Positions 1-53,633 of a stretch of DNA of 53,633 nucleotides are shown here, one piece after another. Source of the DNA: Prorocentrum cordatum. Taxonomy: Eukaryota. The DNA lies in the NCBI GenBank assembly GCA_963575745.1, contig CAUYUJ010000306.1, positions 62,001 through 115,633 on the forward strand, read 5' to 3'. How positions within the stretch are numbered: the first letter of the stretch is position 1; each line of letters opens with the position of its first letter. The position numbers were made by a program, and so were the translations under genes. The notes below the pieces were generated by a model. The model searched no databases. It was not told the origin of the DNA and worked only from the letters and a program-made list of their open reading frames with translations.

Positions 1-11
1 GTGGGCCCCGA

Positions 12-402
12 GATCCGACGTCGTGACTTTTGCCATGCGCGGTCCCTGGAAGTCTCGACCCCTTTCCCAAGATAGGGGGGCCACATGCGAACACTACCCC
101 TACACCCCTCAGAAATCGTGGGGGGTAGGGGTAGGGTTCGCCTGTGGCCCCCTCGCCTCGGCGGTCCTGCCGAGGGCTCGGGCTCGCACCTCTCTCACAG
201 GACCGCAGCACTTGGCACAAGGTGCGCGTGGGCCCAAAGATCCGACGTCGTGACTTTTGCCATGCGCGGTCCCTGCAAGTCTCGGCCCCTCTCCCAAGAC
301 CGGGAGCTTCATTCTGAGTCGTGTTTTGACGTGAATTTTGATCCGACGTCGTGAGTTTTGCCATACGCGGCCCCTGGAAGTCTCGGCCCCTTTCCCAAGA
401 CC
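12..402. repeat. Three copies of a 60-bp repeat
   Basis: gatccgacgtcgtga.ttttgccat.cgcgg.ccctg.aagtctcg.cccct.tcccaaga at about 12, 239 and 340. Confidence 0.85.
73..152. mobile_element. Internally deleted or chimeric copy of MITE family 1
   Basis: taggggggccacatgcgaac...cctcagaaatcgtggggggtaggggtagggttcgcctgtggccccc; centre missing and no matching TSD. Confidence 0.8.
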
Positions 403-934
403 GGCTCTTCCTTCTGAGTCGTGTTCTGACGGGCCCGCCCGGCCTCGTTCTGAGGCGGCGCCCCCCTTTTGCCTCCCCCATCTCTGGGTAATTCAAGCTT
501 CGCGCGGCCCGCTCAGCTTCGACCAGAAGAGGTGCGCTCTCGACCCGCGAATCAAAAAATCGTGTCCTGACGGGCCCGGGGCCCAGGGAGAGCCCCTGGA
601 GGCCGAGAACTGCGAGAAGCCCGAGTCTCGTTTTTTCCATGCGCTGGATCTCCGGAGGGGAGGAGGGTGGGGAGGGCCGGCCGCCCAGGAAGGGCTCGGG
701 GGGGGGGGGGGCCTCTCGGAAGGCCCCCTGGAGGGCCTCCAGGGAGCGGAGGGCACCCAGGAAGCCCCCCTGAGCTTACAGGTCGGCCGTGTCCTCTCAC
801 AGGCAGATCTTCGCCTTCTCGGAAGGCCAACCCTCGCTCGCGCCGCCCCGTCCCGCGCGCCGGCGAGCCGCGACGCACAGTGCGTCGCGCCGCGCCCGCC
901 TGCGGGACGCCTGCGGGCAGCTGGGGAGGAGACT

Positions 935-1061
935 CCAGGAGGAGGAGGAGGAGGAGGAGGAGGAGCAGGAGCAGGAGCAGGAGCAGGAGGAGGAGGGGGA
1001 GGAGGAGGAGGAGGAGGAGGAGGAGGAGGAGGAGGAGGAGGAGGAGGAGGAGAGGAGCAGG

Positions 1062-1097
<36 letters not shown>

Positions 1098-1140
1098 AGG
1101 AGGAGGAGGAGGAACAGGAGGAAGAAAAGCAGGAGGAGGC
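935..1140. repeat. (GGA)n microsatellite; similar tracts at about 3118-3453, 26020-26102, 29023-29223, 29838-29915, 30054-30128, 31410-31790 and 34892-34955
   Basis: Direct reading. Confidence 0.97.
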
Positions 1141-1464
1141 CCCGTGCCCTGCACATCGGCCGCTGGAGGGCGAGCTGCGGTCTCCTCCCAGAGGGCACGG
1201 CGGGCCGCGGGCCCGGCGGGGGAGGACGCGGCGAGGCCGAGGGCCGCCCTGCCCGGCGGGCGGGGCCCCCGCCGGTCGGAAGTCGGCGCAGGGTCCGCCT
1301 GCTGAAATCGCAGATGCGCCCCGGCCCCGGTCCTTAGCCCCGGCCCCGGCCCCCGCCGCGGCCCCGGCCCCGAGCCCCAAGAGAGCCCAAGAGGCTCCCA
1401 ATAGAGAGCCGCAAGAGGGGCTCCAGAGCGTCAGCGTCGCCGTCGCTGCTGCTGCCGCCGCCGC

Positions 1465-1503
<39 letters not shown>

Positions 1504-1789
1504 CGCCGTCCCCCTGCAGGCTGAGGGTCAGCGGCACCGGCTGAGAGGCCTTCCCAATCGCAGATGCGCGCGGGAATACAAGTTCTCCACGTCGGCAGCG
1601 TTCGGAGCAGCGAGAGCGGGGAGCACCAGGGGGCTTGGGGCACCTCTGGGGCCCCGAGCCTGGCCAAGCTCGGCGCGCTCCCCCGAAGCGTCGACCCCAC
1701 CATCCCCAAGATGCTGGAGCTCGGCCGATACCTCCGCCAGCGGATGGGCGAAAGTGAAGAAGAACAGATGAGAAATCAAGACGACAGAG

Positions 1790-1837
<48 letters not shown>

Positions 1838-1991
1838 GCGGCAGCGGCAGCGGCAGCAGCAGCGGCAGCAGCGGCACCAGCAGCAGCGACAGCACCCCCC
1901 GCACGTCCAGCACGTCCTGGGACCGTCGGCACGGGCGCGCTTCCGGGAGCGGAGGCACGCAGGAGACGCTCATGCACCACCGCTGCGCCTA

Positions 1992-2150
1992 CAGGGCAGT
2001 TTTTAAAGCATAGGATGTTTAGAAAAAACTGATTTTTTATACCAGATTAATTTAGTGAATTTATGCATGAACTCATCGTTGTTTTTAATACTGAATCCCT
2101 GCATTTTCAACACATGATCCACACGCGGAGCATTATTAAAAACGGCACTG
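1992..2150. mobile_element. AT-rich MITE family 2, TA-flanked (Tc1/mariner-like ends)
   Basis: TA|CAGGGCAGTTTTT...AAAAACGGCACTG|TA; homologous to 51602-51762. Confidence 0.8.
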
Positions 2151-4359
2151 TAGCCAGGGCCACCCTTGGCCCTGGCATGGTGCACACGCCCCCGAGGGCC
2201 GAGGCCAGCAGAGGAAGTGTGCCCCGCCACCGGCACAGGATGGACCTCCCTGGCGGCGCCTCCGGCGCCGCCCCTGGCGCGCTACGCGCGCCAGGGAGGG
2301 CCCAGCGCAGATCCGAGAAATTTGCGCGGACCTCCGTGTTTGTTATGCTTATGTCATTGTTCGTTCCCCTGTGTACAATCAACCCGTATGATAAGAACGC
2401 ACGATGAGGATGCAAGGGCCTTGGAAGGCCATGTCGACGCTTTGCGAGCGTGGCGCGGCCAGCGAAAACGGCCAAGGATGGGCCGAAGGGAAAGGATGTA
2501 CAGGTCACCTTGGAAAGTTGCGCATCCTTACTATGCGGGTTGACAGTACGGCGGGTCCCTGTCGTGACGACCCAGGCTCTGGTTTCTGACACCGAGTGGA
2601 TCGTGCGGCTTCTCGATGTCTGGATCGCTCCATATTGACCGCTTCTGGGACACGGACGGAGTTCGGCACTGGATGCCCGCGTCGGGGCCATCGCCGCGTC
2701 GACATGACACGAGCCTACCGCACAGATGCCCTCTGCGGGAAGAAGGACGAGGAGGAGGAAGAGGAGGAGGAGGAGGAGGAGGAAGTTGGCGGCGCGCACA
2801 AGAGGGTAGGGGAAGGGGGGAAGTCTTCTGAGAAGGAGGCTGCTTCTTAAAAGGCGCCGGCCCTACATCTGTAGACGAGGCCCGCGCCGTCTCAGGAGCA
2901 CCTAACCCCCTCTGCGCGTGGCCGAGCGGGCATCGCGCGCTTCCCCATCCCCCCAGGGACCGTAGGACACCCGCGGGTCGCCGTCCAGCCCGCCGACGAT
3001 GCCCGGCAGCGCCGCCCGGAGCACGACGCCGCCCAGGGAGTGGCAGACGAAGTGCAGCACCAGGGAGGGAACCGCCGAGGCCTGGGGCCAAGGGCCAAGA
3101 GGAGCCCATCGAGGATCGAGGAGGAGGAGGAGGAGGAGGAGGAGGAGGCGGAGGAGGAGGAGGAGGAGGAGGAGGAGGAGGAGGAGGGGAGGAGGAGGAG
3201 GAGGAGGAGGAATACCCTGGGAATACCCTGAGAAGCACCAGTCGTGCTCGGGAGGAGGAGAAGGAGGAGGAGGAGGACGAGGAGGAGGAGGCAGAGAGGA
3301 GGAGGAGGAGGAGGAGGAGGAGGAGGAGGAGGAGGAGGAGGAGGAGGACGGGAGAGGGGGGAGGAGGGGAGGAGGAGGAGGAGGAGGAGGAGGAGGAGGA
3401 GGAGGAGGAGGAGGAGGAGGAGGACGAGGACGAGGACGAGGAGGAGGAGGAGGAGCAACCCATCGAGGATCCAAGACCGGCGGCAGGAGACGCTCGGCGG
3501 CAGGGCACGGCGGCGAGGCCGCCCTGTGCGCCTGCTCCGGTGCGGCTGGGGCGGTCCCCAGCGGAGAGGGCGGGCGGAGGGCTTCCGGCGCGGGTGCCCG
3601 GCCCAGGGCGCTGCCAGAAATGCCCACTGGCCCAAGGTCCCCCCAGGATTTCCAAGGAGGCCCCCAGGGCCTCGAGTTAACCCCACCCAGTCCCAGAGGG
3701 CCTCCAGAGCACCCCACCCAGTCCCAGAGGGCCCCGGGGGCTCCAAAACGGAGCGGAAAGCTGGGGACACCTTGGGCTAGGGGCACCTTGGCCAACCTCC
3801 GAGCGGGAAGGGCCAGGCGCCATACAGCCGGGCTGCTGAAATGAGGAGCGCTACAGAAGGAGCGAAGCCTCTGTTTTGCACCAACAGCGCCCGGGTGCAC
3901 GAGGAGGGTAAGAGGAACAGCCACAGAAGGACATAAAGAACAGCAAGCCCCTTCCGAACCCAAACTGTTCCTTATTCCAGCGTCTTGACTACATGAGCAA
4001 GCTGTTGCCCTATCTCCGTAGGACATGGGTGGTGGCTTCCACGCGCACTTCCGAAGAGGAAGGTGCAAGCAGCATCAACAGAGGAGACGGAGGAGCATCA
4101 AACAGTCCAAGAAGGCTTGCCAGTGGAAGGGGAGAGAGGGGGAGGCCGAGAGGGCGCAGAGGCGCGGGGCCGAGCGCCTAATGTTGCGGTGAGGGCGAAG
4201 GTGCCGCCGAGGGCGGGGGCAAAGGGGGGGGCAGAGGCAGAAGTCCGGGTGGGGGCGGAAGGGAAGAGGGCGAGGAGAGGGATAAGTGCAGCGCAGACCG
4301 CCCAGAGCCCGCGGGGCTGGTAGATCTGTCAGCAGAGACGTCTCTTGTGCGGGAGATGC

Positions 4360-6260
4360 CTTATGGGCCATGTTGAAGCCTTGTGGGCCATCTGGAGGCC
4401 ATCTTGGGCGTGTTCGAGCGATATGTCCGCGTTTCGGGGCCTCTTGGAGGCATCCTGCGGCCCTTGTCAGCAGTGCTGGGGCATTTGGGGGCCGTCTGGG
4501 GCCGGCCCTGGGCCGTCTCGGCGTCTTCGTAAGGCCTGTTGGGGCAACATGTAAGTCTCCGGGACCGTCTTGGAGCGTCGGGAAGCGGAACAGGCACAAT
4601 CGCTAAAACGCACAAAAAGCATAAGGAACATCAAGGATTTCGGTTTCTTGGGGCCTTTTTCGGAGTGCTCTTGGGGACCCCTTGGGCCGTGTTGGAAGTC
4701 TTGTGCGCCATCTGGAAGCCATCTTGAGCGCATTAGGGTGATATTTCAGTGACTGTAGCCCTCTTGGAAGCCTCTCGCGGCCCTTTTCAGCTGTGTTGGG
4801 GCTGTCTTGGGCCGTCTGGGGGCGGCCCTGGGCCGTCTCGGCGCCCTCGTGGAAGCCTGTTTGAACGAACTTTGCACATCCTGGACCGTCTTGGAGCGTC
4901 GGGGGAAGCCGAACAGGCAGAACTTCTTGGGCCGTGTTGGAAGCCTTGTGGGCCATCCAGAGGCCACCTTGGGCGTGTTGGATCAATTTTTCAGCGACCG
5001 TAGGCCTCTTGGAAGCCCCTTGCAGCCCTCTTCATCTGTGCAGGGGCTGTCTTGGGCCGTCTGGGGGCGCCCTTGGCGGCCGTCCCCCCGTGGAGCGTCA
5101 AGGGCCCCCTCTGGGGCCCCTCCGCCTCGCGCCCAGAAACCTTAGGACAAATTGTCCTGGACGAAATCAAGGATTTTGGCGGAAAGCTCTTGGGCGGGCC
5201 CCGTGGGCCGTGTTGGCAGCCTTGTGGGCCCTCTGGAGGCCCTCTTGGGCGTGTTCGAGCCTCGAGCGACGTGCCCGCGTGTCGGAGCCTCCTGGAGGCC
5301 TCTGGCGGCCCTTGCCGGCAGTGTTGGCGTGTCTTGGGCCGTCTGAGAGAGCGGCCCTGGGCCCCCTCGGCGGCCCGGTGGAAGCCTGCTCGGACCATCT
5401 CCGGCGCCCTGGACCGTCTTGGAGCGTCGGGAAGCCGAACAGGCAGAAACGCTGAACTGCACAAAAAGCACAAGGAAATCAATGATTCTGAACTTGGGGC
5501 CCTTTTTGGTGTGCTCTTGGGGGCCCCCCTGGGCAGTGTTGGAAGCCTAGTTGGGCCATCCAGAGGCCATCTTGGGCGTGGTAGGGCGATAGCTCGGTGA
5601 CCGCAACTCTCTTGGAGGCCTGTCGCGGCCCTTTTCAGCTGTGTTGGGGCTGTCTTGGGCCGTCTGGGGGCGGCCCTGGGCCGTCTCGGCACTCTCGTGG
5701 GGGCCTGTTGGGGCGATATTTGGGCGTCCGGGACCAGCTTGGGGCGTCGGGAAGCGGAACAGGCAGAAACGTGGAACTGCGCCCAAAACCGTCGGAAAAT
5801 CTATGCTTTGGGCTTCTTGGGGTTCTTTTGGGAGTGCTCTTGGGGACCCCTTGGGCCGGTTTGGAAGCCTTGTGGGCCATCTGGAGGCCATCTTGGCGGT
5901 GTTCGAGCGATATGTCCCCGTTTCGGGGCCTCTTGGAAGCCTCTTCTTTTCTGCAGTGTTGGAGCTGTCTTGGGCCTTCTGGGGGCGGCCCTAGGCCGTC
6001 TCAGCGCCCTGGTGGAAGCCTGTTTGGACGATTTGCTGGTTTCCTGGACCGTCATAGAAAGTCGAGAAGACGAACAGGCAGAAACGCTAAAATGATTTTA
6101 GTTTCTTGGGGCTCATTCGAGAATGCTCTCAGGGGGCCCCTTGGGCCGTGTTGGAAGCCTTCTTGGGCGTGTTAGAACGATATTTCCGCGACTGTAGGCC
6201 TCTTGGAGGCCTCTCGCGGCACTTCTCAGCTGTGTTGGGGCTGTCTTGGGCCGTCCGGGG
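4360..6260. repeat. Diverged tandem array, about 7 units of 250-325 bp
   Basis: Anchor tgggccgtgttggaagccttgtgggccatc recurs near 4365, 4682, 4928, 5203, 5530, 5851 and 6141. Confidence 0.85.
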
Positions 6261-6344
6261 GCGTCGCGGGCGGCCCAGCACCCCAATGCGGCCCGGCCCG
6301 GCACCGTTGGGGGCCCCCTCCCGGGCCCCCCCGCCTCGTGCGCA

Positions 6345-6413
6345 GGGATATGGATATGGATATATGTATGTTATGTGTATAAATGTATGTGTACACATAC
6401 ATATATGTTTATA

Positions 6414-6456
<43 letters not shown>

Positions 6457-6935
6457 TATATATATACTATATGTCTATATATACACATACGCATAAACCT
6501 CTATAAACATATAGGCATATACATACACATATTCATATACATAAACATATGCAAAGACGTACACATTTGCGTATACATATACATATACATGTACATATAC
6601 ATATACAAACATACACGTATACCTATACAAATGCATAAACATATAAATATCGATGCATATGCATATATACATATATATATATATATGTATGCACATGTAC
6701 ATTTACGTATACATCAACACCTACATATTCGTGTGTATTCACATGTACATACATAAATACATATGCAAAAAAAAACATGTGCATCTAAATATATACATAT
6801 ATGCATAAATGCATATATATACAGATTTGCCTGTAACTACATATACATATGTATATACATATACATGCATATTTACATGTATACATGCATGCATACTTTC
6901 ACATGCGTATACATATGCATGTTCATATTTATATG
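6345..6935. repeat. Degenerate (TA)/(TACA) low-complexity tract
   Basis: Direct reading. Confidence 0.95.
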
Positions 6936-8254
6936 TATACATGTATGTATACCTATGTGTGTATATGAGAATACCTGCACATAAATGTGTGTATACATAT
7001 GTATGATAACCGAGAGGAGCCAGTCAAAATGTTTTGAGGGCTGTAGGGCTATGAGGCTAGTTGGCTATAGGGCTATAAGGCTATATGGCTAGTGGGCTAT
7101 AGGGTTATAGGGAGATAGGGCTATATATAGGGCTATTAGGCTATAGGGCTATGGGACTACTATAGGGCTGTAAGGCTATGGGGCCATAGAGCTACCAGGC
7201 ACCTGGGCACCCGGGCACCCGGGCACCCGGGCACCAGGGCACCCCCGGGCCCCCGAACACGCGGGCACCCGGGCGGCCCGGGCGTGCCGCCGAAACCGGC
7301 GCCATACCTCACCTAACCATACGAATCCACTAGGACCATACGAAACCGGCGCCATACCTCACCTAACCATAAAGAGGCAAGCTCTGATTGGGGAATATGT
7401 GTATTTGCGTGTATATATCTGTAGAAGGGTATGTGCATCCCTCTATGTATCCCAGATTGTCTCTCTATAAATGACTACATACATACATACATACATACAT
7501 ACATACATACATACATACATACATACATACATAGGTACATACACATAGATAGACAGGCAGGCAGACAGACTCACAGACAGGCATGCATACACGCAGACAT
7601 ACGTACATACGTAACTACCTACATAAATACATGCATGCATGCATGCATGCATGCATACATACATGCAAACATGCACACACGCACATACAAACATACATAC
7701 AGACGTACATACATACGTACATACAAACGTATAGACATACATGCACACATTCATGCACACAGGCAGACAGAAAGGCAGACAGACAGACAGACAAGACATG
7801 CATGCATACATGCATGCATGCATGCGTACATGTATGCACGCATACATGCATGCATGCATGTATGCATACATGCATACACGCATACACATATATCGATACA
7901 TGCAGAAACACATGCATATATACTTATATACATGCACGCAAGAATAAACACATACAAACATACATACATACAGACATATACATGTATGCATGCATGTTTG
8001 CGCACTCGTATACACCAAGGCATATATACATACATACATACACACATACATACATACAGACATGCAAATATAGGTACATGTGTACATACATTCAAGCATA
8101 ACTACGTAAAAACATACATATGAATACACCTGCACAAATCTATAAGATAGGCCCGTGTTTATTCTCGATTATGTTCCAACCTACCTCATCTCCCCTCCCT
8201 TCTCCTTCCTCCTTTTCCTCCTCCTCAACACCCTTTCCCTTCCCTCCTCCCTCC
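6935..8254. repeat. Host composite repeat copy 1, left part (continues at 23717-24035 beyond the retroelement)
   Basis: Same order as 24155-25848: (GGGCTATA)n, (GGGCACCC)n, ggcgccatacctcaccta, (TACA/CATG)n, ggcccgtg..ccaacctacctcatc. Confidence 0.85.
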
Positions 8255-8464
8255 GTTAAGTGAGATACGCGTGCACTCAACGGAGGGAGAGGAGGAGAGG
8301 AGGGGACGAGAGAGGGACCAGGACAGGGCGATGGTATTTTCATGGCAGCGTGGCGACGCGCATCTCCGCCTGGGCGTGGGCCCTGATGGCCCACGCTCAA
8401 CGCGAGCGCGTGGGCCCTGACGGCCCGCGCGCTCGCGCTCTGGCACGCCTGCGGCCGCTTGGCC
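8255..8464 (-). repeat. Terminal repeat B2 (210 bp)
   Basis: Direct copy of 8606-8815; its left edge abuts host ...cctccctcc. Confidence 0.95.
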
Positions 8465-8500
8465 GACGCAGGCGTCTGGGAGCAAAGCGGGGTGGGTGGG

Positions 8501-8605
8501 CACCCGCGCGTCGGCCAGAGCCGAACGCTACGGACCCAAAATGGCTACCTGAGCCCACACCCCCTCCCACTTAACCTGCAGTCTACAACCAATCAGACTA
8601 TACAA
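8501..8605 (-). repeat. Internal repeat A2 (105 bp)
   Basis: Direct copy of 23612-23716, abutting B1 at tacaa|gttaag. Confidence 0.95.
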
Positions 8606-8815
8606 GTTAAGTGAGATACGCGTGCACTCAACGGAGGGAGAGGAGGAGAGGAGGGGACGAGAGAGGGACCAGGACAGGGCGATGGTATTTTCATGGCAGC
8701 GTGGCGACGCGCATCTCCGCCTGGGCGTGGGCCCTGATGGCCCACGCTCAACGCGAGCGCGTGGGCCCTGACGGCCCGCGCGCTCGCGCTCTGGCACGCC
8801 TGCGGCCGCTTGGCC
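8606..8815 (-). repeat. Internal repeat B1 (210 bp)
   Basis: gttaagtgagatacg...cggccgcttggcc; no difference from 8255-8464 seen on reading. Confidence 0.95.
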
Positions 8816-9130
8816 ATGAGAAAAAAGTAAACGCAGCCGCGCGCGCGGGGACGCCCAGCCCAAGCGCGAGGGCGGATCCGGAGGCTACAAGAGCCTCGCG
8901 CGCGCGGCCACTTGCCTGCAACCTTGAGGCCTTCCGCGCCCCGCGCACCCAGAGCGCGGGCGCGGCGCGTGCGCGATGCGCGCAAAAGTACCGAAAGGGG
9001 ACGGCGCATGATGCGCCGGGCGCAGAGCGCAAGTGTGGCCCCGACCGCACGGCGCGCAAGACGCGCGGCGCGGCCGGGTCCAGGAAGCACGCGACGTGCG
9101 CGCAACGTTCAAACTCCTCCAAAGAGAGAG

Positions 9131-9239
9131 GATCGCAGGCGCCACCTGCGTACCGTAGGCTAAAAGAAAAAAGATCGCAGGCGCCACCTGCGCACCGTAG
9201 GCTCAAAGGATCGCAGGCGCCACCTGCGCACGGTAGGCT
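9131..9239. repeat. Three 31-bp direct repeats, each with a hairpin, in the element 3' region
   Basis: GATCGCAGGCGCCACCTGCG(C/T)AC(C/G)GTAGGCT at 9131, 9173 and 9209; stem CGCAGG/CCTGCG. Confidence 0.9.
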
Positions 9240-9331
9240 GAGAGGAGGGCCGGCTCACTCACAGGCCGCCGCCTTCAGCCCGCGCCCGCGATGCCGCGGG
9301 CGCTGGCGTCGGGATACGGGGAGCTCCACGC

Positions 9332-11314
9332 CTAGATGGAGGGCGTGTTCCCCTGGCGGTCGCGGCTCTCGTCTCCGCTGCGGTCTCCGCCGCGCTCGCT
9401 GAGGTCCCGGGGGCTGCCGCCATCGCCGCCCCTCGACGCGCGATCGCCCGCGCTGGGCCGGTCACGCTCACTCCGGCCGCGGCTGCCCTGGTCGCCCTTG
9501 GTGTGGCCGCCCTTGCCGCTCTTGTCGCCCTTGCCGCCGCTCTTGGAGCCCTTGGCGGCCTTGCCGGAGTGCTTGCCCTTGACCTTGCCGCCCTTGCCGC
9601 CCTTGTCGCCCGCGCCCTTGCCACGCCAGGCTGGGATCCCACCCCCGCCCGCGGCAGCCTCCGCGGCGGCAGCACGCCGCCGCTTTTTCTCCTGCTCGTA
9701 CCAGCCGCCGCGAGGAGCGCGAAGCTGCCCAGCGTGCTTCCCGGTCTTACGCCGCGCGCGGCCGGGAGGGGTGTCGCCGCGCCGCGCCCACGCTGGGTCC
9801 CGCGCCAGACTGCGGCTGGGCGACCTCTCGCGCTTGGGCCGGTTGCGGCTGGGCGACCTCTCACGCTTGGGCCAGCTGAGGTCGCCTGGCGGGCGGTCCC
9901 CCTCAGCCCCCGCACCCGTGGCACCCGTGCTGGGGCGCTCTCCGTGGCCGGCACTGGGGCCCGGCGCCTCCCGCACGGTGTGGCCGCTCCGCCGGGCCTT
10001 CTCCACCACCGTCTTGGGTTTGCCGAAGGCGACGCGGCAAGCCTCGCAGTAGCTCACGTCGCACCCCTTACAGTGCCACCGCAGGGCTCCGCTGTTAGCT
10101 CCGCCCGCGGGGCACATCTCGCAACCCCAACCGTCTCCCGGGTCAAAGGAGCTCCAGCGCATCTTGAGTGCGCACGTCGGGCAGGCAGGCGGCTGGATGG
10201 TCGGGCCATCCTCCCCGTCGCTGCCTGGGTCAGGGCCGCGAGGTCGGCTCGCCCACTCCGTGACCACCGTGCACGGGTCCGTCTTGTAGAACCGATAGTT
10301 CGACCTCATGCACTCCCGCGCGCGCTTTGCGTCAGCGCGGCGCTGGAACTCCACCAGCACGCACGGCTCCCGCTTGTGGCGGTGGTCGTACAGGAAGGCG
10401 ATGTGTTTGACGACCCCAAAGGGCACGACCACCTGCCTGACCACCTCGGCATCGACGTGGTGCGGTACCCGCTCGATGCGGATGATGGACTCGCCCTCGT
10501 CGTGCTGGTCACTGGGCTGCTGCTGGGCGCCCTGGCGCTGCTCCTCCTTGCGCCTACGGCGGCTCCTCGAGCGCGGCTGGCGCTGGGGCGGACCGTCCCC
10601 CGCGCCTGGCGCCGCCGTCTCCTCCACCTCGGTCTTCACCTCGAAGGACCGCGGCGGCGCCCCCCCGCTCTTGGGCTTCAGGACGGCCTCACGCTTCACG
10701 ATGTCGGCCTTCGGGGGGGCGCCGCCCGTCTTGGGTTTCAAGACGGCCTCCTCCTCCCGTCCCCTGCGCCCGCGATCGCGAGGCTCATCGCGCTCGCGAT
10801 CGCGGCGCCTCGCGCGCGAGGGCGAGCGCAAGGGCGCAGGGCGCCTCTCGCGCTTGCGGACCTCTTCGGCGAGGCGCTCCTGGCCCGGGGACCGCGCGGG
10901 CCGCGGGCGCTCCGCTGGAGCGCCTTTGCTCTGGCGCCGCGCGGCAGCCTGGATGGCCGCACGCGCCAGCGCCGCGGTGACCGCGTCCTCTCCCGGCTCG
11001 AGGACCGGGGCTGGGGTCGACCTCCCCTCGCCCCTGCTCGAGGCGTCGTCCACGTCGGTGAGCTCCACGACCGCCTCTGCGTCCACCGTGCGCATCATGT
11101 CGAGCAGCCCCCTGTTGTGCTTGCAGAGCACGCGGAGCTCCGGCATGGGCTGCCCCTGGAACTGGGCCAGGGCGAGCGCCAGCTTGGCCGCCTGGCGCTG
11201 GACCTTGATATTCGGCCCCGCGCCCACTCCCCACGCGCCCCGCTTGCCGTCGACGATCACCAGCTGGCCGTGGTCCTCGCTCGCCCCCGCGGCCAAGCAG
11301 CCGCCGCGATGCAC
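9332..11314 (-). CDS. Extra element ORF: dsRBD-like motif, RS-rich linker, RRM, ZZ-like Cys finger, RS/KG-rich tail; true start probably ATG 11533 with a frameshift at about 11320
   Basis: WGVGAGPNIKVQRQAAKLALAL; IRIERVP..VVPFGVVKHI..CVLVEFQRRADAKRA; CEMC..RWHCKGCDVSYCEAC; PKRERSPSR twice. Confidence 0.75.
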   Translation of the reverse strand: MHRGGCLAAGASEDHGQLVIVDGKRGAWGVGAGPNIKVQRQAAKLALALAQFQGQPMPELRVLCKHNRGLLDMMRTVDAEAVVELTDVDDASSRGEGRSTPAPVLEPGEDAVTAALARAAIQAAARRQSKGAPAERPRPARSPGQERLAEEVRKRERRPAPLRSPSRARRRDRERDEPRDRGRRGREEEAVLKPKTGGAPPKADIVKREAVLKPKSGGAPPRSFEVKTEVEETAAPGAGDGPPQRQPRSRSRRRRKEEQRQGAQQQPSDQHDEGESIIRIERVPHHVDAEVVRQVVVPFGVVKHIAFLYDHRHKREPCVLVEFQRRADAKRARECMRSNYRFYKTDPCTVVTEWASRPRGPDPGSDGEDGPTIQPPACPTCALKMRWSSFDPGDGWGCEMCPAGGANSGALRWHCKGCDVSYCEACRVAFGKPKTVVEKARRSGHTVREAPGPSAGHGERPSTGATGAGAEGDRPPGDLSWPKRERSPSRNRPKRERSPSRSLARDPAWARRGDTPPGRARRKTGKHAGQLRAPRGGWYEQEKKRRRAAAAEAAAGGGGIPAWRGKGAGDKGGKGGKVKGKHSGKAAKGSKSGGKGDKSGKGGHTKGDQGSRGRSERDRPSAGDRASRGGDGGSPRDLSERGGDRSGDESRDRQGNTPSI

Positions 11315-14301
11315 GGGGCTGCTTCGTGGTCGTGGTTGACCACCTCGACGAGGTCCTCGCTGTCCAGCTCGTTCACCACCGTATACAGGATGTTGTGGGC
11401 GGCACTCCGGAGCTCGTCCGACAGCGCGGCCCCCGAGACGACGACGCCGAGGGGGTTCACCGCCATGATGCTGTAGTCATGGCCGCGAGCCTTGCTCTGG
11501 TCCGGGGCCACCAGGCCCACCAGGAAGCCCATGATGTACGCTGCCGGAGCGCGGGGCGGAGGCGCGGCTGGCGCGCGAGGCTGGGGTGCGCGCGCTGCTC
11601 GCGTGCCTCGCTCTGGAGTGGGAGATGGCTGCGGATGAGAGGACCAAGAGGAGGTGGGCGTGCCTGGGGCGATCGGGGGCGGTAGCGAAAGGGGGGTCGA
11701 GGGCGAGAGGTCCACCGGGATACCCCCACAACGCGAAGCCCCCGCCCTGACCTGAATACCTGTGGGACCCGCCTGCTGCTTCCCCACACGCCCGTTAACT
11801 CCTCGCCCTGGCTCGTATCTCCCCAGCTCCTCCTCTCCTTCCCCCTCCATAGTTGACCCTGCTCGCGCCGAAGGGCGCGCCCAGGGGGGGCGCCCGGGCG
11901 CCCAGGCCGGGCGTTCCGAGGGCCTCAGGTCGCTCCCAAACTGGGGCGGGTCGCTCCCGGCCAACTGGTCGGGGCGGGCGCCGGCCGCGACGCCGTCGTC
12001 ACCGCGGGCGTCCGGGGCCAATAAGGCGCGGCCCTCCGCCATGCCTCGGGCGAATGGAGCCTGACGCCGATGGTCCTCCCAGAGATATCCGTGGAAGGCG
12101 TCCGTGGACCACCTCCCGAACCTCTTGACCGCTTCCAGGTCGCGACAGGCGTGGTACAACGCCGTCGCGCCCCCGATGCGCAGGGAGTGGGATCCCATCT
12201 GGCCTGCGTCCACGCCGCAGGCGGCAGCCGCGAGTTGGAGGAGCCCCTGCACCTCCTCCCGCATAATCGGGTGGCCATCGGGCCGGCGGAACAGGGGGAG
12301 CCCCGCCTCGGTTCCCCGTCCAAAGCGGTCCGGCAGCTCCCTCTGGAGGTCGGCGAGTGCGTCCACGACACACAACTCCACCCCCGAACGGTAATGGTTG
12401 CGTACGCAACCTGCGTTAAACTGGTCCGTCTTGGACGACGTGATCGTCAGTACTACCTCGTCGCAGTCGCTGAGCCTTGCGCTGGGTGTACCCTCGCGCA
12501 TCCCCTGTACGTCCTGCCCACGCACAACCCGTCCCATGCTCCAGGAGCGGCCCTCTTGGACCAAATACTCCGACGCGCGGAGCATGAAGAAGTACCCCGT
12601 CATAAGCGCCGCCCATCGGATGGTCGCCTCTCGGCGCGTGGCCGTTCCGTGGGCGAACAAGTACTCGTGGAGCCAGCGCAACATCCGGGGCGTGGCCGGC
12701 AGCTTCCGTTTCGCCTTTCCGTCCCAGCGGCGGAGTCCCTCGATCGTGGTCCAGAGCCGGCGCCGATCGGAGGTCACATCCCCAAACCCGGCCAGGGTGT
12801 GGGCATATCGAACGGCGAACAGGCGCTGGCGGATGGTCGTGGCCCGCCTCTTCATCACCTTGTACAGGTACACGACATACCGGATGAGGTCATCCTCATC
12901 CGTAAGGCGGGCGTCCCGAGTCTCCCCCTGCAGGTATGGGCTCCGGCCTCGGAGCCTCCGCCAGAGTACCCAGTTACGCCACCCGGCGCTGTAATTGGCC
13001 CGCGTCCCTTCGGCAAGCTTGGCCAGCATCGCCTCGGTGGCGGTCGCATCCAGCTCGCGGGGGTCGGTGAGTTCACCCTGAATCCCTTTCGGGGCGCCCC
13101 CGCCGGCGTACCGCCAGGCGGCGGGCTTCACCAGCGCGGGAGCAGGGGCGCTGCGGGTACGCCGGCGGGCCTTGCGCGGGGGGCGAGCCTCGCCGCCCGC
13201 GCCGTCCGCGGCGCTTGGCCGGGGCATGCCCGCGCCTTCCGGAACAGCGAAGGTCACCGCCCCGACCCGCTCCCCGCCTGCCCCGTCCTCCCCTGCTGCG
13301 GTGGACCGCGCGGTAGCAGGGGGGTCGAGCTGGTCCGCCAACCGAGCGGCGTCGTCCGTCGTCTTACCCGCCTCCAGCGCAGCCTCGAATGGCCCGCTTG
13401 GGCGGTCGGGGGCCTGAAGCCAGGCCTTTAGCCACAGCTTAACCATCTCGTCGTTAGCGAGTCGGTCGTGGTCGGGTCCGACGCCAGCGCGCGCCCCGGG
13501 TGCCTCGCCTGCGCTTGCTGCCTCTACGGCCTGCCTCAGCAGGCGCTCCGCCCACTGGAGCACCCAGCGGGCCGTGCGACGCGGGAGTGCACGAGCGGCC
13601 TGCCGCATGCGCTCGGCGATCGGCATACCTCCAAGGCCCAAGGCATCCCACAGCTCCGCCGTGCCCCCCTGGGCGCACCAGATTTCTTTCGGGTGCAGGG
13701 CTCGCACGGTCCAGCCGCCCTCGGACCCTTCCAGGATCAGGGTGTTCGCATAGCCCTTCAACGGGTCGGGCTTCGCCCGTGCCGTATGGCAGGGCCCGCG
13801 CGGATCATGAATCACCACGCGCTGGGCCCGCCCGCCTCCCGCGGGCTGCCATGTGCCGCGCGGCCAGGGCATCATGCGATCCCCCGTCGTCGAGATCCGA
13901 GGGTCCACGAGCAAGGTGCCGTTGTTGAGGTCCAGGCGGAGCTCATCCAGCGGTGGCCGCCCTGCCTCTTTCCAGAGCTGGCAGAGGCCGCGTGGCTCCA
14001 CGCAGGGCTGCCCCAGGGGGGGTATGGGGCTCGGTGCCCGAACCCGTTCTCCGCAACCCCAAACCTGGACCGCCCGCGCGCGTGCCGTGACGTCGCCGAA
14101 GTGTGTGCACAGAAGGCGCGTCTCCGGGGAGAGTGCCACATAGCCGAGGCGCCGTAAGCGTGCCCCTAGCCGCACTGCGGCGCAGTTGACGGGGGCGTCG
14201 AGCAGCACGGCATAGTGACGCGCACAGCCAGCGGGTCCGCGGGGCCCCAGTGGGGTCCTTGGGGTGGTCCCCGTCGTCCGGGTCCCATCGGTCACCGACA
14301 T
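11257..14301 (-). CDS. Polyprotein continuation: MTase-2 C-terminal half and tyrosine recombinase (about 12040-13040); the ORF tail from 11533 probably belongs to the next gene
   Basis: LAEGTRANY..W (N-terminal domain), YFFMLRASEY (R), SKTDQ (K), HSLRIGGAT (HxxR), GRWSTDAFHGY (W, Y): a complete YR catalytic set. Confidence 0.9.
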   Translation of the reverse strand: MSVTDGTRTTGTTPRTPLGPRGPAGCARHYAVLLDAPVNCAAVRLGARLRRLGYVALSPETRLLCTHFGDVTARARAVQVWGCGERVRAPSPIPPLGQPCVEPRGLCQLWKEAGRPPLDELRLDLNNGTLLVDPRISTTGDRMMPWPRGTWQPAGGGRAQRVVIHDPRGPCHTARAKPDPLKGYANTLILEGSEGGWTVRALHPKEIWCAQGGTAELWDALGLGGMPIAERMRQAARALPRRTARWVLQWAERLLRQAVEAASAGEAPGARAGVGPDHDRLANDEMVKLWLKAWLQAPDRPSGPFEAALEAGKTTDDAARLADQLDPPATARSTAAGEDGAGGERVGAVTFAVPEGAGMPRPSAADGAGGEARPPRKARRRTRSAPAPALVKPAAWRYAGGGAPKGIQGELTDPRELDATATEAMLAKLAEGTRANYSAGWRNWVLWRRLRGRSPYLQGETRDARLTDEDDLIRYVVYLYKVMKRRATTIRQRLFAVRYAHTLAGFGDVTSDRRRLWTTIEGLRRWDGKAKRKLPATPRMLRWLHEYLFAHGTATRREATIRWAALMTGYFFMLRASEYLVQEGRSWSMGRVVRGQDVQGMREGTPSARLSDCDEVVLTITSSKTDQFNAGCVRNHYRSGVELCVVDALADLQRELPDRFGRGTEAGLPLFRRPDGHPIMREEVQGLLQLAAAACGVDAGQMGSHSLRIGGATALYHACRDLEAVKRFGRWSTDAFHGYLWEDHRRQAPFARGMAEGRALLAPDARGDDGVAAGARPDQLAGSDPPQFGSDLRPSERPAWAPGRPPWARPSARAGSTMEGEGEEELGRYEPGRGVNGRVGKQQAGPTGIQVRAGASRCGGIPVDLSPSTPLSLPPPIAPGTPTSSWSSHPQPSPTPERGTRAARAPQPRAPAAPPPRAPAAYIMGFLVGLVAPDQSKARGHDYSIMAVNPLGVVVSGAALSDELRSAAHNILYTVVNELDSEDLVEVVNHDHEAAPCIAAAAWPRGRARTTASW

Positions 14302-14400
14302 CCCACGGCGCTAGCAGCGCCGACCCGCCGAGGCTCTCCCATGCCTCCCCAAAGGGAGGCCACGCGGTTCCCACCTCCAGCAGCCGCGCCCCCTCGACCT
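13570..14400 (-). other. Second, degenerate C5-MTase-like domain split by a frameshift at about 14210
   Basis: LLEVG (motif I-like), VLLDAP (VI-like), LGY..THFGDVTARARAV (VIII-like), VRALHPKEIWCAQG (IX) and RMRQAARALP (X-like). No PC motif visible. Confidence 0.62.
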
Positions 14401-17400
14401 GCAGGGGGGCGTAGCGTGGTAGGGCCTCCCGGGATCCCTTGACTTGGAGTGCAGCCGCGCGCCAGGGCCCGTCGTCTCCTGGCATCCGCAGCTCGCGCTG
14501 GGCGGCCTCCTCCACCAGCTCGCCCCACGGTGCTGCCGGCGACAGCTCGGTCCATCCGGCCTCCGCCATCCGCTGGCGTACCTCCTCCACCGTGGCACGA
14601 GTAATGAAGTCGGCCAGCTCGCTCCCGTCCAGGACCCGGAACTTGTACCGTAGCTCCAGCATGGCCAGGACTCGAAGCAGGTGGCGCGCCACCGCGTTCC
14701 GTGCCCGGCGGCGTCGCAGCCAGCGGCTGACGTTACTGTTGTCAGTGACGTACGGCAATAGCAGCTGGAACCAGTCCGGGCCCTTCTCGGCCGCCAAGGC
14801 TATCAGGCAGAGGAGTTCGACCACCGCGATGATCTCCCCCTCCCCCTGCCAGGTGACCCCAGGGGCGGAGCGGAGCGTCTCCAGATAGGGAGCCGCCTCC
14901 GCCACGATGTACTCGCGCGAGGACCAGTCCAGCGCACCGATCCGATCCAGGGTGGCATCGCCTCCCAGCCAGCGCAGCTTGCCGAGCGCCCCCGGGAGTG
15001 CGAGGGCCTCGCGAAGGCCTAGCAGGCCCTCGAAGGAGGTCTCGAAGTTACCCTCGACCGGCATCTCAAAGCAGACGCGCAGCCAATCCAGGGTCTGGTG
15101 CCAATCGTCCCACGCAGCCTCTACCATCTCGGGGTCGCCCGGCGGATGGACGTAGGCCTGACCTGGGTCACCCGACAGCATCCGGTGGACCGCTGGGAGC
15201 TCCAGGCTCAGGGCTGGAGCTGCGCAGGCGCAGAACTGGCCGAGCCCACTTAGCTCCCTCGCGGTTCGCAGCCGGACCATGCGGCAGCCGAAGCTCAGCT
15301 CCGGCTCCGCCAGTAGGAAGCGCATCTTCATGGCCTTGGGCTCCGGGAGTCCAACTCGCTCGCGCTCGAAGTCCATACTGAGCCCCCAGATAATCTGCGT
15401 GGTGGAAGGCTCCCCCTCGGCGTCCCTCTTGCTGACGTTCACTGCTTCGGACCCAAACACCTCACGTATGGAGGCATCCAATGCGTCGCAGGCCATCCAC
15501 GGCCGGACCCCAATGTCGGGCTCCACCACCACAGGGTCATCCATAAGCCACTCCGAGTGGAAGTGGGTGGTGTCGTGCCAGTGCGGCTCCCCAGGCCGAT
15601 AGCTCTCGTGGAGCTCCCTCGCCGCCAGGGCGAGCATCATGTAATTGCCTGGGGCTCCCGTCCACCCAAACACCATGGCTAGGTAAACGACTCTGACGTC
15701 CCCCTCGATGCCAGCGTGGGCCCCCGGTAATGAAGTGCCAAAGTCCCCGACGTCCGCCGGGGCGATGTCCAGCCACTTGAAGGCCCGCGAGACGTCCCGC
15801 TTGGCGCAGAGGAGGCGCGCTCCGGGGTGGCGCGCGCGATGCCATACCGCCGTCCTCACCACCTGCCGATGGCGTGGCTGGACGGCAGGCGGGTGGTCGC
15901 GCTTGTGTGTGGCGGCGTTGGCCGAGAGCATCGCGTGGATCATACGCCCTTCGGACGATAAGGTTCTGTCCGGTAGCTGCTTCGGGACCCTCCCCAGGGG
16001 GGCTTCCACCAGCTCCGTCAGAAAACCCTCTGCCGCCTGGGAAGCCACCAAGACGATCCCCCAGGTCACATCCGCCCATACCTTCTGGTAGGCCTCGTCG
16101 ATGTGGGCTCGCACGCTGGGGTACGGCTGGGCTCGCTCGCGCCTCCGCGGCGCGCCCCGCCGCGCGGAGGCTCCCCCTTCCGCTAGCTCCCGGACGTACT
16201 CGAAGTGCTCTCGGCTTAAACACCGTCGCACCTTGTCCCCCAGGACACCCCGAAGGGGGTTGCCCAGGCGCTCGTGGCGCGCGCGCCTAAGCAGCGCGGC
16301 CGCTTCCTTCAGGGACCCCGTCCGCTGGAGGAGCTGATCCCCCAGCCCCACCAGGGTCCGCATGGCTTCGGGGTCGTACTCAGGGTGCTCCGTGCAGAAG
16401 GTCAGGTAGACCGTGGCCAGCTCCGCCGGGCTGCACCCGTCGAGGTCCTCCGCGATATCTCTGGCCGGATCCTCGCAAGGGGGTCGAGTCTTGCCCGCAC
16501 TCACCTCCCCCTGTGCCTTGCCCAATGGGGGCTTAGGAAGCCCCGCCAATGCTCGGTGCATGGCTGGGCTAAGCCTACCGCATTTTGAGCCGTCCCCTGA
16601 GGCCTGTAGGCGCTCGATTCCAGTGAAGTCGACGCCCTGCAGGCGCCCGGGCGCCTCCGCCCGGGCGATTTTGGGGGACGCCCCCGGGCCATCCTCCCAT
16701 ATAGGCGCCAACTGCCGACGCAGTTGGCTCACCGACCAGCGGTGATAGGCCCCTTTCAACACCTTTGCCCACGCAGCGCAAAGGCGGGGGGCCCAAACCT
16801 GCGCCTCCTTGGTGCGCTTAATGCCCGAGCCCGGCACGTGATCTTTCAGCTCGACGTGGTGGTGGTCACGGGGGCAACGTCGCGCCAGCAACAGAGCGTG
16901 CAGGTACAGCCGGGGGCTGACGAGCCACCAGCTGCCCTTGCGATAGCGGCTCTCTGGCGCGTCGGACGGGGCCTTACCCCAGGCGCACATGTGGATCGGG
17001 ACGATCATGGCCCCCGTCGCTCGACGCAGCTCGTGCATCGGGGCCTGGTCCCAAATCTTGGGGTAGCGGCCCGAGGGGCAGGAGGACTCGATGAGAAACT
17101 CCTTGCCAGCGTCGTGTAGGATGCGGCAGGTGTCGCACGTGAACTGTGTGTGGCTGTTACCCACGCGCTCGAACTCTTTGGAGCCATCCCCCTCGGGGTG
17201 CTCCCACGTGCGGGTGCCCTGCGGGGTCCCGCCCGGCTGGGTCATGAGCCCGAGGTCGGTGTACGAGCCACACGGGGTACCCCAGCACCAAACGTTGGCC
17301 ACGTCGGGGCCCATGGGGGTCCGTGCGGCCTCCTGTAGGCGCGCGCGAACCGCTGGGTCGAGGGTGTCATGATCCGGCCGTGGGCCGGACTCTCGGAGAG

Positions 17401-20029
17401 GGTCGTCGTAATATTCGATCGGCTCCAGCACCCGGATGCCCTCGGCGCGAAGCGCGGCCGACCAATTTCCCGAACCGGCGTACACCTCTTGGGCGATCAA
17501 ACCGTACGCGAACGCGGGATCGTGTCGAATCGGCATCGCGTTCGCCTCCAGGAGGCGTGCCTGGACGTCGGCTGGATGTTCCCCGAACGAGGCTGGCGCG
17601 CGTCCCACTGCGCGGCCCGCCCGACCTTCCGCTGCCTTGCAGTGGGTGCAGGGCGCGCTCTTGCCCGGGACGGTGGGTTCAACGTCTGGGCCTTCGTCGA
17701 GCATCTCGCGCCAGCCGACACTTACGATCTCGCGGGACAGGCGTCCTGCGTGCCCCCAGCGCTGGCCTAGGGCCGCCGCCTCCGCGTGGGAGCGTGGGCG
17801 CAAGGCGCGCATATGGCCACGCCAGATCAGGAGCGGAATTACCTGATCCTCCGCGCCGACACCCGTTCCCATTAGGTGGTCCACGCATAGGCGCCCACTG
17901 CCGTTGACACGGTGCACCTGGAGCGTGACGGCGTCGAGGTCGGTGACGGGGCATGCTGCCAGGCAGCGATAGTCCTTGTCGTGGTGCGGGTGCACCGCAT
18001 CATGGACGTAGGAACGGACATCGGCCTCCAGGGCCGTGATCCACGGTGGGGAGTCGCCCAGGGCACGAAGGGCCTCATGGGCCTCCTCCCATAGTGCATG
18101 GCGATACGTCGCGGCCAACTGCTGCACCGCGTCCGGGCTGGGCTCACCTGTGCCCTCGCCCGCGCGTAGCAGGAGCACCCCCGCAGCTACGTGCAGTAGC
18201 AGGCACTGCCGCTCCTCGGCGTCGCCCATCTCCAGGCCCATCGCCTGGCCCATCTCCTCTGTAGGGCTGAGGCGGTCCCGGTAGTCGATGAAGTCCCACT
18301 GGATGCGGGTGTCCCCGTCCCAGAAGGTATAGGACCCGCGGCCTATCAGCCCGTCGGTGTCCCACGCAACCGGGCCAACCTCGGCCCCGCCCTCGGTGAC
18401 GTATCCTGCGGCGCAGCTAAGCGCCTCATGCAGGTCGGCTGCCTCGCTGCTGAGTCCCCGATGGCCTCGGTCCACGGCTTCCTCCAGGGCTCGCTCCAAG
18501 GTGAGCCGCTCCCCGCGCAGGCGCGCCCCCAAGACGCGCCCGCGCACGTGGCTCTGCAAGTACTCGCTGGCCCCCTTCAGAGGAGCGAAGATGCCCTCGG
18601 ATTCGAGCTCCTGCATGAGTTTGAGGCGAAGCTCCGGCCCATCACCCGCGGGCTGGGCGCCCCAAGTGGCCGCCGCGCGCGGGCGGTCATGGTCTTCGAG
18701 CCATCCGAAGTCGGGGCCCTTAACCGCTTCCCGGAGGTCAGATTCCATCGCGGTAAGCTGGAGCGCGGTGTAGTCGTCCGGGGCCTGCCCCGGGCCCGGG
18801 TCGCCCGCTGCTCGCGAGCCGCTGCCACGGCCACGGCCCTTCTCCTTCTGGGAGTCAGGGGCAGCAGGTGGGGAAGTGTCCTCGCCAACCTTCTCGGCCT
18901 CGGCTGCCTTGGCTTGCGAGCGCAGCTGCGCAATCATCCCATCCACCTGCTTGGGGTCGATCCGGGGCGTCCCAAGGAGCCCCCCGCGCCTCGTGAGCTG
19001 CATGACTACCGAGTAGTCCAATCCGCGCGTGGACTTGATGGGGTCATGGGAGTTAGGGCAATCGCAAGCCTTCCGCGAGCAGCCCATGTGCGTGGTGGCC
19101 CCCCAGCAGATAGGGACGTTGTCCTTATTGCGGGGCGCATGCGCCACGGATCGCGTACGCTCCGGGCGTGTTAGTTCCTTGCCCGCTGGGTACGCCCTCT
19201 TGGGGGCTGTCCCCGCTGGGGCCCCGGTGCCCGCCTTGGGCCCCGCCTTCGGCTGGGGTCCAGCCCCCGCCTTGGGCCTGTCATCCCCCTGCGCCGTGGG
19301 CCGGGGCTCGCCCATTTCCTCGCTCCCTCCCGCCTTGGGCGGTCGCTTCGTGAGGTGGGCGTTCAGCTGCCCATTGAGAAGGCGCGTGAGTGCGGCCTTG
19401 CGCCGGGGCACGACCACCTGCTGGTAGTAGGCGTTCGGGTCCCCGAGGTCGAACGTTCGGGGCAAGTCGTAGCCGTTCTCCGGCATGAGTAGGATGTACT
19501 TGATGTCCTCCCTCCTCGGGTTCTCGGTGTCGAGCTCTCGGCAGAGCCGACGCCTCAGCTCCCGTAACTCCTCGACCCAGGTGCTTCGGAGCTCTTCCCA
19601 CAGATCCTTGACCCAATGGTCTGGGAACTCCGAGGGGTCCCTCTCGAAGGCCGCCTCCAAGAACCCTAACGACCGCCGACGCTCCGCCCCATGTGCGACC
19701 CCTACGATGGACTCGAACATCTGGATCTCGCACCGGGCCCTCTTAAACCAGGTCGCCATGTGGGTGGCGGGCCGCTGGCGGGGCTCCAGCTTGTCGTCCA
19801 CAGGGAGCCGATAGCCATCGAAGTCCTCGTCACGCGCGGGGACGCAGTCGTCCACCGCCAGGTCGTGAGGGCCCGTCCCGAAGGCGAGCGCCGCGTAGCC
19901 GTGCGCCACACGGCTGGTAACCAGGCAGGGAAACCCGATCGTCTTGAGAGTGCTCTTGGAGTGCGCACACATGCGCTTGAGAGAGTCGAACAAGTCCTTC
20001 CCCGTAATCCCCTCGCAGGCCTCAACCAC
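13943..20029 (-). CDS. Polyprotein: gag-like/CCCH finger, candidate Cys protease, C5-MTase, reverse transcriptase, RNase H, start of second MTase
   Basis: 2028-aa ORF. CWGATTHMGCSRKACDCPNSH; EVYAGSG/GTPCG/FLIES; KRDVSRAF, MVFGWTGAP, LMDD; GDAT..VEL..VTDN..ADFITR. Confidence 0.9.
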   Translation of the reverse strand: MVEACEGITGKDLFDSLKRMCAHSKSTLKTIGFPCLVTSRVAHGYAALAFGTGPHDLAVDDCVPARDEDFDGYRLPVDDKLEPRQRPATHMATWFKRARCEIQMFESIVGVAHGAERRRSLGFLEAAFERDPSEFPDHWVKDLWEELRSTWVEELRELRRRLCRELDTENPRREDIKYILLMPENGYDLPRTFDLGDPNAYYQQVVVPRRKAALTRLLNGQLNAHLTKRPPKAGGSEEMGEPRPTAQGDDRPKAGAGPQPKAGPKAGTGAPAGTAPKRAYPAGKELTRPERTRSVAHAPRNKDNVPICWGATTHMGCSRKACDCPNSHDPIKSTRGLDYSVVMQLTRRGGLLGTPRIDPKQVDGMIAQLRSQAKAAEAEKVGEDTSPPAAPDSQKEKGRGRGSGSRAAGDPGPGQAPDDYTALQLTAMESDLREAVKGPDFGWLEDHDRPRAAATWGAQPAGDGPELRLKLMQELESEGIFAPLKGASEYLQSHVRGRVLGARLRGERLTLERALEEAVDRGHRGLSSEAADLHEALSCAAGYVTEGGAEVGPVAWDTDGLIGRGSYTFWDGDTRIQWDFIDYRDRLSPTEEMGQAMGLEMGDAEERQCLLLHVAAGVLLLRAGEGTGEPSPDAVQQLAATYRHALWEEAHEALRALGDSPPWITALEADVRSYVHDAVHPHHDKDYRCLAACPVTDLDAVTLQVHRVNGSGRLCVDHLMGTGVGAEDQVIPLLIWRGHMRALRPRSHAEAAALGQRWGHAGRLSREIVSVGWREMLDEGPDVEPTVPGKSAPCTHCKAAEGRAGRAVGRAPASFGEHPADVQARLLEANAMPIRHDPAFAYGLIAQEVYAGSGNWSAALRAEGIRVLEPIEYYDDPLRESGPRPDHDTLDPAVRARLQEAARTPMGPDVANVWCWGTPCGSYTDLGLMTQPGGTPQGTRTWEHPEGDGSKEFERVGNSHTQFTCDTCRILHDAGKEFLIESSCPSGRYPKIWDQAPMHELRRATGAMIVPIHMCAWGKAPSDAPESRYRKGSWWLVSPRLYLHALLLARRCPRDHHHVELKDHVPGSGIKRTKEAQVWAPRLCAAWAKVLKGAYHRWSVSQLRRQLAPIWEDGPGASPKIARAEAPGRLQGVDFTGIERLQASGDGSKCGRLSPAMHRALAGLPKPPLGKAQGEVSAGKTRPPCEDPARDIAEDLDGCSPAELATVYLTFCTEHPEYDPEAMRTLVGLGDQLLQRTGSLKEAAALLRRARHERLGNPLRGVLGDKVRRCLSREHFEYVRELAEGGASARRGAPRRRERAQPYPSVRAHIDEAYQKVWADVTWGIVLVASQAAEGFLTELVEAPLGRVPKQLPDRTLSSEGRMIHAMLSANAATHKRDHPPAVQPRHRQVVRTAVWHRARHPGARLLCAKRDVSRAFKWLDIAPADVGDFGTSLPGAHAGIEGDVRVVYLAMVFGWTGAPGNYMMLALAARELHESYRPGEPHWHDTTHFHSEWLMDDPVVVEPDIGVRPWMACDALDASIREVFGSEAVNVSKRDAEGEPSTTQIIWGLSMDFERERVGLPEPKAMKMRFLLAEPELSFGCRMVRLRTARELSGLGQFCACAAPALSLELPAVHRMLSGDPGQAYVHPPGDPEMVEAAWDDWHQTLDWLRVCFEMPVEGNFETSFEGLLGLREALALPGALGKLRWLGGDATLDRIGALDWSSREYIVAEAAPYLETLRSAPGVTWQGEGEIIAVVELLCLIALAAEKGPDWFQLLLPYVTDNSNVSRWLRRRRARNAVARHLLRVLAMLELRYKFRVLDGSELADFITRATVEEVRQRMAEAGWTELSPAAPWGELVEEAAQRELRMPGDDGPWRAAALQVKGSREALPRYAPLQVEGARLLEVGTAWPPFGEAWESLGGSALLAPWDVGDRWDPDDGDHPKDPTGAPRTRWLCASLCRAARRPRQLRRSAARGTLTAPRLCGTLPGDAPSVHTLRRRHGTRAGGPGLGLRRTGSGTEPHTPPGAALRGATRPLPALERGRAATAG
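14595..14975 (-). other. RNase H domain (DIRS type), short near its C-terminus
   Basis: WLGGDAT, IAVVELL, VTDNSNV..W, ADFITR give the D-E-D-D arrangement. Confidence 0.82.
15370..16010 (-). other. Reverse transcriptase domain (DIRS/YR type)
   Basis: GRMIH, CAKRDVSRAFKW, LAMVFGWTGAPG, WLMDD (15536-15547), IIWGLSMD. Confidence 0.9.
16760..17500 (-). other. C5 cytosine DNA methyltransferase domain 1
   Basis: Motif I EVYAGSG (about 17470-17490), motif IV WGTPCGS with Cys codon at 17270-17272, motif VI-like FLIESS, motif VIII-like MCAWG..YRKGSWW, C-terminal C..HHH..L..T..AQVWAPRLC. Confidence 0.82.
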
Positions 20030-23000
20030 GAAGGTGTTGCATCCCTAAGTTCCTCGTCCCGACCGATCCCTGCCCTGGTGCCCCGGGCCTTCTTGTCGCC
20101 CTCGGTGGCCCGCGCCTGCCGCTCGGCGGCGAGGACGTGGCGCTCGGTGAGGCGGTTCTGGCGATCCAGGCGCTCGATGATCTGGGCTTCGGCCTCGGCT
20201 GCAAGCCCGCCCAGGGCGCCCGCCGCCCCGGCGTCGTCTGGACCCCCAGCTCGCTCCCCACCCAGGCCGCCCCCGTGGGCCGTCTGGCCAGTGAGGTGGC
20301 CAAGGACCGAGGCCCCGTCGAGGAGCGGGTTGGCCCCACGAGCGGCCCCCCCGCGTCCATCGCGTGCCGACAGGCCCCGATCACCCAGCAGGCCCCGTCG
20401 TGGGCCCGTGGGTTGGATGGGGGGCATGGCCCCGAAGAGCTCGCGTCGGGGCCCCTGCTTCGGGCTGGGATCCCGTCCCCGCGCCGAGCGACTCCGCGAC
20501 CCCTCGCGTGAGAGGCTGCCCTGCAGGGGAACCTTGTCGGCGGCCGCAGCACGCTCCCGCGCGCGCGCTTCCAGCTGCGCATCCTCCAAATCCGCGAGGG
20601 CGCGCTCCAGATCGGACCCCAGTGGGCCCGCCGCTGCCACCTGTGCGACTCTCCGCCGCAGCTGCCGTTCCGCCTGATCAAGCGGAACCCCGAGCAGGTC
20701 CGCGGTCATACCTAATGCGCTGAGGGCCGCCGCTTGGCCCCCCCGTCCTTTGAGATCCTCGGCTCGCAAGGAATCCATGAATACTTCGAGGGGGTCGGGC
20801 TCCTCAGCGTCCTCGCTCACGCCGGCGGCGGCCGCCGCCAAGCGCGACGGTGCCGCCACGGGGGCTGGGCGGGGCAGGCCCTCCATCCCGGGCGCAGGCT
20901 GCGCCCCCTGCGCGCCGCCCCGCCGATGGTGGCCGAGTGTGCGCACAGGGTCGTGCTGCAGCTGCTGGCGCTCCGTGTTTGTCAGGTAGCGCCGCCTCCA
21001 GCCGCTCGCGCTTTCCACGCCCACACCGTCCCACTGCTCCTGGCGTAACATCGCCAGCAGATCCTGCGGGATGCGGTGGGCGATGACACGCAACCCCACT
21101 TCCCGCGCGCCCTGGGGGACCTCGTACAGCAGCCGATTGATCCAATCTATCGGGTAGCGCCCGTCCTCCAGCGGAGGGGGGTGCCGTACGACCTCGCTGG
21201 CTGGGACCTCCACCCTGACGCCCTCGAGGCTAGTCCCGATGATAAGTCGTGCGTCCCCGCCAGTGCCCCGTACGTCGAGCCCCTCGCATTCTCCCAATAG
21301 AATATACCAAGGACTCGCCGGGGGCGCGCCGTACGCCTCCTCGGCTCCCCGAGGGTCGCCCGGGAGTATCGGGCAGACCTTCACGAGTAAGGGCTCCTGA
21401 AGCCACCCGTGATGGGCGATCCGATCGCCCGGGGCTCCGCGGTCGGCAGACCGTGAGCGTCCGCTGGCCCTTGCTTCCGCGGAGCGTGTGCGACGCGGCT
21501 GCGGCCCAGAGGCTAGGGCCTGCACCCCCGAGGGCTCCACATCGACGGATGGGGCCACGGCGGGCGGTGGCGGTGCAGCGGGCGGGGGGTAGACCGGCCC
21601 GGGCGCTATGCCAACCCCATCGGCGGCATGCGCGGTCCAATCGCGCGCCCTGGCGGGGCTTGGAGCCCGCACCCGCATGCGGCGGCGCAGGCCCCCGAGG
21701 ATCCCAGGTTGGACCGTCGCTTCGACGCGCACGGTGTGACCCTCGTCCCGTCGGAGATGTTCCCCGCACATCGGGGCCCCCCCGCAGCTACCCTTCGCCA
21801 TGCGGAGACAAGTGGGGAGGCTGCACTTGCGGCCGATCAGGGTAGACCGATACTTCTGCGCATGGTGGGCGCAGAGGTGCACCTGTGCATTGAGACAATG
21901 CCCCGGCCGGGGGACGTCCGACACCTCCGCGTCCTCCTGTAGCAGAACAGTAGCCTCCTGCATCCCTCGGTCGCCGCACCCCTCCGGCTGGAGGGGGCGT
22001 GCGCCACCCGCGAGCTGCACCCCAACTTGTGCGGCTTGGCAGGGGCGCTCCTCCGCCTCCACCTCGCTCTCCGAATCGATGTCCAGGCGGCGATAACCCG
22101 TGGCGTCGGTGATGTAGCGGGGCTCCGGCCGGCCCCGGCACAGCCATCCAAGTACCGACCAGGGTGAGCAAAGCAACCACTTGAGGACCCCGAATACCTT
22201 CCGGAGTCCCACGCCGACTGCCCGGCAGGCTGTGGCCTTTCCGTGCTCAGCCAAGTCCACGATCTGTGTGTGGTCAATGGCCGCGTACTGGTCGACATGC
22301 ATGGGATGCGCCACTGGACAGGAGGCGCACTCGACGGCACGGCATAGATGCACGTTCCCTGTCTCCTCGAGGTTCAGCCGCCACTTGCGACTGGTGCACC
22401 CCAGTACCTGCCCGATCTTGATGTTGAGCCCGTGGCGGTCCAGTCGGTACCGGTCCGCGAAGTTGCAGCTGATGCGGGCCACCTGCCCGTGCTTCCGCAG
22501 AAGCACGTGGTTGTACGCCCGATTGGTCCCTCGGCCGCGGACCCCCTTTGTGTAGAACTCCGTCTCCACCACGCCTCCCAAGCCCGGCCCGCGCCAGCGC
22601 ACCAGCAAGGGAGTCGGAGGGGGTGGGGGCAGATGGGCGCCGGGCCCATCGCCTCCGCGTCGCTGGCAGCACCGGGTAATCTGGTACCACGCCCAGCGGA
22701 GTCCCCCGGCTGCCCAGAGCATAGGCTGGGCTGCGGTGTTGACGATGAAGGCCAGGGCACCCAACACGAACGTGAAGATGCCTAGGGAAAAGCATAGGAC
22801 CGCGGTCTCCCACCAGTACCCAAGCATATTAACGCCCAGGCGGTCGACGGCGGATCCAATCCATCCGCCACTCGTGCGGATCGTGCCCGCGTGGTCGGGG
22901 GAGCTTACCCACGCTCCGTAGCCCACGAACTCGAAGACCCAGGCTGCGAATCCCCAACCGGGACCCAGCCCCGCCTCCGGGGGCGGGGTAGGTGGCGGCG

Positions 23001-23538
23001 GAGGCGGTGGGGGCACGTTCCGGCCAGCCCACCAATGGGGCAGGTGCGGGACCCAACCACTCCACCCCCAATACCCGTCCAGCCCGCGCGGCGGGTCAGG
23101 CTCGCCATCGCCCGTCCGGTTTCCCGGGGCGGACGGCTGCCCAGGCGCACCCGTGGGCTCGTTGTTACCTCCGTATGCCGGCGTAGCTGGGCTGCCCGTG
23201 GGCTCGCCCTCGCCTACGCGCCCGATGCCCGCGGGCGTGGTCGTTGTAGTCGACCCTGACCGCGGCGGCACAGGGACGCCCGGCGTCCCCGGGGGCTTGG
23301 CCTGCGGCCCTCGCCCCTTTCCCCCTGCAGGCGCGGGCTTGGCGGGCGGTCCTCGCCCCTTGCCTCCCCCCCCACCGCCTGCCGGCAGCGCTGTCGGCCC
23401 GGGCAGGGCTGGCGGCGTCGGTGCTGGGACCTCCTGTCCCCCGCGCCCGAACGGCAGCCAGCCAAGCGCCCCTTGGACCGTGAGAGCACCGCCCGTAACC
23501 AAGATCATCAGGTGTGCTCCCAGGAAGCCCACAGCCAT
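19702..23538 (-). CDS. Retroelement ORF1 / N-terminal polyprotein part with hydrophobic (putative TM) segments, Cys/His clusters and coiled coil; probably meaningful only to about 20045, then shifted into the pol frame
   Basis: 1278-aa ORF whose ATG is 74 nt inside A1. Hydrophobic stretches MAVGFLGAHLMILVTGGALTVQGALGWL and AVLCFSLGIFTFVLGALAFIV; Cys/His clusters HLCRAVECASCPVAHPMH and HLCAHH..CSLPTC..CGEH. Confidence 0.75.
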   Translation of the reverse strand: MAVGFLGAHLMILVTGGALTVQGALGWLPFGRGGQEVPAPTPPALPGPTALPAGGGGGGKGRGPPAKPAPAGGKGRGPQAKPPGTPGVPVPPRSGSTTTTTPAGIGRVGEGEPTGSPATPAYGGNNEPTGAPGQPSAPGNRTGDGEPDPPRGLDGYWGWSGWVPHLPHWWAGRNVPPPPPPPPTPPPEAGLGPGWGFAAWVFEFVGYGAWVSSPDHAGTIRTSGGWIGSAVDRLGVNMLGYWWETAVLCFSLGIFTFVLGALAFIVNTAAQPMLWAAGGLRWAWYQITRCCQRRGGDGPGAHLPPPPPTPLLVRWRGPGLGGVVETEFYTKGVRGRGTNRAYNHVLLRKHGQVARISCNFADRYRLDRHGLNIKIGQVLGCTSRKWRLNLEETGNVHLCRAVECASCPVAHPMHVDQYAAIDHTQIVDLAEHGKATACRAVGVGLRKVFGVLKWLLCSPWSVLGWLCRGRPEPRYITDATGYRRLDIDSESEVEAEERPCQAAQVGVQLAGGARPLQPEGCGDRGMQEATVLLQEDAEVSDVPRPGHCLNAQVHLCAHHAQKYRSTLIGRKCSLPTCLRMAKGSCGGAPMCGEHLRRDEGHTVRVEATVQPGILGGLRRRMRVRAPSPARARDWTAHAADGVGIAPGPVYPPPAAPPPPAVAPSVDVEPSGVQALASGPQPRRTRSAEARASGRSRSADRGAPGDRIAHHGWLQEPLLVKVCPILPGDPRGAEEAYGAPPASPWYILLGECEGLDVRGTGGDARLIIGTSLEGVRVEVPASEVVRHPPPLEDGRYPIDWINRLLYEVPQGAREVGLRVIAHRIPQDLLAMLRQEQWDGVGVESASGWRRRYLTNTERQQLQHDPVRTLGHHRRGGAQGAQPAPGMEGLPRPAPVAAPSRLAAAAAGVSEDAEEPDPLEVFMDSLRAEDLKGRGGQAAALSALGMTADLLGVPLDQAERQLRRRVAQVAAAGPLGSDLERALADLEDAQLEARARERAAAADKVPLQGSLSREGSRSRSARGRDPSPKQGPRRELFGAMPPIQPTGPRRGLLGDRGLSARDGRGGAARGANPLLDGASVLGHLTGQTAHGGGLGGERAGGPDDAGAAGALGGLAAEAEAQIIERLDRQNRLTERHVLAAERQARATEGDKKARGTRAGIGRDEELRDATPSWLRPARGLRGRTCSTLSSACVRTPRALSRRSGFPAWLPAVWRTATRRSPSGRALTTWRWTTASPRVTRTSMAIGSLWTTSWSPASGPPPTWRPGLRGPGARSRCSSPS

Positions 23539-23611
23539 GGCACCACAGGCGCGCTACCTAGTCCGCGGACCAGCACGGCTGTGGTTATGGCCGCCCCGCG
23601 GCCCCCTGGAA

Positions 23612-23716
23612 CACCCGCGCGTTGGCCAGAGCCGAACGCTACGGACCCAAAATGGCTACCTGAGCCCACACCCCCTCCCACTTAACCTGCAGTCTACAAC
23701 CAATCAGACTATACAA
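23612..23716 (-). repeat. Terminal repeat A1 (105 bp) of the YR retroelement
   Basis: cacccgcgcg...cagactatacaa matches 8501-8605 with one mismatch seen (gttgg vs gtcgg). Confidence 0.95.
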
Positions 23717-24154
23717 TCCTCCTCCTCCTCATCCTCCTCATCATCATCACCACCATCATCATCACCACCATCATCATGGTTTCTTGTTGAGTATCCCTTT
23801 TCTCCTCACCTCCTCCTCCTCGTCCTCCTCTTCGTCTGCCTCCTCCTGCACAGCATCTCCGCTATCCTCTTCCTCCGTTCCCTTCCTCCTCCTCCTCCCT
23901 CCTTCCCTTCCTCCTCCTCTTCCTCCTCCTCCTACTCCTGCTCTTTCTCCTCCTCCTCCTCCTCCCACTCCTCCTCCTCCTTCTCATTATTGTCCTCCTC
24001 TTGTCCGGGAGCGTCCGAAAGCCCTCCTTCCGAAAGCATATAAATATGCACATACATATGCACGTACATATGTACATATATACAGCTTACATATATACAT
24101 ATATATGCACATATATGCATACTTATACATAGTTAAACATATGTATGTTCATAT

Positions 24155-25848
24155 GTGTAGACATGTATACCTATGCGTGTGTATGAAAATGCCTGCACAT
24201 TAATGTGTTTGTACATATGTATGATACCAGAGAAAAGCCAGTCAACATCTTTTGAGGGCTGTAGGGCTATGGGGCTATTTGGCTATAGGGCTGTAAGGCT
24301 ATATGGCTATTGGGCTATAGGGCTATAGGGCTATAGGGCTATAGGGCTATAGGGTTATATTTAGGGCTATACGGCTATAGGGCTATGGGGCTACTATAAG
24401 GCTATAAGGCTATAAGGCTATGCGGCTATAGAGTTACCAGGAACCTGGGCACCAGGGCACCCGGGCACCAGGGCACCCCCGGGCCCCCGGGCACGCGGGC
24501 ACCCGGGCTTGCCGCCGAAACTGGCGCCATACCTCACCTAAGTACACGAATCTGGTAGGACCCCCACAGAGGCAAGCTCTGATTGGGGAATATGTATTTG
24601 CGTGTATCTATCTGTATAAGGGTCTGTGCATCCCTCTATGTGTCCCAGCTTGTCTCTCTATAAATGAATACATGCATACATGCATACATGCATACATGCA
24701 TACATGCATACATACATACATACATACATACATACATACACATAGATAGACAGGCAGGCAGACAGACTCACAGACAGGCATGCATGTATGCAGACATACA
24801 TACATACGTACCTGCATACATACACACATACATACATGCATGCATGCATGCATGCATACATACATGCAAACATGCACACACGCACATACAAACATAAATA
24901 CGTATGTACATGTATACGTAGATACATACATACAGATATACATGCATACATTCATGCATACAGGCAGACAGAAAGGAAGACAGACAGACAGACAAGACAT
25001 GCATGCATACATGCATGCATTCGTACATGTAGACCCGCATACATGCGCGCATGCATGTATGCATACATGCATGCATGCAAACACGCAGACACATATATTG
25101 ATACATGTATAAGCACATGCATACCTACTTATACACATGCCTGCAATACTATATGCATGCAAACATACATACATACACACATACATGCATACATATATAC
25201 ATACATACGTACATACATATATATGTATACATGCATGCTTGCGTACTCGCATACCTACATATAGGCATACATAAATACATGCAAACATATATACATATAT
25301 ATATGTACATACATACATGAACAACTACGTGTGTGTATATATATATATATATGTACACATACGAATATACCTGCACACATCTATAAGAGAGGCCCGTGCT
25401 TATTTCTCGATTATGCTCCAACCTACCTCATCTCTCCAACCTTCTCCTTCCTCCTATTCCTCATCCTCAACACCCTTTCCCTTCCCTCCTCCCTCCTCCT
25501 CCTCCTCCTCCTATTCCTTATCCTCACCCTCATCCTCCTCATCATCATCAGCATCATCATCACCACCATCATCATCTCCACCATCATCCTGGTTTCTTGT
25601 TGAGTACCCCTTTTCTCCTCACCTCCTCCTCCTCCTCCTCCTCCTCCTCCTCCTCGTCCTCCTCTTCGTCTGCCTCCTCCTGCACAGCATCTCCACAATC
25701 CTCTTCCTCCGTCCCCCTCCCCTTCCTCCTCCCTCCTTCCCCTCCTCCTCCTCCTCCTCCTACTCCTGGTCTTTCTCCTCCTCCTCCTCCCTCTCAGTCT
25801 TGTCCTCCTCCTCCTGTCCGGAAACGTCCGGAAGCCTTCCTTACGAAA
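24155..25848. repeat. Host composite repeat copy 2 (uninterrupted; contains the empty insertion site)
   Basis: caacaccctttcccttccctcctccctcc|tcctcc...ggtttcttgttgagta is contiguous here. Confidence 0.85.
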
Positions 25849-26910
25849 ACTTCGAGAACCTTTCGACGACCTGCGCGGAAACTCGCTGTCGCCTACGGAG
25901 CGCCCAGGCCTCGCCCAGCGAGGACGAAGACGTGCTCGTCTCGAGGTGCCCGTCGTCGGGCGCGCCTCCGCCTGGCGCGGCCGTTGGAGCCTTCCGCTGC
26001 GCCAGCCCATCCTGCCTGCTCCTCCTCCTCCTCCTCCTCCTCCTCCTCCTCCTCCTCCTCCTCCTCCTCCTCCTCCTCCCTCCTCCTCCTCCTCCTCCTC
26101 CTCCCCCCCTCCTTCTCCCCCGGCCACCTCCTACGCCTCCTCTCCTCGTCGATGTGTTTCTCCCCGTCCTCCTGCTCGACATCCTCCTGTTCCTATTGGT
26201 GGCATTGATAATCCGAACCTTCCTCGCAAAAGCTGAAATAATCCAACAGCTTACAGGATGGAGGACCTGTGGTTTTCAAAATGCTGTCCTCGCCGTAGCG
26301 CCGCTCACACTCGGGCAATTCTCAAAATGCACCTCTCGTCTTAGCGCCGCGCACCTTCGTATAAAAAATTACAACACCTCCGAAGATGGAGGGCGGCTCG
26401 TCTTCAAAATGTTGCTCTCGTCGTAACGCCGCGCACATTCGTTGTAAAAACTTGCGTCCGGTACAAAAATGGAGACGAGTCCCTTCTCACATTGGGGCTC
26501 TCGTCTGGGACTTGTTCAAAGTTGGCAGTATGCCGCAGCCGCACGTGTGGCTGGCAGCTCATTTTTTCAAAGTGTGGATGTCGTTTGGATACTCCTCCAG
26601 CTTACTGGCCAAAGGTACAATACGGCGCAGCAATTCACGAATGTGGGGCAGTTCCTTTTCAGAACGGTCCCCTCGCTGAACACCACATCTGCTTTGAGTG
26701 AGGCTGCTTCCTCACATTCCTTATCACTCGCTGGAAAGATGCAAGCTAAGTCCCTTTCAAGACAGGCCTCTCGCCCGAATGGCCGTTCGATAAGGTGTTC
26801 GTATTTCAAAAGGGCGCGCCCCGCAGTGAGAAGGAAGGCGTGTAGGACCTTATGAAGACGGGGTTTGGAACGGAAGGGTGTGTTGAAGCATCGTTGACGC
26901 ATCCTGGGTT

Positions 26911-27060
26911 TACTCGAATCCTCGTCCTTCTCCTCTTCCTCCGCATCTGCCTCCCCGCCCTCCCCCTCTCCGTTGTCCGTCCCCTCCCACTCCTCGTCCG
27001 TACGCTATCCTCCTGCCCCATCCTTATCATCCGACCCCCCCACACACACAAATACAAACA
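26911..27060 (+). repeat. Dispersed pyrimidine-rich repeat ending in (CA)n; second copy at 30368-30734
   Basis: Shared tactcga..cctcg.cctt..gttgtccgt.ccctcccactcctcg.ccgtacgcta..catccgaccc, then a CA tract. Confidence 0.7.
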
Positions 27061-27972
27061 CTTTCTGCGTCGGCGGCTAGGCAGAGTGACTGCGCTGGCG
27101 GAAAGAGCGTGTGTAGGACATGCGGATGCGAATTGGACCGCGGTGCACGAAGAGGGGGGGGGAGAGGAAGCCCGGCGCGGGCGGGGGAAGAGGGGAGGCC
27201 GGGCCCGCTCAGGGCGGCGCCAGGCCGCGGCAGGGGCAGCGCCGGGGCGGCGGGAGGGCGGCGGCCGCGAGCGGCCGAGGGCCGGCAGCGAGGAGGCGGC
27301 CGAGCCAGGCGGAGGGGGGACACGGGCCCGGCAGGAGCTGGGGGCGGGCAGCGCAGCGGGGCGGCCGTGTGCCGAGGGCGGTGCGACCTCCAGGCGGCCC
27401 GGCGGCGGCCAGAGAAGACCACCTCAGGAGAGGGGCCGGGGGTCGCTGGGGGAGGATCCCAGCAGGATGGAGAAGAAGGCGATGGCAGGCGGAGGCGCCG
27501 AGACTCGAAGGACCTGCCAGGCGCCAGGCGCGCGGCTGGCCGAGACACCCCAGGAGGGGCGGAAGGGGCCAGGGCGGGGCGGAGCAGCAAGGCGGGGTGG
27601 GCCCCCCGTCGTAGCCGACGTGGGGGCACGCCGGTCTGGCCTGAAGACCAGGCAAAGAGGAAGCTGGCAGGGTGCGAGGTCAGCCAGACACCCAGAGCCG
27701 AAGGGAGCCTGGCGGAACGGGCAAGACTAGTAAGGGGCCGAGGGAAGGAGGCCACGGGCGAAATCCCGTCCGAAAACCTGCCGAAGGCCGGCGATCCAAC
27801 CTGCCAGGGCAAGGGATGCAGCGGCGGGGGCAGGGGTCTCCCCCAGGAGCGGGGACAGCGCCGAAGCGGCTGCCGCGCCAGGGAACGTGGCAGCGAGGGC
27901 GCGCGGAATCCAGGGGCGAGCGGCCAGTGGCGGCTGGAGGACCCCGACCAGCGCTGCAGGGCGGGGTCGTTG

Positions 27973-29740
27973 CTAAGCCAGGAGTGTCGGCAGGCGTTTG
28001 CCCTTGCCCTGGGGAGGGGGGCCTTTCCCTTTGCCCTTCCCGCTCTGGAAACTGAGCCGCCTCTTTTCCATCTCCTGCTCCGATGAGGCGTCCCAGTCGA
28101 CGCAGATATGCTTGTTGCAGGAGAGGACCCGAACGTCAAAGTCGGCCTCGATGAGCTGGGTGCCGAAATCCTGGCAGAATTCGGGAGGGAGGCGGCCTGG
28201 GTCCCTGATGGACCCTGTCTGCCCCATTCTGTGGTCGCACATGGCGTCCCAGCCATTGGTCAACATGGGGCCACACTCCTTCTTGAGGCGATTGACCACT
28301 TCCTGCCAGTTCTCCTTGCGCTGGGCAGGATAGTCCCATCTGGGGCGCCAGGAGATGGACTGGCGCGGCTTGTTGTACAGCCTGTCATTGGGGTTCCAGT
28401 GGGGAGCGTAGTCACGAGGCAGGATTGGCGTGCGGCGAGGGGGGCTGGCCTGGCGCCAGGGGTGGGACACGTTCCCTCGCCTCCGTCCCGCGGCCACTCC
28501 CCGGGGCTCCCGGGCTGTGGTGTTCGAAGGTGCGGGGAGCCTTTCGCACGGGTGCATCGTCGTCTCCTCCAGGCGCGCCGCCGTCGGACTGTTCGGCTCG
28601 TAGCTCTGGCCCGCGCTCGGGGCTTGGTCCTGGAGGTCCGCCAGCAGGACGGCGTGGGGACCCGCGTGGGCTGGGCGGAGCTGCATCGGTGTTCTGGATG
28701 GACGGGCTGCCCAGGGGTTGCGGCCCTGGGGGCCCGCTCCAGTCGCAGCTGGCCGAGCTGGAGCGGGAACGCGCCGCTGGGGGCGGGTTGGGGGACCGGC
28801 TGGCCTGCCGACGAGTAGCCGTCCCCGGGGCGCCGCTCGAGGTCCCTCTCTGCTGCACGCGCCCACTTCCGCCGGTGCCGAGGGGTGTCGCGCTGGTCCC
28901 GCGCGCGCTTGGGGCAGGGCTGCCGTCGGCCTGCTTGCGAACGTCACGCTGCGGGGGCGCGGGAGGCGGGGGTAGTCCGAGTCTCTCGGCGGGTGCACCT
29001 GCAGGTTCGGTAGAGCCACTGCTCCTCCTCCTCCTGCTCCTTCTCCTGCTCCTCCTCCTCCTCCTCCTCCTCCTCCTCCTCCTCCTCCTCCTCCTCCTCC
29101 TCCTCCTCCTCCCTCCTCCTCCTCCTCCTCCTCCTCCTCCTCCTCCTCCTCCTCCTCCTCCTCCTCCTCCTCCTCCTCCTCCTCCTCCTCCTCCTCCTCC
29201 TCCTCCTCCTCCTCCTCCTCCTCCCGCTGGGCCCGCGGGTCGCCGCCGTTCCCGTGCCCTGGGACGGGGCAGGGGTACTGTTGGCAGAGGCGCTGCCACA
29301 GCGACGGGGGAGAAAGGTCTGGTCTCCTTCGTGCGCCTGCCGGCTCGAAACTGGCTGCCCGGGGGTCCTGCAGGTTGCTGATGTGCCTCGAAGCCAGGTA
29401 GCCGAGCAAGACTAGGGGGCCACATGCGAACCCTACCCATGCCCCCCACGATTTCTGAGGGGCAGGGTGGGGTTCACTCCGCTCGGGAGCTCCCGAGCGA
29501 GGCGAACCCCACCCTCCCCCTCGGAAATCGTGGGGGGCAAGGGTAGGGTTCGCACGTGGCCCCCTAAAGACGTCCTGGCTGTGCCGCGCAGGATCGCGTC
29601 CTTTCTTGCTGGTCCGGGGGTCGTGAGTCTGCCAGCACCTGTCCCATTCGTCAGATCCGCTGGGGCCCCGGGAGGAGGGACGTCGTCGCTGGCCGTGTAG
29701 GTGGCTTACCAGCTGAGCCAGGGAGGCGTGCCTACCGTCC
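27973..29740 (-). other. Probable coding fragments of unknown function with two related W..RDP-x-R motifs, interrupted by a MITE and (GGA)n
   Basis: WDAMCDHRMGQTGSIRDPGRLPPEFCQDF (about 28170-28255) and WDRCWQTHD..KGRDPARHSQDVLLGYL (about 29390-29650 after MITE removal). Confidence 0.4.
29413..29566. mobile_element. 154-bp palindromic MITE (family 1) with 5-bp TSD AAGAC
   Basis: TAGGGGGCCAC...GTGGCCCCCTA, self-complementary about GGGAGCTCCC; AAGAC at 29408-29412 and 29567-29571. Confidence 0.9.
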
Positions 29741-30598
29741 CATTCGGATGTCCTCAGGGAATCCTGAGGGAGGGAGGGCCTCGCCGTAAATGGTTGTGAG
29801 AAAGTGCTGGCAGCTGGGCTCGGTCCATGCCTTGGGGGAGGAGGAGGAGGAGGAGGAGGAGGAGGAGGAGGAGGAGGAGGAGGAGGAGGAGGAGGAGGAG
29901 GGGAGGAGGAGGGAGGATGCGCGATGCTCGAACGTCCAAATCCTCCAAGCCTCGTCGATCTGGGGTGACAGTGAGCGGGCGTCGGCAACCGTGATGTGGG
30001 CGATGGTGTTGTCAGCCTCCCCGGCTGTGCGCGCCGGGTCAATGTGCCCAGTGCTCCTCCTCCTCCTCCTCCTCCTCCTCCTCCTCCTCCTCCTCCTCCT
30101 CCTCCTATTTACCCTCCTCCTCCTCCTCATCATCTTCATCATCATGTGTATCTTTCTTCTCCCCACTTCCAGCTCGGCGATCTTCCTTGCCTTGAGGGGT
30201 GGGCAGGCGGGAGGGGCAGCTTCGGGAAGGGCGTCCAGGAGACTGCTGGGGGGCCGTGGGGGCGGCGTCGGCGGCCTGTCCTGTGCCCCAACCGTCCTTC
30301 CCTTCAGCTGACGCGGGACGGCTGGTCCTGGGCGGCAGGGATGCTGCGAGGCCGCGGCTGGCGTGCCTACTCGAGGCCTCGCCCTTCTGCTCGTCCTCCG
30401 CCTCTTCCGCCCCGCCCTCCCCCTGTATGTTGTCCGTGCCCTCCCACTCCTCGCCCGTACGCTACACTCCTGCCCCTCCTCGCCATCCGACCCACACACA
30501 CACACACAAACAAACAAACAAACAAACAAACAAACAAACAAACAAAAACACACGCACAAACACAAGCACAAGCACAAGCACACACACACACACACACA

Positions 30599-30655
<57 letters not shown>

Positions 30656-30688
30656 AAACACACACACACAGACACAAGCACACACAAG

Positions 30689-30738
<50 letters not shown>

Positions 30739-32655
30739 TTGCTCGGTCGCGGCCTCGCCGCGCGCGGCGACGACGCGGAGCAAGTCGATCAGTCGGAAGC
30801 GTTCGAACGCCCCTGGCCTGGCCCTCCGACGCGGGACCTCTTGGGATCGACCGCGCGTAGCCAGCCCGGCAAAGTTGGGGAAGGAGAAGACTGAGACAAC
30901 TTCCGAAGACGGAGACGGCGGTACCCGGCAAGCGACACCGACGAGGGGAGAAGCGTGACCGGGCCGACACCCGAGAGACGCCCAAGAGGGCCCCAGGACG
31001 GCCCCAAGAAGCACCGAAGAGGGTGAACACGAACCGACAATTCGAGCCTTCCGACAATTTACTTCCCATCGCTTTTGGAATGGGTTTGGGGTTCTCGCCT
31101 TGTCGAGCTTCCCACGCTCCAAGGTGGCCCAAGAGGCACCCAAGACCCCCCCGAGACTCCTGAAGACACCATCAAGAGAGCTCCAAAACTGTCCAAGAGG
31201 GCTCCAAGACGGCACAAGAAGCGCCCCAAAATGCCCCACAGGGAAGGGTCCCAAGACAGCCCCGAGAAGGGCGCTAAAGTGGGAACACAAATCAAGCATT
31301 CGATCCTTCTGCCCCAGAGGCCCCTGGCAGACCCCCTTGTTCTCGAATAGTTGCTACTCAGAATGCTGCGCTGGCACGGTGGCGGCATTGCCGGAGGCAG
31401 CTGCATAAGGGAGGAGGAGGAGGAGGAGGAGGAGGAGGAGGAGAGGAGGACGAGGAGGAGGAGGAGGGAGACGAGGAGGAGGAGAAGAAGGAGGAGGAAA
31501 AGGAGGAGTGGGAGGAGTGAGTGGGAGGAGGAGGAGGAGGAGGAGGAGGAGGAGGAGGAGGAGGAGGAGGAGGAGGAGGAGGAGGAGGAGGAGGAGGGAG
31601 AGGAGGAGGAGGAGGAGGAGGAGGAGGAGGAGGAGGAGGAGGAGGAGGAGGGAGGAGGGGAGGAGGAGAGGAGGGAGGAGGGAGGAGGAGGAGGAGGAGG
31701 AGGAGGAGGAGGAGGAGGAGGAGGGAGAGGAGGAGGAGGAGGAGGAGGAGGAGGAGAAGGAGGAGGAGGAGGAGAAGGAGACGAAGAAGGAGGGAGTAGG
31801 GAATGAGGAGGTCGTTGAGAAGCAGAGCGGGAGCAGGTGGTAGGAAACGTGCACCGGCAGCCCTGCAGGCAGCTCGGGCATTCCCCGAGCGGCGCAAGGT
31901 GGCCCGCCTGGCTGGGGGTGCGCTCCCGGCGCGTCCTGGCAGGGGGAGAAGATCTCGCCGACCTCGGTCCGCGCCAGCGCCACATGGGCCCCAAATGTGT
32001 GTGTCATCGTAGGAAGATCCACCTTTGCGGTCAGACTCATGACGAAGCCGAGACGAGGACAAATTCAAACTCTCGAAGGTCGGGCGGCTCCGGGAAATGC
32101 ATCGGGCGCCGCGGCCTTCTCAGAGCGTTTCGGAACGCTCTGCGAGCGTTCCGGAACGTACTGGATTTACCCTAGTCCCAGCACCGCCCGAAGACTGCCC
32201 TGACAGTGCAGAAGACGTCACCGTGCACAGCGTCAGTGCTGTTGCGACCGTGGGCGCTGACACGGTCGAAAACAAGCATGTTGTGTTATACACCACCCTT
32301 CTTTCGCGCAACACACTCAGCAACGCATTCGTGCACTGTGACTGCCCGTGCTGCGAAGGCCAGAATCAAAATGGTACTCCTCAGCATTGCCATCACCATG
32401 CCTGGGCAGGGACGTCTCTAAAACTACCAGGACCGCGCAAGGTATCACAACTTTTCGCACCGATGGCTGTGTAAACCATAACCTAGACATAATCGCACAA
32501 GTGTAGCCTCAACGACAGATGTGCCTCCTACTTCCTCCTGGTTCTGATACTCTTCCTCCTTGCTCCTCCTCCTGTCTCCTCCTCCTTCCCGTGCTCCTCC
32601 CTTTACTAATTATGGCTTGACCTTATTCTTCCTCCTCCTCCTAATCTTCATCATG

Positions 32656-32689
<34 letters not shown>

Positions 32690-33227
32690 GCAGCAGCATC
32701 ATCATCATCATCATACTCCTCCCATCCACCACTCGTCCACCCCATCTTCCTTACAATGCATTCCTCCCCGTCGCACCACCAGAAGTATTGGCACGGCGGG
32801 CCGGGCATTGAGCCTGGAACTTCCTCATAATATCTGCAAATGTGCGTATGCACGCACGTGTATATATGCACATACATATAGCAATATGTTAGCCGGCTTG
32901 GACCCCAAACTGTGTGTCTTTGGGGAATATATGTGGTGCTCTCTAGGCGACGCAATGTATGTGGTGCCATCTATGTCGAACTGTAAATGTGGGGCAAACT
33001 ACATAATGCAAGAGGGCTGTGCAACTTATGGTGTGAAATCTACGATGTGCAATGTATGTTGTGTTAAATATGTGGTGCAACAATATATGTGGTGCAATTC
33101 ACTTTGGCCGTCTTGAAGCTGTCCTCTCTACTGCTCGTGCAAACATCCCACCCTCCCAGCCGCAACTTGGTCGCAAGACTTCTTAAGACAAGACCGTGAC
33201 GGTAGGTACCACATGGCACTTGGCCAC

Positions 33228-33605
33228 GACACCGACGCCAACGACGACAGCGACAACGACGACGACGGCGCCGCCGACACCGACTACGACGACACCGCCG
33301 ACGTCGACGTCGACGAAGACGACGACGACGCCGACGCCGACGACGACGACGAAGACGACGACGACGTCGCCAACGAAGACGACGACGAGGGGAGGGAGGA
33401 CGACGACGGCGGCAACGACGACAACGACGATGGAGCAGGGAAGACGGCGACGACGCAACCGACGAAGAAGGAGGAAGGACGGCGACGCCGACGACGACAA
33501 CGACGAGGGAGGAGGGAAGACGACGACGACGACAACAACGACGAAGACGACGACGACGGCGACGACGACGATGAGGGAGGAGGATAAGGACGAGGGAGGA
33601 GTGAA

Positions 33606-33649
<44 letters not shown>

Positions 33650-33866
33650 CGACGAAATAGGAGGGACACCGACGAAACGCCGACGAAGACGACGAGGGAG
33701 GAAGGACGACCACGGCGACAACGACGACGGAAGCGACGACGACGCCAAGACGACGACGACGACAACGACGACAAGGAAAGACAGAAGACGACGACGGCGG
33801 CGACGACGACGACGACGGCGACGACGAGGGAGAAGGGAGGACGACGACGACGACGACGACGACGAC
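33228..33866. repeat. Degenerate (GAC)n microsatellite
   Basis: Direct reading. Confidence 0.95.
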
Positions 33867-33869
33867 GCA

Positions 33870-34340
33870 AGAGCGCGCGCGCGCACGCTTTTGTTGAAAA
33901 TCCGTGTTGCGAAACCTTGTGTTTTTGTAGGTTATTTGGACACACGATTTTGAAATCCTTCCGAAACCCATGGGTTTGAAGGTTTTCGGCATACGCGCGC
34001 GACGACGCGCGCGTCTGCACTTCGTCCCATTTTTTTTGCAGAGGATTCTCGCGACGGCACACGCGCAAGGGCGTTCGACAGATTTCGACATGCGCGCGCG
34101 AAGCCCGTTTAATAGCATGTTGTGAAAATCTTGAAAAACCTATGGTTTTCTTAAGATTTCGCAAGAGCTCGCGCGGAAACTTTTTTTGCAAATCAGTGTT
34201 GGGAAACCCTGTGTTTTTGTATGTGTTTTGGAAAATCGATTGCGAAATCCTTCCGGCACCGAAGGTTTTTGAAGGATTCCGGCATGCGCGCGCGACGACG
34301 CGCGCGTGTGCGCACTTCGTCCCATTTTTTGCAAGGGATT
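33870..34340. repeat. Diverged tandem duplication with a period of about 295 bp
   Basis: gaaatccttccg..gaagg..cggcat.cgcgcgcgacgacgcgcgcgt..gcacttcgtcccatttttt occurs twice (about 33950-34040 and 34243-34335). Confidence 0.8.
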
Positions 34341-37300
34341 CGTGAAAAAGTGCTATGTTAGAACAAAAAATGTCACCGCATTGTGTTTTTTACAAGGGAA
34401 CCTCAGGGAGGGGATACCGGTTGTCCTGGGACATTGTGATTTCATATTTAGGATGGACATGTGGTCAGAATCATATTTGATTTACATACCCGAAAGGGGG
34501 GGGCGATAACTCTGGGGGGGGTAGAGTCTATTCTCTTTTTAGAAAGGAGAATATATGTGGCGCACTGCCTGTGGAACTGTATATTCTGCACAATATTTGT
34601 CGTACAACCTTTGTGATGCGATATAATTGGGGCAAACAATGTTGTACAATATATGTGGTGCAACCTATGTGGAGCAAACAATATTGTGCAACATCTGTTG
34701 TGCAGTATATGTGTGGTGCAATCTGCGATGTGCGATGAATGTGGTACAATACAGGTGGAGCACTCTATGTTGTGCAATACATGTGGTGTAATTTATGTGG
34801 AACAATATGTGTGATGCAATATATGCTGAACTATGGGTGGTGCAATGTGTGTGGTGACATCTATGTGGTGCCACATGGTGTTGTGCAGTATCCTCCTCCT
34901 CCTCCTCCTCCTCCTTCTCCTCCTCCTCCTCCTCCTCCTCCTCCTCCTCCTCCTCTCAGTCTCCCTCCCAATAATTACTCTTCTCCCTCTTGCCCCCTGT
35001 ATTGTTTCTTCCCCTCAACCACAGCGCTCCACCTGCCCCCCGCGACCTCAGCAGGCCGCCCCCACCCCCCAGCCTTCCCCAGAGGGGCACTGAGCAAGCG
35101 GCCCATCCGAGCACCTCGTCCACCAGCACGTCCCCCAACTTCCACACCTCGTCACCAGAGAACCGCGCCCCCGCGGTGATGGAGGTGGAGGCGCGCACGT
35201 CCCAGTCCTTCCCGGGGGCCCCCCAGGCGGGCCGGTGAGCGCACGGTCGATCCTCCATGGCATTAATCGGTCGAGCTGCCCTGTGCTCAAGCGTGGAGGC
35301 CCCTTGTTCGCTGCGCCCGATCGTGCGATCTGGGTCTGGCCGTGTGACAAGCTCTGGCTGTGGCCGACCCCCTGCTCTGCAGAACTGCCAAGCATCTGAG
35401 ACGCCTGCAGCCCACAGCCCCGACAAAGCCCGCCCGCCTGCCGGACATTAATCGAGGTCACCCGCCGTGAGCCGTGGACGCAGGACGACAAGCCCCTCTC
35501 GCCCACGGAGAGACCGAGAGATAGCGCGCCTGCAAGATCACAGGCCAGGAGGGTAAGGCAAAGTCTGGCCTGCGGGCCTGGAGCCCGCGCCGAGACGAGA
35601 GAAAAGGAGGGAGAAGCCCGCCACTGGAGGGGGATGAAGGGCAGGAAGGCAAGATACGCCCTCCCCCACGTCGTCGCCCTCGACGCCTCCTCTCGTCTGC
35701 TTCGTCGTCCTTCGACCTGAAGTGCTCGTGGCGCCAGACCCCGGCTCGGCGGAGGGACGGCGCAAGAGATGGCCTCCCCGACGCGGGTAGCCTGGAAGGG
35801 CAAGGGGCCTCTCCTATTACGCCCCTCCCTCCTCTGTTTCCTTCGCCCCTCTCTTCGCCTTCGAGTCCCCCCCTTGCCTCTCAGGGGCCGCGCTGAACCC
35901 CCAGGCTGAGCAGTCCCGTTCTCACCGCTCTGCTTCTGCAGGAGACTGCCAGACCACCAGCAGAGCTCCAGGGCCGGAGCGCGCGGACAGCCCGAAACCG
36001 GCGCGAGGCGAGGGGCGCAGGTGGTAATGCCGCGCGGGAGCGGGCGGCGAGCAGGGGCAGCCAGCATGGCTCAAGCGCTCCTCCCCAGAGCGTCACCAAA
36101 ACGTCCTCCCCAAGACGTCTTCCCCAGAGCGTCACCAAAGCGCTCTCCCCACTCGCAGAGATCGCCTTGAGGTGCTCGCCACTGTGACGTAGGCACTGCG
36201 TGGAGTGGCCTCGGCCCTCCTGCCTCCCCCTCCTGCAGCGGCGACTAGCCAGCGGCGGCGGCAGTCGCCAGAGAGGAGGAGGAGGAGGAGGAGGAGGAGA
36301 AGGAGGAGGAGGAGGAGGAGGAGGCAGAGGGGCCCAAGAGGCAGAGGGGCCCAAGACGGCCCAGGCGGGCCCCAATACGGCCCAAAAGGCTTCCAAAAGC
36401 GCCCCAAGAGGAGCTCAAGACGGAGAAGGCGAAGGGGCGTTGAGAGTTTTTCCCCCAGATATTCCCCGCTAGGACACCCAACATGCCCCGAAGAGCCCGC
36501 CCGGACACCCAACATGCCCCGAAGAGGCTGCCCAGAGGCCCCCGAGAGGTTCCAAGGGCCACCTCAACAGGCCTCCAAGAAGCCCCCGAGAAGCATCCCA
36601 AGAGACCCCAGCGGGCGGGACTGGCGGAAGGCCACTGGGCAGACGTTGCTGACAGAGACACGGACGGCGTCCAACACCTTGAACAGCCTCGGCCAACTGG
36701 CCAATCCCCTGGCAATTCCTCCAGGCCAACCATGCACTACATAGTTTCGTCAAGTGTTCTTGGTAATCAGTTTTTGGGGCAGGTGTCAGTGGCTAACCAG
36801 GGGCGACACCCCCTCCTGGGTGCGCGCGTCCCCCAGAGACCGCCCCCTCTAAGACGAGCCAAAACCCCTGTCAGCAAAGCTCCGAGACAACATCGAGACC
36901 CGACCTTACGGCCGCAACGAAAGCCTTACCGTGCTCGAAGGGCCCCAAACAAGCTCTCAAGTGTCCCCGAAAGGCCCCAAGAAGACCCCAAGGGGCACCC
37001 AAGAAGTTCAGATCGCGGCCATGGGACAACCAAATTCTGGAAAACGTGCATGAGTGATGTTGCCATGCTTCCAACAGACTTCGACCAAAGATGGTCGCGG
37101 ACAGGTTTCAGGGAGACCCTAAAAAACCCCTAAGAAAGCCCAAGACGACCACAAGAAGTCCTCAAGGACCCAAGGGCCCCCCAAAGACGGCCAAGACTGC
37201 CCCAAGAGGGCTCCAAATTGGCCCCTAAACCCGCCCAGACGACACCAAGATAGTTCAACCGACCCCCTTTCCAAGACAGACTAACCCTCCAGTGACTACA

Positions 37301-37547
37301 AGAGTCCCACAAAAGACCCCTAGAACCCTTGAATCAGGCCCAAGGAGGCAACAAACAATCACGCAATGTTACGGCCGGGCCACGCTACCACGTTGCGATA
37401 ATTCCTGTATGAGCCATGTATGCACGTGCATATGATTGCGTCGCCGACAAGTTGGCGGGGCTTCACGCAACCACTGGGTAGATTCAACAACGTCTTAGAT
37501 TAGCTCGAGCAACTATAGTTTTCAACAAATGTTTCAAACACTTTTTT

Positions 37548-37664
<117 letters not shown>

Positions 37665-38078
37665 GAGCGGGATTTCGAAAGGATCTCGAAACAAACAAGA
37701 TATGCTTGTCAAGGGTGGAAAGAATACAACTGGCAAAGGCTGGAAAAAACTGAAAGATTGGTCTCGTCCGCTTTTGTCGGATTCCATCAACAGCCGAAGC
37801 CTGGCCAGAAGGAGCCTTCGAAAGGAAACCGGACAAGTGCGCGGTCCAGCGCAGCCAAGACGCACAATAAGTGCCCGAGGAGAGACCTAAGAAAGGATCT
37901 AGCGAACCCCGAACCCCCGCTGAAACCAAAGCAGCACAATTTCCAACGCTTCGACTTCACAAGTTTGCATGTCCTTGCGCAGCGAGAGAGAGAGAGAGAG
38001 TGAGAGAGTGAGAGAGAGAGAGAGCCGTGCACGTCCAGGGTGCATTGGCAGTAGTGGCACTCGGGCTCATACCAGTGC

Positions 38079-41000
38079 TCAGAAGCAGAGGCGCCTGGCA
38101 GCTGCGCGCCACGCGCGTGCGGAACCTTGCCACAAGTCTTGCAGAGGTGCTGGTCCACCTGCTGCCTGGCATGCGAGGTCGCACACGCAGCGGTTCCATT
38201 TATTTCTGGGCCGGCCGCGCTTGCGGGGGCCACGCGGGCGGGCTAGGTCAAAACCCCCCGGCGTGAAAACGCAGCGCCTCACTGCACTGCCGCCCGGTTG
38301 CCGCGCAACGTCTCCCATCAGGACCAGTTGTCTGTACGCCAGCAGAGAGCTCAACTTTTTACACCCGCATGTACCAAGCACGGTCTCGCTGGTGATGTGG
38401 CTCACGTACGAATGCCCTATGCCGGCAACTTTTCGCAGGCACCGTGCTTGGAATGCGCTCAACTTGTTCTCCTCGGCCTTGTTGGTCCACACGGTGCGCA
38501 AACAGTACATGCGTTTGGATGCGACGCATGCTTCAAATATGCGCACCTTCTTTGACAACGGTATCTTACAATGCTTCCAAACACGGCATAGCGTACTGAA
38601 GTCTGCCGCTGCCATGCCCAAGCGTCTGCTCAGCTCGGGGCTGCTTCCTCCGCTGGCAGTCAGGAGGCCGCCCAGATAGACCATGCTCTCCTTGCACGGC
38701 ACTGCTGCGCCGCCCGGTCTAGTCAACGTGGTCTGGCACCGAATTGGCATAGCTTCTATCTTGCTCCAATTTAATGCCAGGCCGTAGTGCTTCCCCGCTT
38801 CCTGGATGCACATCATGAGCGCGCTCACGAACTCACCGTTGGTGCCAACCACGAGCGCGTCGTCCGCGTAAATCAACTCGCTGACCGGAAGACGCCCCTC
38901 CTGAGCGAAGCCCTGCCGCTTGAAACCATCCGCGGCGTCGCGCATCAGGGCGGTCATCACGATGGAGAACAGGAACGGCGACAAAGGGCACCCCTGCGAG
39001 ATGCCGTACTCTTGCGTCCAAGACTCGGACACAGCTCCGGCCTCACGCACCCTGAACGACCAGTTTGTGTAAATCGCCCTGACGCATTCGGAAAATTGCG
39101 TGGGTACGCCGAATCGCCGTAGAGTTTGCAATCAACCCACTGGTGATACACTGTCGAAGGCCTTTGCCCAGTCCAATGCCAAGAAGACCACCTGGCCGGA
39201 GCGGGAATCCCACGTAGCTTCGATAACCTTTCTCGGGCGACAAATAAAGCGTCCGCCGTGCCGCGGCCACTTCTGAAGCCGCACTGCGTGCCCCAGATTC
39301 GACGCTCTGCCCCCGCGCCCTTTAGCCGAACAAGTAAGATCATGGCATACAGCTTGTACCCAATCGGTAGCAGGGATATAGGCCTGTAGTTGGCACAGTC
39401 CGCAACGTCGCCCTTCTCATAGACCGCGGCGACGAGCGCTTCGTGCCACGCTGCGGGAACGGACTGCTCATCCATGCACCTGTTGCACAACGCTGTAACC
39501 CATTCCACCGCTGGAGTGTCTGGCATGCGAATCGTCTTCCAGAACTCCGCCGGGATGTCGTCACTGCCTGGCGCTTTCTTCCGTTTGAGCTGGCGGGCTG
39601 CCTCGCGCACCTCCTCCGGGCTGATTCGGCCGCATTCGACGGGTCGTCGACGACGGTCGTCGGCCGCACAGCCCATTGAACCTTGGAGAAGTATTCCGCC
39701 AAAGTTTCGGCCCTCAGGTCTCTGTCCACTTGATGCCCTCGCGAATCCCGCATGCGTCCTTGCTGCTTTTGTGGGCCTTTCCTGAGCTTCCTGATCTCTG
39801 TCCGATCACCAGAGGCCAGCATTTCGTCCAGCCATTTGCCACGGTCAGCTTTCACAGCAGCTTTGATCCTGCCGCGCAGTCGCTTCTCAGCCTCGTAGTC
39901 GCCACTCTGTCGTGCATCTCCCCGCAAAGCAATCAACTGTAGAGTAGCCGCACTGACCCATGGCCTGTTCTTGGTGCCCATCACTTCCGGCAGACATTTC
40001 CGCGCAGCGTCGGCGAAAGCGTCCACCATGGTGGCGTTGAGCTGGTCTATCGCGCCCTCCAAGGGGCCCCCGTTTCTCATGCGATCCACGAAAGCACGCT
40101 GGAATGCCGATGCCGGTGGGCCACGCGAGAGCGCTGCGACATCCAGGCGGGCAGCGCGCTGCCGGGCAACTTTCGGACTGCCCATGCACAGGTAGCATTG
40201 CAAGAGAAAGTGATGCGATGCCAGAGCGGCACCCCGCACAGAATAAACGTCTCGAACGTGTTCTTGAAGCTGGCGCGAGGCCAATTAGAAGTCGATCTGG
40301 CCGGAATGCTCCGGCATGGCTGGATCTGATGGCCGGGACCCGACATTGTAGCATGCGACTTGCTCATCAGGCCGGCGCTCGAAGAACGTGTTGCTGACCG
40401 CCAAGTCGCGGGACATGCACAGCTCCAGCAAGAAGCTCCTGTTCGACTCCGGATTGAACTCCGCAGCGGGGTTGCCAGAGATGCACGGTCCCACATACTC
40501 CTCCTCATAAGGAAAACGTTTATGAAGTCTCGCAATGAAATCCCCCAGCAATAGCTTGCCTCCGTGCGCGGACACGTTACGAACCATCACATCCAGAGCA
40601 TGGTAGAATTCGCATCTCTCTGCCACTGGCTTGCCGCTGTGGGGCGCGTATATGCTGAAGATGGGTAGTTTTCCTCCTCACACCCGTGTTTTGGCGAAGG
40701 CGACCCTGGAGGATATCATCCGGAATCCAATAATGCTCTCGCGAATGCGTGGCGAAAATAAGGAACCCACCCCTGCTGCATCTTGATCGTCAGGATCTCC
40801 AGATAGCACTAATAAGTAGCCCCTGTTGGTCACAGTATATGTTGACTCGTATTTGTGTGTCTCCTGGAGTGCCAAAACATCCATTCCCAGACTCCCCATC
40901 AGAATGTGTAGTTCCTCCAGCTTCGTCTCTGCAAGCCCCTCGATGTTCCAAGAGCCAACGGCGACGTCCGTAGCGCAAGGGCGCAACCGCCCACCTCGGA

Positions 41001-41181
41001 AGTCTGGATCACCCTCTCCAGGTAAAGCTGTCCATGATGAATTCCGTGTTGTGGTGCTTGTGCTTGTACTCGTCGCGTGCAAGTTTGTTGAAGAAGTCGT
41101 ATGGCAATGTGCTGCAGCTGAGCCAACTGCGGACGCCGATACACTAGACATGCAATCCAAATTCTTTAACCGATAGTTCAT
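38079..41181 (-). pseudogene. LINE ORF2 (apurinic-like endonuclease plus RT) broken by frameshifts and an in-frame stop at 40285
   Basis: GSWNIEG..LALQETH; LLGDF; GQIDF; SHH; KAPGSDDIPAE; NYRPISLL; QCGFR; GISQGCPLSPFLF; YADD; RKRGRPRNKW, spread over five ORF pieces. Confidence 0.92.
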
Positions 41182-41232
41182 AGAAGCAGTATTGCCGGCT
41201 GCGGGTGAAACGTCGTGGCCGTGAGCAGCGAG

Positions 41233-42264
41233 TCAATGGTTGCTGACCCCTCGCCCCCCTCCCTTGGCCTCGCCCTTGGTGCCCTTCATGCCCTTTGCCC
41301 CCTTCATGCCGGCGGACGCCCGGGCCAGCAGGTCGTTGCACGTGTTCCCCAGCTCTTTGACGGCGGCGTGGTCGTGCAGCTCCTTCCACGTAGCCCACTC
41401 CCCGTGCCACTCGTGGACAACGCCGTCTGAAGACACATGCACTGTCAGAGCATGTTCTCCGCCTACCGTCATGATATACGGGGCCTCCTCCGTGATGGAG
41501 ATGGCGTACGGGACGGTCCACTCCGTCTTGAGAAGGCGCTTGAGTCCGAAGCAATAGTTTCTGGCAGCGCGATCTGCTGGGAACCTATCCTGGCTGGCCC
41601 AGACACGCTTCTGGCCACTGTGTAGGCCCGCACGCCGGAGCAGCTCAACAGCAGGATCCCGCTCAGCCGAAGAAACGAACTCCGCGAAGAGGATCCCCTT
41701 GAACTCGCCCTTGCTGTAGATATTCGTGGGCAGAGGGGCGCCCAAGGTCTGCAGCTTGTCCTTGGTCCAGGTCATCGCGTCCTCCAGGTTAGTGAGCCCG
41801 TCAAGGTTCCCCATGACCGCCGTCAAGGCCCGCCTGTCCGTGTACCCCCCCGGTGGAGACCTCGAGGTAGGTTGGACAGGAGTCTCATGCACATATTTCT
41901 GAATGCACTCACGGATCTTACTCTCGAAGCGGTCGTCGTCCATGCCCTGGTGTTTCTGCAGGTCTTCGTACGTCGACTCGAGCTTCTCCACCCTCACGTC
42001 GGTTACGGTGATGCGCTTCTCCAGGGACTCCAGGCGCTCGAACAGCGCGGTGCTCAGGTCTGTGATGTTGGTGTCCATCTTGGCACACTTCTTCTGCAGC
42101 TGCGACACGGCCGAAGTGACTGGCGCGAGCTGCTGCTGGAAGAGTGTCGCCATGGCTGCCATGGTCACCGGCTCCTGCGCGGATATGTAGTCTTCCTTGA
42201 CCTCCTCCTTCTCCTCCTCCTCATCCATGCGGTAGTAGGTCGCCTCTGCATGCTCCCTCGCCAA
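41233..42264 (-). CDS. LINE ORF1-like protein (coiled coil plus RRM-like); may start at 42475 with a frameshift
   Basis: 343-aa ORF; heptad-like LFERLESLEKRITVTDVRVEKLE; KGILFAEFVSSAERD; directly upstream of the endonuclease. Confidence 0.75.
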   Translation of the reverse strand: MAREHAEATYYRMDEEEEKEEVKEDYISAQEPVTMAAMATLFQQQLAPVTSAVSQLQKKCAKMDTNITDLSTALFERLESLEKRITVTDVRVEKLESTYEDLQKHQGMDDDRFESKIRECIQKYVHETPVQPTSRSPPGGYTDRRALTAVMGNLDGLTNLEDAMTWTKDKLQTLGAPLPTNIYSKGEFKGILFAEFVSSAERDPAVELLRRAGLHSGQKRVWASQDRFPADRAARNYCFGLKRLLKTEWTVPYAISITEEAPYIMTVGGEHALTVHVSSDGVVHEWHGEWATWKELHDHAAVKELGNTCNDLLARASAGMKGAKGMKGTKGEAKGGGRGVSNH

Positions 42265-42699
42265 GCAGTGGCGAGTGGGGTCCTTGTCCCGTGCGGGCGA
42301 ACTTCATCTTCTCCCACGGGTTCATGGTGAGCACGTCGCGGACAGGAGTACCTGCAAGGCGAGTGCTCCGAGGCCCTGGAGGTGGGGACTGGACTCCGAC
42401 ATCGCTCAGGACTTTCGTCAGCTCAGCCTCAAGGTTCAAAAGGACACGTGTGCCATCGGCGCTGGAGGACGCCATCGGGGCTGCGAAATGAACGATAGGT
42501 TCCCGGGCACGGGTCTCGAAGGCGTCCCGGACACGGGTCTTTGAGGGGTCTTTGAGGGGTCTTGAGGGGTCTTGAGCCAGAACTTGAGCCAGAACTTGAG
42601 CGTTATTCCAAAAGTGGCTTGAAAGGCACGCTGCACGGCATCTCGTGTCTTGAGTGAGAGATTTTCCCGCCCGACCTGCCCGTCCTCCTCCTCCTCGTG

Positions 42700-43092
<393 letters not shown>

Positions 43093-43463
43093 ATTTCCTT
43101 CTCTTCCCCCACACACACACACACACCCATTCGCTCCCATGTTGCTCATGTTCTTCTGCCTCAGCGGAGGTCCTGGCGCCCACGAAGCTCGAGCCGCTCC
43201 CTCCAAATCTTCCAATCGCCCTCGCAGCCCGCGATACCGTGCACGAGGACGAAGAGCTGCAGGGGAGACGCCCTGGGTGCGCGGCTGGCATCAGACCGCG
43301 GCTGCCCCGCATCAGGGCGAGAGCGGAGTTATGGAAAGAGTGCGCGCTGCAAGACGTGGGCATGGGGGCGATCGCTTGGCTGGAGTGGGACCTGGGAGCC
43401 AGACTGAACATGGGGAGGGCTTGCGCTGAGGGGATCCTCTCGTGGTGAAACTCCGAAAAGCTC

Positions 43464-43926
43464 TTGGCGTTTCAGAAGGGACGTTTCCGCTCTCTCTTCT
43501 GTAACGCGATCTATACCAGGACTGGTGCTGGATTATTAAGTTATGTTGTCGGCACTATTCGCGAGCTGTGCCACGAGAGTGAGGGCACCCTCCGTCACCA
43601 CCTCTGGGAGTGCCCAGCTTGTCACGACCTCAGGAAGGTCAGTGTGCCTGCTGAGGTCAGGAAGTGGACCTCCGAGGCCGACGACACGTCGGCGTGCTTC
43701 GGCATGTTTCCCCACCCAGGAGATCGGTGTCCCCAGCCCCTCTTCGAAGGAGGTATGGTCACTGGTACTAGCGAGGGTTACGAAAAAAACCATGTGTGAC
43801 ACATACTTCGCGGGACACGTGTTTGCAGACAGATCGTGCCTCCGGCATAAAGGTGCCCGAGCTCTCGCGCGCAGGGCGGGCCGCCACGTTGCTGGGCCCA
43901 AGCACGACACAAGAGATGGTTCGTAA
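43464..43926 (+). pseudogene. Relic of the 3' part of another non-LTR ORF2 (Zn-finger and start of an RNase H-like domain)
   Basis: LCHESEGTLRHHLWECP resembles the HxxWxC finger downstream of non-LTR RT; FADRSC..RRAG in the next frame resembles FTDGS..AG. Confidence 0.5.
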
Positions 43927-45578
43927 CCACGGGCCTGCCTGCCTCCCGCTCTCCCTCACTCCCTCTCTCTCCCTCCCTCCCTATCCTCCCTCTCCTTCTC
44001 CTCCTCCTGCTCCTCCTCCTCCTCCTCCTCCTCCTCCTCCTTCTCTTCCTCCTCCTCTTCCTCCTCCTCCTACCCTCAGGCCCCCAAAAGCGCTGAATAT
44101 CACACCTTGTGTGCCGATACCAGGTTGATTGCTGCAGCTTCCACGGCCCACTGTCGTTGCCAAAACGTGGTCAGGTTTGCTGATGTGCCGATGCCTTGGA
44201 TGAAGAAGGCTAGCCATAAGCGTATGCATGCGGGCTGCGCTGGGCTCATTCGTACCAGCTTGCCCTCTATGTGAATGGGCAAAGTGAAAGCTCACCTGCG
44301 TGTTGAACAAGCGATCGACGACCGCGGCCATGTTCTTCGGCTCGGTAATCATGTGTTGGACGCGTCAGCACATCTTGCTGTCTCCACTCACACTACCGCC
44401 GATTCGGCGCATCTAGCGCTGCTGGACCAGCAGATGTCCGTGGCTCGCTCGGTGGGTTTGTCGACGGCGGAACTTCTCCCAGAATGGCCGCCGCTTCCCC
44501 TGGGGGAAGACGTGCTCAGATAGTGCGGAGCGGGCCCCAGGAGGAAGCCTGCCACGCAACACTCGAGTAAGCAGATATCAAACTTCTGGAAGTAACATAC
44601 CTGCTTGGTTGTCTCTCACGGGCCCAGGGCCCCCGAAAAATACGCGGGGTGCGGTCGGTGGAATGGTTTGACCCCAGCCGCCTGGGTCATGTTCGGGGAG
44701 GCCCAAACTGGACCCCTAGGTTATTCGAGGCGCGAGATCATCGGTGGATCGCACCAGAGGTTTCTGAATTGTCTCGTCCGAGTTGCAAAACCAACAGTTG
44801 CCACGATCGGGCCAAGAACCTTTCAGAGCCTTTCGAGACTGCCCCGCAGAGTGCGGGAGTCAAGTCTGCTTGGACTCGTATAGCCCATAGGCATCACCCT
44901 AAGCGTGATGACTTCACGGTCGAGCGCGGGCCGCGGTCTCAGTGATCACGGTTCGGTCAGGCTGCACGGCCCAATGTGTCGTGGTGCAGCCTTGCACACA
45001 TCAGTGATGGATGGCCTGTCGTTGGCGGAAAGATCCTCGCGTTCATCTGGAAACCTCCACGAACCTCTGGAAGCCTCCGAAATCGTCCGAAGTCCTCCAA
45101 GAGTATCCGAACTTCCCTTCTTGCCGCTACTCCTCCACTCCTCCAGCTTATCGTAAGCATTACCACCACCATCATCCGCATGACCCTGTTCTCATCGCAA
45201 GTAACTCATCCTCATCGGCTTCCTCGTCTTCCTCCTCCTCCTCCTCCTCCTCCTCCTCCTCATCATCATCATCATCATCAGCATCATCATCATCATGACC
45301 AGCATCGTCCTCATCATCAGCAGCATCAGCCTCCTCATCATCGTCAACGTCGTCGTCATCTGCGTCGTCGTCATCATCAGCATGCTATTCATCATCAGCA
45401 GCAGTACCATCATCAGCATCGGCATCAGTAGCTTCATAATCATCAGCAGCATCAGCATCAGCATATTCATAATCATCAGCACCATCATCGTAATCATCAG
45501 CATCATCAGTACCCTCATCATTATCATCAGCATCATCAGCCTCATCATCAGCAGTATCATCATCATCCTCATCAAAAC

Positions 45579-45627
<49 letters not shown>

Positions 45628-46310
45628 GTCATCCGCATCAGCTTCATCATCATCATCAGAATCATCATCGTCATACTCCGTACCATCAGCATCAGCACAA
45701 TCAGCAGCAGCAGTATCATCATAACCACAACCAGCATCGTCAACATCATCGGTCTCGTCACCATCATCAGCATCAATATCATCATCGTCGTCGTGAGCGT
45801 CATCGTCATCGTCATCGGCATCGTCGTCATCGTCATCGGCATCGCCATCCTCGTGGTCGTCGTCATCATCGTCATCGTCATCGTCGTCGTCGCCGTCATC
45901 GTCATCGTATCATGGTCATCGTCCACATCGTCATCGCCATGTAACGCTTCCTAACCAGCAGCATCACCACTGTTAACAGAAGCAGCATCCTCACCATCAG
46001 CATTGGCAGCCTCATCCTAAACATCCACCCTCACTGTCATCATCGGTAGTGTCCTATCATCCTCGTCATCACCTTCGTCCTCGACCTCGTGCTCTGCCTG
46101 ATCATGATTATAATCAGCAGCAGCATCAGCATCAGCAGCCGCAGCAGCAGTATCACCCTCATCATCATGATCGTTATCATGCACATCAGCAGCATCATCA
46201 TCAGCATCAGCATCAGCATTAGCATCAGCATTAGCATCAGCATCATCATCATCATCATCATCATTGTAATCATCATCATCCTTATCATCAGAAGCAGCAT
46301 CATCATCACC

Positions 46311-46341
<31 letters not shown>

Positions 46342-46351
46342 GCATCATCAG

Positions 46352-46402
<51 letters not shown>

Positions 46403-49400
46403 ATGTGATCCCCCTCATGCTGCTGATGGCGCCTCGCTGGAGGAGGCAGCAAGGGGCAGGGAAAGAGGCGCCGACAGCGCATCTTGGCGACGCGTCGGGG
46501 GGGCCTCCTCCCGGTTGTGGTGCTGCTGCTCGCAGAAGACGCGCCTGCAGAGAGCGGAGGCAGGATTCCGAGCCGAATTCGGATTCGGAACGCCGCGAAG
46601 CCACATCAATTTCTTCGGAGCAAGACCTCACAAGAAGCGTAAGAGATACTCCTTCCTCTTCTGCTTGATCTGGAGGGGAGGAGGAGGGGAAGGGGAAGGC
46701 AAAGCATAGAAAGAGACCACGTGTACCAAAATCAGCGTTATAATGAATCAACATACGGCTGGCCTTAGGACAGAAGAACATCCTTCAAAAACATGAGACC
46801 CTCCACGGGCCAAACTGAAGAACATTCGAGGGTACCCTGCCCCAGGATGCACAAGAAAATCAAATTAACACGAAGAACATGACGGTGCATTCCCCGAACC
46901 GACCTCAATCGTATACCTCGGTCCGACCGTACGTACATCTGACCAGATCTGCTTAAAAAAACTCACCAGCACCTCACATTTTCAACACACCAAGGATTCG
47001 TTAATATTTTGGTTGGGGTATGATGGGTCCGGGTAGGGATCGGGCAGAGCTCGGGTAAGATTTTGGCGAATGCAAGACACAAGTATGGTAGATGGGAACG
47101 GTTTGTGACGGCGTGTGATTCTGGTACAGCTCGAACTAGATTCTGGTAAGGCTCCAGTCTGTCGTTGGCACGACTATCGTGCTGTTTGTGGTCGGGCTCC
47201 AATGGTATTATGATGATCCCGGCCCCCCTCGACACTCCACCTCAGAAGCTACGAGAAGTGAGGTCACTTGGTCAAAAACTCCAAACAACAAGGAAACTAC
47301 CACTGGCACCCACCACACTGGCCACCAGCCATCTTACCAGTACCTCACCACAGCTCTACCAGGACCCCGCCAACAGCATGTCAGCACCCTGCCAGCCTTC
47401 AGAACGTAACCGTGCAGTTCCACTGCCCTGCTGGCTCTCTAAAATTCTTGGTCGGCGGGACGAAAGCGAACCTCTTCCGCTAACAGCTACGCGGGCTACG
47501 CACAGTTTTAATTAGGGAGACAGGGCATAGGACGGCGGGTACTGGCTTTTTTACAAGCATGGCACGCCAGCAGCATTGCGTGACATCGTTGTGAATGGTC
47601 CAGCTGTCGCGCGTGTGTTTTGCTCCCCGGGGCGTGGCTCCCTGGACGAAGAGAAGAGGCACAGCACCTAGAAATACACACTGTGCAGACGCGGTCCCGC
47701 GTCAAACATGCAAAGCGGCCCTGGGCACTCAGCCACTGGGACCACACCGCCCACTGTTTCCAACGACGCCCTGTCCGCCCGCTTGATGCGGGGTCCACTC
47801 TTGCACCATGCAGAGTACCGCGTTGCGCGATGATGCTTCTCGGATGATCGAATCAACGTTTGGGCAAAACTATCGCTAGGGCACCGCGGAATGTCTTTGT
47901 GAAGCAACCCGTGGCCCACGCATCACATGTCCTGTGCCACTTGCGCTGCGAAGCCCATGGGTGCACGCGGTGCCGAAGTGGATGTGCAGGAGCAGGTGCG
48001 CCGCGGACTGGTACTGGGGACGAAGTCCTGGAGGGTGAAGGAGAAGGTGTTGCCGTCGACGGCGCATCGCGAACACCAGCCTCAAGCGCTGCAGAGGAAG
48101 ACGTGCCACTTGACCAGGTCGACGCCCAGGAAGAAGAGAAGCACCACGAAGGCGATGTGCAACGTTGTGCCACCGGGTGATGCGGAAGAGGCCCGGGGTG
48201 GTAGTCCAATCCACGACCAGGTAGCAGCTTGCTTGAGGAGCGGCCACATACGAGGGGGCCGCTCATGACCGACAGGATGTCGGTGGACTGCAGGGAGAAA
48301 ACCTGCCCTGCACCTCCAGCGCGTGAAAACGGGCAGCAGCCAACCAACAACATACAAACAAACACAACCAAAAAACGACGACGCAGTCGAAAAGCGGGGA
48401 GGAGACGGAAGGATACGCCAAAGGGAGTGGAGGAGGAGCGGGGGAAGGAGCTGGGATCAGGGATGGAGGGAGGGAGCGCAACGGGAGGGACCAGGGACGC
48501 GGGAGCGCAGGGACGGCAGTGCGGGGACAGGGGAGCAGCGCCGCAGGTTCGGCCAGCACCGAACCGAGAAATCGGCTCGGACTGGGATGCGCGTCGATGG
48601 GACCGCATCGGCACGGAGTCGACGTCGAACCAGATCGGCTGCGCCAGGACGCAGAACAACGTCACGCAGGCATCGGGCTGCATCGGATCGCCGGACTGCC
48701 TGGGTCGAATCGGATCGGGCTGGCCAAAAACGCTACCGAATCGGATCGATCGGATCGACTTGGACGCCTGGCAGCGGCGGGAACGCCTGTGCAAGGGGTG
48801 CGACAGGTTCGCGTCGTGACGACCTGCGCACTGGTCTCCGCGATACCGCGCGGATCGCTCGGCCTGGACAGCGATCACGGCTCTCCGACAGCCAGGACCG
48901 TTCGATGTCGCTCGGTTCCGGACGTTCAACCTGGGACTCGCCACGGGGTCGACACGGCGCGAACCTGCCATCAAGGGGACGCATGGCAGAGCGATTCCAC
49001 AACTGGCCGCAGGGGCCTCGAGAGGGCGAGCCAACGACCCGGACCTGCTCAAGAAGGGTCGGCCTCTGGAACTTCTTCCGAATGACTGCTCGGCCTTCGC
49101 TGCTGAAGGAAGAGAACAAGTCCACCCCAGCCCCACTACGGGTAGTGAAACTGTGCGTCAGCACCAGGGACCCATTTGCACTGATATGAGCTGAACTTCT
49201 ACCTCTGTTTCTCCACTGGGCAGCGGTTCGGGCTGCGGGTGGCCTAAAGAACGCCTGAGGAGGGGACTCTCCGCAGCAAACGCCACGGCAGACAGCTACT
49301 TCCTCAGGGCGTCTTCTCGAGTGCAGCCTGGACAAACCCGCGCTGAATGGCAGCACCGACCTCTGGAACGAGCGCTTGCACTCAGGGTCCCGCAGCTCTG

Positions 49401-50271
49401 TCCTCGAACACCCAGCGTCGCGATCTGTGCCGCCCGCGGCTCCGAAGAAGGATGGCGGCCTCGGACTCTTGGCCGCTGTGGCTGGGTGCGCGCTTCCAGA
49501 GAGATCCACAGAGAACCTGGAGGGCGGGGACCCTCCCTGTGTGCGTCTCTGTCTTTTGTGAGGTCCAGCGCCCTTGGTCAGGTTGTCACAATGAGATGAC
49601 ATGTGAACACCGCGGGTGGTGCACTCACTTACTGAGGCTCTTCTGAAGGATTAGTAAGCCGGCCATTAGCCCTTGCAACTCCGTGTCGAAAGCCGATCGC
49701 GCATTCGCATGTATAGGCTAGCAGACTCCGCTCCAAATGGCCGCCTTGCGACATACGGAAAGCAAGCAATTGCACGCCAAACCCTCCACCGACTCCTGGC
49801 ACGCCACACCATCCAACGACTCCTGATAGCCGATTGAATCCCGTTCCAGCGGCGTGACCCATGCCTCTGCAAGATCTGCGGGCGGCCCTTGGATCCAAGA
49901 GCCCTTGCGGCGCGATACCTGGTGGCCCGGTCTCCCGAGGCGCTGGCAGCGCGCTTATACGGCAGCGGCCCCCAGCGCCACTTTGCCCGAAAGTTCCGAG
50001 CTGAGGTAAGCCGAGGCAAGATCGGACGAGGCAAGCCGAGACAAACCCTAGTTCGCGAAGGCAATAATGTTGACTTGTATGGCCTTGCAGCTCTGGTGCA
50101 CTGCATCCCAGCTTCCAAAATTAACTCAAATACGGGACGCGTGCCTCCCTCTGCTCGCAAACCTGCATTCGGATGATCAAACGATGAGTTTGCGACGCGA
50201 AACAAGAATGGGACAAAGAACATACGCAGGTGATAGAACGGCTAGATCAGTAGAGCTGGTTGGAGTTTGTC

Positions 50272-51218
50272 CTAATCGGCCTGACGGTCAAGGGGTCCAG
50301 CATCTGCTGCTCGTACTCTGTCCTCTGGAGCTTCTGCCAGAGCATCTCCAAACCACGTTCCAAGCTTTTGTAGGTCACTGCGGGAGAGCTCAGATCGCAA
50401 ATGCGGTCGTAAATTCGCAGCCAAACGGTCCACTAGGAAAGCTACACGGGTGACCAGCGGCAAAGAATAGAAATTGTCCCAACCTTTGAAACGGATTCGA
50501 TCTGCCACCATGTCTATTTCAAAAGGGGTCTCCTCAATAGTGAGCAGCTGCCACAAGAGCACACCCACGCTGTACACGTCGCTGAGTCCGGGCAGGAGCA
50601 GCCCGCGTAGTACCTCTGGCGGTGCTGCTGCCAGGTTGCCTGGGAAAAGATCAGGATCGCACCACTCCGAGTACACATTGATATGGCGCGGCCGCTCGAT
50701 GTCGCTGATCATGCGAGCCACCGACAAAGGATAACTGTACCGCTCTGCCGGAGGAAACCGCGGGTGGTGCACGTATCGCATCCGCAGCCGCTCGAGCCGC
50801 GCGCAGTGGCCGGCCGCGGCACTCCTGGCGGGCCACTCCTCCAGGACCAGGGAGTTCCCAAAATCGATGAGGCGAGCGCGACCCGACCCGTCCAACGCGC
50901 AGTTGGCCAGCGAAATGTCCGCATGGACGATACCCAGTGGCCGCAAGTACGCGACCGCCTTGCGCATCTGATCTGCCATGGCTACGCACTGCGCAACGCG
51001 GAACTCGGCGGCAGGGAAGCTGTCCATCGTGGCTCCAGCGTACTCTTGGACCAACGCCCTCAACAGGCGCCCTCTCACCAAGGCTTTTGATGATGCCCAG
51101 CTGTCGTCCACGCTCGGCGCAGCGGAAAGCAGTTGAATCACATGGTGACGGCCCTCGTGCACGGGGCCTTGATGGAGGCGAAGTAGCGCCCTGCTTTCTC
51201 TGGAGAACTGCGCCTCGA
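50272..51218 (-). CDS. Exon: protein kinase subdomains III-XI
   Basis: FSRESRAL, HHVIQLL, IVHADISLAN, LIDFG, APPE, SDVYSVGVLLWQL, PEDR. The 5' boundary is inferred. Confidence 0.85.
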
Positions 51219-51292
51219 CTTCATCGAAGCATCTGGAACCAAAGAGACACCGGACCATGGGGTCTGGTTCATCCGCCGCCCCATGTGATTCA

Positions 51293-51446
51293 TAGGGGGC
51301 CACATGCGAACCCTACCCCTACCCCCCACGATTTCTGAGGGGGAGGGTGGGGCTCACTTCGTTCGGGAGCTCCCGAGCGGAGTGAACCCCACCCTCCCCC
51401 TCAGAAATCGTGGGGGGTAGGGGTAGGGTTCGCATGTGGCCCCCTA
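51293..51446. mobile_element. 154-bp palindromic MITE (family 1) with 5-bp TSD ATTCA
   Basis: Same element; ATTCA at 51288-51292 and 51447-51451. Confidence 0.92.
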
Positions 51447-51601
51447 ATTCACCACAGGTGGCTCAGGCGTGCGGGAAGATGTGCAAGTTGGTCCTCCGCG
51501 GTTTCGTCTCCGAGGCCTCCTGCCGCCGCCCCGCCACCTACGAGGTGTAAGGCTGTGAGGGGACGCCCCCCGAATTTCCCGTGGGGATTAAAAGGGGTAT
51601 A

Positions 51602-51762
51602 CAGGGCAGTTATAATACATAAGATTAAAAAAAATGAGATGTTTAATGCATGGTTGGTTTATGAATACATGTGTGCATGAACTCAGCGTTGTTTTTAATA
51701 CTAAATCCCTGCATTTTTAATACATGATCCGCACGCGGAGCATGTATGGAAAAACGGCACTG
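51602..51762. mobile_element. AT-rich MITE family 2, second copy
   Basis: TA|CAGGGCAGTT...AAAAACGGCACTG|TA; shared core gcatgaactca.cgttgtttttaatact.aatccctgcatttt. Confidence 0.8.
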
Positions 51763-52549
51763 TATGGTGTTGGTGGCTCTGCTAAAGGTGGGAGTGGGGG
51801 GGGGCCTCTTCCGCATTCCCGTGGGGGGCAAGGGGGTGATCGTACTGTGGAATTCCCAGGCGGGGCGGAGAAGGTGCACGGTTCTAGGCTGACACGTGCT
51901 GCAAAAAACACTACTACTCAATCACTTGCTGTTCTTCGAGGACTTAACTAGATGGCCCCGAATGACGTATTATGGCAGTGAAGATTGTCCAAAGTAGCCC
52001 AGTGCCACCCTCCGAGACAGTCCAGAAATATTCGCTCTCTCAAAAAAAGGCACAGCCTGGCATGCCAGAATGTCCCAGGAGTGCCCCGAAGAAGCTAAGC
52101 ATACTTGAAAAGCATGTGAGTGTTTGCGAGGTTTTGAACGTCAAGTTCTCCTGCACTGATGGTTCCAGAAGCGTTCTGGCCAGGCGAAACATTGTCCAAG
52201 AGGGCCTTCAAGAAGCATCCAGAATGGCCCAAGATGCTACCCAAGGCCTCCAAGCTGGCCCGACTTGGTCCAAGATTGCTCCTTGACGTTCTAAGATGGC
52301 CCACCATTCCCCAAGACGGCCACCAAATCCTCCAACACAGCAGAATTTGGCCCAGTATGACCGCCAATATCGCCCTTGGTGCACCAAGATTGCCTCGGAT
52401 TGTCCTAGATGGGCCAAGCTTGCCTGGTTAGCTTAGGGTGGCATAAAGAAGCATTACTTCTCAAAAACTTCCCCATCATATAGACATGACTGTCGTCCAC
52501 TTGGGCCTCCTACGAGGGCAGAGGGCGGCGGTGATTCGCCGGACGCGTC

Positions 52550-53531
52550 CTTGATCGAATATCTTTAAGACGGCACGATTCTCACCGTGGCATGTCGACT
52601 GCAGCTCCCAGGCGGTTGCGTACGAGCCACGCCCCAGCTCTCGCACCACCCGCCAGCTGCTTGGCAGCACACCTGGTCCCAAAGACACGCCGAGCGTTAG
52701 ATGCAATCCTTCGAGGGCTCTGGCGCGAGGAGGGCCTTGGACCTCTACTTCAACTCCTGCACCGGTCGGAGTCGTCGGGCGTGTTGGGCGTTGCTGGCTG
52801 CACGAGGAAGCTGTGCAGGTTGCTGCAGCCGCTGGTGAAATTCTTGAGCTCGAGAATGCTGCCGAAGTGGCTAGAGGCAAACTGCTCACGGATCGCCGCG
52901 GGCATGTTAAGGGAACCGTGCTCTCCAGCATGCTTACTGGGTAGGTCGTCACGGCACGAGCCCCTGAAAAAGGCCGGCTGGGCAAGGGTCTCCAAGCGGA
53001 GCCTGCGCCGCCGACCCCGCGTGTCACACCCGAGGCGAACGCCTGAGAAGCAGTAGCGGATTTGATCACGGTCTCGTCGTCGAAATTCCCCAGCACACCT
53101 CCAGGAGATGCGGCAGACCACTCCTCCACTTGGGCGACCACGACAGCAACATCGTCAAGCTTTCCGCCCACAATGCTATCTGGACTGCTCGCGTGTTCAC
53201 TGACAGCATGCCAGATGATGTCCGAATCTCTCGCCGCCGCAGCTGCAACAGTCACAAGTGTCTTGGCGAGTCTGGCAACAGCCTGAGGCCCCTTTGCAGC
53301 TGACCCTGTCTCATAATGGTCTAACGCAATCTTCGCAATTGAAGGCAGCGAAACATTATCGAAAAGACCGTCACTGCCTGCAATTAGTAGGTCTCCACGT
53401 TGAAGCCGGACTGTCACGAAATCGAGCATCGATAGGTCTTCGCCTTCCTCGTCCTCAGAGCTGATCTGCGCAGGTAAATTAGCGCGGTGTCTGATGGAAG
53501 TTGTTCTGTAAAGCTGCCGCATCACCGTCAT
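52550..53531 (-). CDS. Exon(s): C-terminal half of a PP2C (PTC7-like) phosphatase, S/T/P linker, kinase subdomains I-II
   Basis: LQRGDLLIAGSDGLFDNV, GGKLDDVAVVV, then ELGRGSYATAW..AVLKIF in one frame. The 5' boundary is unknown. Confidence 0.78.
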
Positions 53532-53633
53532 GGTCTGCCCGCCTCACGGATCCTAAAACCTGCTACCTTACTAGCTTTACCTCTATCCTCCCTGCCCCCC
53601 TACAGGACGAAGCGCGGAACAGGAGTGAAGAAG

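What the first reader, a model, noticed from the sequence alone, without database searches (positions are those of the whole stretch)
8255..23716. Large split-direct-repeat YR retrotransposon with an expanded, virus-like domain cargo
Seen: A1-ORFs-B1-A2-B2 termini enclosing 15.5 kb with RT, RNase H and YR. Known: DIRS/Ngaro/PAT elements normally carry gag, RT/RH, YR and at most one accessory domain, and C5-MTases have been reported in dinoflagellate retrotransposons. Inference: this element adds putative TM segments, a candidate cysteine protease, two MTase-like domains flanking RT-RH, and a separate RNA-binding ORF. I do not know this combination from described families. ORF1, pol and YR may be one very long polyprotein in intact copies.
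Basis: partly seen in the sequence, partly recalled or inferred. Interest (0 to 1): 0.88.

Follow-up and report, generated by a model that had tools for sequence, protein, structure and literature searches.

The report
Giant tyrosine-recombinase retrotransposon with hidden domains
This is a real, recently inserted but slightly damaged 15.5-kb jumping gene of the tyrosine-recombinase kind, whose giant protein also carries a membrane anchor, an OTU-type protease fold and two DNA cytosine-methyltransferase folds that ordinary sequence searches do not see.

Summary
A minus-strand element fills window 8255-23716 exactly. It has split direct repeats in the order A1, coding region, B1, A2, a 36-nt spacer, B2. 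A paralogous empty site 1.8 kb away fixes both ends.

The coding region is a damaged version of one giant polyprotein. Relatives carry it as a single frame of 3,959-4,871 aa. The order is: membrane module, CCCH zinc finger, OTU-like protease fold, C5-methyltransferase fold 1, RT, RNase H, C5-methyltransferase fold 2, tyrosine recombinase.

Pfam and PDB sequence searches miss the extra domains, and Pfam also misses the RT. Predicted structures identify three of them:
- The OTU fold scores Z 8.5, and its Cys and His are kept in relatives.
- Fold 1 scores Z 11.6 to M.HhaI and keeps the catalytic Pro-Cys and Glu.
- Fold 2 was modelled in an intact relative, scores Z 20.5, and has no conserved catalytic Cys.

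A downstream RRM gene is real but was not found in the two relatives that extend far enough to show it.

This copy has three frame-breaking deletions: 1 nt, about 70 nt and 1 nt.

Named relatives are all Suessiales dinoflagellates. The closest described elements are the SymbioDIRS-Dnmt3 elements. My literature searches did not find this architecture in print. I rate it a new variant of a known kind, with interest about 0.66.

The parts
23612..23716 (-). A1, the 5' terminal repeat (105 nt). It forms most of the 178-nt leader before the first Met at 23538.
   Evidence: 99% identical to 8501-8605. The outer edge is fixed by the empty-site paralog.
21646..23538 (-). N-terminal membrane module of the polyprotein. 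It holds a signal-like hydrophobic start (aa 6-24), a low-complexity Pro-rich stretch, a transmembrane segment (22744-22800, aa 252-270), a poly-Cys run, and then a conserved Cys/His-rich region. No known fold was found.
   Evidence: Kyte-Doolittle peak of 2.51. P0001 aa 195-636 aligns at 31-39% identity with P0026, P0011, P0045, L001-L003. Pfam found 0 families and the ESM Atlas gave no usable hit.
20047..21645 (-). Low-complexity, poorly conserved linker.
   Evidence: No alignment to relatives lies between P0001 aa about 640 and 1170.
20043..20047 (-). Frame break 1. One base is missing in a G run, inside a stretch that relatives read in a single frame.
   Evidence: Three-frame reading set against P0018 and P0045 in alignment A4. 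The coordinate was worked out by hand.
18401..20044 (-). Conserved region of unknown fold, with a CCCH-type zinc finger (C-x8-C-x6-C-x3-H, aa 313-333, nt 19046-19108). It is a candidate nucleic-acid-binding, Gag-like part.
   Evidence: P0002 aa 1-545 aligns with P0026, P0007, P0018, P0011 at 41-43% identity. The Cys/His spacing is read and alignment A4. Pfam found 0 families.
17672..18400 (-). OTU-like cysteine protease fold (P0002 aa 549-791). The candidate catalytic residues are Cys614 (18203-18205) and His744 (17813-17815).
   Evidence: AlphaFold model m1dbbd687fe80 has pLDDT 87.7. VIA-align scores: SnOTU Z 8.5 (150 aligned), OTUD3 Z 8.1 (136 of 141), Cezanne 7.9, TRABID 7.9. The Cys is kept in 20 of 20 relatives, the His in 31 of 32, and Asp691 in 26 of 26.
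16733..17581 (-). C5-cytosine methyltransferase fold 1 (P0002 aa 822-1104). It keeps the motif I Gly857, Pro924-Cys925 and Glu986. No separate target-recognition domain is evident.
   Evidence: All top Foldseek PDB hits are C5 methyltransferases (E about 2e-4). VIA-align scores: M.HhaI Z 11.6 (208 aligned), DNMT3A 11.4, DNMT3B 11.3, DIM2 11.3. Among relatives that cover each column, Gly is kept in 31 of 31, Pro in 30 of 37, Cys in 35 of 38 and Glu in 35 of 38. No PF00145 hit.
15100..16423 (-). Reverse transcriptase. My motif reading places Asp1417 in motif A and Asp1502-Asp1503 in motif C.
   Evidence: 44-57% identity to relatives. Asp1417 and Asp1502 are invariant in 10 of 10 sequences, and Asp1503 in at least 90%. 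Pfam RVT_1 gave no hit at E up to 5. The ESM Atlas gave leads only, at 0.85-0.87.
14324..15099 (-). RNase H. My reading of the acidic residues is Asp1696, Glu1743, Asp1768 and Asp1812.
   Evidence: All four residues are invariant in 10 of 10 sequences. The DEDD assignment is my reading; no fold test was run.
13411..14395 (-). C5-cytosine methyltransferase fold 2, with a target-recognition domain but no conserved catalytic Cys. In this copy it is cut at about 14211-14213 by a deletion of roughly 70 nt. The deletion removes about 23 residues between the motif IV-like and motif VI-like positions and shifts the frame (frame break 2).
   Evidence: The fold was tested on the intact relative L002 (11779-12639). 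Foldseek gave M.HhaI at E 6e-12 with TM 0.66-0.68. VIA-align gave M.HhaI Z 20.5 (265 of 327 aligned) and M.MpeI 19.5. The core pLDDT is about 65-92 against a whole-model mean of 58.9. The window is aligned to it in A4 and A5. The deletion is read.
12019..13053 (-). Tyrosine recombinase (P0003 aa 420-764).
   Evidence: Pfam Phage_integrase scores E 0.0023 in the window and as low as 1.1e-5 in relatives. Identity to relatives is 49-54%.
9332..11532 (-). ORF2, a separate gene of about 729 aa. It has an RRM (10301-10483), a B-box/ZZ-like zinc finger (10031-10123) and Arg/Ser- and Lys/Gly-rich tails. It is broken in this copy by one missing base at about 11299 (frame break 3).
   Evidence: RRM_1 scores E 8e-5 and 22.8 bits against a cut-off of 20.7. 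P0194 is 729 aa, 96% identical and intact, on another contig. Weak PDB hits are all RRM proteins. tblastn found no hit in any of 16 related loci.
9121..9246 (-). Three tandem copies of a 42-nt unit in the 3' untranslated part.
   Evidence: 79-88% identity between copies. Function not tested.
8255..8815 (-). 3' repeat block: B1 (8815-8606), A2 (8605-8501), a 36-nt spacer (8500-8465) and B2 (8464-8255). The B1-A2 joint has the sequence that joining the element's two ends would give.
   Evidence: The relative L002 has the same layout: A 45-139 equals 15540-15634, B 15327-15445 matches 15701-15819, with a 66-nt spacer.
25404..25671 (.). Paralogous empty site in the next unit of the host tandem repeat.

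Best explanation
Window 8255-23716 (minus strand) is one young, slightly decayed copy of a giant retrotransposon of the DIRS order (tyrosine-recombinase elements) with split direct repeats.

What is shown:
- The insertion is exact.
- The repeat layout is A1, coding region, B1, A2, spacer, B2.
- Relatives encode the coding region as one polyprotein of 3,959-4,871 aa. Its order is: membrane module, CCCH finger, OTU fold, C5-methyltransferase fold 1, RT, RNase H, C5-methyltransferase fold 2, tyrosine recombinase.
- This lineage also has a downstream RRM gene.

What is inferred, from the published DIRS/Ngaro/PAT model, which I recall and did not test here:
- A transcript spanning A1 to B2 is reverse-transcribed.
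- The internal B1-A2 joint serves as the template that bridges the two ends into a closed or joined cDNA.
- The tyrosine recombinase inserts that cDNA without a target-site duplication.

What is inferred for the accessory domains:
- The OTU domain most likely cuts the giant polyprotein, since there is no aspartic protease. It may also remove ubiquitin-like tags.
- Fold 1 keeps the catalytic Pro-Cys and Glu and is the likely active cytosine methyltransferase acting on the new cDNA, as proposed for SymbioDIRS-Dnmt3.
- Fold 2 has the DNA-recognition domain but no catalytic Cys. It probably binds DNA or assists fold 1.
- The N-terminal segment anchors the protein to a membrane.
- ORF2 binds the RNA.

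This copy cannot make the full protein as assembled, because of its three frame-breaking deletions.
For: Ends and repeats.

One polyprotein in relatives: P0026 covers all four window frames in order. L002 has a stop-free frame of 4,871 aa with the same repeat layout.

A large family: 1,638 representative proteins at E<=1e-3 and 170 at E<=1e-30. By my count, 53 of the 150 listed have their best stretch in the OTU/methyltransferase-1 part.

Folds: for the window; for relative L002.

Catalytic residues kept. RT and RNase H acidic residues invariant. Recombinase. RRM gene intact elsewhere.

Lesions.

Young insertion: 1 mismatch in the 315 nt of paired repeats.

Named relatives are Durusdinium, Polarella and three Symbiodinium.

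Published precedent: SymbioDIRS-Dnmt3 has A-coding-B-A-B repeats, an RT that Pfam misses, and a DNMT inside Pol (PMC5890265, section 6, methods passage and legends read).
Against: - No sequence method confirms the RT, OTU or methyltransferase folds. Pfam gave no hit, PDB profile searches found nothing, and hhalign against the window's other RT fragment failed.
- The RT and RNase H rest on motif reading and context only. No fold model was made for them.
- The OTU Z scores (7.9-8.5) lie in the range the tool calls 'middling'.
- Fold 2 was modelled in a relative whose second-methyltransferase region is only about 26-33% identical, with a whole-model pLDDT of 58.9. In the window it is truncated.
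- The RRM gene is absent from L002 and L003, the only 2 of 16 loci with more than 1 kb beyond the recombinase.
- No copy number, no expression data and no RT or recombinase tree could be obtained.
- All enzymatic roles are inferred.
Confidence: 0.85

Rival explanations
1. The clade is an endogenous retro-transcribing virus, or virus-like agent, and not a purely intracellular transposon. On this reading the N-terminal membrane module acts as an envelope or membrane-replication anchor. The OTU protease plus methyltransferase arrangement would mirror the replicase polyproteins of RNA viruses.
For: A conserved transmembrane segment with a poly-Cys run lies at the very N-terminus. The giant polyprotein carries an embedded OTU-type protease. 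BFVD gave long alignments to nege-, virga- and cile-like replicase ORF1 proteins (best E 8.9e-7), but with rmsd above 25 Å. The nearest fragments carry a green-alga label while deeper relatives are dinoflagellate, which could mean spread between hosts.
Against: No capsid or fusion-protein fold was found. The N-terminal module has no recognisable relatives. The BFVD alignments are of poor geometric quality. The insertion looks like an ordinary DIRS-type integration. The green-alga label could be a labelling or culture issue.
Confidence: 0.1
2. The three frame breaks are assembly or base-calling errors, and the genomic copy is in fact intact and autonomous.
For: Two of the three breaks are single missing bases, one of them in a G run, in DNA of about 70% G+C. 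The terminal repeats are almost identical. P0194 shows the same ORF2 without the break.
Against: The third lesion is a loss of about 70 nt inside a conserved domain, which is not a typical base-calling error. P0194 is only 96% identical, so it is another copy or strain. One mismatch in 315 nt of paired repeats allows for a few post-insertion indels over 15 kb.
Confidence: 0.2
3. The extra domains are not part of the element. They would result from nested insertions, or host-gene capture, private to this copy.
For: ORF2 (the RRM gene) has no counterpart in related loci. Only one other protein like it was found.
Against: For everything except ORF2 this is excluded. The membrane module, OTU fold and both methyltransferase folds are collinear and in one frame in P0026, P0028, P0007, P0045 and L002, at 27-53% identity. 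ORF2 lies inside the repeats and occurs in a second copy.
Confidence: 0.03

Closest known systems
SymbioDIRS-Dnmt3 elements of Symbiodiniaceae (de Mendoza et al. 2018, PMC5890265; section 6, methods passage and figure legends read; figures and supplements not seen)
   Same: Both have A-coding-B-A-B split repeats, an RT too divergent for the Pfam seed, a cytosine methyltransferase domain inside the Pol polyprotein, and a tyrosine recombinase. Named relatives of the window's element are Symbiodiniaceae and Polarella. A more distant relative, P0150, has a PF00145 hit after RT-RH.
   Different: In the paper the DNMT is a Pfam-detectable Dnmt3-type domain, one per element as far as the text says, and the recombinase is in a separate ORF. 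Here there are two C5-methyltransferase folds, one on each side of RT-RH, and neither is detectable by Pfam. The recombinase is fused into the same frame in relatives. There is also a membrane module, a CCCH finger and an OTU fold. The element is about 15.5 kb. The paper's Fig. 1e and its supplements might show more than the text does.
PAT-like and Ngaro elements (DIRS order, split direct repeats; Goodwin & Poulter 2004, recalled, not read here)
   Same: The A1-internal-B1-A2-B2 termini, RT-RH followed by a tyrosine recombinase, no evident target-site duplication, and an accessory methyltransferase slot after RNase H as in PAT/DIRS1.
   Different: Described elements are about 4-7 kb with separate gag, pol and YR ORFs. 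Their methyltransferase is Dam-like (adenine), not a C5 fold. None of the accessory-domain text I read or searched reports an OTU, a membrane module or a second methyltransferase. A 36-nt spacer separates A2 from B2 here.
[quoted passage not shown]
   Same: Two DNA-methyltransferase-type domains in one retrotransposon polyprotein.
   Different: Those are Ty3/Gypsy-like LTR elements with one adenine and one cytosine methyltransferase plus a chromodomain. Here it is a tyrosine-recombinase element with two C5-type folds, one of which lacks the catalytic Cys.
OTU domains in DNA transposons (Ginger1, some Helitrons; PMC2836005, passages read) and OTU-type proteases of RNA viruses (arteri-, nairo- and tymoviruses; recalled)
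   Same: An OTU-fold cysteine protease is embedded in a mobile element's or virus's large protein. In tymoviruses and arteriviruses it both cuts the polyprotein and removes ubiquitin (recalled).
   Different: None of these is a retrotransposon. The window's domain is not detected by Pfam OTU (PF02338), and its activity is untested.

Membership tests
DIRS order (tyrosine-recombinase retrotransposons) | Encodes a reverse transcriptase with RNase H | tested here: inconclusive
   The motif A Asp, the motif C Asp-Asp and four RNase H acidic residues are invariant or nearly so in 10 of 10 sequences. Pfam RVT_1 and RNase_H gave no hit at E up to 5. ESM Atlas gave leads of 0.85-0.87 to RVT_1 / RT_RNaseH clusters. 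No fold model was made.
DIRS order (tyrosine-recombinase retrotransposons) | A tyrosine recombinase in place of a DDE integrase | tested here: met
   Phage_integrase scores E 0.0023 in the window and as low as 1.1e-5 and 1.9e-5 in relatives. All scores are below Pfam's cut-off, but the hit recurs in 8 relatives. No integrase family was hit.
DIRS order (tyrosine-recombinase retrotransposons) | Insertion without a target-site duplication | tested here: inconclusive
   The empty-site paralog shows a clean insertion. The site is a (TCC)n run, so a 3-nt duplication cannot be excluded.
Split-direct-repeat groups (PAT-like / Ngaro-like) | Termini in the order A1, internal, B1, A2, B2, with B1 abutting A2 | tested here: met
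   The same layout is present in relative L002. A 36-nt spacer (66 nt in L002) lies between A2 and B2.
PAT-like / DIRS1-like | A Dam-like (N6-adenine) methyltransferase domain after RNase H | tested here: inconclusive
   The slot is filled by a domain whose 19 best structural matches, all at Z>=11.3, are C5-cytosine methyltransferases (M.HhaI Z 20.5). No Dam-type Pfam family was hit. Absence from a structure list is not proof, but the positive evidence points to a C5 fold.
PAT / Ngaro / DIRS1 / VIPER / TATE clades | Placement of RT and recombinase in a tree with reference elements | not testable with these tools
   No named reference sequences could be obtained.
SymbioDIRS-Dnmt3 | DNMT domain detectable as PF00145 and clustering with Dnmt3 | tested here: not met
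   No PF00145 hit at E<=0.1 in the window, or at E<=0.01 in 13 close relatives. Only the more distant P0150 has one. No Dnmt tree was made.
SymbioDIRS-Dnmt3 | Recombinase in an ORF separate from Pol | tested here: not met
   In L002, P0026, P0028, P0007 and P0018 the recombinase is in the same frame as RT.
OTU cysteine proteases / deubiquitinases | OTU fold with catalytic Cys and His | tested here: met
   Z 8.5, 8.1 (136 of 141 residues of OTUD3), 7.9 and 7.9 to four OTU structures. The Cys is kept in 20 of 20 relatives and the His in 31 of 32. The Z values are middling, the spatial triad was not inspected, and Pfam gave no hit.
C5-cytosine DNA methyltransferases (fold 1, window) | Fold plus SAM-binding Gly, catalytic Pro-Cys and motif VI Glu | tested here: met
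   About 208 of the 327 residues of M.HhaI are aligned, so a target-recognition domain is not evident.
C5-cytosine DNA methyltransferases (fold 2) | Catalytic Pro-Cys | tested here: not met
   The fold is met in relative L002 (Z 20.5). At the motif IV-like position no Pro-Cys is present, and a Cys occurs nearby in only 3 of the 13 sequences that cover it. In the window's own P0002 frame the motif IV-like stretch holds one Cys and no Pro-Cys. The window copy is also cut by a deletion there.

The most novel reading that the evidence does not exclude
The clade is a distinct lineage of giant, membrane-anchored retroelements that works more like a virus replicase than like a classical transposon. 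On this reading the polyprotein tethers itself to a membrane and cuts itself with an OTU protease that also strips ubiquitin-like tags. It carries a built-in pair of methyltransferase folds, one catalytic but without a DNA-reading domain, the other DNA-reading but catalytically dead. The pair would act together, as DNMT3A does with DNMT3L, to methylate the new cDNA so that it passes as host DNA. The slot after RNase H is a swap site, holding C5 fold 2 here and Tpt1/KptA or a Pfam-type DNMT in sister groups. The lineage may move between distant algae (dinoflagellates and a prasinophyte).
Probability: 0.12. Interest if true: 0.9.

Novelty: new variant of a known kind. Interest (0 to 1): 0.66.

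Why it matters
Tyrosine-recombinase retrotransposons are usually described as small elements of 4-7 kb with gag, RT/RH, a recombinase and at most one accessory domain. This element and its relatives are three times larger. They fuse everything into one protein of up to about 4,900 aa.

They also carry domains that only structure prediction reveals, which means such 'dark' accessory domains have probably been overlooked in genome annotation. One relative is simply labelled 'kptA', and others 'unnamed protein product'.

The clade gives testable material on three questions:
- How retroelements deal with host DNA methylation. Here a catalytic and a non-catalytic cytosine-methyltransferase fold sit in one protein.
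- Whether OTU proteases can replace the aspartic protease in retroelement polyprotein processing.
- How accessory modules are exchanged at a fixed slot after RNase H.

The clade is abundant, with 1,638 representative proteins at 50% clustering. It therefore also matters for annotating dinoflagellate and other algal genomes.

Tried and rejected
- Whole-genome search: no genome is held for this window, so no copy count or family consensus was possible.
The frame breaks could therefore not be checked against reads. No RNA holder was listed among the sequencing runs.
- Sequence-level domain detection failed everywhere. This covers Pfam on the four frames and on 36 relatives, phmmer and profile searches against PDB sequences, and hhalign of the RT alignment against the window's other RT fragment (probability 0.3).
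- hhalign of A6 against A5 only matched methyltransferase fold 1 to itself, because A5 holds whole polyproteins. It says nothing about whether the two folds are paralogs.
- The search for homologous proteins with the fold-2 region found nothing.
- The search for related loci in prokaryote genome contigs found nothing. The first alignment, A1, was too loose for the tool.
- Complex prediction of fold 1 with fold 2 (both from L002) gave 'no answer' with score 0.00. This is no evidence either way.
- ESM Atlas gave no usable hit for the N-terminal module.
- I thought the N-terminus of ORF2 looked like a double-stranded-RNA-binding domain. Pfam at E<=1 did not support this, so I dropped it.
- I first considered that the two methyltransferase-like regions were halves of one split enzyme. 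I rejected this because each gives a full Rossmann-type C5-methyltransferase match on its own.
- I considered programmed frameshifting for the three frame changes. I rejected it because relatives read straight through, one break lies inside a conserved domain, and one is repaired in P0194.
- Earlier findings of this scan held nothing for this genome or sequence. The word search returned only Naegleria elements.
- Literature: the searches found no paper describing an OTU, membrane module or double C5-methyltransferase in a tyrosine-recombinase retrotransposon. One search found no paper on Tpt1/KptA in retrotransposons. One search found nothing on strain CCMP1952. These searches cover only the open-access library.

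Full report
**Observation**

On the plus strand, 8255-8464 is identical to 8606-8815 (210 nt). 8501-8605 is 99% identical to 23612-23716 (105 nt). All long frames lie on the minus strand. In the element's own direction the layout is therefore A1 (23716-23612), coding region, B1 (8815-8606), A2 (8605-8501), a 36-nt spacer, and B2 (8464-8255).

The element interrupts one unit of a host tandem repeat of about 1.8 kb. The next unit is uninterrupted. The left flank up to 8254 aligns with sequence up to 25496, and the right flank from 23717 aligns from 25530. The two meet in a (TCC)n run. It shows a clean insertion with no demonstrable target-site duplication. No second copy lies in the window, and no genome was available.

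**Coding content**

Stop-to-stop frames give P0001 (23553-19702), P0002 (20044-13943), P0003 (14310-11257) and P0004 (11476-9332). Pfam finds almost nothing in them: a weak Phage_integrase hit in P0003, and RRM_1 plus a B-box-like finger in P0004.

A database search with P0002 found 15 proteins at 35-54% identity. Local BLAST showed that the longest of them cover P0001, P0002 and P0003 in order within one protein. Examples are P0026 with 3,961 aa and P0028 with 3,959 aa. A metagenome contig, L002 (15,819 nt, 68% G+C), carries the whole thing as one stop-free frame of 4,871 aa. L002 has the same A...B-A-spacer-B repeat layout.

An exhaustive search of 1.84 billion cluster representatives with P0002 aa 520-1700 gave 1,638 proteins at E<=1e-3 and 170 at E<=1e-30. 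By my count, 53 of the 150 listed matched best in the part before the RT. The extra regions are therefore family-wide coding sequence, not debris.

**The domains**

An AlphaFold model of P0002 aa 520-1170 was built with a 51-row alignment and reached a mean pLDDT of 87.7.
- All top Foldseek matches in the PDB were C5-cytosine DNA methyltransferases: DIM2, DNMT1, M.HhaI and DNMT3A, at E about 2e-4.
- The Foldseek-independent VIA-align search placed model residues 303-585 on M.HhaI (Z 11.6, 208 residues, rmsd 4.0), DNMT3A (11.4), DNMT3B (11.3) and DIM2 (11.3).
- It placed model residues 30-272 on OTU deubiquitinases: SnOTU Z 8.5, OTUD3 Z 8.1 with 136 of 141 residues aligned, Cezanne 7.9 and TRABID 7.9. 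The OTU scores are middling by the tool's own yardstick.
- The candidate catalytic residues support the OTU reading. Cys614 is kept in 20 of 20 relatives that cover the column, His744 in 31 of 32, and Asp691 in 26 of 26.
- The methyltransferase fold keeps the motif I Gly (31 of 31), the Pro-Cys (30 of 37 and 35 of 38) and the motif VI Glu (35 of 38).

The region after RNase H was modelled on the intact relative L002, because the window copy is damaged there. The overall pLDDT was 58.9, with about 65-92 over residues 145-410.
- It matches whole bacterial-type C5 methyltransferases, including their target-recognition domain. Foldseek gave M.HhaI at E 6e-12 and TM 0.66-0.68 on the target. VIA-align gave Z 20.5 (265 of 327 residues, rmsd 3.3), M.MpeI 19.5 and M.HaeIII 17.4.
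- In the alignment the SAM-loop glycines are kept. The catalytic Pro-Cys position holds no conserved Cys, with a nearby Cys in 3 of 13 sequences. The motif VI Glu is replaced by Asp.

So two C5-type folds flank RT-RH. The first looks catalytically competent but has no evident DNA-reading domain. The second has that domain but looks catalytically dead.

The other parts rest on weaker evidence.
- RT and RNase H rest on my motif reading. Asp1417, Asp1502 and the four RNase H acidic residues are invariant in 10 of 10 sequences, and Asp1503 in at least 90%. They also rest on context, and on the published remark that Symbiodinium DIRS RTs escape the Pfam seed (PMC5890265). Pfam gave nothing even at E 5.
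- The recombinase is supported by recurrent weak Phage_integrase hits.
- The N-terminal module has a signal-like start, one strong transmembrane segment followed by a poly-Cys run, and a conserved Cys/His-rich region. The hydrophobic peak passes my threshold at the aligned place in 3 of the 5 sequences scanned: the window, P0026 and P0045. It does not pass in L002 or P0011, although their aligned stretches are hydrophobic too. No relative outside the clade was found.
- A CCCH-type finger lies at P0002 aa 313-333.

**The RNA-binding gene**

P0194 is a 729-aa protein from another contig and is 96% identical. It starts at a Met that lies in the P0003 frame (window 11532) and continues in the P0004 frame. 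ORF2 is therefore a separate gene downstream of the recombinase, broken in the window by one missing base near 11299. Its RRM passes Pfam's cut-off.

None of the 16 related loci has anything like it. Only L002 and L003 extend more than 1 kb beyond the recombinase, and L002 has only about 1.25 kb between the recombinase and B1. ORF2 therefore appears to be specific to this lineage.

**State of this copy**

There are three lesions.
- One base is missing in a G run at about 20045. Relatives read straight through there.
- About 70 nt, or about 23 residues, are missing at about 14212 inside the second methyltransferase fold.
- One base is missing at about 11299 in ORF2.

The paired terminal repeats differ at 1 of 315 positions. 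The insertion is therefore young. The lesions are either recent decay, inherited defects or, for the two single-base cases, possibly assembly errors.

**Host and distribution**

Relatives that carry a name are from Durusdinium trenchii, Polarella glacialis, Symbiodinium sp. Y106, Symbiodinium sp. CCMP2592 and S. natans. The only near-identical fragments (92-96% over 73-82 aa) carry the EukProt label Pyramimonas sp. CCMP1952. That name is not in the NCBI taxonomy copy or in the paper library. Runs holding the stretch are mostly marine metagenomes. The host is therefore an unidentified G+C-rich marine protist.

**Comparison with what is known**

De Mendoza et al. 2018 (PMC5890265; section 6, methods passage and legends read) describe SymbioDIRS-Dnmt3. 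These elements have A-coding-B-A-B repeats, a divergent RT, a Pfam-detectable Dnmt3-type domain in Pol and a separate recombinase ORF. Two variants differ in domain order.

The present clade is clearly akin to these, but it differs in several ways:
- It has two cryptic C5 folds in one protein.
- It adds the OTU fold, the membrane module and the CCCH finger.
- The recombinase is fused into the same frame.
- The element is far larger.

Other comparisons:
- Dual-methyltransferase LTR elements (EpiLTRs) combine an adenine and a cytosine enzyme (bioRxiv 10.64898/2026.05.21.726589, section 8 read).
- OTU domains are known in Ginger1 and Helitron DNA transposons (PMC2836005, passages read).
- My searches found no tyrosine-recombinase retrotransposon described with an OTU, a membrane module or two C5 folds. 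They cover only open-access text, and I could not see Fig. 1e or the supplements of the 2018 paper.

**Mechanism**

The transposition cycle is inferred from the DIRS/PAT/Ngaro model, which I recall and did not test. The B1-A2 joint equals the joined ends and would let reverse transcription close the copy. The recombinase then inserts it. The assigned roles of the OTU fold (polyprotein cleavage and possibly deubiquitination), fold 1 (cDNA methylation), fold 2 (DNA binding or helper), the membrane anchor and ORF2 (RNA binding) are inferences from fold and conserved residues only. A complex prediction for the two methyltransferase folds gave no answer.

**Verdict**

It is a new variant of a known kind: the DIRS order, near SymbioDIRS. 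It belongs to a large and poorly annotated clade. I score interest at about 0.66.

Noticed in passing
relatives P0041, P0054, P0063, P0074 and P0247 (not in the window): Sister subfamilies of the same clade carry an RNA 2'-phosphotransferase Tpt1/KptA domain (PF01885, E 3e-28 to 3e-11) in the slot after RT-RH, where the window's family has its second methyltransferase fold. P0150 has a PF00145 DNMT hit there. A cluster-mate of P0057, the 4,761-aa P0247, is labelled 'kptA' in Symbiodinium natans; I did not scan it with Pfam. A search for KptA plus retrotransposon found only 3 unrelated papers.
   Followed up: partly
relative P0054 (3,511 aa): A glycosyl hydrolase family 28 domain (E 7e-42) sits at the C-terminal end of a polyprotein-like gene model from Symbiodinium sp. 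CCMP2592. It is probably a chimeric gene model that runs from the element into a host gene.
   Followed up: no
window 6844-8254 with 23717-24035, against 24065-25848: The host DNA around the element is a tandem repeat of about 1.8 kb. It is made of AT-rich 8-nt microsatellite-like arrays, a GGCACCCG-type array and a (TCC)n tract, and its units are about 80-94% alike. One unit holds the element and the next is the empty site.
   Followed up: partly
window 38079-39131 (-): An ORF fragment with a clear Pfam RVT_1 hit (E 2.5e-14). It belongs to a different, conventional retroelement.
   Followed up: no
window 50272-51312 (-): An ORF with protein-kinase hits (Pkinase E 3e-10). It is probably an exon of a host gene.
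   Followed up: no
fragments P0135, P0136, P0162, P0166: The only near-identical matches (92-96%) to the window's polyprotein are labelled Pyramimonas sp. CCMP1952 (a green alga) in EukProt. All named deeper relatives are dinoflagellates. This could reflect a wide host range, horizontal spread, or a labelling or culture problem.
   Followed up: partly
model m1dbbd687fe80 (window 16535-18487, -): In the viral structure library most hits are cytosine methyltransferases of dsDNA viruses (for example Tetraselmis virus 1). Several long alignments go to replicase ORF1 proteins of nege-, virga- and cile-like RNA viruses. These have rmsd above 25 Å and are therefore unreliable.
   Followed up: no
window 9121-9246 and L002:15012-15170: Both the window's element and relative L002 have short tandem repeats (42-nt units x3 and 80-nt units x2) in the untranslated part between the last ORF and B1.
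   Followed up: no
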